A stretch of DNA of 64,000 bases. It comes from Anthoceros angustus. Its lineage: Eukaryota; Plantae; Anthocerotophyta. The position numbers and the translations under genes are program-made. Positions 1-64,000 of this stretch are shown piece after piece; the first letter of the stretch is position 1; each line of letters starts with the position of its first letter. The stretch covers positions 62,001 to 126,000 of the forward strand of contig MU008219.1 of the NCBI GenBank assembly GCA_010909165.1. The letters are read 5' to 3'. The notes beneath the pieces were generated by a model. It had not been told where the DNA came from, did not search any database, and was given only the letters and a program-made list of their open reading frames with translations.

Positions 1-3000
1 TGGGCTCAATACGTTGAATCTCGAGCACTTTCTGTAAACCAAGGTGACGCAAATAATATACTATATCAAACTGCATATGCGATATTGAGCTACAAATTTG
101 GCGATGCGTTTGCTATAGCAAATCTTTGGATTCTAGCTTACCCGAGAGGTCGAACAAACACTGTGCAAAAACTTACTTCTCTTTCAACTGTTCAAACAGT
201 AGACCTTATGGATTACATTACATACATGACAACCACTGGTGCTAAGATATATTTTGAAGATGTAATATGTCAAAGTAATGGATTGTTCATGACAAGATCA
301 GTTCGAGAAATTTTATATGGATACTACGATCCTTTGTTGGAAGGTTATTATGGAACTTTCAACAAACTTGCTTTTGTTGGGGCAATAAATAATTTTGCTC
401 AACTCACCAATCCACCAAGTGATTTCATAGAATCACAAGCATTTACAGGTTTCAAAACAGGCAAGGGAAATATCAATGAAATGTTTAATATTGTTCAACA
501 AGGAACAAATATGGGACTAAGAGCCCCTCCTGTAAATAAAAATGTCATACAATGGGAACATGGTGTTGTACAAGTTTCAGGGTCATCTGGTGCTTTTTTC
601 GGACCGGGAGTAGTTAAGAAAGGAAAATCACAAGTGATGTGGATGGACTTGCTAAATCGCCATATAAAATTTGATTACGTTGGAGAATATACTTTTCAGA
701 ACTTAGAAATCTACAAATATCATATGAGTGATTCTTCCTTAGAAGCATGTGAGAAAATACCTTTAGAGTAAGGAAATTTACTGTAACAATAACAAGTGTA
801 TAAGTTTTTGCTAGAAAAATTCTTCACTAACTCTAAAGCTATGGTAAACTGGTTGTGTGATAAGCAGAAATATTGACAAAGAGGGACCATGCCTATATCC
901 TCAATATTACACCGGAGTATTCAACTTAACTAGATTTTCTAGCTTATTTTATTTGACACTTCCCCATTTCCTTCGTACTGAACCTCAAGTGAAACATACA
1001 TTGGGACTCACAGGAGATGAGATGTCCACTGAAAGTTATTGGGATGTGACGTTAGAAATCGAGCCTTTCTGGGGTGCAACAATCAATGTCTCATTCATGT
1101 TTCAAAACATCGTTCCGTTACAAAGAACGGATGTGTTACGGCCAAATTTATGGTTGAATGTTAGTTCAAGTTTGTTCCCTAACATAATATGGCTTCCAAC
1201 AAATATTATATCCACACAGGTATATACATCCTATACAAAGAATATTATAATATTTTTAATTCATAAACTAGAATATGAGATACCTTTTCCATCTTTAATA
1301 GATACAATTATATCATAGATAACACCAAATACAACATTATTACATACTCTATGGATTAGCAAGCTTTTTGTTTATGGAGTCATTTTCATTTTAGTGGATG
1401 TAATTCCATTTTTGTCGATGGGCTGCATATTATGTGGTATTCATTTCATGTGGAAAAAAAGACGGTTTACCTGCTATGAAAAGGTATATGCATGAGTTTG
1501 ATTTGGAGTGTGAGTACTTGTTTGGTTTTTGAGTCGTTCATATGAAACATTTCAATTTTTCCTCAGAAAGAAGACAAATTACATCATGATATTTTGGTTG
1601 CTAGAATAATTGATCCTATCGAGTTGCAAATTAAACAACGTACTTGGGCAAGAGTAACACCATCGTTTGAGGAGATGATGACAATCTTAGATAATTTGAA
1701 CGCATTGGAAACAATTGAAGAAGAAAATCCTCCAAATGAGGAATCAAAACATCCAGAATTGTCAATATTTTCAGCTGAACCTGAGGTACCAATTGCAGGA
1801 CCTACTATTGCAGAAGAAACACCCATACCCACCATACAAGAGGGAACACTCATCTCAACTCCATTTGTCATTGGGAAAGAGGAAACACTCACCTTAATGG
1901 AGGAACATGGTTCTTCCTCTATGGTACCAACAGAACGAAGAAAGCTATCAATTCTAGTGGAGGAGGAACAAGAACCTCTTCTAAAGTTGCGAAGTCCGTG
2001 CGCCTTGCCTAGAGCTTCAACATTGGATGAAGTTTCTTACATTCATGAAAGGGCCTCCACTTTGTCGATGGGCTGCATATTATGTGGTATTCATTTCATG
2101 TGGAAAAAAGACGGTTTACTGCTATGAAAAGGTATATGCATGAGTTTGATTTGGAGTGTGAGTACTTGTTTGGTTTTTGAGTCGTTCATATGAAACATTT
2201 CAATTTTTCCTCGTAAAGAAGACAAATTACATCATGATATTTTGGTTGCTAGAATAATTGATCCTATCGAGTTGCAAATTAAACAACGTACTTGGGCAAG
2301 AGTAACACCATCGTTTGAGGAGATGATGACAATCTTAGATAATTTGAACGCATTGGAAACAATTGAAGAAGAAAATCCTCCAAATGAGGAATCAAAACAT
2401 CCAGAATTGTCAATATTTTCAGCTGAACCTGAGGTACCAATTGCAGGACCTACTATTGCAGAAGAAACACCCATACCCACCATACAAGAGGGAACACTCA
2501 TCTCAACTCCATTTGTCATTGGGAAAGAGGAAACACTCACCTTAATGGAGGAACATGGTTCTTCCTCTATGGTACCAACAGAACGAAGAAAGCTATCAAT
2601 TCTAGTGGAGGAGGAACAAGAACCTCTTCTAAAGTTGCGAAGTCCGCGAAGTGCAGTCTTGCCTAGAGCTTCAACATTGGATGAAGTTTCTTCTGTTCAT
2701 GAAAGGGCCTCCAGCTTTGTCATTGAGGATCACCATAGGCATTCATTACTACAAACAAGAAATAGTCGGCATGCCAAAACGTCTAGAATAGATATTCCAG
2801 AAGCATTTGTAGAAGCCACTGTACAAGCAGAAGTCTCCATCGCGGACCCAAGTATATCAAGTGGCTCTCAACAGCCAACTAATGCAGAAATTGAAAGAGA
2901 TGCAGTAATAAAATCACCTCAACCTTTGTTTCGGCAGAGTTCTCAAAAGGATAACTTTGCTGATGAAAAGCACGAGAGCAGTCTTGGACCTGTTTGGATT

Positions 3001-3012
3001 GATGACATTTAG
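1..3012 (+). CDS. CD36/scavenger receptor class B-like membrane protein, 5'-partial; exons ~1-767, 868-1219, 1319-1483, then a last exon from 1567 (duplicated copy ends at 3012)
   Basis: Frame is open from base 1. CD36-type motifs: TRSVREILYGYYDPLL, FKTGKGNI, VSGSSGAFFGP, LTLPHFL, LEIEPFWGATINVSFMFQ. GT-AG introns phase correctly. Exon 1319-1483 encodes a TM helix followed by KKRR, then a long acidic/Ser-rich tail. Confidence 0.8.
1413..2710. repeat. 648-bp tandem duplication inside the CD36-like gene
   Basis: ORFs at 1594 and 2242 are identical over most of their length, offset 648 bp; differences cluster near the junction. Confidence 0.95.
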
Positions 3013-3616
3013 AGCTAGCACAAGTGCGGAAGCGCACTTGTGTCGTACAATAATGCATGGTAGTGCTGGTGTGGAAGATGGATTTGGAATCTCACTTTTT
3101 AGAATTTTTGAGATTACATAGTGCTCGTGTGCAAACCGAGCGAATAGATTGGAATCTCAATGCACTAGGGAGTTTGAGATGACACCGGTACTCCTCTAGA
3201 AAAACCAGCCAGTGTTCTTTTTGCTTTTTTTTGATGATGCAGGACCAATGAGGTAAAAGAGGTTGCCAGATGCAAAAGTGGATCTCAGTGTGTTCATAGG
3301 TGCGTACAGGGCCTGGCCTGGACCGATTGCGGTTCTCCAAAGCAAAAGCCAAGTGCTGTGTGGACCATCCGAAAGGTGGGACTTCACAGTGCCCGGTGAG
3401 CCTGTGGGCGGGCGCTGTGTGAAGTGGTCACTCGTGCACCGCAGCCCATAGCTATGGAGTGATGAAGGAGCTGTTGGGTACAGTTGGGGTGAAGTTCTTT
3501 GAAGCTGTGGAACAGGTAACAGCCTGAAACAGGTCGCCGATTGAATGTTACCAGCAGGGCGAGTGTGGGGAAGTGAGTGAAGCTTGTACCCGGCACCGAC
3601 ACCGACACCGACAACG

Positions 3617-3970
3617 CCACCTGCTTTTTGTCTTTGATGCGTGGCGAGCAGAGGAAGGAATTATTTCAAATGTTGCCAGCTTGCTTGCTGAAGGCCCGTG
3701 AGCTGGCTGGGAGCCGCATTTGGTTACCATTGCTGTAATGCGTATCAGGCGAGGATTGGAAGCATAGCCAGAAGCTGTGAGGCAGATCCGGAGCATAATC
3801 CAGCTTTGGAACAAGTTTCCAGGCACGACTGGATAAGAGGGAGCGTGGATCGGCTGTGGCTTCTTTCAGTCCGCCATGGCCGGATTAGCAAGGCAGCGGG
3901 CCCGGGAGACGGAATTAGCAGCTGCAGGTCTACATTGATTCCGTCGGATCCTCGCTTGTTTCGCTAGTTG
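3617..3970. repeat. ~350-400 bp dispersed repeat, second copy at ~15161-15565
   Basis: Shared tctttgatgcgtggcgagcag...ggaattagcagctgcaggtctacattgatt with indels; no recognisable protein. Confidence 0.85.
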
Positions 3971-5989
3971 AAGAGAGGCGTGATGGAGTAAGATGAGGAG
4001 AAGGGAGCATGGAATGGTGGCGCGACGGGCACCGTCCATCCCGAAAGGGGATCCTACTGGCCGACCTCTGCTGCTCCTTGACGGAAAGGATTCCCGACAC
4101 CAACGGCTGTTTCTGCTGCTGCTGCATGGGCCACCTGCGCCACGTTGCACACTCGGGAGTCCGGATTCCCGCTGACTCGACTCAAGGGCCGGGGCTCGGA
4201 GGCGAGACGCGAGACCCGGTGGGGTAGCAGCCTGCAAAGGGCCTGCAAATTGCAGGCCCTTGTCCAGTTCGGCCTGACGGGGGCCTGTCCTGCTTGTCCG
4301 CTGCAACGGCAACTGCGAGGTCGACAAACATGGCTTGGAGGGTTGTGTGCAAGGGGTGTTTTTAGAGGATTGTGTGAAACAGTGAGTCTGCTGCTGGCTT
4401 GTCAGACGGTCAGATGCTAGATTGGATCCAGAGAAGTGTATCAAGTATCTTCATGCCACATCCAACTGCCTTGCCAAGTTGTCAGTGGCTTCGGTTTCTC
4501 ATCAGAAGCCTCTCGGATGCTTGGACAGAATTTGGTCCCAGTAGTGGCCCAGCAGGCTCCTGCTGGCCATGCCCACCATTTGCTGCTCCTGCTCCTGCAG
4601 CTGCACCCGTGCGATCATGATATCTGGCACGGGTCTCACAGCCACGCTCTCTCTCTGGACCGAGCTTTCCTGTTTCTCCCTTAAAAATTATGCTGTCAGA
4701 GCTTGGCGTGTCCAGTGTGCATGCTGCATCTCCATGCTTGCTTGCCCAGCCCAGCCCAGCCCAGCCCGCTCATGATTCATGACCATGAATGTGCCACTGC
4801 CATTGCACTCACATGCACATCAACATAATCCATGCCAACTTCACATGCTCCTCTGACCTCGATGGAGCAGCCCAGCTTGTGGTTGGAACTTGGAATGGCG
4901 ATGGCTGTGGCCAACGCAAGATACTGTTTGTAGGAAATGTTGGCCCTTGCTTATGGCATCCATGTGAGCTCCACGGCGGATGGCAAGCATCATAAAGCCG
5001 TCCAACGTTCCTCGGAAACTCCACGGGCCCACAGGGTGGAGGGGAGTCAACTCATTGGCGTTGCTCATGTGGGTGGATCTGCCGTGTGTCATGATACATA
5101 CACACCCGGCTGCCTGCGCAGAGTGACAGGTTGTTGCCTGTCATGTCTGTCGCTTGTTGCAGACAAGCCAAGCACGTTCCGCAAGCTGGTGCTGCAGGTA
5201 GGCATTGAAAAGGGCCCTTGTTGGAACTCTGCCTTCACAACACCAGTGCTTTCACATGTTACTCGGTGGGTTGTGAAAGCCGCAAATTGAATGTCCATTT
5301 AGGTGGAGAGGGTGAATGACAGGCCAGCCTCGGATGCCGTCATAGGTGCAAGCTTTTCAGGCCTCCTTGCGTCCCAGGGGGGCCGCTGCCCGACCCCGGG
5401 GGCCACCCAGGCAGTAAAGTCAGGTGGGATGCTGCATCTCCTGTCAATAACGCTGGTTGCCACCTGTACTAGGCCTGTTCGTCTTCATACATAGATTATA
5501 CGACGCTTGATTCCTTTGTGGTTTCAGGGGACAGACTAGTGCGGCAATCGTTGCTTGGGGAAGCCCAAGTAGCGACTGGAATGTCCCTTTGCCTTGCGAG
5601 CCATTCATAGAATACTCACCGAACTTTGCATACATACTTTCTCTTGCCGCAAGTGAGAATGTGCAGATATTCTTCATTTTCTATGTGAATACTACCATCC
5701 GCAAGCTCTTGTCACACATGGATACCTTCTATTGTTGCTTGTGCGGCAAAGGGTGTGTTGAGGTGAACGATCCTGTGGAAGACAAGTTCTTGAGAGCAAA
5801 TTGGCTAGTAACATAGACTTTCACCACGTATAGAAAATCCTTCAGACTATTAGGTGAAGTGCCGCAGGAAGGAAGTAGGTATATGCGTTTGAAGAAGGAT
5901 GGAAAAAGAAGTGATATGCATTGTGTCGAAGAATGGAAAATACCTGGTGTCGAAGGATGGGCTCCTGGCCCAAGCTCCGCTGCGAATAC

Positions 5990-6394
5990 CTGCTATCATG
6001 GCATTCCACGCCCTTTGGACCAATTGGATCTTGCAAGCTGCCACGATTTGAGTACATCCCTAACGAACATTTGACCATGGAGGGATCCGCCTGATGCTCT
6101 TGTTCTCTCATTTGCACATGAAGCTCCTTCCCATCCTCTGAAGCTGGGGTACCCACACTTGCACATGCCTGGAGGTGGCACACAAATGTTACGAACTCTG
6201 GTATAGCGATGCCCTCCTCTTGCATTACACTGTAAAGACGAAGGGCTTTCTGGCCAATGCCTTATACCATGCTGTTGCAGTCAGCACATATTGGCGAAGT
6301 CCAGGAAACACTCTTCGAGCAGCTTCCAAGCTGCCATAATTTGAAGAGATCAGCTTGATGTGCTCGTTCAATAATTAGTACACAAACCTGCTTC
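5990..6394 (-). pseudogene. PLS-class PPR gene fragment
   Basis: ETGKQVCVLIIERAHQADLF, MQEEGIAIPEFVTFVCHLQACASVG, WNAMIAG in several frames; paralogous to 16070-16690. Confidence 0.75.
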
Positions 6395-6406
6395 CCCGTC
6401 TCCACA

Positions 6407-7190
6407 GGAACTGCAGATGCAAACACTCTTGTTCTTGCATCTGATCCTGACAGAGAGGGTGAGGCCATAGCGTGGCATGTGCTAGACATGCTGAAGATGG
6501 ACGGAGCACTGGAAAGTGACCAGGTAGTTAAGAAGGTTGTCTTTCATGAGATAACGAAAACAGCAGTTGTTCAGGCCATGGAGTCACCGCGAGTGATCAG
6601 TGATAGTCTTGTAAATGCTTATCTTGCCAGGAGAGCACTAGACTACCTCATTGGTTCTGTGAAGGAAGCTTCCTGGAAGTAGTCTGCTGGCCGTGTGCAG
6701 TCTGTTGTCCAAATGGCTTAGGCCAAATGGACACACATTTATAAGAACGTCGAGATTAAGCATCCTGAGCTTAGATCGGTACTTAGATGGGGTGCCTAAA
6801 GGGAGTGGATGCCCTTGGTGCAAGTAGCTTAGGCACACCATGGTACATGGTTGTTAAGTACAAGTCCCAGGACGGAAATCCGTCCTTAGTGGAATTCAAT
6901 AAAATTCTTCCTCTTCTTCGGATGATTTGCGAACGCGAGACTGAAATTGAGTCCTTCAACTCCCAGGAGTATTGGTCAGTAGAGGCACAGGTTTCCTCTT
7001 CAAGACCGCCCATCGAGCAACACAACGCTCGATACCTAGCACGGCTTACTCATTGCATGGGTGCAAAGCTTGGGCAGTTTAGTTTAATAGCGGAGACAGC
7101 AGCAGCTGCGGCTAAAACGGTAGCCGAGTCTAAGTTGTCAGTAGCAGCTATCGAAAACAGCATGTCAAAACAAAGTCCTCCTGCTCCATA
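6407..7190 (+). pseudogene. Topoisomerase IA relic 1 (copy of exon 17794-18380, with deletions and a ~205-bp insertion at 6708-6913)
   Basis: [17 protein letters not shown]...[11 protein letters not shown] and [17 protein letters not shown], nearly identical to the intact gene but frameshifted. Confidence 0.9.
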
Positions 7191-7191
7191 C

Positions 7192-7857
7192 CTCAGATTC
7201 ACCAATACCAGGTGGTAGGGCGCGCACTGCCCTCCCCTACCAATGAGCAGCCGAAGATTTGCCGAACGAAGCTCTGGGTCACGAACGAAGTTCGTGCAAA
7301 AGTCCAAGTTTTGGTAAGCAGTTTGTGGGAGCTTTGCCGGTTGTTCATCTGAGGGGGATTAGCCCATAGGGATGCTCGCCGGTTTCTGATCAGATACTTC
7401 TTGAGGAAGCTGAAGAAGTCGCATGGACAGGTCCTTGCGAGTAACGAGTTAATAAGGGTTTCCTTACCATGCACTGTGGTTGCTTCTGGTTTTGTGCTGC
7501 AGGCTTGCTAGGTTTGGTGGCATGAGTTGATCGTACTGTTGGATGTGTAGATTTTTGAGAAGAAGCCGACCACTGTCAAGAATTTTTGCAACTGGGTTAG
7601 GTCTCAAAGTCGCACAGGTTCCCATAACATGTGCAAGTAGTACAGGGACACCACCATGAACGGTGCTGTGGAGCAGATGGACGATGAGATGGCTTTTCGG
7701 CACAGCGTTCGTTTTCCCTGCATTCCGATCACCAAGACTGCCACTGTTCCTGTTGTCCTGTGCAAGCGTGAGAACACGAAGCAGTTTCACAATGGAACCA
7801 TCAGGTTCCCTCTGACATACCGGAAGAACAGGCCACCTACCAGAAAGTTGAAGACTA
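7192..7857 (+). pseudogene. RPL18a: RPL18a/eL20 pseudogene with introns retained; exon 1 missing, 3'-truncated, frameshifted
   Basis: Matches exons 2-4 of 23483-24359; extra A in gcaaaagtcc, internal deletion in exon 3, breaks off at gaagacta. Confidence 0.9.
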
Positions 7858-7924
7858 GTTCCATTTCGCAGTGCAATTCGCTACGATAATTTGGTATGAA
7901 TACCTTGTCCTTTCATCTGGCCTT

Positions 7925-8455
7925 CTGTAATGTTAGAAACTCGCAATCTCTGCACTAATTCTGTACACTGTTTTGCAGATTGCGTGTTTCACCTCATGCT
8001 TGTATTTGGAAGGTGCTTTCAAGTTTTTGAGGCAAGAGAGAGGCCTTAAGGTACTGCCCACATGTACCATTGTAGAGTTTGCAAACTGTTGCTGACTTGA
8101 GCGCTTGTGACTCCACCTGATGCCGCTTGCTCTCTGCCTGCGAAAAATATTGTCAGCTCATAGGCTGAGGCTTGGTTGCATCTAGCCTTGTGTTATGCTA
8201 GAAACTCGGACTCTGTGCACTAACTCTTTACACTGCTCTACAGATTGCGTGTTTCACCTCAAGCTTGTGTTTGCAAGGTGCTTCCAAGTCTATAAGGCAG
8301 CCCTCAAAGGCATAGCTAGGAGAGGTATGGGAGAAAGGCCTTGAGGTGCTGCCCATACATAGCATCGTAAAGTTTGCTCTGGTTGCTGCCTTGTGTGCTT
8401 GTGACTCCATGTCGTGACGCTGCTTACTGCCTGCCTGCAAAACGTTTTTTAGCTT
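7925..8455. repeat. Diverged ~265-bp tandem duplication with an exon-like core
   Basis: tagaaactcg...cagattgcgtgtttcacctca...aaggtgct occurs near 7935-8020 and again near 8200-8285. Confidence 0.7.
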
Positions 8456-9116
8456 TTTGTCTGGGACCTCGATTTCCATGCTGTATGTATTGTTTTGGAT
8501 GTGCCACAATAAGCGGCTTGCTTTAACAATATGTTGCATCCAGGTTTGGGAGGGACCAGGGACAACATGGCCTTTGTTCTTTGAAAGTATCCTTGTACCA
8601 AGCGGCACAAGGGGGCCATGGTGTTGTAAAAGTTGTTGACAAAATAGCATTGTGGCAGTTGGGCAACTGCACCGTAGCCAGTTGCTCCCACAAATTCACT
8701 GCTTTAGGCTAACCTCTTCAGAAGATGGAGAAGTCTTGGGTAACAATCCCTTGCCGAAAGGGATCCCTGCAGTTTTTTTATCGCTGGAATGGCAATTCCA
8801 ACAGTTGTGACAAGAAAGAGGAGAAAGAAAGGAACAATACAGAAGGACAGAGAATGTTTACGGAAAGAGATTGCAAGGGTCAAAGAAAGACGTTGGAGAC
8901 TTTGGATGGAGACTGTAGAAGACAAAGGAAAACTTTGGATGAAGGCTTCGAAGGCGACTTCTGATGAATGATTGTTGAAGAAGGTCGAGATTGTAGAAGA
9001 AGAAGAAGAAGAGATTGCAGATGGAGATTGTAGAAGACGAAGAAAAACTTTGGATAGAGGCTTTGCAGGCGGCTCCTGAAGACAGAGAACGACTATTGAA
9101 GGGGACTATTGAAGGG

Positions 9117-9973
9117 GACTATTGAAGGGGATTGCGGCAGACAAATAAAAAATTTTGAAGGAGGTTGCTGGTGACAAAGAAAAGCTCTTAAAGGTGACAA
9201 AGAAAAGATCTTAAAGAAGGCTGAGGAAGGTAAGCAGGATGTGCGAGAGTATATTAAGAAGCTGATTGTAGAGCTCTTGAAGGTAAAAATCAAGGTCAAC
9301 ATCTAAGGGATGTGGAACGGAAGACGCAGCAGTGAACATGGCAAATACGAAAGGGTTGAAAGATGACAGTGGACTAGGGGATTGATCATCCAACATATTA
9401 TTGATAAGCTATTTGACGTTCTCACATTTGGTAGAATGCTAGATTGTGTATATTTAAAGTATCATATATGATTAAAAGATCTGATTAAATCTATTTTAAA
9501 AGTTTGCATAGTCGGGTGTGTATTGCAGTTTATGGGATAATTCAAACAGTCGACTATGCAAACTTTTAAAGAAGGGTTTACACAGATCTTCTAATCTTAT
9601 GTGATGCTTTGAACACGCCTAATCTAGTATCCACCCGGATGTGGGGGATCGTCAAATGTCTTGTCAATGATATGTTGGGTCTCACATCCAGATACCATTG
9701 CTTGTACCCTAATTCACTCGTCTTCCTTCCCTTTTGTACTTGCTAAGTTCATTCTCGTTGTGATTTCCATCCACTATGAAGACTTCAACTGCTGCGTCTT
9801 TCATTCCATAGCCCTTGGATGTTAGCCTTGTTTTTCACCTTCAAGATTTTCGCAATCAGCCTTTTGATTTGCTCCCGTGCATCCTGCTTATATTTCTCAG
9901 CCTACTTCAAGGTGTCCTCAGCAGCATCCTTCAAAATTCTTTCATGTTTGCCGCAACCTCCTTCAACAACCTC
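9117..9973. repeat. Long imperfect inverted repeat (arms ~9117-9514 and ~9551-9973, 36-nt spacer)
   Basis: Perfect 20-bp core tttaaaagtttgcatagtcg / cgactatgcaaacttttaaa; the alignment extends ~400 bp outward with mostly transition mismatches. Confidence 0.9.
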
Positions 9974-10499
9974 ACGGCTCTAGTAGTTCAGCTATCCCTC
10001 TGTGTGGGCTGTTGAACTAGAGTGAATCAATATCGATCGGCTGGGACAACGTTTGTGAATTTGGAGGGAACAGTGGTTCTTGAGTTCATCAGTGAGTGGC
10101 TGCATTGATGTGGGCGTCTTGTTTATCACCAGTCGCTCACATCGCACTCGAGACGAACAAGACGCACAATAAGACATCCCTGAAGGTGATGAGCCTTGGG
10201 ACCTAGTTCTAGTCCTAGATGTGCCCGCCATACAACGACCACATAGAGCACAGCCTCGGCGTAGCGGAAGGACAATTCTGACATTCTGAGACCCACAAGG
10301 CTCACAACATGGAGAATAGGACAGGTTGAAGATAAGGTCACGGGTGGAGTAGCCAGAGAGGCTGAAGGCACAAGCTTTGCAAGACCTCTGAATGTCATGG
10401 CATGGAATGCGTGGCTAGCTACACAACTGGAGAATGATCTATAAACCATGACAAAAGCTCGAGACTCCAGATCACCTGAATTGGAAGGAAGCAATCAAC

Positions 10500-11550
10500 A
10501 GCGAACTGCAGAGTTTAGCAGACAACAAGACTTGGAGTCTTGCACCTCTGCCAACAGGCAAGAACGCCTGAGGGTGCAAGTGGATCTTCAAAACCATGCG
10601 AGGAGCCGATGGTCAAGTGACCCAACACAAGGCTCGCCTAGTTGCGAAGGGGTTTTTCCAAAGCGAACGAATTGACTATGAGGAGGCCTACGCACTCGTA
10701 GTGAAATTCTCACGCTGCGTACCCTGTTGGCTATGGCAGCTGCAAAGGGAATTGAAAGTGCGGCAGATTGACATCAGAATGGCTTTTCTCAACGTAGTGC
10801 TCCAGGAAGAAGTCTACATTCGACAAGCAGAGGAGGTAGAAGTACAAGGAAGAGAGGACCTCGTGTGTAAGCTTCAGAAAAGCTTATCTGGTCTGAAACA
10901 GGCACCACCAGCATGGAACGAGCGTCAGGACAAAATACTGCTGGAAGCTGGCTTTCACCAATCATCATTTTGTTTACACAAAAGGGGAAGGTGACAACCT
11001 GGTCATTTTCGCAGTGTATGTAGATACACTTTGTCAATTAGCTTGTCAGATGGTCACATACAAGACATAGTGGATCATTTGAGCTAACACTTCGAAGTCA
11101 TGGATTTGGGCGAGGCAAAGTATGTCCTAGGGTTTTAAATTTTGAGAGACAATGAGTCAGCTACAATTAGTCTCTCCCTAGATAAGTATACGCGAGACAT
11201 CCTACACGATATCACATAGACAACTACAAGCTAGTTTCCACCCCATTAGACGCCAACTGTGTCCTCATTCTGATGTGTCCTAAAACCAGTGTAGAAGAGA
11301 AAGCTATGAAGAAGATTCCATGTAAAACTGCCAAAGGAAGTTTAATGTATCTAGCTACAAGTACATGGCTAGACATTGCAGTAGCGGAGGGAATTTTGAG
11401 CGGATTCATCAGCAAACTGGGAATGCAACATTGGCAGGGAGTAAAACATACCCTTTGCTATGTCCAAGGGACTCACTCTAGTTTTCTTCACTATGATGCT
11501 TTGCTCGTATAACACCTCAAATGGTAGGTTTTACTGATGCCAACTGGGCA
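10500..11550 (+). mobile_element. Decayed Ty1/copia LTR retrotransposon pol (reverse transcriptase and start of RNase H)
   Basis: HKARLVAKGF, QIDIRMAFLN..LQEEVYIRQ, VCKLQKSLSGLKQAPPAWN, GSLMYLA, MVGFTDANWA, with stops and frameshifts. Confidence 0.9.
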
Positions 11551-11815
11551 AGCTAGGTTTGGTACAAGGATCTAGATCCAAGCAAGCGCCACCTCTATGC
11601 TTGCAAGCAAGTGCGCACTGTCCCTACTGTACATGGTTCATGTCCCGCTCCATCTACAGGTTCGAGTCTTCATACGTTTGGGCCTCTTGGGCATCTGAAT
11701 CAATGCACGTTAGTGAATGGATTGGGTGGAGAGAGAAGAGGGAGGCGGGAAGGGGCAAGAGGGGAGGGAGGAATTGTGGTGGGAGTACTTTGGGCAAGAG
11801 CCTCACCTTTCACGA

Positions 11816-11930
11816 GCCATTGTATGGTCAGCCATTGTCGAGCGTTGGGCGCCATTGTATGGCCAGCCATTGTCAGGCGTTGAGCGCCATTGTATGGCCA
11901 GCCATTGTCGGGCGTTGGGCACCATTATAT
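11816..11930. repeat. 35-bp tandem repeat, ~3.3 copies
   Basis: Unit gccattgtatggccagccattgtcgggcgttgggc starting at 11816, 11851, 11886, partial at 11921. Confidence 0.9.
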
Positions 11931-11939
11931 ACCGTTACA

Positions 11940-13910
11940 CCGTTCCTGTTATTAGGCCAAGAGCTGTGTGGTCACCTCATCGCATTAGGAGACCTAGTTG
12001 TGCACTGCTGTTGTTCTTGTTCATAGTCTTGGAAGAAATTGACCTCATGCTTTGATGGTAGGTGCAAACGTGGTCCACAGACCCGAATCAGTGTGGCAGA
12101 GGAACATGACACATGGGACGTAAAGTTGCAGAGTTTCAGGTAAAACAATCACATCCTTCTGCATAGTTCGTTTCAGTACGAATGTACTAAACTTGGTTTT
12201 GACGGACTTAGCAACTTTGCAATGATGAATGAAGGATTTTCCTCCTGGAGGAGCTAGTACAAGCCTTTCGCGTGAAAGCTCTACAATCATTTTTTCATGC
12301 TGTTAAATGACACCTTCAGAAATCTAGCGAAGCTCAGGCTTTGGGGCAGACATTTTGGTGGAAGGTGTGCTCAAGACCTAACGTTTCATTACCATTTTGG
12401 TGGGGCTACTTTTGCGGGCACTTGTGGTGTGTCAAGTATCTTTTGACGCAGATAAGTACTCTCTAATTTTGTACTGCATGTGTGTCCTCTTCCAGGGACC
12501 TTGTGCATTTCTACCTGGGCTCATCTTGGAGTGGCTATTCAACTACAGGAGAATCATGTCAATCAGGATACCGGATTAATGAGGATTATAGGGTATGGAG
12601 GCAGCCCAAAACATTGCATGGTCATGTTGCAAGCTGTCACGATGTTGACGTGTTGGTGTCTAAATTTTGATCTTAGACGTATCTAGTCTTGGAATTAGAC
12701 CGTTCTTGTTATAAGGCCAAGGGCTATGTGATCACCTCGTCTCTTTAGGAGACCTAGTTGTGCATTGCTGTTGTTCTTGTTCACAGTCTTGCAAGAAACG
12801 GACCTGATGTTTTGCTCCAGGTGCAAATCTCTAGTCGACAAACCCGAATCAGTGTGGTAGAGGAAGCTAAGGTGACGTATAGCTGTAGAGTTTCAAGTAA
12901 AACAATCAAGCCCTTCTACATAGTTTGTTGTTTCAGTACGAATACACTAACTTGGTTTTGACTGACTTTGCAACTTTGCAATGACGAACAGGGATTTTGC
13001 TTCTAGTGGAGCTAGTACAACCCTTTAGTGTGAAAGTTCTACGATAATTTTCTGAGCTGTTAAACAACGGCTTGAGGAATCTAGCTAAGGCTTTGGGACA
13101 AACATTTTGGTTGAAGGTGTGCTCAAGTCTCAACGTTTCTTTACCATTTTGGTGGGGCTATTTTGTCAAGTATCTTTGACGCAGAGTACTCTAATTTTGT
13201 ACTGCATGTGTGTCCTCTTCCAGGGACCTTGTGCATTTCTACCTGGGCTCATCTTGGAGTGGCTATTCAACTACAGGAGAATCATGTCAATCAGGATACC
13301 GGATTAATGAGGATTATAGGGTATGGAGGCAGCCCAAAACATTGCATGGTCATGTTGCAAGCTGTCACGATGTTGACGTGTTGGTGTCTAAATTTTGATC
13401 TTAGACGTATCTAGTCTTGGAATTAGACCGTTCTTGTTATAAGGCCAAGGGCTATGTGATCACCTCGTCTCTTTAGGAGACCTAGTTGTGCATTGCTGTT
13501 GTTCTTGTTCACAGTCTTGCAAGAAACGGACCTGATGTTTTGCTCCAGGTGCAAATCTCTAGTCGACAAACCCGAATCAGTGTGGTAGAGGAAGCTAAGG
13601 TGACGTATAGCTGTAGAGTTTCAAGTAAAACAATCAAGCCCTTCTACATAGTTTGTTGTTTCAGTACGAATACACTAACTTGGTTTTGACTGACTTTGCA
13701 ACTTTGCAATGACGAACAGGGATTTTGCTTCTAGTGGAGCTAGTACAACCCTTTAGTGTGAAAGTTCTACGATAATTTTCTGAGCTGTTAAACAACGGCT
13801 TGAGGAATCTAGCGAAGCTAAGGCTTTGGGACAAACATTTTGGTTGAAGGTGTGCTCAAGTCTCAACGTTTCTTTACCATTTTGGTGGGGCTGCTATTTT
13901 GTCAAGTATC
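11940..13910. repeat. ~730-760 bp tandem repeat, ~2.7 copies
   Basis: Units start near 11940, 12700 and 13428. The last two are nearly identical (728-bp offset); the first is clearly diverged. Confidence 0.92.
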
Positions 13911-14329
13911 TGTTATTGTATAAGCTAATCCCGCTTTGGGTCTATTGAGTTTTCTATTTTCATCTTATATTCCTCTTCACAGGCATCAACATGCATATTG
14001 CCTAAAAATTGGGATTTAAATGCAATGGATATAATATAATTATATAATAAAATTCATAAATATATGATCTTAATCATAATTTATAGATACTTTTTTAATT
14101 AATCTAAGAATCTCATTTTTCAATATAATCATATATTAAATAAATACTCATGTATTGCATGATATACATGTATAATTTGATCCTCATATATTATACCATA
14201 TAGTATACCTTATGTCAGTACCCGTATGTGTGAAAAAGAGACGTATACTATATTTGTAGAATATGTATATATATTAATGTATAAAAAACATTATAAATAA
14301 TTGAGACATGAATTTTCGAAGTTGTAATC

Positions 14330-15125
14330 ATAGATTGTGTTGTAAAGCTAGCGATTTGCAAATTATGAAGGTTGTAAACGAGGTTATAAACGAGGTTGTA
14401 AACGACGTTATAAACGGGGTTGTAAACGACGTTGTCATTGAGGTTGTACATCAAGTTGTAAAGTACAGTCCACCCCCCCTAATTGGGACTGGTTCGGAGT
14501 GCCTTTAGAGGTCCCATTAAGGGAGGTGTCCCGATTATATTTTCCCTATTTAAAAATAATAAAATATTTTAAATTATAAAAAATCAAAAAATACCCAAAA
14601 AATTAAAATTAAAATTTTGATTGATAGGTTTCACTAAAAATAACTTTTACCACTTCTCTATATAGTTGTTTGACAGCTAGCGCTCTCTAAGCAACATCAA
14701 AAACCTCTACCTATCATAAAGGAAAAAGCTTAGCTTAAGAGTCTTCAATCACACCTAAAAGTCTATTGTGCTTTGAAATAATCGATTCTTTTTCTTTCTT
14801 TTTATTTTTTAGTAAAAATTAGAAATCCCATTTAGGAGGTGAAACTAACATGAATGTACGTTTCAAAATGTCCCAATTATCATTTAGGGAAAAGTCCCAT
14901 TTATTACATTGTAAACTAAAGGGAGTAGGATGGGAGGTCCCATTTAGAGAGGAATCCCATTTATAGAGTTCCCAATTAGGGGGGGCCGACTGTAGGTTGT
15001 AAACATGGTTGTAATATACATTGTAAATAAGGTTGTACTCTACTTTGTAAAGTAAGGGTGTATGACTGTTGTAAATGAGGTTGTAAGGTATATTGTAAAA
15101 CACGTTGTAAATAGACCCACTTTTA
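14330..15125. repeat. gttgtaaa-type ~12-bp motif array, probable CACTA subterminal region lacking its TIR
   Basis: Repeated gttgtaaac/gttataaac units; reverse complement of the ttacaac motifs that follow the CACTA termini at 41054 and 56865. Confidence 0.6.
14466..14992. mobile_element. Tc1/mariner(pogo)-type MITE with ~24-bp TIRs and TA target duplication
   Basis: TA|CAGTCCACCCCCCCTAATTGGGAC ... GTTCCCAATTAGGGGGGGCCGACTG|TA; non-coding AT-rich interior; interrupts the gttgtaaa array. Confidence 0.88.
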
Positions 15126-16069
15126 TAATCTAGTTAAGCTGTCAGACTACAACCTTCCTCCACCTAATTTTTATCTTTGATGCGTGGCGAGCAGCGGAAG
15201 GAATTATTTCAAATATTGCCAACATGCTTGCTGAAGGCCCGTGAGCTGGCTAAGAGCCACATTTGGTTACCATCGCTTTAATGCAGATTTACACATGAAG
15301 GCAACACAGTGGTGTGATTGTAATTGACAAGAATTGGAAGCTTAGCCAGAAGCTGTGAGGCAGATTTGGGGCATAGTCCAGCTTTGGAACAAGTTTCTTG
15401 ACAAGACTGGATAAGTGCGAGCATGGAGATGACAATGTGTGGATCGGCTGTGGCTTCTTTCAGTCCTCCATAGTCGGATGAGCAAAGAAGCAGGCTCAGA
15501 CGACGGAATTAGCAGCTGCAGGTCTACATTGATTCTGTCGAATTCTCTCTTCTTTTGCTAGTTGAAAAAAGTACCTCATTTGAAAGGGCTTTGAAATGCA
15601 AATCTCTGGGTGTCTTTTTCGTTATAATTAGACCTTGGATGCCTAAGAAAACTTTTAAAAAACAATTCTATGATCAAGGTTGTAGGAGTTTGTGTTCTAT
15701 TTGCTTGTTCGTGTTTCATGTTTCATTTACATTCATAGTACTTTCAAATTTCAATTTGGATTATCATTTTTTAGAATTATATTTTCCCTTTGAGCTCTGG
15801 GGTTTGATAAAATGCGTTTGGAGGATGGCTATAAATTCGTAGAGTGCTCTGTTACACTGATGCAATACAGACCAGAACCATTTTATGTGAATAAAACAAC
15901 ACTGTTTTTGTTATCATAGACAACACTGTTTTTGTTATTATAGGTACTTTCAAAAAAAGTTTTTTTTAGAGAAACGCGGCTGGATTGTGATCTCCCTAAA
16001 TGGTACCGAAAAGCTTCCAGGAATCCGCCCGTTGGGCTGCGCCCTGTTTAAAGCCTCGGAAACTCCACG

Positions 16070-16690
16070 GGCTGGGATACCCACACTTGCACATGCCTGG
16101 AGGACGCAGGAATTGCCGTGTTACGAAACTCTGGTACAGCGATGCCCTCCTCCTGCATTACACTGATAAGACAAAGGGCTTCCGGGCCCATGCTTTATAC
16201 CCTGCTATTACAATCAGCGTATATTCGGCAAAGTCCATGAAACACTCTTCGAGCAGCTTCCAAGCTGCCATAATTTGCATACATGTCTACTAAACTGTTG
16301 GCTTTAAACAGATCAGCTTGATGTGCTCGTTCAATAATTAGTGCACGAACCTGCTTCCCCGTCTCCAATGCCAGGGTGCCCACACTTGCACATGCCTGCA
16401 TGAGGCTCAAGACAGTAACGGAACCGGGTGCAGCGATGCCTTCTGCTTGCACAGCACCGTAGACACCGATGGCTTCCTGCCGCATGCCATGTTGGAAGTA
16501 CCGTGCTGTTAAAGAAATCAGATCATCCTCCTCACCAAGTCCGTAAGGACTTTCTATGCATCTTGCAAGCGGCCACACTTTGCACACATCTTGACCAAAC
16601 TGCTGGCTAGAAAGCAGTCAGCTATATGTCCTCGGTCCTGACTTCGTCTATGAAGTGCCTGCCTGTTTCCAAAGCTCGGGCGACAACCTG
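16070..16690 (-). pseudogene. PLS-class PPR gene fragment, head-to-head with topA
   Basis: FLASSLVKMCAKCG, YFQHGMRQEAIGVYGAVQAEG..VTVLSLMQACASVG..GKQV..NSLVDMYANYGSLEAARRVF; frameshifted. Confidence 0.8.
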
Positions 16691-17101
16691 CACAATCCTG
16701 TAGGATGGGCCAACAGATATCACAATATGTCGTCACGCGAACGAAATATGATTGAAGGTTAAAATACTTCGGCTCAGCATGTAACCTAAAGGTCTGGACT
16801 ATCGGCGTAGACTTATGGAATAGAGACTGACGAAGCAATGCCTGGCTCAGCTTGTCGCTAGATATGGATCTGCTACGAAGTCAGCAACCAGGTGTGGCAT
16901 GTGTGTGATCGTTTGTATTTTTCAGACTTCCTTTGCGAACTTGTGTGACTTTTGTGTTTCTGCGCCTGGAGGGGCTGAAGGTCCAAATTGCAGCTACTCC
17001 AGGGACGAGGACTTCCGCGTTCATCTCTCGTGTAACAAGCTCGTGGGAGCGTTTGAGCCCCAATCCCTGTAAACCACGGGGATAGTGCGTGTCGGTCAGC
17101 T

Positions 17102-20100
17102 ATGGGCATGCTGGGGAGTTGGCTTCAAAATCTGGGTCAGTGCGGCCACATGAAGATTTCCAGGTGGTGTGGGACTCTTCCTCTTCCCAGCAACATCTCG
17201 ACGGTATCAAATCACGTCTTGCAATGTGAAACCTATCACGCATATTGGAATGGGAATCATCAAAGAGCTCTGCAGAGGATGGCCCACACTGTTGCTGGAG
17301 ATGTACATGGCATTGTTAAGGCCCAATGGAGGAGGAATCGTGAAAAATTTGTCAAAAGCCTGGCACAGACTGTTGCTGCTGCAGATGGATCTGCTCGAAA
17401 ACCCAAAAGTGAGAAGATCGTAGAAAAGCAAGCAGTTGTGATAGTGGAGTCACCTGCCAAGGCAAAGACAATTGAAAAGTATCTCGGTGATGGGTTTGTA
17501 GTACTGGCCAGCTATGGGCATGTTAGGGACTTGGCTTCTAAATCTGGGTCAGTGAGGCCATTACAAGATTTTCAAATGGTGTGGGAAGTCCCTCCCTCTG
17601 CCCAGCAACATCTCGACAGTATCAAGTCAGCTCTTGCAATGTGAGTCCTCTTGCTCTTCAACTGCGTTTGTTCTCCTGCTTTCTGTAGTCTGACTAAATA
17701 AGGATGCAATGTTCTATCAGTCTTGCTGTGCGTAGATCATCGTTCTAATACCCACCGCTGTCCCTGACTAGTGCTTTTCTGCTGGAACTGCAGGGCAAAC
17801 ACTCTTGTTCTTGCATCTGATCCTGACAGAGAGGGTGAGGCCATAGCGTGGCATGTGCTAGAGATGCTGAAGATGGACGGAGCACTGAAAAGTGACCAGG
17901 TAGTTAAGAGGGTTGTCTTTCATGAGATAACAAAAACAGCAGTTGTTCGGGCCATGGAGTCACCGCGAGAGATCAGTGATAGTCTTGTAAATGCTTATCT
18001 TGCCAGGAGAGCTCTAGACTACCTCATTGGGTTCGATCTCTCACCGGTTCTGTGGAGGAAGCTTCCTGGAAGTAGGTCTGCTGGCCGTGTGCAGTCTGTT
18101 GCTCTTCGGATGATTTGCGAACGCGAGACGGAAATTGAGTCCTTCAACTCCCAGGAGTATTGGACAGTAGAGGCACAGGTTTTCTCTTCAAGAATGCCCA
18201 TGGAGCAACATAATGCTGGATACCGAGCCCGGCTTACTCATTACATGGGTGCAAAGCTTGGGCAGTTTACTTTAATAGCAGAGACAGCAGCAGCTGCAGC
18301 TAAAACGGTAGCTGAGTCTAAGCTGTCAGTAGCAGCTGTCAAAACCAGCATGTCAAAACGAAATCCTCCTGCTCCATACATCACTTCTACGCTGCAGCAG
18401 GATGCTTCTAACAAATTGTCATTCAGTGCAACACGAACCATGGCTGTGAGTCCAACAGCAACAGATTAGGCTGCATCTTTCTTTCCTTATCCTGTGTGGT
18501 CTGCTGGTCACAATCACCTTTCTTTTGGTTCTGGTGCAGGTGCTGATGAAGGCCCCCATTTATATATTTCATTTCCATTTCCATGTGTAAAGTGCATCTA
18601 CAAAAGTGGCTCTGACTGTTTTTGCATTTGCTTCTTGGCTTGGTGCACAGGTAGCCCAGCAGCTTTATGAGGGAGTGAATTTGGGGCATGACGAGCTCAC
18701 GGGTCTCATCACATACATGCGCACAGACAGTGTCCAGGTTTACTGACCACTCGGTACACGGGGAATAAGTAGGATAGGGGTGGTGGTTGAGATGGGTTGG
18801 TTAGCTGGACTGTAATCTGTCGTTTCCGACATGAGGTACTGTAGGGTCTTTCAGAGCTGTTGCTTGTGTGTCTTTAGATATTCAGACTGCCTATATTTGT
18901 TTGATCTGAATGATTGGCAGGGAAGGGAACATGCATGCAGTCCAAGGCGTCTCGATCACACCATTGTTGACTGTGCAGGTGTCTGACGAAGCGGTCCAGA
19001 GCATTCGTTCATTGATAACGAAAAGGTGATGAAGCCTGTCTCTTTGTTTTATGGCACTGTAAAACGTCTTCTTGGCAGCTTTGTTATACAAGCTGTCCTT
19101 TTGTGTTTAGACACAAAGAACAGGTTTCTTATCTGCCTCATCAGTGGGTGACACACATTTTTGTCTGATGAGGTGTTGTCTTTTGCTTGACGTGCTGTGG
19201 TGCCCCTGTTGACGGGGTAATGATCCCATACTCCTGCATTGACTTTTTACGTTGATGTAATCAGGTATGGAAGCAACTATGTTCCGGATAAGCCTCCCGT
19301 GCACCAATCGAAAGCCAAAAATGCTCAGGAGGCTCATGAAGCAATTCGACCAACAGATATTTTTCGATTGCCTTGTATGTCATGACCTACATGGATTCAT
19401 GGTTACAAGAGGAAATATTGTCTGCTAGCCCTCGAGAATGTTTCATGTATCATTAAGTCTTCCATGCTTCGGATGCAGCTTCACTGGTACATGCACTGGA
19501 TGAGGATGCACTGCGCCTGTATTCTCTTATTTGGTGTAGAGCAGTGACATGTCAAATGAAGCCGGCAGTCTTTGATCAGGTGCATTGCATGGTCTAGAAG
19601 GTTTGCTAGCATTTGTACCACGAGATAGATTGTAGGATGCGAGCTATTGACTTAATGTGTACATTTTTTGACACACATTGTGCTCTTTGCAACTCAGGTG
19701 GCGGTACAAATTGTCGATGATAATAACTCTGTGGAGCTATGCTGTAATGGCTCAGTTCCATCCTTCCTTGGCTTTCGTCTGGTCTACAATGTACTGTACC
19801 TTCATGGTTATTGTTATCGTCTTCACGTGCTTGCCTGAAGAGTTATTCATCTCTGTTATGCATGGCAGTTATCTATATCTGCTTTGCACACTTTGTGTAT
19901 TGCAGGACAAAGATGCTCTGGCAGCAATAAAAGACTGGACTTGTCTTCAGGATGACGAGGGTGAAGGGGAGACCTTGTTGCCACCATTTCAGGTTCATGA
20001 AAGTTACTTCACGCAAGTGACTCTTGTTAAATGCAATACTCACGTTGTGAATGGAATGGGTGTGGTTGTCACAAGGCAGGGGATGAAGTTACACCAGCAG

Positions 20101-23100
20101 GAGTTGAGCCAATTAAGCATCACACTGAACCACCGCCTCGTTACTCTGAAGCTAGCTTGGTATGTTCTGCAGTTAGATTTCCAGGAGCAGGATAAATCAA
20201 CAGGGATTTGCAGTAGGTGCACCGCTCACTAGCTCTGCTTTACTTCCTAATTCCTTCCATTGACCAGGTTAGAAAGATGGAGGAATTGGGCATTGGTCGG
20301 CCATCTACGTATGCAAGCACTCTGAAGACCTTGCAGGTGTCTTTCTTGTCTGCACTTGGAGTATAAGCAGTAGAAATCTAGTACTTCCTCCAATTCATTA
20401 AAGGACATCCTCCCTGACCAGCCAATTGGATGCAGGCACGGACATATGTTAGAATAGTGAAACGGAGAATCTTCCCTGAAATACGTGGCCAATTGGTGAG
20501 TTCATTATCAAACATGGCAGAGATGATACAAAAGTTCTGCTCCATGTTGGAGGTTTCTGATGGTTGATTTTCCTTTGCAGGTATCATACTACCTTGGCAA
20601 GTACTTCGAACGATATGTAGACTACTTTTTTACTGCAAAGATGGAGTCTGAGGTGTGTATCCAACTTGGACATTTGTGTATTGCGTCTTAATTCAGAGCT
20701 ATAATTCATGCATCTTTGCAGCAAGGCCTAACTAAGTAGCAAGTGGGATGTACAAAGCTGCTGCTGCAATCCTGACTCTCGGCCAGCCATGTAAAGCTGT
20801 AGGATATGAGGGAACATTCAGTGCTGTTACTTAGGAACCCTTTTTTGTTTTCAGCTGGATGAAATTTCTGCTGGTCGAGGGGAGTGGAAGTCCTTTTTGG
20901 GGACATTCTGGCCTCCATTTCATTCGGCTGTAACCGAGGCTATGAAGGTCCCAATAGAGCAGGTTTGCTGGCTCACGAATCGTTCAAGCTTCTTTTGTGG
21001 AACATGGTGTAAATCTCAGAGACAAACACTGTAACGATGTGGGTGCACTGTGTCGATTTCTCTGTCAACTTGGAGAGTTGAAGCTCATGGAAAAACACCT
21101 GCAGGTGGGGGAAATGCTCGAAAAAGAATTTTTGCAGCTTTGTCCTGGCCAGGCTGTGTGCCCAAGGTTAGGCGTTTGAACCATGACTTCCTGGGTGGTG
21201 AAGATCAGAACAGGGATATATGTAGGAAAGAGTTGAGATTGTATTGTGTTGCGAGGGGCTGATTCTTTTCAGGGAATGGCACTTTCTGCTTTCATCATAC
21301 GCGGATGCTTTGTTGTATCTGCTGCTACTGAGTTGTTGATCAATCTGATCTGAATTCTCGACGATAACATAGCCAAGGGGATGTCTTGACAGGTGCAAAA
21401 AAGGCAAAATGTCAATGAAGTTGAGCCGTTTTGGCCAAGGATATTTTATGGGCTGTTCAGAATATCCTAGTTGCTCGTGAGTGTAAATTGTTGCTCAGTC
21501 TTTCATGAGGCGAAGTTGCCTCACCAGATTTTGAGCAATGCACCCTGTTTTGTAGTTCCATTTCGCAGTGCAATTCGCTACGATAATTTGGTATGAATAG
21601 CTTGTCCTCTAAAATTTTTCAGGTACAAGGCACACATGCTCAAATGTGATGATGACTCTAGTGATGATGAAGAATCATCGCTGCAGATATCTGGAGGTTT
21701 GAGTCTTGGAACAGACCCTGACTCGGGTCTTGAGGTCAGTACCACGCAAGGTGTTTTTACCCACGAGTCTTTGCTACGACGGCTGTAGATCGATTGAGTT
21801 GTGGCACATGAGTGGAATTCGTTGTAATCCAAGGTTGTGGTATGTAAGAGCAGGTCATTTTGAAAGCTGGACCATTTGGAAGGTATATTCAGCTAGGCGC
21901 AGGCTCAAAGAACGCAAAACCCAAACGGCGCACGGTTCCTCAGGTTACGTGTACTTGACACCTGTCGTCTTGTCTGGTGTTTTGTGGTATCAGAATGTCA
22001 CTTTGTTTTGCACTAGTGTTGCTGCGCGGGAGACCTTCTTGTAGGCATGATCACAGCTTGCTCTATGGACGAGAAATGTGGAGCTGATATCTTACGTTGT
22101 TTTCTCCTTCAGAAATGGGCAACAGTGACACTAGAGACCGCATTGAAGTTGCTGAGTTATCCGATCGAGCTGGTAAATTCCGCTTGGGTTTGAGCCAGTT
22201 GATGTTGTCTATGAACTTCGACAGACATCATTGAACGATAGTAGCGAATGAAATACAGGGAAAACATCCAGAAGATGGTGGATTAATCACGATAAATGTA
22301 ACCCAGCAAGGGGAGCCCATAGTCCGGTACAAGTCCTATATTGGTACAATCCCGGAGGTAAGAGCTCATGAAAGTACCCATTTCTGCAGTCTTGTCTTCC
22401 GTTTGCTGTTGGATCTGGGCATGAAAGATGATCCACTGCGTTGCAGAACGTACCTGAGAGCGAAGTAACCTTGCCCAAGGCTCTGGAGTGGATCGAGAAC
22501 AGTCCTGAGAGACCAAGAGCTGGCAGACCTTCGTTGCAGGCCCAACGAGCCATGGTCCAACACAACACCAGTAGAAGGGACCTAAGCAGGGACGCAACAA
22601 GGAAAAATGCTCGAGCAGCAAAAGTAGCCGTGAAGGACACAGTTCCCGCAGTCAAAAAGGTAGCTGTGAAGAAGGAACAGCCAAAGCGGACGAAAAGTGA
22701 AGCCTCGAAGGGTAAGCTGTGTCTGCCACTCCCTGACCTATGCACTCAGAACGGTTCCTTTTGTTCCGGCGTCCAGTTTGTTAACGTCCCGCTGTATGTG
22801 AGCTTTGCAGCAGAAACGATAGACAAGGCAGACTTGGATGGAAAACCAAGTCGTACGGCAAGATCTGAACCGAGCGGATCGAAACCTAAGAAAGGGAAGG
22901 CACTTGAGGCAGACTCAGATGAGAAAGCATCTCGTAAAGCGAAGACAGCTAAACCCAAACTGAGCGAATCAAAGTCTACGGCGAGGAAAAAGGAAGGGGG
23001 AGCTATTCAGCAGCTCCCTAAAAAGCAGACTGCTGTGGCCTCGACAGTGCTCGATGGGAAGGAGCCTGCTCTGGATCAGCCGGCACCGCGCCGTCCTCGA

Positions 23101-23133
23101 GGCAGGCCAAGGCTTGTGAGACTCGCGGCTTAG
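17102..23133 (+). CDS. topA: Bacterial-type (organellar) DNA topoisomerase IA, multi-exon; true start uncertain
   Basis: [45 protein letters not shown]; catalytic LITYMRTD (~18705-18728); [12 protein letters not shown]; GIGRPSTYA; Zn-ribbon CPRC...GCSEYPSC; C-terminal repeat [13 protein letters not shown]; many GT-AG introns (not all phased by hand). Confidence 0.92.
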
Positions 23134-23482
23134 GAGATTCTGGAGCAGTGCTGCATGGCTTCACAACATCCAAAGCAAACACAATTTTGCATACGTAATT
23201 GTTTACTTATTCTTACGAATGTAACAGAACGGAAACAGGTGGACTTGAACGTTGCACTTAAGTTTATTAGAGTCGAGGAGTTCATTAGTCTTGTGCAAAC
23301 TCTGGGAAGCATAGGAATCAAACAGATTACCCATTAACGTATTACAATATTCGGTATCAGCAGAGCTAATTAGCCGGTTAGGGGTTTTAAGGGTTTTGGG
23401 AGGCATATACAGCAACGAAGCACAGACGTAACTTTTCTTTTGGCGAACGTGAGCAGTTCTGCTGGTCAGCCGGCCTCGCGAC

Positions 23483-24359
23483 ATGAGCTTCAGAGTACGC
23501 GATCCTTCCTTCCTGTGTCCCCGCCGGACCGTGTGAGCTCGTTTTTTTCTATGGATTGTGGAGGCCTCAGCTGCATCGGTGCAGGCGCGACCGTGGCGAG
23601 GACTGGAATGATGGTATCGCTGTTCCGTCGTGTGTGCACAGATTCATCAGTACCAGGTGGTAGGGCGCGCACTGCCCTCCCCTACCAATGAGCAGCCGAA
23701 GATCTACCGGATGAAGCTCTGGGCCACGAACGAAGTTCGTGCAAAGTCCAAGTTTTGGTAAGCAGTTTGCGGGAGCTATGCTGTTTGTTTATCTGAGTGG
23801 GAAGTAGAGGGCTCATAGGGATGGTGGATTTCTTTGCCGGTTTCTGGTTAGGTACTTCTTGAGAAAGCTGAAGAAGGTGAAGAAGTCGCATGGACAGATC
23901 CTTGCGATTAACGAGGTAATTAGGGTTTCCTTACCATGCACTGTGGTTGCTTCTGGGTTTGTGCTGAAGGCTTGCTAGGTTTGGTAGCATGAGTTGATCG
24001 TGCTGTTGGATGTGTAGATTTTTGAGAAGAAGCCGACCACGATCAAGAATTTTGGCATCTGGGTTAGGTATCAAAGTCGCACAGGCTACCATAACATGTA
24101 CAAGGAGTACAGGGACACCACCATGAACGGTGCCGTGGAGCAGATGTACGATGAGATGGCTTCTCGGCACAGGGTTCGTTTTCCCTGCATTCAGATCATC
24201 AAGACTGCCACTGTTCCAGTTGCCCTGTGCAAGCGTGAGAACACGAAGCAGTTTCACAATGGAAACATCAAGTTCCCTCTGACCTACCGGAAGATCAGGC
24301 CGCCTACGAGAAAGTTGAAGACTACCTTCAAGGCCTCCAGACCCAACACCTTCGTGTAG
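23483..24359 (+). CDS. RPL18a: 60S ribosomal protein L18a (eL20), 177 aa; exons 23483-23494, 23642-23757, 23852-23915, 24018-24359
   Basis: Spliced product [16 protein letters not shown]...[28 protein letters not shown]...[12 protein letters not shown]...; all introns GT-AG and in phase. Confidence 0.96.
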
Positions 24360-24593
24360 AGCCTGCTTTCGGATGGAGTCTGCTCTGGCTTCCTCCCTGT
24401 TTTGAGGTAGATAGGTAATGAAGCGGAATTACTCGGGACGGCTTTGTCTAAACTGCGATTCTCATGGGCAATTGTTTGACTTCTGTTTAGGGGTCACTAG
24501 TTGCTATAGTTTTGTCACTGTACTGTGCCTAGCTATTCTTCGCAGTTTCTGCGAAGTTAACAAAAAATACTCTCAGAGTCACTGTTTTTGTCA

Positions 24594-25530
24594 CCCATGG
24601 AGCAGCTCGACGCTGGTTACCGAGCACGGCTTACTCATTGGATGGATGCAAAGTTTGGGCAGTTTAGTTTAACAGCGGAGACAGCAGTAGCTGCGGCAAA
24701 ATCGGTAGCCGAGGCTGAACTGTCAGTAGCAGCTGCCAAACAGAGCATTTCAAAACGAAATCCTCCCGCTCCATACATCAATTCTACGCTACAGCAGGAT
24801 GTTGTAACGAATTGTCAATCAGGCTGCATCTTTCTTTTCTTATCCTTTGTGGGTTGCTGGTCACAGTCACCTGTCTTTTGTTCTGGTGCAGATGCTGATG
24901 AAGGCCCCCATTTGTATATTTCATTTCGATTTCCATGTGTAAAGTGCATTAACAAAAACAGTGATTCTGAGAGTATTTTTATATTTTCTTCTTGGCTTTG
25001 TGCACAGTTACCCCAGCAGCTTTACGACGGAGTGAATTTGGGGCATGACGAGCTCACGGGTCTCATCACATACACGCTCACAAACAGTGTCCAGGTTTAC
25101 TGACCACTTGGTACACGGGGAATAAGTAGGATAGGGCTGTTGCTTGAGATGGGTTGGCAAGCTGGAGTGTCGTCTTTCGTTTCCGACATGAGGTACTATG
25201 GGGTCTTTCAGAGCTGTCGGTTGTGTGTCTTTGAAATCTTTGCTGTGTGCTCCAGAATCTCCTCATTAATGCTTCTAAATAGTGGCACCACTTACTAACC
25301 AGGTATTCAAAGTGGAAGCGATCGTGACAAGCATTCAAGTGACATCGAAACCTAAGAAGGGGAAGGCACTTGAGGTTGACTCAGATGAAAAACCATCTCG
25401 TAAAGCAAAGACAGCTAAACCCAAACCGAGAGAATCGAAACCTACGGCGAGGAAAAAGGAAGGGGGAACCATTCAGCAGCTCCCTAGAAAGCAGACTGCT
25501 GCGGCCTCGACAGTGCTGGACGGGAGAGAG
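24594..25530 (+). pseudogene. Topoisomerase IA relic 2 (catalytic-region exons joined to the last exon)
   Basis: Copy of ~18198-18870, with ITYMRTD changed to ITYTLTN, followed by a copy of ~22880-23070. Confidence 0.88.
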
Positions 25531-25704
25531 CCGTCTCTGGCAATTCTTGGCTCCTGCACCCTCCTACACCCAACTTTACATACATACTTCCTCATGCCGC
25601 AAGTGAAAATGTGCAGGCAGACCAGACGGGATTCGGGAACTCCATTCAGAACACAAAATTGAGCCTTTAGTGTCACATACCCTATACATAGACCTGCATT
25701 CGGA

Positions 25705-25895
25705 GGGAGCCTGCTCTGGCTCCCTCCCTGTTTTGAGGTAGATAGTGAACGAAGGGGAATTACTCCGGACGGCTTTGTCTAAACTGCGATTCTCATGGGC
25801 AATTGTTTGACCTCTGTTTGGGAGTCATTAGTTGCTATAGTTTTGTCACTGTAATGTGCCTACCGATTCTTTGCAATTTCTGGCTCCTACACCCT
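25705..25895 (+). repeat. Isolated copy of RPL18a 3' flanking sequence
   Basis: ctgctctggctccctccctgttttgaggtagatag...gttgctatagttttgtcactgta also at ~24380-24520 and ~30068-30250. Confidence 0.8.
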
Positions 25896-25952
25896 TCCCT
25901 TTCAGGTCCCTCTATCGACTGATTTGAGCAGCATCAGTTGATATTGGGTCTC

Positions 25953-28345
25953 ATGGCGGACATGGAAGATTTTGAGGGTCTCGATCCGCCTCTGATTCAA
26001 AGATGTGGATGTACTGAGATCCCCGACTTCGAGATCGAGCGTATGCGCACGGGGAAACCACCTGATCAGCGCTATGCTATATTTCTCGATGAGGTTATTA
26101 CAGTTTACAGGGCGCATGTTGTCCATTTCCGTTTCTTGACAATACTTCACTCGCCTGCATTGGATGGGTCATGGGTCGATTGGTCTGGTCTCGGTCTTTC
26201 TCATGGCCAAAAAAAATCCGTCTTAGAGGGAAAGGCTGAAAAAACTATCGGATGAGAGAGCAAATAAATGGCCAAATACAATAAAGGCTTTGAGGATCAA
26301 AAGAGAGCTGGCGCGTCAACAAAGAATTGATCAAGCGGAGGTATAGTCTTAAAATGTGTATGAAGAAGCTCTGAAGATTGTAACATCATATTGTAAATTG
26401 AGGGCTAAAAATAGAGCCCTATATATACCATTGATCTACTTAAATTATTCTAAGAATATTATTATTTACTGTTGAATTTACCATTCAAATATTATACTTG
26501 ATCTATACTAATCTCAGCTCATTAAATCAAAATCTAATTAGGAAGAACTAAAAAAGTTGGACAAAGAAGAAGCAAAGATTAGAGCTAAGAAAAGATTGGA
26601 TGTGGTTGGTTCCAATATCTATACATGCTAGTCTCCCAAGAGACAAATTGAAACAAAAAAGTTTTCACAATTTCCTTAGTTCGAGTGTACATGCATTGTT
26701 CCTTATACATATGTATTTTGTGAAGATAGAACGAGCAGGGAAGCTCTTACAACAATCTCAATTTTTCAACTACAGGTCTCGAAAGCTTCTAGATGAAGTC
26801 AATCGGGTAATTTTCAAGCATTGAAATGGATTAAAGGTTTAACTAGGTGTACTTACAGAATTTGTTCTTGTAGTCTAACTCTTTTTTCTCCCTAATATAT
26901 AATCTACCAATAGGAAAGAGAGGCACAAATTCAGCACAAGGGTGCTGTTAAGGAAATGTGGAAGAAAAAGGAAGCTGTCTATCATCAATGGATTTTAAAA
27001 AAGGTGGAACAAGAAAAACAAGAAGATAAAGATTATCATAAACGAGAGTATGATAAAGCTGTTGCTATTCGAAAGTTCCGAATTGCCCAGGTACCACTCT
27101 AACCTAGAAAAATATGGAACATGTGAGATAAATGTTGTGGACTTCAAATTTTCATATTGTCCAATTCAACTCGACTAGTTGGAAGAAAATCACCAATTGT
27201 GGTTGAAAGATGAAGAAGCACATGAATATGAGAAAAAAAGAATTCACCGACAAGCAGAATTGGATGTTATTGAAGAAGAAGAAAAGGAGAAGCGGAGGAT
27301 ACAAATGATCAAAGAAATAGATGAAGAAGCAGCAGCTGCAAACTTAGACCTTAAGGTAGCTATATATTATTTCAATTAAGTATCTCAATATTATAATAAA
27401 TTATATTTTAAGTATTTATATTAAATAAATTTTTGATATTTTCAGGTAAGAAGGGAAACTCAAAAGTTGAAAATTTTGGAAGAAGAAAAGAAAATAGCAG
27501 CTTATGCCAAATGGAAGCAAGATTTTGACGATGAAGTTAAAAGGAAATATAATGCAAAGAGGGATGAGAAACAAGCTGCCAAAGACAGACTTATTGCAAG
27601 ACAATCAAAGGTTAATCTTATATGTATTATTGATTTATATGGGACCAAGTTGCAGGACATTTTTCTAACACTGATATTTTGTATCACAGCAATTAGAGGA
27701 TGCTAGGGTAGCTGCTGCAGAACGATTACGGGTAGATGAAACTGAAAGGGAAATCAAAGAAGAAGCCATTGTTAAATTCTTGAAGGATAAAAGGGAGCGC
27801 GAGTATGCTCTATGTCATAAATCTCGTCAAATGCAGGTATGATTATGTATATGATCATTCGATCCGTCACAGTATAAGTAATATAAGCCTATATTGGAAA
27901 AGAAGAATGGGTCACGTACTAAAAACAAGAGTGATTTTCTTGAACAGTTACAACAGAAGAGAATTGCAGAAGAAATAGACTTAGAAGAAAAATGCGCTAT
28001 GGGACAACAGTCATGGGAACGTGCCTGGCAAGCCAAAATGGATGATGAAGCAGAAGCAAAAGCTGTGCATGATAAAAATGTAGAATTCGCCAAAAGCTAT
28101 AGGAAGCATGTGGTAAGTGTTTAGAATAATTTTTTTAAAATTTTTATTTTAAAATATTAATTTAATATAAGTGATTTATTTTCTGAAATAATTTCCTGCA
28201 GGCTCAACAAGAATATGCTGCAAAGGTAGAACAAGAGGAATTATTACAAGCCGATAAAAACATGATACAAATGATGAAGGAAGATGACTCTCAATATGTT
28301 TTGGGCCCAGATGGTACAATGGCTATGCGTGATCTTGTATTATAG
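25953..28345 (+). CDS. CFAP210: Ciliary coiled-coil (trichohyalin-plectin homology) protein, CFAP210/CCDC173-like; ~10 exons
   Basis: Exons 25953-26093, 26227-26340, 26542-26604, 26726-~26807, 26914-27090, then ~27179-27355, ~27446-27610, ~27690-27836, ~27948-28112, ~28202-28345. The product ..SDERANKWPNTIKALR..LDKEEAKIRAKKRLDVIERAGKLL..LLDEVNREREAQI fits my recollection of the CFAP210 N-terminal pattern. Confidence 0.75.
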
Positions 28346-28717
28346 TTAAGGGGAAAACATTCCTTCAATTTATTTTTAAATTTTTAAATTGAGTCCCATA
28401 TCTGTTTGAGATTAGATATTGATGGTGTGTGAATAGATGCACCTCATACGATATGTAGGTCTGATCGTATTATTACGAAACAAGGTCAGCCAAAATGAGG
28501 CTCTCGTGGTCCATTTGTCGATACAGAAAAAGCGGCTCATGTCCGAGTCTTCGGTGCCTACTGCCAATTCTTTAAGCTCAGAAAGCGTCGATGCTTCGCG
28601 GGTTTGAATACGCCTGTCCCTAAGCTGCCGTCTGGCCCACTGCTCAAGTGCGCTCCAAATTCCCCTAGCAAACTGACAACGAAAGCACAGATATGTTCGC
28701 TAGTATGGATTTCATTT

Positions 28718-29020
28718 CCTACGCACTCAGAACGGTTCCTTTTGCTCAGGCGTCCAGTTTGTTCAAGTTTCCCTGCATGTATGCTTTGCAACAGGAACGA
28801 TAGACAAGGCAGACTTAGATGGAAAACCAAGTCGTACAGCAAGATCTGCACCGAGCGCATCGAAACCTAAGAAAGGCGAGGCACGCAGAGGCAGACTCAG
28901 ATGAAAAACCATCTCGTAAAGCAAAGACAGCTAAACCCAAACAGAGCGAGTCAAAACCTATGGCGAGGAAAAAGAAAGTAGGGGTTATTCAGCAGCTCCC
29001 TAAAAAGCAGACTGCTATGC
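28718..29020 (+). pseudogene. Topoisomerase IA relic 3 (last intron and last exon)
   Basis: Copy of ~22737-23040 ([18 protein letters not shown]...QQLPKKQTA), frameshifted. Confidence 0.85.
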
Positions 29021-29035
29021 CGGTTAGGAATGCAT

Positions 29036-29043
29036 TAGGGTTT
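29036..29043 (-). promoter_or_regulatory. Telo-box (AAACCCTA) upstream of RPL18a copy 2; also in intron 3 of both copies (23921-23928, 29609-29616)
   Basis: TAGGGTTT on the + strand ~130 bp before the ATG; telo-boxes are a known feature of plant ribosomal-protein genes. Confidence 0.55.
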
Positions 29044-29169
29044 TAAGGGTTTTGGGAGGGAAGCCCTTATTGGTAAAGCAGGGAAGCAAGGGCACAACAA
29101 CCCTTTTGTTTTGGCGAAGGTGGGCTGTTCTTCAGGTCAGCTGGCCTAGCGTCGACAAGGCTCTGCGAC

Positions 29170-30047
29170 ATGAGCTTCAGAGTAGGCGATCTTTCCTTCC
29201 TGTGTCCCCGCTGGACTGAGTGAGCTCGTTTTTTTCTGTGGATTGTGGAGGCCTCAGCTGCATCGGTGCAGGCGTGAGCATGGCGAGGACTGGACTGATT
29301 GGTATCGCTGTCCCGTCGTGTGTGAACAGATTCACCAGTACCAGGTGGTAGGGCGCGCACTGCCCTCCCCTACCAATGAACAGCCGAAGATCTACCGGAT
29401 GAAGCTCTGGGCCACGAACGAAGTTCGTGCAAAGTCCAAGTTTTGGTAAGCAGTTTGCGGGAGCTTTGTCGTTTGTTTATCTGAGTGGGAAGTAGTGGGC
29501 TCATAGGGATGGTCGATTGCTTTGCCGGTTTCTGGTTAGGTACTTCTTGAGGAAGCTGAAGAAGGTGAAGAAGTCGCATGGACAGATCCTTGCGATTAAC
29601 GAGGTAATTAGGGTTTCCTTACTGTGCACTGTGGTTGCTTCTGGTTTTTCGCTGAAGGCTTGCTAGGTTTGGTGGCATGAGTTGATCGTGCTGTTGGATG
29701 GGTAGATTTTCGAGAAGAAGCCGACCACGATCAAGAATTTTGGCATCTGGGTTAGGTATCAAAGTCGCACAGGCTACCATAACATGTACAAGGAGTACAG
29801 GGACACCACCATGAACGGTGCTGTGGAGCAGATGTACGATGAGATGGCTTCTCGGCACAGGGTTCGTTTTCCCTGCATTCAGATCATCAAGACCGCCACT
29901 GTTCCAGTTGCCCTGTGCAAGCGTGAGAACACGAAGCAGTTTCACAATGGAAACATCAAGTTCCCTCTGACCTACCGGAAGATCAGGCCGCCTACGAGAA
30001 AGTTGAAGACAACCTTCAAGGCCTCCAGACCCAACACCTTCGTGTAG
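29170..30047 (+). CDS. RPL18a: 60S ribosomal protein L18a (eL20), copy 2; exons 29170-29181, 29330-29445, 29540-29603, 29706-30047
   Basis: Same protein as copy 1; the coding differences I saw are synonymous. Confidence 0.95.
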
Positions 30048-30291
30048 AGCCTGCTTTGGGATGGAGTCTGCTCTGGCTCCCTCCCTGTTTTGAGGTAGAT
30101 AGGTAATGAAGCGGAATTACTCCGGACGGCTTTGTCTACACTGCGATTCTCATGGGCAATTGTTTGACTTCTGTTTGGGGGTCATTAGTTGCTATAGTTT
30201 TGTCACTGTAATGTGCCTACCTATTCTTTGCAATTTCTGGCTCCTACACCCTCCCCAACTTCGGATGATTTAGGATCGCGGGGACGCGCGT

Positions 30292-31040
30292 CCTTCTACT
30301 GCCAGGAATACTGGACAGTAGAGGCACAGGTTTTCTCTTCAAAAACGCCCATCGAGCAGCTCGACGCTGGTTGCCGAGCACGGCTTACTCATTACATGGG
30401 TGCAAAGCTTGGGCAGTTCAGTTTAACAGCGGAGACAGCAGTAGCTGCGGAAAAAACGGTAGTCGAGTGTAAATTGTCAGTAGCAGCTGTCAGAAACAGC
30501 ATGTCAAAACGAAATCCGCCTCCTCCTCCATACATCACTTCTACGCTGTAGCAGGATGCTTCTAAGAAATTGTCATTCAGTACACCACGAACCATGGGTG
30601 TGAGTCGAACAGCAACAGATTATGCTTCATCCTTCTTTTCTTATCCTGTGTGGGTTGCTGGTCACATTCAACTTTCTGTTGTCCTGGTGCAGATGCTGAT
30701 GAAGGCCCCCATTTGTATATTTCATTTCGATTTCCATGTGTGAAGTGCATCTACAAGAAAAGTGGCTGTGATAGTGTTTTTCCATTTTCTTCTTGGCTCG
30801 GTGCACAGCTAGCCCAGCAGCTTTACGAGGGAGTGAATCTGGGGCATGACGAGCTCACGGGTCTGCATGCGCTCAGACAGTGTCCAGGTTTACTGACCAC
30901 TTGGTACACGGGGAATAAGTAGGATAGGGGTGTTGCTTGAGATGGGTTGGTAAGCCGGACTGTTCATCTTTCGTTTCCGACATGAGCTACCATAGGCTCT
31001 TTCAGAGCTGTCGCTTGTGTGTCTTCGAAATCTTTGCTGT
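30292..31040 (+). pseudogene. Topoisomerase IA relic 4
   Basis: QEYWTVEAQ...PYITSTL* (TAG at 30549-30551); the catalytic ITY codons are deleted (gggtctgcatgcgc). Confidence 0.88.
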
Positions 31041-32564
31041 GTGCTCCTCATTAATGCTTCTAAATAGTGACACCACTTACTAAGCAGGTATTGAAAGTGG
31101 AAGAGATCGTCAAGTGACACCGTAACCCCTGGGCAAAGTTCAGACAGACCAGGTGTGACATGATGTATTCTGCTACTTCGAAAATCATTGTGGTCGACAG
31201 TCCACATATACGAGACAGAATTACTAACCTTGGAGCTGCAGCAAGAGAATAGGCATACAGGACAGGAGAACACATCCGTGTCTACAAATATCCAACTCAG
31301 AAGACTTCAGACTGCATGTGCAAAAAAAGACAGACTTCTGTGATGCTGATTACCAATTGCACCATAAAACACAATTCACATTCCTAATTACTTTTAATGC
31401 AATGATTGGCAGACCAGTGCTGTGAGAGAGACAAAACGAGGACAACATTGAGAGTATGGTTTACCTTGAGTTTGCTGTAAGATGTTCGACTTCCCATAGA
31501 GAAAATGGAGCATGACACGTGCAGGTTGTCTGGATGCCAAGAAGTTACATGTGGGAGAGACGTCATAGACCTCACAGTGAAACCTCTCAGCTATCCGTGC
31601 ATATGCCATGCCTGGAAACAGATAACAGAGCTGGACTGCGAACAAGAGCAGCAGAGGGTCCATTTGCTTGACCACCTGGAGTAAACCAGTGGCCAAGTTC
31701 TGACCCTGAAATGCAAAGTTTCAGCTGAACCTGTACTTGATTTACGACAGAACCCACTTTAAGACTTTCGCAAAACAACATGTCTGGTGGGAAACTATGC
31801 ACATCAACTGCAGCACTGACCCCATTTCTTCCGTCACACCCCTCCTTGCAGACAGTTTGATTCCCCGCTGGCCAGCAGAGTCTCCATGCTGACATGAGCA
31901 AACATGAATGGAGTCCCTGGCAGATACATTGTGGGACACAGTTTCTTCCCTGCCAAGATAATCCTCACTACTGTCTTGCAGTGAAAGCTACCCACTACGC
32001 AAAGCTCTTTACAGCTGCTGATGTGAAAGTGACAGACCTGTGAAATTGCATGCTGCAGATCCACACAGTGAGCTGTTTCAAGAGGTTTTTCTTTGCCAGC
32101 GTTAGATCAACTGCTACAAAGAGGTCCCATTGCCAGTCGTAGCTTATAAGTAGCCATAGCTTACGCTCGGCCTACTCTGCTGCTTTAAAACGTACAACGC
32201 GGTTTACGCTGCGATCCGCCTCCCTCCTCCGGCTTTGTAAACTCCACGGAGCGGCTTGCACATCCATAACCGGTGGGATTGATGTTGGAAACGTCATGAT
32301 CAGTAAGGAACGGGAGAGGAGTATCAGACGCACGACGTTGCCGTGCAGTGAACCCTAATGTTTACCGCGCGGTTCTCACTGTCGGCTCTCTGTGAGGGAG
32401 GGGACCGGGGGGATAGGAGTGGAAGGACAAACGTGATTAGATAAAATTCACCACATTTGTGCCCTTGACCTAAGCTGGGCCGCTTAGCTGCGAAGTAACC
32501 CGCTTCAGCTGCTAGGCCAGCTGTCTAACAGGCAAACCAGTCGGCAAACTGTTAACTTAGCAAC

Positions 32565-32690
32565 CAAACTACAGTCTTCGATACTAAACTATATACCAAA
32601 CTACAGTCTCCAATACTAAACTATATATCAAATTATAGTCTTCAATACTAAACTATATACCAAACTACAGTCTTCAATACTAAACTATAT
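32565..32690. repeat. 32-bp minisatellite, ~4 copies (~7 copies at 44626-44845)
   Basis: Unit accaaactacagtcttcaatactaaactatat, immediately 3' of the TPR-SET stop codon. Confidence 0.9.
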
Positions 32691-32697
32691 TACATTG

Positions 32698-35010
32698 TCA
32701 AAGTAAATATCGTATAAGGCTAACTTTACATATCTCAGCCCATTCCATGACTAAGTCAAAATGTTTCTCCTCCACCGGTAAATAAATTTCCTTCGACTTT
32801 GCCTCAAGGAGTTCCCCAAAGTGATTGCTGCCAGCCCTACCAACACCATCCAACTCCTCCTCATGGCTCATGGCCAATAGGGCTAATATGCATGGATTGC
32901 CCGGATCAACGGAAGTTAAGATTTGCAGCGTCTCGTCCACGGTGGACAAGTCACCCCCACAGATCTTATTGCAACACAGGAGCACATAAGCCTGGGAAAA
33001 GGAGCACCGGATCCAGTCTTTCTCCTGCTTACTCAACTGTACACAGAGATTCCTCTCCAAGATCCTCTCCAAGTCATCAACAATTCTTTCCGCTCTCGAA
33101 GCCGTCTTCATCATGGTATCGCATGTTTCAAACTCTTCATCATATTCCTCGACCAAAGTAAACAAATCCGGGATGTTGTCCAGTGCCTGCTCTTCAAACT
33201 TACAACGAGAGCACTCACACATGAACAATGGCCAGGCTTGTCTTTCACGGAATAGCAGGCTGTTAGATATCGTGAAGTAATTGATGAAAAGCTCCTCTCC
33301 AGCTCCAACCGCACGACTCGAGGAAACAAAAAGATAATCGCCCACTGGGTAGTCCATGCAATTGGGGGTGCATGAATGGTTGAAGAAAGACGCCGTCCCG
33401 TATAATACACCCGCTATTAAGTTGGCTTCTTGAACAGCACGGAAGTTACCAATCCGGATGCTTTCCAAGTGTTCTTCCTCCCTTTCCGGATCTATGATAA
33501 CATCTTCATTGTCCTCGTCATCCCAGTCTTCAGTGAACAGGGACAGTGGAGGCACATCTTGTTGGGCCTGAGATCCGTGCTGAAGGCTCTTGACCTGCCT
33601 GGCATACTGTGGAGACTTTCGTGCCTTTTCTATCATCTGTACTGTGGCATCCTGCCACTCTGGAGACCAAGTGTCCACCGGCTCATTGGGTTCCTCATCT
33701 CTAGGGGAGCCATAGAAGACAAGGCCAGGACCATGGAAAGTCTTGCCTTGACCTGCTCTGGATCCTTCTGGCCGTGCAAGAGCCTTGCTCACAAGCAATA
33801 GCTCTCCTGGCCTCACGTCTCTTGTTGTAAACATTCCTCGCCCACAATTTGTTCTGCGGATCTCGACGGGTCCAATGTACTGACTGCACTCTGGTGCCTC
33901 TTTGGTTTCATTGAAGACGTCCACGAAGTCGTCAAACTTGTAGATTCCCAACCGACTCAGAGAAGCCATACCGACCTTCGTGAGCGAGATGTTATTCAAG
34001 ATGTCCTCATCCGAGGTCCTCGCCTGCAGCACATCAAGACAGGAAATTGCTTCTTCGTATCGGTGCATCCCGCACAAACCTCTAACTCTCTGCAGTGAGG
34101 CTTTGGCTTCGTTAGGGCTCAGCGCCAACAACTTATCGGCACTCTTCAGAGCCTTCTTGTAGCTTCCGTACCGCAGACATGACTCAGCATTACTACCATA
34201 GACGGTGATAAGCTTGTGTTTCATCGAATCAGGTGCATGATAGGTCCCCAGGATCTTCTCCAGGACTTGTGCACTCACGGTGTAGAAAGTAGCTGCCCGG
34301 CTCCACTCACCCTGAGCAAATCGAATGTTGCCTTGAACACATAGTTGCTATGCGCAATCCACCATGGGCACATGCCATCTGGATGTATTCTCTGCTGACT
34401 TGTAAATCTCAGCTGCATTCTCAAGTAAGTTCCTCTCGTGAATCGGCACTATGTCTGCAGGGTTACCAACCCTCCACCCAACCGTCCCATCATTCCACAG
34501 CTCTTCGAGCTTAGGCTCTTTGATTGCCACTTCCATACCCTCCGGTACTTGTCCCACACATCCACCTCGCCAGCTTTGGACACATAGAATTATCAATAAC
34601 CACTAAGACAAGATTCCCACAATGGTCTTCAAATATCGTCGGACTCCTCCGCCATGAACGGCGCCACGCAAAATTTGCCGACTACATACCCTCCTCCGCC
34701 AGTGGGTTGCTCACATTGCCGCCTCTCGGCGCAGGATACTCCTTTGTCGCTGCAAACTTGAGAGTGGAGCCGACGGCTCCGAAGGATCCCGCACAAGGTG
34801 GCTACACTGAGTATCCAAAAACGTAGAATCCTGAACCAGTTGCTTGAATTCCTGTGCAGCCTGATAGTGCCCGAAAATCAATCCTGGTTTATCGAACCTT
34901 TTTGACTGCTCTGCGAGGAAGATGTTCCTCTCGCTGAGCTTTTTCGCCGAAAGTTATCGACATCGCCGGAATCATCAGCTCTCCGGATTATGAGATGTCT
35001 TTGATGCCAT
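32698..35010 (-). pseudogene. Intronless TPR + split SET-domain (SMYD-like, no MYND) gene; 3' 526 codons open, 5' part disrupted
   Basis: GRGMFTTRDVRPGELLL, SFFNHSCTPNC, GEELFINYF, FMCECSRC and TPR helices. In-frame TAG at 34348-34350 and frameshifts between there and the ATG at 35010. Confidence 0.8.
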
Positions 35011-35104
35011 GACTCACCGTTTGTTGTTCGCTTCGTAGTATCGGAATGGAATGGTTTGGACGTGTCTGAACACTGTACAAATAGCCTTTTATTCGACTTG
35101 GTTC

Positions 35105-35675
35105 CTAGCTTGTAGATGCTTTGATCATACCCAAGCACAAAAGAGTGCATATATAGACACCGATTTCAAAACAATATCTGGGTAAATTAAGTTTTCAAAA
35201 CTCATAACCCGCTAACCTGTGCCTTTTGTTACTGACTTCAGTTCCTAGCTTGTAGATGCTTTGATCATACCCAAGCACAAAAGAGTGCATATATAGACAC
35301 CTAGATGCTTTGATCATACCCAAGCACAAAAGGGTGCATATATAGACACCGATTTCAAAACTATATCTGGATAAATTAAGTCTTCAAAACTCATAATCCG
35401 GTAACCTGAGCCTTTTGTTACTAGCTTGTAGATGCTTTGATCATACCCAAGCACAAAAGGGTGCATATATAGACACCGATTTCAAAATAATATCTGGATA
35501 AATTAAGTTTTCAAAACTCATAACCCGCTAACCTGTGCCTTTTTGTTACCGAGTTCAGTTCCTAGCTTGTAGATGCTTTGATCATACCCAAGCACAAAAG
35601 GGTGCATATATAGACATCGATTTCAAAACAATATCTGGATACATTAAGTTTTCAAAACTCATAACCCGGTAACCT
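35105..35675. repeat. ~120-140 bp tandem array, 5 units (one short), upstream of the TPR-SET gene; copy at ~47165-47731
   Basis: tagatgctttgatcatacccaagcacaaaag[ag]gtgcatatatagacac repeated five times. Confidence 0.92.
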
Positions 35676-35699
35676 GTGGAAGGACTTTACAACCCTGAA

Positions 35700-36820
35700 A
35701 CCCAAGGTTGGATTCATCGAAACTTTGGCATCCTGCCTTGGCTACTATCTGGACAAAGATCGTTTGAAATTATGCATCCCACTTCCTCTCCCGCCGGGAT
35801 GTCCACGTTCTGTGGTGCCGGCCCATGTAGGTATGTGCATGCTTATCCTCCAAATCCGGGTGCTGGGGCTCTTCTCATTTCAGACTCTTCAGGTGTTTCC
35901 GGTGAAAAATTAGAGGGCGAGCGGACCATGACATGGCTCTTCTGGCAATCTTGACTCGGTTTCCTTGCTCGCACGAATCTAAATAGCTCTCACAAAGGGA
36001 GCACACTCGCTGCAATGGCAGCCCACCACGCAGCCTTCGGACTTGATCTGGTAAATGCCCGAACCGCAACTTCTTCCAGATCGTGAAGCGATGCCTCTGT
36101 ACCAGGCCTTTGCTGCTATGTCGTAAGAAAACATATATTATAAATATATATTTAAAAATAGTGTTATCAGAACGCGGCGGACATTTCTTCGCGGAGGTTC
36201 CGAGAGTCGAAAGGAAGCGTTCATGATCCAAGTTGTGGCAGTGTCGAGGCGATGCATGAGTGTGCATCCTTTATAAGGCCCCTTCATGTTTGCCAACCTC
36301 AGGCTTTTCCAGTGTGTTCCACTTAGGAGGTGAGGCACCATGACCATCTTTCACACAAGCCAGTTGAACTACTCGGACTGCTGCATCAGAATATTTGTGT
36401 GCACTGGCGATCACACTTCTCCTGACTTGCCCGTCCCAAACAACAAACAAATATCTCCTGTTGCCTGTAAGGGAAGAGGAAAACAAATTTCTACCAGCGA
36501 CCAGTAACTTGTATATCAGTGAAGTCGACACAATCAGCATAGATTTAGCTGGTTGTAACGAACGCTGAGAAAGCTGTGGCCATCTCCACCGAAATTTCGA
36601 ACGTGCTCCTCTTCAATGTCCCACCACGCCATGTCATCGGGCGCCCCAGCAATCAGTGCCACAATTTAAGAGTGCTTCCTCTGCTGCAGCGTTTCACCCG
36701 ATTCCAAAACCTTGACCCCGGTGGAAACCTAAAAATTCCACACGATGTCCAAATTCGTCGAGCTGTGTTTGAAAAAATGCCTCCCGCGCTGAGCCTGTCA
36801 GCCAGAACGTAGTCGGGTGC
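35700..36820 (-). pseudogene. Degenerate TPR-SET paralog, closest to the 51410-53815 gene; copy at ~47750-48870
   Basis: VLADRLSAGGIF, GSGIYQIKSEGC, WSARPLIFHRKHLKSL match VLADRLSARGIS, GSGIYQFKHEGC, WPARALIFHGRNLKCL. Confidence 0.8.
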
Positions 36821-37151
36821 GGGTTCCTGGGAAGAACAGGCGTTGTGGTCATCAACCAGGGCCAGGAAGGTGCTCGATTAACCGTTCGGGCAGCGAAGTA
36901 GCGGACAAAAGCGAATTCAAGTTTTTGATTTCAAATTTCCGCGAACACCCTCAGCATACCTAGTGGACACACCAAAACACCTTTGGAACGCTGGCACTTT
37001 TAAACGACAATGAGCAGCAAGGTTACATCTAGATGCAACAGTTGCTTCTATGCAAGCTCGGGAAGCAGGCGAGATCACAAAACCACGCGTTTCTGGAGGT
37101 GCTGCCGGCGCGCCATCCCACCTGAAACAGGGCTACTGTAGAAGCTGACAA

Positions 37152-37448
37152 TTAACGGCAGCTGGAATTGTCCAGCGACTCCTCGCCATCGCCGCACTGC
37201 TCCAATTGATGGGCCGCGCCGGAGGCCAGCGCCGCAGCAGCAACTGCCGCCGTGATTCCTGCAATCCTTGCTCCTACAAGAGGGGCTGCGCATGTCGCCA
37301 CCCAGCTCGCTGTGTACCGGATGGCAGCCCGGCGGGCCTGACCGAAGTTGCCTGCACTTGCGTGCACTGCAGCCGCCACGAATCCCACAATTGGGATACT
37401 CTCACATAAGAGGGTGGCTTGACCGTTTTTCGCGAAGGCGTTTCCCAT
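37152..37448 (-). CDS. 98-aa Ala/Gly-rich hydrophobic protein with MGN start, unknown function
   Basis: Clean ATG-TAA ORF; collinear paralog of 37774-38067. Confidence 0.65.
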   Translation of the reverse strand: MGNAFAKNGQATLLCESIPIVGFVAAAVHASAGNFGQARRAAIRYTASWVATCAAPLVGARIAGITAAVAAAALASGAAHQLEQCGDGEESLDNSSCR

Positions 37449-37773
37449 TGGAGACGCAGCGAGGGAGACGATGCAGACAATGCTTGTGGGGCGATCGATA
37501 AATCGGGCGGGAATTGCTCACTAGAGTTTTGAACACGATTGTGAAACCTCAAGCCGGGATCACGCTCAACATATGTACTCACCAACTGGACACACCAAAA
37601 CGCCTAAGGTTGGCACTTTCTATGAGAATGAGCGAGGATTACATCTGATAGCAAGAGTTCTCCTCGACGCAAGCTGGGGAAGCCGTCTCCAGGCGTGTCA
37701 CGAACCGTACGCGTTTCTGGAGGTTCCGCTGGCGCCATCCCTCCTGCAACACGGCTGCAGAAGCTGATAAAGA

Positions 37774-38067
37774 TCAAGGGCGGCTGCCATTTTCCGACCC
37801 CTCGTCAACGCTGCACTGCTCCAAATGCGCCGCTGCGGCGCTTAGGGCAGCAGCGGCAGCCACTGCCGCCGCGACCTCTGCCATCCTGGCCGCTGCAAAA
37901 AGCGCTGCGCACATGCCCATGGAACTAACTGCGCATTTTACAACTGCCCGATGCGCTTGGCAAAAGTTCCCTGCCTCCGCATGGGCAGCGGCAACAAGGA
38001 AGCCCACGATGGGGATGTATTCGCATATCAACGTTGCTTCGCCGTCTTTTCCGAAGGGGTTTCCCAT
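37774..38067 (-). CDS. 97-aa Ala/Gly-rich hydrophobic protein with MGN start, unknown function
   Basis: MGNPFGKDGEATLICEYIPIVGFLVAAAHAEAGN; reading frame, length and stop position conserved with the paralog despite nucleotide divergence. Confidence 0.65.
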   Translation of the reverse strand: MGNPFGKDGEATLICEYIPIVGFLVAAAHAEAGNFCQAHRAVVKCAVSSMGMCAALFAAARMAEVAAAVAAAAALSAAAAHLEQCSVDEGSENGSRP

Positions 38068-38228
38068 CGCTAATGGAGAACGAGGGACACAACGAACACC
38101 AGGCTGCGCTTGTAGATTGTTGGAGGAATGGGCTCATTGCGTTGTGCCTCGGCAGTCCTCGCCTAAAGCGGCCATGCACTTACGCTCCACCCACTCTGCT
38201 AGAGTAGGACACACACTGCATGTCGGCT

Positions 38229-38360
38229 TAAGCGTAAGCCAGCGGAGTAAAAGCGAAACGTAAGCCCGCGGAGTAAAACCCGAGCGTAAGCCAGCGCAGT
38301 AAAGGAAGCGTAAGCACGCGGAGTAGAAACGTAAGCCCGTGGAGTAAAAGCGGACAGAAA
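38229..38360. repeat. ~22-bp degenerate tandem repeat (agcgtaagccagcggagtaaa); copy at ~50332-50460
   Basis: About five units directly visible upstream of the small-protein pair. Confidence 0.85.
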
Positions 38361-39844
38361 GCGCTCACTGAACAACTACAGGTAGATATTAAGTATAACA
38401 AAGCAGAAATGGTTAAAGAAAATATCATAGTATAGATTCTTCAAATATCTATTATACAGGTATCATAATTATTATTATATTATTCATGATATATAATCTT
38501 TATTCATATAAACTTGTAAAATGTATTTATTTTATTATAATATATCATTATAGATGTGTAGTTCCTTATGATGCATAGGAAATTCATGTTCACATCATGA
38601 AGCCACTGAAAGAAAGATTTTTATTTATTTATTTATATCTTAAATAATTTCATTGGTCATAAGCTAGAGTTTGTATGTGACTATGTATATGCCGGAGCTC
38701 ACCTACACCATGCTCCAAAACTTGGCATTCTCATCCTCCACAAGACCAAGGAATCCGGCGTGGCATCAATACAAAACACGCTTCCTTCCTGATTGCCTTC
38801 TTATCCACAGCGTACAAATGTTTCCGCCGTCAAGTTGAATTCATAATAGAGGATGACCGTTTAGTGAACAAAAACCTCTACTTACACGACAGTCTATTTA
38901 TACGGCAGTCTCAAAGTAATGCTATGCTTCACGTTTTGGCGGGTAGCTGAACATTCCCATGTATTCTTTGAGAACGAAGCTGCACATAGTACAGTACGAA
39001 TGAATGAATGAAAAGGATACTTACTCAAGTGGTTTGGAAATAACCTCCAATTGGTTAGGTCATGAATTCAAATCCTCTAGAGCCTTCAAAGGCTAACCTT
39101 GCCAATTTTATTGGCGCATGGGCACGGCCATTTAAGGGCGCTAGCATGCCCCTCCATTGAGGCTGACTTGAGGTGTGCTGGATATATTCCACAACGGATC
39201 CATGGGTATGAGGTTTTGCCAGATTCTGACGAAGGTTTTGGCCAGATGCTGACCAAGAATTGACATTCGAGGCCCACCGCAGAGGACTTGCGCAATTCTG
39301 GGCAAAGGAGGTGTGTATCAACGAGAAGGACTCTTTGAAAGCTCAGGTGGTTTCTTCGAATGCTCGTCGGTCAAGACCAAAAGCGGGAGGATGTAATCTA
39401 AGACTCAAGGGCTATGGGCGAGAACGATAGCTTCGATGAACGGGAACTGGAGCGGATTCGAAATTTGGTCATTGTGATGGATTCGGAGTCCGCTCTAGCA
39501 CCCGATGAGTCACAAGTTAGCCATAGAGAGTAGGTTTACGGTTTTGTAGGCACTTAGATATGCTTCTTCTCTATGTTCGTAATAACTTTTGGACCCGTTG
39601 CAGTGAGACAATTGATGATTTCATTTTCCTCTTCCTCGAACAAAGCATGGCCGGCCGCCCGCGCCCGCTGATGTCTTTATGTGTTGGAAACGGGTTTTCA
39701 TGATAACTACTCGTTGGAAAGCGGTCGACCTTTCTTGAAAACACGGCAAAACGCATATTTCGGGACTGTGTGGAATGTGCTAAGAGGGTTTCCATGTCAC
39801 AGAAGGGGGTTCGCATATTCACCCCCTCCGAAAGATATCGTGTT

Positions 39845-41282
39845 TATTCCGCAAACAACCAGTTGAACGCCGCCTCCTCCGCATCTTGATTCTGGAGCAT
39901 ACTAGAAAACCAGCTAGGATGACCAATAATTTAACTCTAGAAATGAGCCATAAGATAGGTGAAGAATTTTCCGTTCACACAAGTTAAGCACAAGCTAACG
40001 ATTGCACCAACATCTTAATCACTAGGATCGATGTCAAGATCTTCAAGCTCAAGATGTAACAGGAATTCCATAGTGCTAGCTATTAGCGACCTGATCGGCT
40101 TCCTTCGAACAGAGATGAAGTATGCGACGATAAATTTTGTTGGAGCCACTCGCATGCACAACAAGGTAGCCGCCCCAAAGGCATAGAGGCTCGCTAAGAT
40201 ATCATTCTGTGTGTCATGACCTTCATCTTCCGGGTCTCAATGGAAACATGACTTTCTTTCATAACGATTCATCTTCCCATCCCTAATGTCACCTCTACTT
40301 TTTGTAAATGCTTATGGAATTGTAAGATGCATTGGGGACATCAGACAATCTGAATGCTCCGAGCTCGCTCACTAAGCGTAGGAGCGGAGAAAGTTGAGAG
40401 AGGATCTTGTTATTGTGGCCACGGGGCTTGTAGCCTCCGCTCCGTCGTTGTCAATGGTTAGTCCAACTAGTTTACTCGTTAATCAGCCTAACTCCTAGCT
40501 CAATGAAATGCTTGCTTAATTAGGGCTGTATTCATTAGGGCGCCATATGCTAGCGAATTCTCATTGGCTTGTTCCAGTGCTTATCCAGGTCAACCGCCTG
40601 GCATTATACGCACTGGTCTTGGTCACTGATGGATGTAAAGCCCCATATTTGATGCATACTGACACAAATGCTTGAGATTTATGTGACCAATCCTAGAGAA
40701 TAAGGCAAATGCCACAGCTCGTTGCGCCTGGGAGGACGAGAATGGACCTCAATGGAATTCTGAATTATTAGACGTGGTGGCTCAAATTTAGTGACAGTGA
40801 TGTCATCACACATAGAATCGAACAGTCCAATTTGAAAACCGCTGAGAAAGATACCGCATGGTCATCGCAATCAATTTTGTTCTTAGGTAAGTAGACTTCA
40901 ATCTCTCAACCAAGATAGGACGCAGGGAAAGACTTGACCCTTAATTGTAAGCATTTAATTTTGCCTCTTATAATAAGGGATTTACTTCCACATCGAAGAT
41001 GGGTGGTGACGAAGGACAGAACTTTTATGGTCAACAATATAGTTGGGTGCAACCACTACTAGGAAAACGGGCCTTTTATAATGGAAATTACAACGGGCAT
41101 TACAACACCTTTACTAAGTCTGTAATAAAAACCCCCGTAGTAAACACACCTTAGTAATATCCATAGTAAAATTACATATGGTATATACGAGGGCTATATC
41201 ATGAATTAAATACGGTATTGTCCATTTCATACGGTGTATGGCTTGACTGGTGCTCCGTACACTGCTTAAACTTTACAACGGG
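39845..41282. repeat. ~1.44-kb duplicated block B (second copy 55647-57092), ending in a CACTA terminus
   Basis: Collinear high identity from caaacaaccagttgaacgcc to tttacaacgg. Confidence 0.93.
41054..41282 (+). mobile_element. CACTA (En/Spm) transposon terminus with ttacaac subterminal motifs
   Basis: CACTACTAGGAAAA followed by repeated ttacaac; matching opposite end not found. Confidence 0.7.
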
Positions 41283-43551
41283 TCAAGCAACTTGTAAGCT
41301 TTGGATTCTTTTCAGAGTATCCTACAAACACAAGCTGCTTAGACCTGTTATCTAAAGGGCACATACCTCTAAGTTGACACTTGCACATAGTGTTATGTTT
41401 GACGAGCTACATAGCCCCCAAATCACACTGTCCCCTAATTCTTTATTGCAGTCAGACAGTGTTCCTTCATCAGAGGCTGTTGGAAACTCATCTGATTATC
41501 CACAGTCCGATGGTGAAGCCCCCACCTCCACAGATCATGTTGAATTAGATGACCTGTAAGTATTATATCTCCCTTTCCCAGGTTCCACTTTTGGCATGAG
41601 CGTGAGGGTGTGTGCCTATGGCTCCTCTATTTCTATGGTGTTCCACACACATGAACGCTTGTCTAAAAAAGCTACATGCCCTCACCGGGTCTTTAACGAT
41701 GGCCTCAGTCCAGTGTCTGCCGTCCTCAAATACATCAGGATAAAAATACCTTATACTCTACAATGCAGCACATTCTAAGAACGTGTGGTGTTCGTCATCC
41801 ACTTCACCACTCATACATAGTAGACAAATCCTATGCTTTGGTGGCATGTGATCTCTACCCCTGATAACCCTGAGATTGTACTTCATAGTCTAAATTGAGC
41901 TAGTGCTCTCACTGCATCAAGCTCCTCAAATTCGATTGCGTACCACACATGGAGTTTTGTGGCTGATTTTTTGCCCGAAATTCCATATCGAGCAAAGCCT
42001 CGTATGTACATTGGGAATCCATTTGACCATTCACGACAACAACTTAATGCGATCAATGCTTAGGAGCAGCAGCCCCAAGAGTTAGATCACAAGTGTAAGA
42101 TCTACTACTTTGTGCAACAACTCTGCATATAAATGTTGTGGTAGCGTGTTAGCTAGCTTATATACTAGCAAACATATTTTGTTTCAACCACATTCCTAGC
42201 ACTTGTATCGTGAGCTTTCATTTCCTTGACGAACCTGAGAGGGACCCGAGACACATTGATCACTAGCCACATTGGCTTTACAAGCCACATGAACGTGTAT
42301 TTAGGGATGACGTATCTTGAGACCGAAGAAAGACCATCAAGGAGATGCCCACACACTGCAAGCCAAAAGGAAACAACAGCGAATGAATGCAACCACAAGA
42401 ATTAGGGTCTAAGAACCTTTAATCTTACAAGGAATATGGGTGTGATATACACAAGAGCTTGGCAATCACGAGATCCCTAAAGACCTACACAGTTCGGCAT
42501 CGATTAACATTCCTGCACCATATCCATTAATATTACCATGCGCACAACACAAATTGGATGCACCATTTATATCTTCAAGAACCAACAACTTTTGTATTGT
42601 GGAAGTCTTGAGGGGTACCTTTGCGAGATATCACGATCAAAACCTGGATTGAAGTTTTCCATCCGTAGAGAAATTCCAGAAACCTTGTCTAAATGCAATG
42701 GAAATAGGGACTGCCAATACGAATAAACATACGGCCAAGTTGTACAATATCGTCATTCATAGCTACTAATCTCATCTCCTAACTCCTTGAGGCCCTTGAT
42801 AAAATTCTGAAACCGATTTTTGTCTTCGGAAACATATCTACAAAAAACAGATGTTATATTCTCGTGCTGAGAGGGGTATGAAGGAAGAAATGGGGTTGAG
42901 CTCTGGCCTGAGCTACATAGCCTTAACTTGAATCTATGTCGATGAGTGTCAACATGGCTAAGCTGCGACTTGAGATCACTTGATGCACTTCGTCCATGCA
43001 ATCCTATCGCAAAGAAAACGGCTCCACCAACATAACAATAGGATGAAGTTCATTTCCCCATTCATTATGCCTTCCCTCCTCCGTTTTTTTTTCACTTTTA
43101 TTTTTTGGATCCTATTGCACTCAATGAATGCTACAACTTTTGTTCACAATATATTTCCTAAAAACAAATAAAATGTACTAATTTTTCCATTCATATGGTG
43201 TAACAATTTGACCAAGTTTCTCATTTTCTCTTTTCTTCTTTGCTTCTCCAATGAAGCTAAAACTTGGTACGTATATTTAATACGCATATATGATTCTGCT
43301 CAAAAAATATCATCTTCATTAAACTTGTAGGTTAGGAGATACAACAGGTTTCTCCATAGAGTGATAAAAAGTGACACTTTTAAGATGTTACATGCGTTAC
43401 TACTATAACGCGTGTCCACTAGAAGACTGGAGTTGTTCTGTACTCAAGCTGAACCAGCAATTGCGGACTATCACTCCAGCTGAACCTGCAATTGTGGACT
43501 ATCACTCCAGTAGAACCGACAATTGTGGATTGTTGACCAGTCCAATTTATA

Positions 43552-43575
43552 ATAGATAGATAGATAGATAGATAA
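43552..43575. repeat. (GATA)n microsatellite
   Basis: atagatagatagatagatagata. Confidence 0.85.
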
Positions 43576-44851
43576 ATATATTTGTACTTGCTGCAATTGG
43601 ACAAGCAATGACTACCTTACGAGTATAAGATAAGCACATCGCTAGCACAAGTTGCTTGTGGCATACAAAGTGGTGTACATATATGTGTGTCTGGGTAGCT
43701 ATTGGATTTGGAGTGCTTGAATTCATGAGTGTCTCAATAGTGTTGGGTTTAAATACTTTCTTTCATACCATAATGCACTCCAAGGGGGTTTGCACGGGCA
43801 TAAAGAGTTTGGCTGAGATAAGAGGTATCGGATAAATGAGACTGCCTCTCGAGATTGGGTGATAAGCATTGGAGAGGTATCAGTAATGAGACTGCCTCTC
43901 GATATTGGGTGATAAGCATTGACTGCAGCACTGACCCCATTTCTTCTGTCACACCCCTTGCAGACAGTTTGATTCCCCGCTGGCCAGCAGAGTCTCCATG
44001 CTGACATGAGCTAACATGAATGGAGTCCCTTGCATACATTGTGGGACACAGTTTCTTCCCTGCCAAGATAATCCTCTCTATTGTCTTGCAGTGAAAGCTA
44101 CCGACAACGCAAAGCTCTTTACAGCTACTGATGTGAAAGTGACAGACTTGTAAAATTGCATCTGCAGATCCACAGGCGTTGTTTCAAGAGGTTTTTCTTT
44201 GTCGTTAGATCAACTGCTACAAAGAGGTCCCATTGCCGTCAGAAGCTTATAAGTAGCCATAGCTTACGCTCAGCCTACTCTGCTACTTTAAAACGTACAA
44301 AGCGGTTTACGCTCCGATCCGCCTACCTCCGGCTTTGTAAACTCACGCGCTGCATCCATAACCTGGATTGATGTTGGAAACGGATCGAAGGAAACGGATA
44401 GAGGAGTATCGACGCACGGCGTTGCCGCGTGAACCCTCATGTTTACCGCGCGTTCTCAATGTTGTCTCTCCGTGAGGGAGGGACCGGGATAGGAGGAAAG
44501 GACAAAAGTGATTAGATAGAATGCACCATATTTGTGCCCTTGACCTTGGGCCGCTTAGCTGCAAGTAACCCGCTTCAAGCTAGCCCAAATTGTCAGCAAA
44601 CCACGGCAAACTGCTAACTTAGCAACCAAACTACACTTCAATACTAAACTATATACCAAACTACGCCTTCAATACTAAACTATATACCAAACTACATCTT
44701 CAATACTAAACTATATACCAAACTACAGTCTTCAATACTAAACTATATACCAAACTACAGTCTTCAATACTAAACTATATACCAAACTACAGTCTTCAAT
44801 ACTAAACTATATACCAAACTACAGTCTTCAATATTAAACTATATTACATTG

Positions 44852-47063
44852 TCAAAGTAAATGTCGTATAAGGCTAACTTTACATATCTCAGCCCATTCC
44901 ATGACTAAGTCAAAATGTTTCTCCTCCACCGGTAAATAAATTTCCTTCGACTTTGCCTCAAGGAGTTCCCCAAAGTGATTGCCGCGAGCCCTACCAACAC
45001 CATCCAACTCCTCCTCATGGCTCATGGCCAATAGGGCTAATATGCATGGATTTCCCGGATCAACGTAAGTTAAGATTTGCGTCATCACGGTGGACAAGTC
45101 ACCCCCGCGATCTTATTGCAACACAGAGCACATAAGCACAGGAAAAGGAGCACCGGATCCAGCCTTTTCTCCCGCTTACTCAACTGCATACGTAGATTCC
45201 TCTCCAAGATCCTCTCCAAGTCATCAACAATTCTTTCCGCTGGCCTTCATCATGGTATCGCATGTTTCAAACTCTTCATCATATTCCTCGACCAAAGTAA
45301 ACAAATCCGGGATGCTGTCCAGTGCCTGCTCTTCAAACTTACAACGAGGGCACTCACACATGAACAATGGCCAGGCTTGTCTTTCACGGAATAGCAGGCT
45401 GTTAGATATCGTGAAGTAATTGATGAAAAGCTCCTCTCCAGCTCCAACCGCACGACTCGAGGAAACAAAAAGATAATCGCCCATTGGGTAGTCCATGCAA
45501 TTGGGGGTGCATGAATGGTTGAAGAAAGACGCCGTCCCGTATAATACACCCGCTATTAAGTTGGCTTCTTGAACAGCACGGAAGTTACCAATCCGGATGC
45601 TTTCCAAGTGTTCTTCCTCCCTTCCGGATCATCTTCATTGTCGTCGTCATCCCGCCTCTTGATGACAAGTGAGGCACATCTTGTTGGGCCCGAGATCCGT
45701 CAAGGCTCTTGACCGCATCGTGGAGACTTTCGTGCCTTTTCTATCATACATCTGTGGCATCCCGCCACTCAAGACCAAGTGTCCATCGCTCATTGGGTTC
45801 CTCATCTCTAGGGGAGCTAGAAGACAAGGCCGGACCATGGAAAGTCTTGCCTTGACGCTCGATCCTTCCGCCGTGCAAGAGCCTTGCTCACAAGCAATAG
45901 CCTCTCGGCCTCACGCCTCTTGTTGTAAACATTCCTCGCCCACAATTTGTTTTGCGGATCTCGACGGGTCCAATGTCGCGTCACTGCCTCTTTGGTTTCA
46001 TTGAAGACGCCCACGAAGTCACAAACTTGTAGATTCCCAACCGACTCAGAGAAGCCGTTTACGACCTTCAGAGCCGAGATGTTATTCAAGATGTCCTCAT
46101 CCGAGGTCCTCGCCGCAGACAGATGTGCTTCTTCGTGTGTGCATCCGACAAACCTCTAACTCTCTGGGTGAGGCTTTGGCTTCGTTAGGGCTCTGCCACA
46201 ACAACTTCGGCACTCTTCGTAGCCTTCTTGAAGCTTCCATCGCAGACATGACTCAAAGATTACTACCATAGGCGGCGATAAGCTTGTGTTTCATCGAATC
46301 AGTGCATGATAGGTCCCGTGATCTTCTCCAGACTTGTGCACTCACGGTGTAGAAAGTAGCGCTCCACTCACTCGAGCAAATCGAATGTTGCCTTGAACAC
46401 ATAGTTGCTCTGCGCAATCCACCATGGGCACATGCCATCGGATGTATTCTCTGACTTGTAAATCTCAGCATTCTCAAGTAAGTTCCTCGTGAATCGGCAC
46501 TATGTCCGCAGGTTACCAACCCTCCACCAACCGTCCCATCATTCCACAGCTCTTCGAGCTTAGGCTCTTTGATTGCCACTTCCATACCCTCCGGGTACTT
46601 GTCCCACACATCCACCTCGCTTGCGTTGGACACATAGAATTATCAATAACCACTAAGACAGATTCCCACAATGGTCTTCAAATATCATGGACTCCTCCGG
46701 TCATGAACGCGTCACGCAAAATTTGCCGACTACATACCCTCCTCTGCTTGTGGGTTGCTCACATTGCCGTCTCCTGGCAGCAGGGATACTCCTTTGTCGC
46801 TGCAAACTTGAGAGTGGAGCCGACGGCTCCGAAGGATCCCGCAGAAGATGGCTACACTGAGTATCCAAAAACATAGAATCCTGAACCAGTTGCTTGAATT
46901 CCTGTGCAGCCTGATAGTGCCCGAAAATCAATCCTGGTTTATTGAACCTTTTTGACTGCTCTGCGAGGAAGATGTTCCTCTCGCTGAGCTTTTTCGCCAA
47001 AAAGTTATCGATACTGTCGGGAATCATCAGCTCTCCTGGATTATGAGATGTCTTTGATGCCAT
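44852..47063 (-). pseudogene. TPR-SET gene copy with many frameshifts
   Basis: Fragments MASKTSHNPGELMIPDSIDNFLAKKLSERN.., DVWDKYPEGMEVAIKEP, SFFNHSCTPNC, EWAEICKVSLIRHLL. Confidence 0.85.
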
Positions 47064-49267
47064 GACTCCGCACCGTTTGTTGTTTGCTTCGTAGTATCGG
47101 AATGGAATGGTTTGGACGTGTACAGTAACACTGGTGTACAAATAGCCTTTTGTTACTGACTTCAGTTCCTAGCTTGTAGATGCTTTGATCATACCCAAGC
47201 ACAAAAGAGTGCATATATAGACACCGATTTCAAAACAATATCTGGATAAATTAAGTTTTCAAAACTCATAACCCTAACTTTGTGCCTTTTATTCTGACTT
47301 TTAGCTTGTAGATGCTTTGATCATACCCAAGCACAAAAGAGTGCATATATAGACACCTAGATGCTTTGATCATACCCAAGCACAAAAGGGTGCATATATA
47401 GACACCGATTTCAAAACTATATCTTGATAAATTAAGTCTTCAAAACTCATAATCCGGTAACCTGAGCCTTTTGTTACTAGCTTGTAGATGCTTTGATCAT
47501 ACCCAAGCACAAAAGGGTGCATATATAGACACCGATTTCAAAATAATATCTGGATAAATTAAGTTTTCAAAACTCATAACCCGCTAACCTGTGCCTTTTT
47601 GTTACCGAGTTCAGTTCATAGCTTGTAGATGCTTTGATCATACCCAAGCACAAAAGGGTGCATATATAGACATCGATTTCAAAACAATATCTGGATACAT
47701 TAAGTTTTCAAAACTCATAACCCGGTAACCTGTGGAAGGACTTTACAACCCGAAACCCAAGGTTGGATTCATCGAAACTTTGGCATCCTGCCTTGGCTAC
47801 TATCTGGACAAAGATCGTTTGAAATTATGCATCCCACTTCCTCTCCCGCCGGGATGTCCACGTTCTGTGGTGCCGGCCCATGTAGGTATGTGCATGCTTA
47901 TCCTCCAAATCCGGGTGCTGGGGCTCTTCTCATTTCAGACTCTTCAGGTGTTTCCGGTGAAAAATTAGAGGGCGAGCGGACCATGACATGGCTCTTCTGG
48001 CAATCTTGACTCGGTTTCCTTGCTCGCACGAATCTAAATAGCTCTCACAAAAGGAGCACACTGCGCTGCAATGGCAGCCCACCACGCAGCCTTCGGACTT
48101 GATCTGGTAAATGCCCGAACCGCAACTTCTTCCAGATCGTGAAGCGATGCCTCTGTACCAGGCCTTTGCTGCTATGTCGTAAGAAAACATATATTATAAA
48201 TATATATTTAAAAATAGTGTTATCAGAACGCGGCGGACATTTCTTCGCGGAGGTTCCGAGAGTCGAAAGGAAGCGTTCATGATCCAAGTTGTGGCAGTGT
48301 CGAGGCGATGCATGAGTGTGCATCCTTTATAAGGCCCCTTCATGTTTGCCAACCTCAGGCTTTTCCAGTGTGTTCCACTTAGAGGTGAGGCACCATGACC
48401 ATCTTTCACACAAGCCAGTTGAACTACTCGGACTGCTGCATCAGAATATTTGTGTGCACTGGCGATCACACTTCTCCTGACTTGCCCGTCCCAAACAACA
48501 AACAAATATCTCCTGTTGCCTGTAAGGGAAGAGGAAAACAAATTTCTACCAGCGACCAGTAACTTGTATATCAGTGAAGTCGACACAATCAGCATAGATT
48601 TAGCTGGTTGTAACGAACGCTGAGAAAGCTGTGGCCATCTCCACCGAAATTTCGAACGTGCTCCTCTTCAATGTCCCACCACGCCATGTCATCGGGCGCC
48701 CCAGCAATCAGTGCCACAATTTAAGAGTGCTTCCTCTGCTGCAGCGTTTCACCCGATTCCAAAACCTTGACCCCGGTGGAAACCTAAAATTCCACACGAT
48801 GTCCAAATTCGTCGAGCTGTGTTTGAAAAAAATGCCTCCCGCGCTGAGCCTGTCAGCCAGAACGTAGTCGGGTGCGGGTTCCTGGGAAGAACATGGTCCT
48901 AGTGCTGCTCTCCAGAGCTCAGATGGATGATTCGAGAGTTCCAAAGATGCGTTTGGCGTTGTGGTCATCAACCAGGGCCAGGAAGGTGCTCGATTAACCG
49001 TTCGGGCAGCGAAGTAGCGGACAAAAGCGAATTCAAGTTTTTGATTTCAAATTTCCGCGAACACCCTCAGCATACCTAGTGGACACACCAAAACACCTTT
49101 GGAACGCTGGCACTTTTAAACGACAATGAGCAGCAAGGTTACATCTAGATGCAACAGTTGCTTCTATGCAAGCTCGGGAAGCAGGCGAGATCACAAAACC
49201 ACGCGTTTCTGGAGGTGCTGCCGGCGCGCCATCCCACCTGAAACAGGGCTACTGTAGAAGCTGACAA

Positions 49268-50170
49268 TTAACGGCAGCTGGAATTGTCCAGCGACTCCTC
49301 GCCATCGCCGCACTGCTCCAATTGATGGGCCGCGCCGGAGGCCAGCGCCGCAGCAGCAACTGCCGCCGTGATTCCTGCAATCCTTGCTCCTACAAGAGGG
49401 CTGCGCATGTCGCCACCCAGCCTCGCTGTGTACCGGATGGCAGCCCGGCGGGCCTGACTGAAGTTGCCTGCACTTGCGTGCACTGCAGCCGCCACGAATC
49501 CCACAATTGGGATACTCTCACATAAGAGGGTGGCTTGACCGTTTTTCGCGAAGGCGTTTCCATTGGAGACGCAGCGAGGGAGACGATGCAGACAATGCTT
49601 GTGGGGCGATCGATAAATCGGGCGGAATTGCTCACTAGAGTTTTTGAACACGATTGTGAAACCTCAAGCCGGGATCACGCTCAACATATGTACTCACCAA
49701 CTGGACACACCAAAACGCCTAAGGTTGGCACTTTCTGAGAATGAGCGAGGATTACATCTGATAGCAAGAGTTCTCCTCGACGCAAGCTGGGAAGCCGTCT
49801 CCAGGCGTGTCACGAACCGTACGCGTTTCTGGAGGTTCCGCTGGCGCCATCCCTCCTGCAACACGGCTGCAGAAGCTGATAAAGATCAAGGGCGGCTGCC
49901 ATTTTCCGACCCCTCGTCAACGCTGCACTGCTCCAAATGCGCCGCTGCGCGCAGCGCAGCGGCAGCCACTGCCGCCGCGACCTCTGCCATCCTGGCCGCT
50001 GCAAAAGCGCTGCGCACATGCCCATGGAACTAACTGCGCATTTTACAACTGCCCGATGCGCTTGGCAAAGTTCCCTGCCTCCGCATGGGCAGCGGCAACA
50101 AGGAAGCCCACGATGGGGATGTATTCGCATATCAACGTTGCTTCGCCGTCTTTTCCGAAGGGGTTTCCAT
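49268..50170 (-). pseudogene. Frameshifted copies of the two small MGN proteins
   Basis: Single-base losses right after the ATG (tttccat vs tttcccat) in both genes. Confidence 0.7.
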
Positions 50171-51409
50171 CGCTAATGGAGAACGAGGGACACAACGAAC
50201 ACCAGGCTGCGCTTGTAGATTGTTGGAGGAATGGGCTCATTGCGTTGTGCCTCGGCAGTCCTCGCCTAAAGCGGCCATGCACTTACGCTCCACCCACTCT
50301 GCTAGAGTAGGACACACACTGCATGTCGGCTTAAGCGTAAGCCAGCGGAGTAAAAGCGAAACGTAAGCCCGCGGAGTAAAACCCGAGCGTAAGCCAGCGC
50401 AGTAAAAGGAAGCGTAAGCACGCGGAGTAGAAACGTAAGCCCGTGGAGTAAAAGCGGACAGAAAGCGCTCACTGAACAACTACAGGTAGATATTAAGTAT
50501 AACAAAGCAGAAATGGTTAAAGAAAATATCATAGTATAGATTCTTCAAATATCTATTATACAGGTATCATAATTATTATTATATTATTCATGATATATAA
50601 TCTTTATTCATATAAACTTGTAAAATGTATTTATTTTATTATAATATATCATTATAGATGTGTAGTTCCTTATGATGCATAGGAAATTCATGTTCACATC
50701 ATGAAGCCATTGAAAGAAAGATTTTTATTTATTTATTTATATCTTAAATAATTTCATTGGTCATAAGCTAGAGTTTGTATGTGACTATATATATGCCGGA
50801 GCTCACCTACACCATACTCCAAAACTTGGCATTCTCATCCTCCACAAGACCAAGGAATCCGGTGTGGCATCAATACAAAACACGCTTCCTTCCGATCACT
50901 CCCCATAGCAAGCTAAGAGATGATGACACGTTGGAGGTATCTCGTGTGGCGCCAAGATCATTGTACTGAATGAGAGGGGTTACGCATAAGAGATTTTTGT
51001 GTGTGGTTTTTCCTCCATTTGAGAAGAAAGAGGTCTAGGAAACTTTTGAAGCATTCCAAGAGTGGATCATTTTTGCTAGCTTCTTGTGAAGTTAGGAACA
51101 TAGCGTTTCATTCCATTCCAAGAGTTGATCATTTTTGCTAGCTTTTTGTTAAGCTTCTATGAGAGTAGTCCTAACATCATTCACTTCACAATGGTATGCA
51201 TTCAACCCAAGATATTTTAAGACCAATATATTATTGCTAAATATATAATAGATACTGGTAGTAATAGATACTACTAGATACTAGTAATATATAATAATAT
51301 ACAATTATAATACAATGATCGCTGATACATATGCTTATTATAAAAATAGTTAACATGGGCTACCGTTGCTGGGAACATGGTCCCAATCACGATACAATGT
51401 CCACGGTGT

Positions 51410-53815
51410 TCACCATTTAATGAAATCTCGACAGAAGAAAGGGATATGACCAGTACCCACGTCCACCATAGTGTGAAAACTTTTCTCCTTCAAGGGCATG
51501 TAGAGGTTCCGACAAGAGGCTCGGAGAAGCTGCCCCACATGTCGTCGAGCATGTCTGTCAAGCGCATAGCGCTGATTAATTCCCAGGGCCAAGAGTGCGA
51601 GTATGCTTGGACTACCCGGATGGACTGAGTTCAAGATTCGCACAGTCTTGTCCATGAACTGCTCTCCAAAGCAGTTAAAGGAGAGAACATAAACTTGGGC
51701 AAAGGAACATCGGATCCAGTCCTTCTGTTCCTCAGTGAACCCCGCACAAGCTTGGCTGCGCAGGATTGCCTCCAGCACGCCTGCAACTTGGCAAGCCCTA
51801 GCAGTAGTGGAAGAAGTTCTTCTGCCAGATTCGAAGTCTGCATGGTATGTCTGGGCCAGAGCTGCCAAAGCCGGGATGCGCTGGAGTGCCTCCTCCTCGA
51901 ATTTGCACCGAGCACAGTCGCACTGGAAAGGGCTCTTGGAACAGTGGCTCTTGCGGGACGCCAGGCTCTCGAAAACGGTGAAGTAATTGATGTAGAGCTC
52001 CGCTCCAGCCCGGACAGGCCGGGTGCAGCTGATGAACATCATCTTCCTCTGGAATGTCCTGTAAGTGCAGTTGGGAATGCACGAGTGGTTGAAGAAGGAA
52101 GGCAGCCCGTAGATCGCACCCGCAAACGCGTTGGCTTCAACGATGCGACGGATGTCGCGGACGTCGACCTGGGATAGGTATTCTTCGTTCACAGCCCCGT
52201 ACTTCTCGTCATCCCAGTCTTCGGTGAAGAGGGAGAATGGAGGCACATCCAGCCTGCCCTGGCTCCCGTGCTGCAGACTCCTGAGCTGCGCTGCGTACTG
52301 TGGAGATGCCTGTGCCTTGGCTATCATCTGGACAACCATGGCTTGGAGTTGTGCATTCCACTTCCCCCCGGGGACCTCCACGTTCCGTGCTTCCGGCCCA
52401 TGTGCATGCCTATCTTCCTCCGATGTCAGACACTTCAGGTTTCTCCCATGAAAGATTAGGGCTCGAGCGGGCCATGTCCCGGGCTCTTCCCCTTCAGCAA
52501 GAGGCTTGCTCACAAGCAGAAGCTCCCCTGGCTTCAAATCCCTAGTAGCAAACATGGCTCGCCTGCCGCTCTGCCTGCTGGCACGAATCTCGATAGGTCC
52601 TACAAAGGGAGCACACTCTGGTGCATCCTCGCTTCCATGGCAGTCCTCCATGCATCCTTCGTGCTTGAACTGGTAGATGCCCGATCCGCTCTGTCGAGCA
52701 CCAATCTCCGCCCTGCACTTGTCTCTCACGATGCGAACCAGAACCTCCGGGTCGGAGCTGGCACTACTCTCCTGCAGGGACTCGAGCAAGACAACCGCCT
52801 CCTCGTATTTATGCATCCTGTGCAAGCATCCCGCCTTCCGCAGCGAGGTCTCGACGTCGCTAGGGTTCAGCTCCAACGCCATCTCCGCACTCCGGAGGGC
52901 TTGCTTGTAGCGTCCCAGGCCGATCAACGCGTCACACATCTTGGAGTAGACCATGGCAAGCTTCTCATCACAGATCGACCCTGCATTGCTGCTCGCCGCC
53001 TCCTCCATGTTTATCTCCTCATTCCACGGCCAGGCACGCACATGTTTGCACAAATCCAGAAGCCTGGCACTCTTGTCGAAGCACGCAGCCGCGCGGTTCC
53101 AGCTCTTGCGAGCCAAGTGCACGTTTCCTCGAGCGCAGAGCTCCTCCACGCATTTCATGAACACATCACAGCGGCATTCGTTCAAATCCACGGCAAACCG
53201 ATCCAACAATTGCGCGCAATCCCGCTGTCCAGCCGGCAGCGGCACGATGTCTACCGGGTTGGAAATCTTCACCCCCAGCGTCCCGTCCTCCCAGAGCTGC
53301 GTGAACATGGGCTCCTTAATGGCCACCTTCATTCCCTGAGGGTACTTCTGGCAGACATCTTCCCTGCTGGCAGCCGGAACCACAGCATTGTCGATCACCA
53401 CCAGGACGGCACTTCCCTCCTCATCTTCAAACACCGTGCGAACTCCACCCGTCAGAAAGGGCTTCACACACAGCGTGCCAACAGCGTACAGCCCTGTGCT
53501 CAGCGCTGAACAGCCATCGTCCAGGCGCTGGAAGCCATCCAGATTCAGCTTCAGCTCCCGAAGACTTGCTTCATCCAAAAATGAGAAGGGGGCCGCTGGC
53601 CTCGGAGGATCCATAGTCACGTAGCCCAGCGGCCTGGCATCCTCCTGGAATGCATACTCGTCCACCAGTCTGCTGAACTCCTCCGCAGCCTCATTGTGGC
53701 GCATGACCAGGCCCGATTTATCCAAATTCCTTGCGCTTCGCCTGAAAGAGATGCCTCTGGCGCTGAGTCTGTCAGCCAAAACGTTGTCTATAACTGGAAT
53801 ATATCCAGATGCCAT
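51410..53815 (-). CDS. Intact intronless 801-aa protein: N-terminal beta-rich domain, TPR repeats, split SET domain and post-SET CxCxxC
   Basis: Long GC-rich ORF. YPQGMKVAIKEP..ISNPVDIV; TPR LGRYKQALRSAEMALELNP; MFATRDLKPGELLL, SFFNHSCIPNC, GAELYINYF, FQCDCARC. Confidence 0.9.
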   Translation of the reverse strand: MASGYIPVIDNVLADRLSARGISFRRSARNLDKSGLVMRHNEAAEEFSRLVDEYAFQEDARPLGYVTMDPPRPAAPFSFLDEASLRELKLNLDGFQRLDDGCSALSTGLYAVGTLCVKPFLTGGVRTVFEDEEGSAVLVVIDNAVVPAASREDVCQKYPQGMKVAIKEPMFTQLWEDGTLGVKISNPVDIVPLPAGQRDCAQLLDRFAVDLNECRCDVFMKCVEELCARGNVHLARKSWNRAAACFDKSARLLDLCKHVRAWPWNEEINMEEAASSNAGSICDEKLAMVYSKMCDALIGLGRYKQALRSAEMALELNPSDVETSLRKAGCLHRMHKYEEAVVLLESLQESSASSDPEVLVRIVRDKCRAEIGARQSGSGIYQFKHEGCMEDCHGSEDAPECAPFVGPIEIRASRQSGRRAMFATRDLKPGELLLVSKPLAEGEEPGTWPARALIFHGRNLKCLTSEEDRHAHGPEARNVEVPGGKWNAQLQAMVVQMIAKAQASPQYAAQLRSLQHGSQGRLDVPPFSLFTEDWDDEKYGAVNEEYLSQVDVRDIRRIVEANAFAGAIYGLPSFFNHSCIPNCTYRTFQRKMMFISCTRPVRAGAELYINYFTVFESLASRKSHCSKSPFQCDCARCKFEEEALQRIPALAALAQTYHADFESGRRTSSTTARACQVAGVLEAILRSQACAGFTEEQKDWIRCSFAQVYVLSFNCFGEQFMDKTVRILNSVHPGSPSILALLALGINQRYALDRHARRHVGQLLRASCRNLYMPLKEKSFHTMVDVGTGHIPFFCRDFIKW

Positions 53816-55646
53816 TGTGCTAGCGCGTGTAGCCAGAGCTACATTCGTCTATGTAGATACTTGGGAGAGAGATATCGATGCGTGTCTTGCTGAGACTCTC
53901 AGCCAGAAATTATGTGCGAAGCGATGAAGAAGTTCCGGGGATGGAGGCAGGGCTGAAGTAGTTCCTACGGAGCCCACGCTCTCGAGAGCCAACCACACAC
54001 ATGTACGCGAAACAAATGAGCAGTTAATTCATGTTGTCCATGAATGTGCGGGAGAAGCAGAATCTGGGCTACACAGAACCTTCCGACTGTACAGTTTTCC
54101 AGACGTTAAATTGCTGTAGGTAGTGCTTTTAAAATCTTACACAGAGTTGCTCTCAGGCCTGGGGTGATGAGATGCACGACATGGACAAGCTTAACCCCAG
54201 AACGCCCGCGGAGTTTGGCCTATTTTTGGAGTGAAATTTGGTTAAAAATAATTTAGGTTTTTAATTTTAATTTTATATTTAATTCATAAAAAATATGAGT
54301 AACCATCTCCGAGGCGCGCTCTTTGGAACGCAGCAAAGATGCCCACATTCCATGAAAAGCTGCTCTTTTTGTGTGGTTAGAAATGAGACATATGATTCTG
54401 CGAACTGAAACTTTGTTGCCTGGTTTGCATGTATCCGAGATCGACACACTATTAGTGATTTCAACATTCCATTGGAAAGCCACACTTCGATTCCATATGC
54501 AAACTTTGTAACCACAAACATGTTGACCACAAAAGTAGGTGGCTAGCCGTTCTGAACTCTTTAGAAAACCTCGATGAATGCTTTCATCCCGTGGAAGCAG
54601 AGTCTCCTAGGTTGTGCTACTTGTCCACCTACTTGGTCCATTTATGAGAAGTGGAAGGATTGTTGAGCGATGGGGAGTTATCAGACAAATGGGCCCCATT
54701 TGATGTTGTGGTGGTACCTTCAGGGGAGGTCCCCATTTCCCTGGCAATGAGAAGACCCTCCGAATCGGTAGAGCAATTGGTAAAGGCCGAGGGAGCCGCC
54801 CAGGTCCAGGTATTTGATCAGGAGGAGGAGGAAGAGGTGGAGATGCCTCTAAGGTGTACCCGGCGTGTACAATGAAGAATTATGTATTTCACAGGTTTTT
54901 ATGACGGATGATCACCATCAATGTGAAAATATCTATTTCATTTATCCCCTCACTAGCTAAGGGTCTATGGAATAATCCCTAAAAGCACCACGGGACTGGT
55001 GCTTCGGTCGCCATTCGCTGTTCCCCGATATGGCCATTGAATGGCGGGAGTTGGGCTCACCCTCAGTCCTGGATAGCCGGTGAGTTGGCTCTCTGGTTCA
55101 CTGACGTGGTAGAGCAAACCGATAACGGCTCCATTGGGAATCATGGGTGAAATTACCTTGTTTGTGCCAACCACGATTGTTCAGTAAAAAATTGTGACTT
55201 TTCTAATCTATTTTAATTCTTAGGTACTTATCACAACAACTACAGTCCCTATTGAACAGCCTGTTGCCTAGGGAACAACAGCCATAAGACTTCGAAGTCT
55301 TTTCGCAAAAGTTGCTTTGCATTGGCAGAGTTCGCAACTTTTATCTTGGTGAAATTAGCCTGCATTTTCTAGGGCTTGGTGTCGGAATCGAGTCAAGCAG
55401 AACTTCGTCCCAAAACTACTATATTACTCTCCCAGACAAGATGCTTTCTAGGGCACAACACATCCTGATATTCCTGTCTAGTGCCGTTCGATATGTACAG
55501 CATGGTCAGCCTAGAAAAGAGCTCCTCTTGTTGCGGTCAAGATCGTTATAAACTACCACATATCGTGTGGGTAGGTGCTTCTTGAGGAGCGGCATTAGAG
55601 CTATGTGTACACGCAACCAATTGATGTCCTGCCATCGGAAAGTGCC

Positions 55647-57092
55647 TATTCCACAAACAACCAGTTGAACGCCGCCTCCTCCGCATCTTGATTCTGGAGC
55701 ATACTAGAAAACCAGCTAGGATGACCAATAATTTAACTCTAGAAATGAGCCATAACATTGGTGAAGAATTTTCCGTTCACACAAGTTAAGCACAAGCTAA
55801 CGATTGCACCAACATCTTAATCACTAGGATCGATGTCAAGATCTTCAAGCTCGAGATGTAACAGGAATTCCATAGTGCTAGCTATTAGCGACCTGATCGG
55901 CTTCCTTCGAACAGAGATGAAGTATGCGTACGATAAATTTTTTGTTGGAGCCACTACTGCATGCACAACAAGGTAGCCGTCTCCAAAGGCATAGAGGCTC
56001 GCTAAGATACCATTCTTGGTGTGTCACAGACCCTTCATCTTCTGGTCTCAATGGAAACATGACTTTCTTTCATAACGATTCATCTTCCCATCCCTAATGT
56101 CACCTCTACTTTTTGTAAATGCTTATGGAATTGTACGATGCGTTGGGGACATCAGACAATCTAAAAGCTCCGAGCTCGCTCACTGAGCGTAGGAGCGGAG
56201 AAAGTTAAGAGAGGATCTTGTTATTATGGTCACGGGGCTTGTAGCCTCCGCTCCGTCATTGTCAATGGTTAGTCCAACTAGTTTACTCGTTAATCAGTCT
56301 AACTCCTAGCTCAATGAAATGCTTGCTTAATTAGGACTGTATTCATTAGGGCGCCATATGCTAGCGAATTCTCATTGGCTTGTTCCAGTGCTTATTCAAG
56401 TCAACCGCTTAGCATTATACGCATTGGTCTTGGTCACTGATGGATGTAAAGCCCCATGTTTGATGCATACTGACACAAATGCTTGAGATTTATGTGACCA
56501 ATCCTAGAGAATAAGGCAAATGCCACAGCTCGTTGCACATGGGAGGACGTGGATGGACCTCAATGGAATTCTGAATTATTAGACATGGTGGCTCAAATTT
56601 AGTGATAGTCATGTCATCACACATAGAATTGAACAGTCCAATTTGAAAACTGCTGGGAAAGATACCACATGGTCATCGCAATCAATTCTGTTCTTCGGTA
56701 AGTAGACTTTAATCTCTCAATCAAGATAGGACGCGGGGAAAGACTTGATCCTTAATTGTAAGCATTTAATTTTGCCTCTTATAATAAGGGATTTACTTCC
56801 ACATCCAAGATGGGTGGTGACGAAGGACAGAACTTTTATGGTCAACAGGATAGTTGGGTGCAACCACTACTAGGAAAATGGGCCTTTTACAACGGAAATT
56901 ACAACGGGCATTACAACGCCCTTACTAAGTCTGTAATAAAAACCCCCGTAGTAAACACACCTTAGTAATATCCATAGTAAAATCACATACGGTATATACG
57001 AGGGCTATATCATGTATTAAATATGGTATTGTCCATTTCATACGGTGTATGGCTTGTCTGGTGCTCCGTACACTGCTTAAAGTTTACAACGG
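55647..57092. repeat. Duplicated block B' with a CACTA terminus at 56865
   Basis: Copy of 39845-41282; CACTACTAGGAAAA at 56865. Confidence 0.92.
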
Positions 57093-57169
57093 AACCCCTT
57101 TACAGCGGACATTACTACGATACATTTACAAAGCGTTTTACAACTTCAATAACCATGGTTAATGATTCC

Positions 57170-59023
57170 GAAGATTCGGGTTCTGGAGAAGGTTCGGGTT
57201 CTGGAGAAGGTTCGAGTTCTGGAGAAAGTTCTTGTTCTGTAGGAAGCTCCAATTCTGGATAGAGTTCCCATTCTGCAGCGGGACCTAGAGCTGGAGCTAG
57301 AGAAAGCCACCACCTCAAAGGCCAGGATTTCCCACAAATGCGGACAAGACAAACCTCCCAAGGTTGAGGGGAGAGACCCAATTAGGTTATAGTAGGATGC
57401 ATTGAGGGCTAAGAAACTGAGTGTAGCTCCAAGTGTTTGAAGAAGTGGTCCTATGCTAGCATCGAGGTCATCAAGATCGCGGCAGTTAGCCTCAAGCTTT
57501 GCCGGAATGCCCGCCCCTTGAGGTTGGATTATTCCAAAACCTTCTTGAGGCGGTAATCTCACCATTTGAGTGATTGCGAAGGTTGCAACATCCCACATTT
57601 GGGAGCAATGGCGATCATGGGTCCATTCCACTCACAAATCGAAAGTTTGAGCCGATATGGGCGTAGATTGCATACCTAGTCATTGAGCACGGGCATGTTT
57701 GGAAGGACAGGACTTTAACATTTTCAAGGGTGTTTTTGAGGCGTTCATGGATACAAGGATATGGTTAAGAGAATCACGAAAATATTTCGAATCGACACGC
57801 TTTTTTAAGATGACAATTGTCGAAAGAGGATTGGAGACAATCCACATTCGATGAGACGCCTTAGAGGCTCTCCATATGAGGTGATGCTTAATCTTATCGC
57901 CCTTTATTCAAAGCCTCCGTTCAAAATTAAAATTAGTTGCGATAGCCTAAGCCGCAAGTGCGCATTGTGAACCAAATTGCTCAATAATTATTCCAATTCT
58001 AGGTAATGTCGCTTCGCTTAAGATGAAAAACTGGATTCTGATCTATCGTTGTAATCCCAACCGCCAAATTCCAGCCAAGGATCCNAAGATTCGGGTTGGA
58101 GAAGGTTCGGGTTCTGGAGAAGGTTCGAGTTCGAGAAAGTTCTTGTTACTCGTAGGAAGCTCCAATTACGGATAGAGTTCCCATTCTGCCGCGGGACCTA
58201 GAGCTGGAGCTAGAGAAAGCCACCACCTCAAAGGCCAGGATTTCCCACAAATGCGGACAAGACAAACCTCCCAAGGTTGAGGGGAGAGACCCAATTAGGT
58301 TATAGTAGGATGCATTGAGGGCTAAGAAACTGAGTGTAGCTCCAAGTGTTTGAAGAAGTGGTCCTATGCTAGCATCGAGGTCATCAGCACTGGCAGTGTT
58401 AGCCTCAAGCTTTGCCAGAATGCCCGCCCTTGAGGTTCTGGATTATTCCAAAAACCTTCTTGAGGGCGAATCTCACGGATTTGAGTGATTGCGAAAGGTT
58501 GCAACATCCCACATTTGGGAGCAATGGCAGTCATGGGTCCATTCCACCTCACAACTGGGAAAGCTGAGCACGATATGGGCGCGTAGATTGCATACCTAGT
58601 CATTGAGCACGGGCATGTTTGGAAGGGACAGGACTTTAACATTTTCAAGGGTGTTTTTTGAGGCGTTCGCGGATACAAGGATATGGTTAAGAGAATCACG
58701 AAAAATATTTCGAATCGACACGTTTTTTAAGATGACAATTGTCGAAAAGGGGATTGGAGACAATCCTGATTCGATGAGACGCTCTTAGAGGCTCTCCATA
58801 TGAGGTGATGCTTAATGCTGTTACTGCCCTTTATTCAAAGCCTCCGTTCAAAATTAAAATTAGTTGCAGCTAGCCTAGCGCTGCAAGTGCAGATTGCTTG
58901 AACCAAATTGCTCAATAATTATTCCAATTCTAGGTAATGTCGCTTCATCGCTACAAGATGAAAACGCTGGATTCCTAGACTATCGTTGCTTAATCCCAAC
59001 TGCCAAATTCCAGCCAAGGATCC
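57170..59023. repeat. ~0.92-kb tandem duplication joined at a single N (58085)
   Basis: 57170-58084 matches 58086-59023; indel-rich near the N. Confidence 0.92.
57340..57530 (-). pseudogene. Plant extracellular LRR gene fragment (copy at ~58240-58440)
   Basis: GIPAKLEANCRDLDDLDAS..LALNASYYNLIGSLPSTLGGLS fits the plant LRR consensus. Confidence 0.55.
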
Positions 59024-60227
59024 ACGCACTGAAGACTCTTCTTACCAAGCTGCTCGTAGGGGTAGGAAGGAAGCCACCTCCAAGCAGCAGGCGTCCCTCG
59101 CAAATCGACACCCACCATCCTGTCCCCGCACGCGTCCAGCATGATATATACTTGGTCCTGCCCTGCCACGACCTTGATCCCACCGAAACTCTGGGCGAGA
59201 TTATCACCATCCATCCGCTTGCCATCGACATGTGCATACAAGGGACGGAGCATGGCAGCGGGCATGGAGGCCACCTCCATCCAGGCCATCTGCCCCAGAT
59301 CCAACTCCCAGATCTGAATACGCAACGGATCCTTCCTTCCTCACATATAAGCACAAGTAGTGCTAAGACACGAGCCGGTCGCACGCTACAGCGCGTGGCG
59401 AAGCGGAGAGATGGCGAAGAGGCCCGAATTCATTAGGAGGCATAGACGTCATCGACATGCTCCAGTTGTGCCGCTCCATATCGTAGGCCAGCACGCGCCG
59501 GAAGAAGGCGATGAGAACACGTTCCGTAAACACTCCTGTGGGTCGGCTCCCATTGAAGCCCCCGAGCCACGCGCTAAAGTCTTCAGTGCAGATGGTCATG
59601 TTCCACTTCCTGAGCGCGGAATCGAAGATGAAAGTCTGCATGAGTTCCGAATGAGCTGTCGGGTCCCTCATCACCACTAGCTTGAAGTGGCGTGCCTTGG
59701 CATCCACCAACATCCCCCGCACATGCTCTATCCCAAAGTCATGGGAGCGTCACAGCGAGGCCGGGAGGCGTGCCCTGGGTTGCTACGTGCAACATCACGT
59801 CGTGGACACCGTCCGCCACCGCCAATACTTCGGGGAGCGATAGATCGGAGATGCCAGAATGGTGCAGGTCCTGGAGCTTGTGCCAGCGGTCGGAGGCCGG
59901 GTCGTAGATGCAGGACCTCCTGCTGCTGCCGGATCCGAAGTCGGGTGATATGGAGCCCACCACCCACAGCACTCGTTCCCCCGCCCCCGACAACTCCCGC
60001 TCCTTCAACATTGAGGACCACGACCCGGACCCCCTCCACTCTCGACTGCACACTGCCCGCAATAGCAACTGGTTCACCAGCGGTAGCTTTGCCAGGATCG
60101 TGACGACCAGGTCATGAGGCAAGTCGCTCCATTCAACAGCCTCCTCCTCCTCCTCCTTTGCACCATCCACCGCTCCCGGCCTACTCACTCTCTTGCCATT
60201 CGTATACGAGGTACTCTTGATTGACAC
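58990..60227 (-). pseudogene. F-box protein with kelch/FBA-like C-terminus, split over three frames
   Basis: WSDLPHDLVVTILAKLPLVNQLLLRAVCSREW; IYDPASDRWHKL; FIFDSALRKW; IQIWELDLGQMAWMEVASMP. No clean in-frame ATG; may reflect sequence errors. Confidence 0.8.
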
Positions 60228-61654
60228 GCCAGACTCGGATCCCTACTCTCTTGCCAACTCTTGCAAACTTTTTCCAGACTCTAGATCTCTTGCCATCACC
60301 CTGCGGATGCTCGCTCCCTGCCTCCTTCGAATTCGCCCCATTCATCCTCCCACACGGTACCCTAGCACGGCCAGATTAGACGACATGTCAAAGCTCACAT
60401 ACCAGCTACTAGCTATGTCAAAGGCGAGATAGACCATAAACAAGGGTCCACCCTCAATTTAGAAAATAAGCAAATATACAAGGGTTCTACCTGATACACA
60501 TTACGTGCCAAAGTAATATCACCTAGAGCGGACAAAGTTACCGATTCGAATGGGTTGCAAAAATCTCCGAGTCCCACAATGAGAAACTACAAGCACATTA
60601 TATAATAGCATGTGCTTTGATATGTATACTTACATATATAGACTTAGTCTTCAATAGATAACGCTAATTATGAATATATTTATAATATTACTAATATTTT
60701 ATATTATCTTTTACAAAAATTGAGATATGCTTTCATCATTTTCTTCACTAAGTTTCGATTTGGAGTATACACAATAATTAGATAATGTGTGCAAAAGTAG
60801 TATCCCCAAGCTCTCATGTGTGTGCTGGAGCTTGTTGGAGCTCTTTCCATCTCAAGAACAAAGGAAATGATGGAAGAAACATTTTAAGTTTGATGTTTCC
60901 TGCGTTTACTTGGAGCGACAATAGCATAGCTAGTCTTAGCCTTCTCGATTATTTTGTTCATTTGTTATTATTCTAAAAATTTGAAAGAGTTCCACAAAAC
61001 AACCAATGATTAAACAAAACGCGTGAAAGTGACATCACTAAGAATGCTCAAGGTCCAAAAGGAAGCAATAGTAGTTTGAATACGTAGACCTACAAATCTA
61101 AGTCATTTTATCGGCAAGCACAAACTCAACTCGGAGAGATCCACGTCAAAGAAGAACAAAGTACAAGCTATACTAAAACTTCATTGTATAATATTATAGA
61201 CCTCAAATATTTTATAATTGATCTAAAACAATTATAAATTAGTCGATCATATGTTTATGAAATTATGACAAGCTCCCATCAAGTTCTCGATAGTGATTAT
61301 ACATAATGATTGTAATTTCATAGTGGTCTCTATTCCATCTATCATATATATACATATGTATGAAAGTAAATTAATTTTTCGATGAATTGGTTATAATCAA
61401 TAAGCGAGAAATGCTCCAAACGCACATAGAAGTGTGTTTCATTCCTTTTTTCATAACTAGAGAAGAACAACGATGAGTACAAATTGGCAAATCACTAAAA
61501 AACTACGAACTGGATCACCGAAAAGTTTTGTAGCAACATATAGTCTACGAAGGAATTTGAAGTAATATCAAACTTCTCTAACAAAGTTAGACCTCTCAGT
61601 ATAGTGGAAAGGAGGCCACTCAATGTAGTTGGAAGTTGTATGCGTCAAGTTCAT

Positions 61655-61835
61655 GCGTGTGTGTTTTAGCTTTAAGCTTCTCGTGCTTGTGTGCTTTAGC
61701 TTTAAGCTTCTTGCGTGTGTGTGCTTCAGCTTTAAGCTTTTTGTGCGTATGTGCTTGAGCTTAAAGCTTCTTGTGCTTGTGTGCTTTAGCTTTAAGCCTC
61801 TTGTGCTTGTTGCTTGTGCTGTTTATTTTAACAAT
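61655..61835. repeat. 30-bp tandem array (gtgtgctttagctttaagcttcttgtgctt), ~5 copies; related array at ~63400-63556
   Basis: Directly visible; both arrays end in ...ttattttaacaa. Confidence 0.9.
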
Positions 61836-61916
61836 TCAGACAGAAAGATGCAGAGATACAGATGAAGAAAGATACATCTAATAGGACCTGTCACCTCTGG
61901 TGAAGGAATTGGATAG

Positions 61917-62052
61917 CACTACTACAAAACATAAAGCTTTTTAACGCACCATATATCACGTAGCAAGTTCTCGTGATATTGGGGTTATAAATTAACACAG
62001 CTAATTTGGTGGCCCAGTTAATTAACTGGGTTCAGGACCACCAAATTAACTG
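61917..62052 (+). mobile_element. Possible CACTA terminus of a second family
   Basis: CACTACTACAAAAC followed by a palindromic subterminal region; opposite end not seen. Confidence 0.45.
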
Positions 62053-64000
62053 AGTTGTCGTTTGAACCCTGGTTTGCCCCTAGGCCACTGAGCTCTGTTG
62101 CATATGAACTGGCTTGATGTTCTGTAACTTCTAAAATGACAATAGGTAGCAGGTTCGAATGCAGGTCACCCCTCTGCGAGTGCCATTTATCTACCACCGG
62201 ATCACATGAGAATGCACGATTATTGTAACGTCAAATTCTGATCTAAACACAAAATGTAGTCACCAAGCTAGGTGCATACCCCGCTCAGGCCTCTCCCATA
62301 ATCCCAGCTGTGAACTACTTAGTTCATGCTCGGGCGCCACCAACTCAATGGTAGGAGCAGATGATCTAGGCGCTGAAGTCGATTGGACGGGATGGGACTC
62401 CATTCCCGCAGCTTCATCTTCTGCCATGCCGCTAAAATTTTATCACGGGAATTGGACTCACTCTCCACGCTGTGAAGATGAGGGGTTCGATAATCGCGCC
62501 TCGGCCTTGGTCAAGCACTTTTGATCGTCAGCACGATTGCCATCACCACCCATGCGAAGGCGATTTGGCATGGGCTTGATGGTGACGCAATGGCTCCCCT
62601 GCCAAAACATGAAAGTACCCACGCCAAAGGCGTTAGTTGCCAGATGCAACCTGGTTCGGGTTGTTATGGCAACTATTGTCTAGATCTGTCACTTGTACGA
62701 ACTCATGTGTGTGTGTGGGCCACGGACTCTCCCTTTGGGTAGGAAATGAGTTAGGTTTTGTTTTTTTCGTAGGCCCGGAGTAGAAAATAAGGCGGAAAGG
62801 GAGAAATAAGATCGGAGTACTCCCGGACCGTGACCGGAGTAGGGAGGGGCCTGGACCGCCTCTTCAAGAGCACTACCTCCGAGTGGATGGGCTGCATCGC
62901 ACTCGAGCGATCAGTAAGTCCGGACTATACTCCGGATCGGGACCTGGCACGCCAAGTAAAGTAACTTAGGATCTGGGCATTTTAGCGCACGGGCCAGGAC
63001 CTGCTTCTAAGAGGTGAGCAGGCATGCTGGACCAGACCGTGGGGTTGCCGCGGCCGTTAGGCGGTATTCACGCCCGCAAAGGCGCCAACAGGTGGTGGTA
63101 GGTTCCCGGACCCCCCTAACCTCATTGAAGGCCACACTTATCCCACTGCCAGTTCGTGCAGTGAGGTTTCGCTCCCACGAGTGGGGAGCCTTCCTCGCAC
63201 CTGGATGGAGGTGCGCCCGATCGACCTCTCGACTTATCGACTCTCGCGACGCCGCCGAATCGCCCCCATCAAGGCCCTACCCGGGTGACCCACACTAGGT
63301 AAGTCACACTACCCTACGCCGCGATGACTGGCAAGTGCGATCTACGCCGCGAGAGAGGCACCGCTTGAAGCTGCCACCATGGGGACCCCCCAAATCACCG
63401 TGTGTTTTAGCGTTAAGCTTCTCGTGCTTGTGTGCTTTAGCTTAAAGCTTCTTGCGTGTGTGTGCTTGACTGCTTCAATAAGCACTGCTGCCTTAAAGTT
63501 TCTTGTGTGCTGTACATTTAAGCCTCTTGTGCTTGTTGCTCAGCTTATTTTAACAACCGCATGGTAAACTACTTTCTACCACAGCGTTGTTGCATGTCTT
63601 CTTGAAGGAAACCTTGAATTGCGGTGCTAAGTTGATCCAGTATCAGTCGCATACAGTGCTGACAACCATTTACTACTTATATTAGCCTTGAATCAATAAG
63701 CCTCTTGTAGCCATGGGCATAATCGTTTCCCGAATGATTTAACAATCATGAAGCAACACACGAGTGTTTCAAGCGTGCGGCTTGCCTGTCAAAGACTCTG
63801 TTTTAGAGTGGTCACATTGAACAAGTTGCCTCTGAAACACGGAAGGGACAAACTTTATCCCTTTATAGAGATGGGGTTTAATTCAACTTCTTTCTTTATT
63901 AGAATATTGTTTTTTTAGATGGTGTACACTTGATTTACTCTTAGACATGTATTTTCGCATCCCGCGAAAGGCTTGGTCTTGTTCGTATCCCTATTGCTGC

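What the first reader, a model, noticed from the sequence alone, without database searches (positions are those of the whole stretch)
32698..53815. Amplified cluster of intronless, fungal-like TPR-SET genes interleaved with small membrane-targeted proteins
Seen: five TPR-SET copies or relics in 21 kb, all on the minus strand (32698-35010, ~35700-36820, 44852-47063, ~47750-48870, intact 51410-53815). All are intronless while neighbouring housekeeping genes are intron-rich, and a pair of small MGN proteins sits in the same orientation between them. The architecture (N-terminal ..EDEEG..VAIKEP..NPVDIV domain + TPR + split SET without MYND) is not a canonical plant histone methyltransferase class. 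From memory it resembles a widespread fungal TPR-SET family. Inference: a horizontally acquired, birth-and-death cassette, possibly a defence module pairing a TPR-targeted non-histone lysine methyltransferase with a membrane effector.
Basis: partly seen in the sequence, partly recalled or inferred. Interest (0 to 1): 0.8.

Follow-up and report, generated by a model that had tools for sequence, protein, structure and literature searches.

The report
Plant TPR-SET methyltransferase gene cluster, mostly decayed
This stretch of a (probably hornwort) plant genome holds one working gene and four decayed copies of a SMYD-like protein-methylating enzyme family that many land plants and fungi share, so it is an ordinary gene cluster gaining and losing copies, not a recent import from fungi or a demonstrated defence module.

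Summary
There is one intact 801-aa gene (51410-53815, minus strand) with an N-terminal beta-barrel, a TPR domain, a split SET domain without MYND and a helical C-terminal domain. There are also four broken copies.

The five copies are three old paralogues. A recent ~7-kb segmental duplication (31.8-38.8 kb against 43.9-50.9 kb) doubled the pseudogene, the relic and the two small MGN genes.

- The 23 of the 25 best database hits that carry a source name are all land plants: liverworts, mosses, a lycophyte, a fern and gymnosperms. Two are named MpATXR1 and MpATXR5. The other two are unnamed contigs.
- Being intronless is normal for this family in plants. It holds in Diphasiastrum, Ceratodon, the Brassica ATXR1 clade and a further single-exon 535-aa relative.
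- Fungal relatives exist but score far lower. The tree cannot place the window's long branch.
- The fold matches SMYD1-3 and Toxoplasma AKMT, so this is the known plant split-SET ATXR1-like class.
- The small MGN proteins look like real coding genes (dN/dS 0.2). They have no detectable relatives and are absent beside TPR-SET genes at the four distinct other loci examined. The only evidence pairing them with TPR-SET is that they lie next to each other here.

The scan already found another TPR-SET cluster elsewhere in this genome (s1-697442).

The parts
51410..53815 (-). Intact intronless TPR-SET gene of 801 aa. Layout: N-terminal helices 9-55; beta-barrel 109-193; TPR 216-378; SET 408-441 and 567-609 with a helical insert and no MYND; post-SET Cys cluster 632-637; helical C-terminal domain 648-789.
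   Evidence: ORF. Pfam SET and TPR. AF2 model pLDDT 79.7, pTM 0.74. Best fold matches are SMYD2, SMYD3, SMYD1 and AKMT at Z 14-15. N576, H577, C579, E606, Y611, C632, C634 and C637 are kept. Contigs of a related organism B cover it at about 92-94% nt identity, with a +2/+1 insertion pair that keeps the frame.
32698..35010 (-). Pseudogene psi1, an old full-length paralogue of the intact gene (37% aa identity). Its C-terminal 526 codons (32698-34278) are still open. The N-domain part is broken by frame changes and a TAG at 34348-34350.
   Evidence: tblastn. Frame translations. Stop-by-stop comparison with the duplicate. Pfam SET and TPR_19 on the 526-aa ORF.
44852..47078 (-). Recent duplicate of psi1, more decayed. 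It has many 1-bp deletions and ten deletions of 4 bp or more.
   Evidence: blastn 93.9% identity over 4.3 kb. Indel tally. Substitutions between the two copies fall 35:40:26 on codon positions, with 10 synonymous against 60 non-synonymous codon changes. That pattern is neutral.
35734..36822 (-). Relic of a third paralogue, closer to the intact gene than psi1 is. Only about aa 7-32 and 369-501 are recognisable, spread over three frames.
   Evidence: tblastn pieces at 39-65% identity. Three-frame reading. Stretches of 68-75% nt identity to 52313-52689.
47789..48878 (-). Duplicate of the relic, about 99% identical to 35734-36822.
37152..37448 (-). MGN1, a 98-aa ORF. It has an N-terminal MGNAFAK (a fit to the N-myristoylation pattern, from general knowledge) and two moderately hydrophobic Ala/Gly-rich segments.
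   Evidence: ORF. 55% aa identity to MGN2 with dN/dS 0.20. Kyte-Doolittle 19-residue maximum 1.85. No Pfam match. No homologue found. AF2 gives three helices but pLDDT is only 55.6.
37774..38067 (-). MGN2, a 97-aa paralogue of MGN1.
49271..50168 (-). Duplicate MGN pair in the second block. As assembled, both have lost the ATG frame and carry 1-bp indels, which may be partly assembly error.
   Evidence: ORFs. 28 differing alignment positions, 23 of them gaps and 16 of the 22 events indels. X1 contigs carry the first block's letters at several of these places.
31807..38789 (.). First block of the segmental duplication, carrying psi1, a 141-bp tandem repeat, the relic and the MGN pair.
   Evidence: Self-blastn. 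Divergence is about 6-10% up to about 35250 and about 1% beyond it.
43922..50893 (.). Second block of the segmental duplication. The intact gene lies just beyond it, in a 4.75-kb stretch (50894-55646) that is replaced by an unrelated 1.06 kb in the first block.

Best explanation
This is a lineage-specific tandem cluster of the plant ATXR1-like (split-SET, SMYD-like, MYND-less) TPR-SET family of protein lysine methyltransferases, in a bryophyte-type plant that other notes of this scan call a probable hornwort.

Inferred history: an old array held three diverged paralogues with two small MGN genes between them. Two of the paralogues decayed, giving psi1 and the relic. A recent ~7-9.5-kb segmental duplication then doubled the decayed part together with the MGN pair. 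The intact gene survives next to only one of the two blocks.

The intact protein most likely works as a SAM-dependent lysine methyltransferase of non-histone proteins. This is inferred from its SMYD-type fold and its retained NHSC, Tyr and post-SET Cys residues. Its partner or substrate would be chosen by the N-terminal beta-barrel and the TPR domain.

In most family members the TPR carries the carboxylate-clamp pattern of Hsp70/Hsp90 EEVD-binding co-chaperones ([R/K]xxGN ... SNR ... KxxxR). This copy has lost three of the five clamp residues, so it probably binds something else.

Shown: architecture, fold, copy structure, family distribution, gene structure in relatives. Inferred: enzymatic activity, substrate class, chaperone link.
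For: - Architecture and fold.
- Conserved catalytic residues.
- Copy structure.
- Plant distribution of the best hits, including the Marchantia records named MpATXR1 and MpATXR5.
- Single-exon relatives in Diphasiastrum, Ceratodon and locus L006. PMC13210918 reports no introns in the Brassica ATXR1 clade.
- PMC4521844 lists ATXR1 as the Arabidopsis Smyd-like protein without a zinc finger.
- Tandem pairs occur elsewhere: contig L001 with P0006 and P0007, and Diphasiastrum genes with consecutive locus tags O6H91_12G064600 and 064700.
- The clamp pattern across 40 family members and its loss in this copy. The TPR domain aligns to Sgt2, FKBP52, FKBP38, Sti1, PP5 and CHIP TPR domains at Z 11-13.
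- An orthologue in related organism B at about 92-94% nt identity, with a frame-keeping insertion pair.
Against: - No RNA evidence. No listed run is on record as RNA, and the one run guessed to be RNA gave nothing.
- The window's pair sits on a long branch (stem 0.6-0.9 changes per site). The AU test does not significantly favour a plant position over a fungal one (p 0.15 against 0.16).
- No sequence closer than 34% identity is in the 1.8-billion-representative library, so orthology to any named gene is not established.
- I never compared Arabidopsis ATXR1 itself. The link rests on the names of the Marchantia records and on literature.
- Gly420 of the GRG motif is Ala in this copy, so activity could be impaired.
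- Some of the frame damage in the pseudogenes may be assembly error.
Confidence: 0.75

Rival explanations
1. An ancient fungus-to-plant or plant-to-fungus transfer founded the plant TPR-SET family, and the window's divergent pair descends from it. This is the reader's horizontal-transfer idea moved back to early land plants or earlier.
For: - The family is very large in Ascomycota, Basidiomycota and Mucoromycota.
- The N-domain + TPR + SET architecture is shared between the fungal and plant clades.
- The genes are intronless in many plants.
- The AU test does not reject the window pair grouping with fungi (p 0.16).
Against: - Members also occur in a dinoflagellate (Symbiodinium), a stramenopile (Tribonema), diatoms and rotifers. 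That spread fits old eukaryotic ancestry as well.
- The mixture-model tree keeps the fungal clade apart with support 96.
- No rooted tree with a proper outgroup was made.
Confidence: 0.15
2. The cluster is a functional two-part module. The TPR-SET enzyme acts with, or on, the myristoylated MGN membrane microproteins, for example in defence.
For: - The MGN pair lies between TPR-SET copies on the same strand and was duplicated along with them.
- The MGN paralogues show purifying selection (dN/dS 0.20).
- Their part of the duplication is kept at about 99% identity while the neighbouring pseudogene part is at about 90-94%.
Against: - No MGN-like ORF lies within 10 kb of TPR-SET genes in Diphasiastrum, Marchantia or Ceratodon, or on contig L001.
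- No homologue of MGN was found anywhere. The only lead is an unverified ESM Atlas hit (0.93) to a 90-aa fungal hypothetical protein.
- The TPR-SET copies immediately flanking the intact MGN pair are dead.
- Neighbouring genes alone are weak evidence of a shared function.
Confidence: 0.06
3. psi1 is not dead. Its open 526-codon C-terminal ORF (TPR remnant + SET + C-terminal domain) is expressed as an N-domain-less enzyme like the roughly 540-aa ATXR1-type proteins, and the apparent N-terminal damage is partly assembly error.
For: - The 526-aa ORF has full Pfam SET and TPR_19 matches.
- Many family members lack the N-domain (architecture '-TsS').
- The assembly differs from X1 contigs mainly by indels (8 and 13 gaps against 0 and 2 substitutions).
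Against: - Substitutions between the two psi1 copies show no third-position excess (35:40:26), and 60 of 70 changed codons are non-synonymous.
- The ORF starts at GTG. Read by eye from the frame-0 translation, its first ATG lies after the first TPR helix pair.
- The duplicate has ten deletions of 4 bp or more.
Confidence: 0.1

Closest known systems
Plant ATXR1/SDG35-like split-SET proteins, including the Marchantia records named MpATXR1 and MpATXR5
   Same: - TPR followed by a split SET without a MYND finger, a post-SET Cys cluster and a helical C-terminal domain.
- Single-exon genes.
- Land-plant members are the best database hits (PMC4521844; PMC13210918).
   Different: - At most 34% identity to any of them.
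- The 801-aa protein has the N-terminal beta-barrel that the roughly 540-aa angiosperm-type members lack.
- Three of the five TPR clamp residues are replaced.
- Here the gene sits in a decaying multi-copy cluster.
Animal SMYD lysine methyltransferases: SMYD2, SMYD3 and SMYD1; also SMYD4 and Arabidopsis AtTPR9, which carry an N-terminal TPR
   Same: - SET, SET-I insert, post-SET and TPR-like C-terminal domain superpose over about 300 residues at Z 14-15, with Foldseek E about 4e-8.
- SMYD4 and AtTPR9 also carry an N-terminal TPR. AtTPR9's is of the carboxylate-clamp type (PMC4521844, PMC2939883).
   Different: - No MYND zinc finger in the SET insert.
- An extra N-terminal beta-barrel.
- Sequence similarity is limited to the SET C-part (E about 3e-7).
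Fungal TPR-SET family, for example Fusarium graminearum FGSG_00040 in secondary-metabolite cluster C02
   Same: - Same N-domain + TPR + SET layout in fungal representatives such as P0099 from Hysterangium.
- NCBI names a Cryptomeria homologue 'methyltransferase FGSG_00040'.
- The ESM Atlas neighbours are mostly Ascomycota clusters.
   Different: - Fungal members score 94 bits or less against 120-183 for plants.
- They lack detectable similarity in the C-terminal domain.
- They form a separate clade with support 96 in the mixture-model tree.
- FGSG_00040 is listed only as a conserved hypothetical protein (PMC4198257).
Toxoplasma gondii AKMT (apical complex lysine methyltransferase)
   Same: A MYND-less SMYD-like fold. 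Z 15.2, 299 residues aligned, rmsd 5.0.
   Different: No sequence-level kinship was shown. The N-terminal region differs, and AKMT's biology (parasite motility) is unrelated.

Membership tests
SET-domain lysine methyltransferase (Pfam PF00856) | SET domain match above the curated cut-off | tested here: met
   47.8 bits against a cut-off of 22.4 for the 801-aa protein. 50.3 bits for the psi1 ORF.
SET-domain lysine methyltransferase (Pfam PF00856) | Catalytic and cofactor motifs: NHSC, the ELxxxY tyrosine and the post-SET Cys cluster | tested here: met
   N576, H577, C579, E606, Y611, C632, C634 and C637 are present. Gly420 of the GRG motif is Ala.
SET-domain lysine methyltransferase (Pfam PF00856) | Methyl transfer from SAM to lysine | not testable with these tools
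   Needs an enzyme assay.
SMYD family | SET split by an insert, followed by post-SET and a TPR-like C-terminal domain | tested here: met
   AF2 model. SMYD2, SMYD3 and SMYD1 align over residues 402-790 at Z 14-15.
SMYD family | MYND zinc finger inside the split SET | tested here: not met
   Residues 441-566 hold one Cys and four His. The stretch 445-485 has pLDDT below 50. There is no zf-MYND Pfam hit. It is therefore SMYD-like, not a SMYD.
Plant ATXR1/SDG35-like (MYND-less split-SET) clade | TPR + split SET without a zinc finger | tested here: met
   PMC4521844 states that ATXR1 has no Zn finger.
Plant ATXR1/SDG35-like (MYND-less split-SET) clade | Groups with named plant ATXR1-type proteins in a tree | tested here: inconclusive
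   The best hits are plant members, including MpATXR1 and MpATXR5. The window pair falls in a polytomy, and the AU test gives p 0.15 for a plant position against 0.16 for a fungal one. Arabidopsis ATXR1 itself was not available for comparison.
Plant ATXR1/SDG35-like (MYND-less split-SET) clade | Single-exon gene | tested here: met
   One 2406-bp ORF. The same holds in L002, L005 and L006 and in the Brassica ATXR1 clade (PMC13210918).
Carboxylate-clamp TPR co-chaperones (Hsp70/Hsp90 EEVD binders) | Five clamp residues: K/R and N in helix A1, N in A2, K and R in A3 | tested here: not met
   Most family members keep [R/K]xxGN, SNR and KxxxR. The window protein has CxxGN, SKM and ExxxR, so 2 of 5 are kept.
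Horizontally transferred fungal gene | Nested within a fungal clade, to the exclusion of other plants | tested here: not met
   The window pair lies outside the fungal clade (support 96) in the mixture-model tree. Every named hit among the 25 best is a land plant. The AU test cannot exclude a sister position.

The most novel reading that the evidence does not exclude
The TPR-SET family may be a chaperone-tail-directed (Hsp70/Hsp90 EEVD-binding) protein methyltransferase family. In this hornwort-type lineage it would have entered rapid copy turnover, with clamp loss retargeting the surviving enzyme to new partners. The lineage-restricted, possibly myristoylated MGN microproteins, kept nearly identical in both duplicate blocks, would be one such partner or substrate.
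Probability: 0.07. Interest if true: 0.65.

Novelty: new member of a known kind. Interest (0 to 1): 0.3.

Why it matters
It removes a horizontal-transfer and defence-module claim. The TPR-SET family is an old, widely shared and largely unstudied eukaryotic methyltransferase family whose plant members are normally intronless.

Two modest points remain useful:
- Most of the family carries a chaperone-type clamp TPR in front of a SMYD-like catalytic core. That gives a testable idea about substrates.
- This genome holds at least two decaying clusters of the family, with very divergent copies. That marks it as a fast-evolving family in this lineage.

The MGN microproteins are orphan genes that appear to be under purifying selection and could be followed up on their own.

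Tried and rejected
- Word-indexed protein searches failed. The whole protein and a 40-sequence family alignment were both swamped by unrelated TPR proteins and returned no family members. The exhaustive HMMER search was used instead.
- The word-indexed search with MGN1 found nothing at E up to 1. Pfam gave only sub-threshold noise for the MGN ORFs.
- The AF2 model of MGN1 was too poor (pLDDT 55.6) to justify a fold search.
- The treekit careful tree and its AU test under the mixture model did not finish in the time allowed. An unconstrained LG+F+G4 search on the 50-row alignment also timed out. I fell back on the quick PMSF tree and on an LG+F+G4 AU test with 32 rows, using tree searches stopped at 90 s each. 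That test was indecisive.
- Run search: no run on record as RNA holds the stretch, and the one run guessed to be RNA (X5) laid nothing. Only contigs were available, so neither expression nor the reality of the 1-bp indels could be settled.
- The compositional test for foreign origin was uninformative. The intact gene has GC3 0.66, and its neighbours range from 0.26 to 0.76.
- Rfam and tRNA scans of the window were empty. The bacterial promoter and terminator scan is irrelevant to a eukaryote.

Full report
**What is in the sequence**

The region holds one long open reading frame, 51410-53815 on the minus strand, of 801 codons. Pfam finds a SET domain (residues 419-611, 47.8 bits, cut-off 22.4) and TPR repeats (289-357). 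A tblastn of this protein against the window maps all related pieces:
- a full-length paralogue at 32743-34947 (36.8% identity, E 6e-131);
- a fragmented copy at 44897-47012;
- two short relics at 35734-36077 and 47789-48145, plus an N-terminal scrap at 48801-48878.

A profile HMM built from 40 family members finds nothing else in any of the six frames of the window.

**Five copies are really three**

Self-comparison shows a recent segmental duplication:
- 31807-32690 matches 43922-44748 at 87%;
- 32563-36838 matches 44717-48893 at 93.9%;
- 36839-38789 matches 48955-50893 at 98.8%;
- a further piece, 39845-41281, matches 55647-57092 at 95.3%.

Each block carries the full-length paralogue (psi1), a 141-bp tandem repeat, the relic and two small ORFs. 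The intact gene lies in a 4.75-kb stretch (50894-55646). In the first block this stretch is replaced by an unrelated 1.06 kb. The history is therefore three old paralogues, followed by one block duplication and an insertion, deletion or replacement.

Divergence between the blocks is uneven. It is about 6-10% up to about 35250 and about 1% beyond it, and it changes at the tandem repeat. I have no tested explanation. Gene conversion or a two-step duplication are the obvious candidates.

**State of the copies**

psi1 (32698-35010) keeps one frame over most of its length. Its N-domain needs several frame changes, and it has a TAG at 34348-34350 where the duplicate reads GAG. Its last 526 codons are open and still match SET and TPR_19.

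The duplicate has many 1-bp deletions and ten deletions of 4 bp or more. Substitutions between the two copies fall 35:40:26 on codon positions. They change the amino acid in 60 of 70 altered codons. This means no purifying selection has acted since the duplication.

The relic is recognisable only over about residues 7-32 and 369-501, in three different frames.

One caution applies. Contigs of run X1, which may be the source sample, differ from the window by 8 and 13 gaps but only 0 and 2 substitutions over two unique stretches. Over the duplicated MGN part they carry the first block's letters. Some 1-bp indels may therefore be assembly errors.

**What the protein is**

An AlphaFold2 model built with the 40-sequence alignment is good (pLDDT 79.7, pTM 0.74). 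Its layout is:
- helices 9-55;
- a seven-strand beta-barrel, 109-193;
- a TPR domain, 216-378;
- SET strands 408-441 and 567-609, separated by a helical insert;
- a post-SET segment;
- a helical C-terminal domain, 648-789.

Foldseek and VIA-align both put SMYD2, SMYD3, SMYD1 and Toxoplasma AKMT first (E about 4e-8; Z 14-15 over about 300 residues spanning 402-790). By sequence, SMYD3 is the closest solved protein (E 3e-7).

The SET insert has no zinc finger. It holds one Cys and four His, and residues 445-485 are disordered. The protein is therefore SMYD-like but MYND-less. PMC4521844 describes exactly this state for Arabidopsis ATXR1.

The catalytic residues are present: N576, H577, C579, E606, Y611, C632, C634 and C637. 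Gly420 is Ala.

**The TPR domain**

The TPR domain superposes on the Hsp70/Hsp90-binding TPR modules of Sgt2, FKBP52, FKBP38, Sti1, PP5 and CHIP (Z 11-13). Across plant and fungal members alike, the alignment shows the carboxylate-clamp pattern [R/K]xxGN ... SNR ... KxxxR.

That these residues bind the EEVD tail is established knowledge for clamp TPRs. PMC2939883 used them to predict Arabidopsis co-chaperones, including the SET protein AtTPR9. Binding is not shown for this family.

The window's intact protein has Cys, Lys and Glu at three of the five positions. If the family is chaperone-directed, this copy has probably changed partner.

**Who has this family**

An exhaustive HMMER search of 1.84 billion representatives gave 3250 hits. 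None is above 34% identity, and only 20 have E at or below 1e-30.

Of the 25 best hits, the 23 that carry a source name are all land plants:
- Diphasiastrum, with two genes carrying consecutive locus tags;
- Marchantia, with records named MpATXR1 and MpATXR5;
- Calypogeia, Physcomitrium, Ceratodon and Sphagnum;
- Adiantum, Ginkgo and Cryptomeria. One Cryptomeria record is named 'methyltransferase FGSG_00040' after a Fusarium protein.

The other two, P0006 and P0007, are unnamed and lie in tandem on one 7.7-kb contig.

A separate clade contains the one labelled fungus, Hysterangium. Its members score at most 94 bits. Symbiodinium and Tribonema members also exist. ESM Atlas neighbours are mostly Ascomycota clusters, with Rotifera, diatoms, Streptophyta and Mucoromycota as well.

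No hornwort proteome seems to be in these libraries. This is my inference from the lack of any close hit and from other agents' reading of the genome as a probable hornwort.

**Phylogeny**

A FastTree of 123 rows and a quick IQ-TREE PMSF tree of 50 rows both join the intact gene and psi1 as a pair (support 100) on a long stem. In the PMSF tree the fungal clade is set apart (support 96). The window pair sits in a polytomy with the land-plant group and a few protist sequences.

An AU test on 32 rows (LG+F+G4, with tree searches stopped at 90 s each) rejects neither hypothesis. Forcing the pair with the fungal clade gives deltaL 6.9, p 0.16. Forcing it with the plant group gives deltaL 4.0, p 0.15.

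The tree alone therefore does not decide. The large score gap argues for a plant affinity. So does C-terminal-domain similarity, which is detectable almost only in the sequences that group with the plants.

**Introns**

In fact several relatives are single exons:
- the Diphasiastrum gene (2334 bp for 777 aa);
- the Ceratodon gene (2280 bp for 759 aa);
- a 535-aa TPR-SET gene on NCBI assembly GCA_009389715.1, which I believe from memory is a monocot.

PMC13210918 reports no introns in the Brassica ATXR1 subfamily. The Marchantia MpATXR5 gene does have introns.

Intron-rich neighbours are real. A topoisomerase Toprim domain is split over two ORFs at 17102-17644 and 17771-18469. GC3 of the intact gene (0.66) lies within the wide local range of 0.26-0.76.

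**The small MGN proteins**

The ORFs at 37152-37448 (98 aa) and 37774-38067 (97 aa) are 55% identical, with dN/dS 0.20 at saturated dS. This supports real coding genes.

They begin MGNAFAK and MGNPFGK. From general knowledge this fits the N-myristoylation pattern. They have two Ala/Gly-rich segments just above the usual hydropathy threshold.

They have no Pfam match and no homologue in the word-indexed search. The structure model is poor. The one unverified lead is an ESM Atlas score of 0.93 to a 90-aa fungal hypothetical cluster.

No MGN-like sequence lies next to TPR-SET genes on contig L001 or within 10 kb of the Diphasiastrum, Marchantia and Ceratodon genes. The proposed enzyme-effector pairing rests on adjacency in this one locus.

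**Conservation and expression**

Contigs of a related organism B cover 51299-53912 at about 92-94% identity. They carry a +2/+1 insertion pair ten bases apart that keeps the frame. This fits a maintained orthologue. A dN/dS could not be computed from the output given. No RNA data were available.

**Verdict**

This is a new, very divergent member cluster of a known but unstudied family. The scan has already described a second cluster of the same family on another piece of this genome (s1-697442), and its follow-up reached the same family assignment.

Noticed in passing
window 35250 (boundary), within 31807-38789 against 43922-50893: Divergence between the two duplicate blocks jumps from about 6-10% to about 1% at the 141-bp tandem repeat (35302-35676 and 47358-47732). 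Gene conversion or a two-step duplication could explain it, but neither was tested.
   Followed up: partly
window 6030-31110: The first half of the window is also full of dispersed and tandem segmental repeats at 82-93% identity, for example 7194-7857 against 23639-24324 and 29327-30010, and 23382-24551 against 29038-30239. They lie around a type IA topoisomerase gene whose Toprim and Topoisom_bac exons are at 17102-18469.
   Followed up: no
window 85-771: An ORF with a CD36-family Pfam match (E 2e-15) on an AT-rich block (GC 0.35, GC3 0.26). The scan has already noted it as s1-697527.
   Followed up: no
window 51008-54397: Contigs of run X1 differ from the assembly by 8 and 13 gaps but only 0 and 2 substitutions. 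This points to residual indel errors in either the assembly or that run, and matters for every pseudogene call in this genome.
   Followed up: partly
window 32563-32690 and 44625-44844: A 32-bp tandem repeat lies just downstream of psi1, with 4 units in the first block and 7 in the second.
   Followed up: no
window 59739-60227: A 162-aa minus-strand ORF with an F-box match (E 3.6e-5) and high GC3 (0.76).
   Followed up: no
L001 1703-7154: An unnamed public contig (SRR33208241) carries two intronless TPR-SET genes in tandem, P0006 (732 aa) and P0007 (777 aa). These are the two best hits to the window protein, so tandem pairs of this family recur outside this genome.
   Followed up: partly
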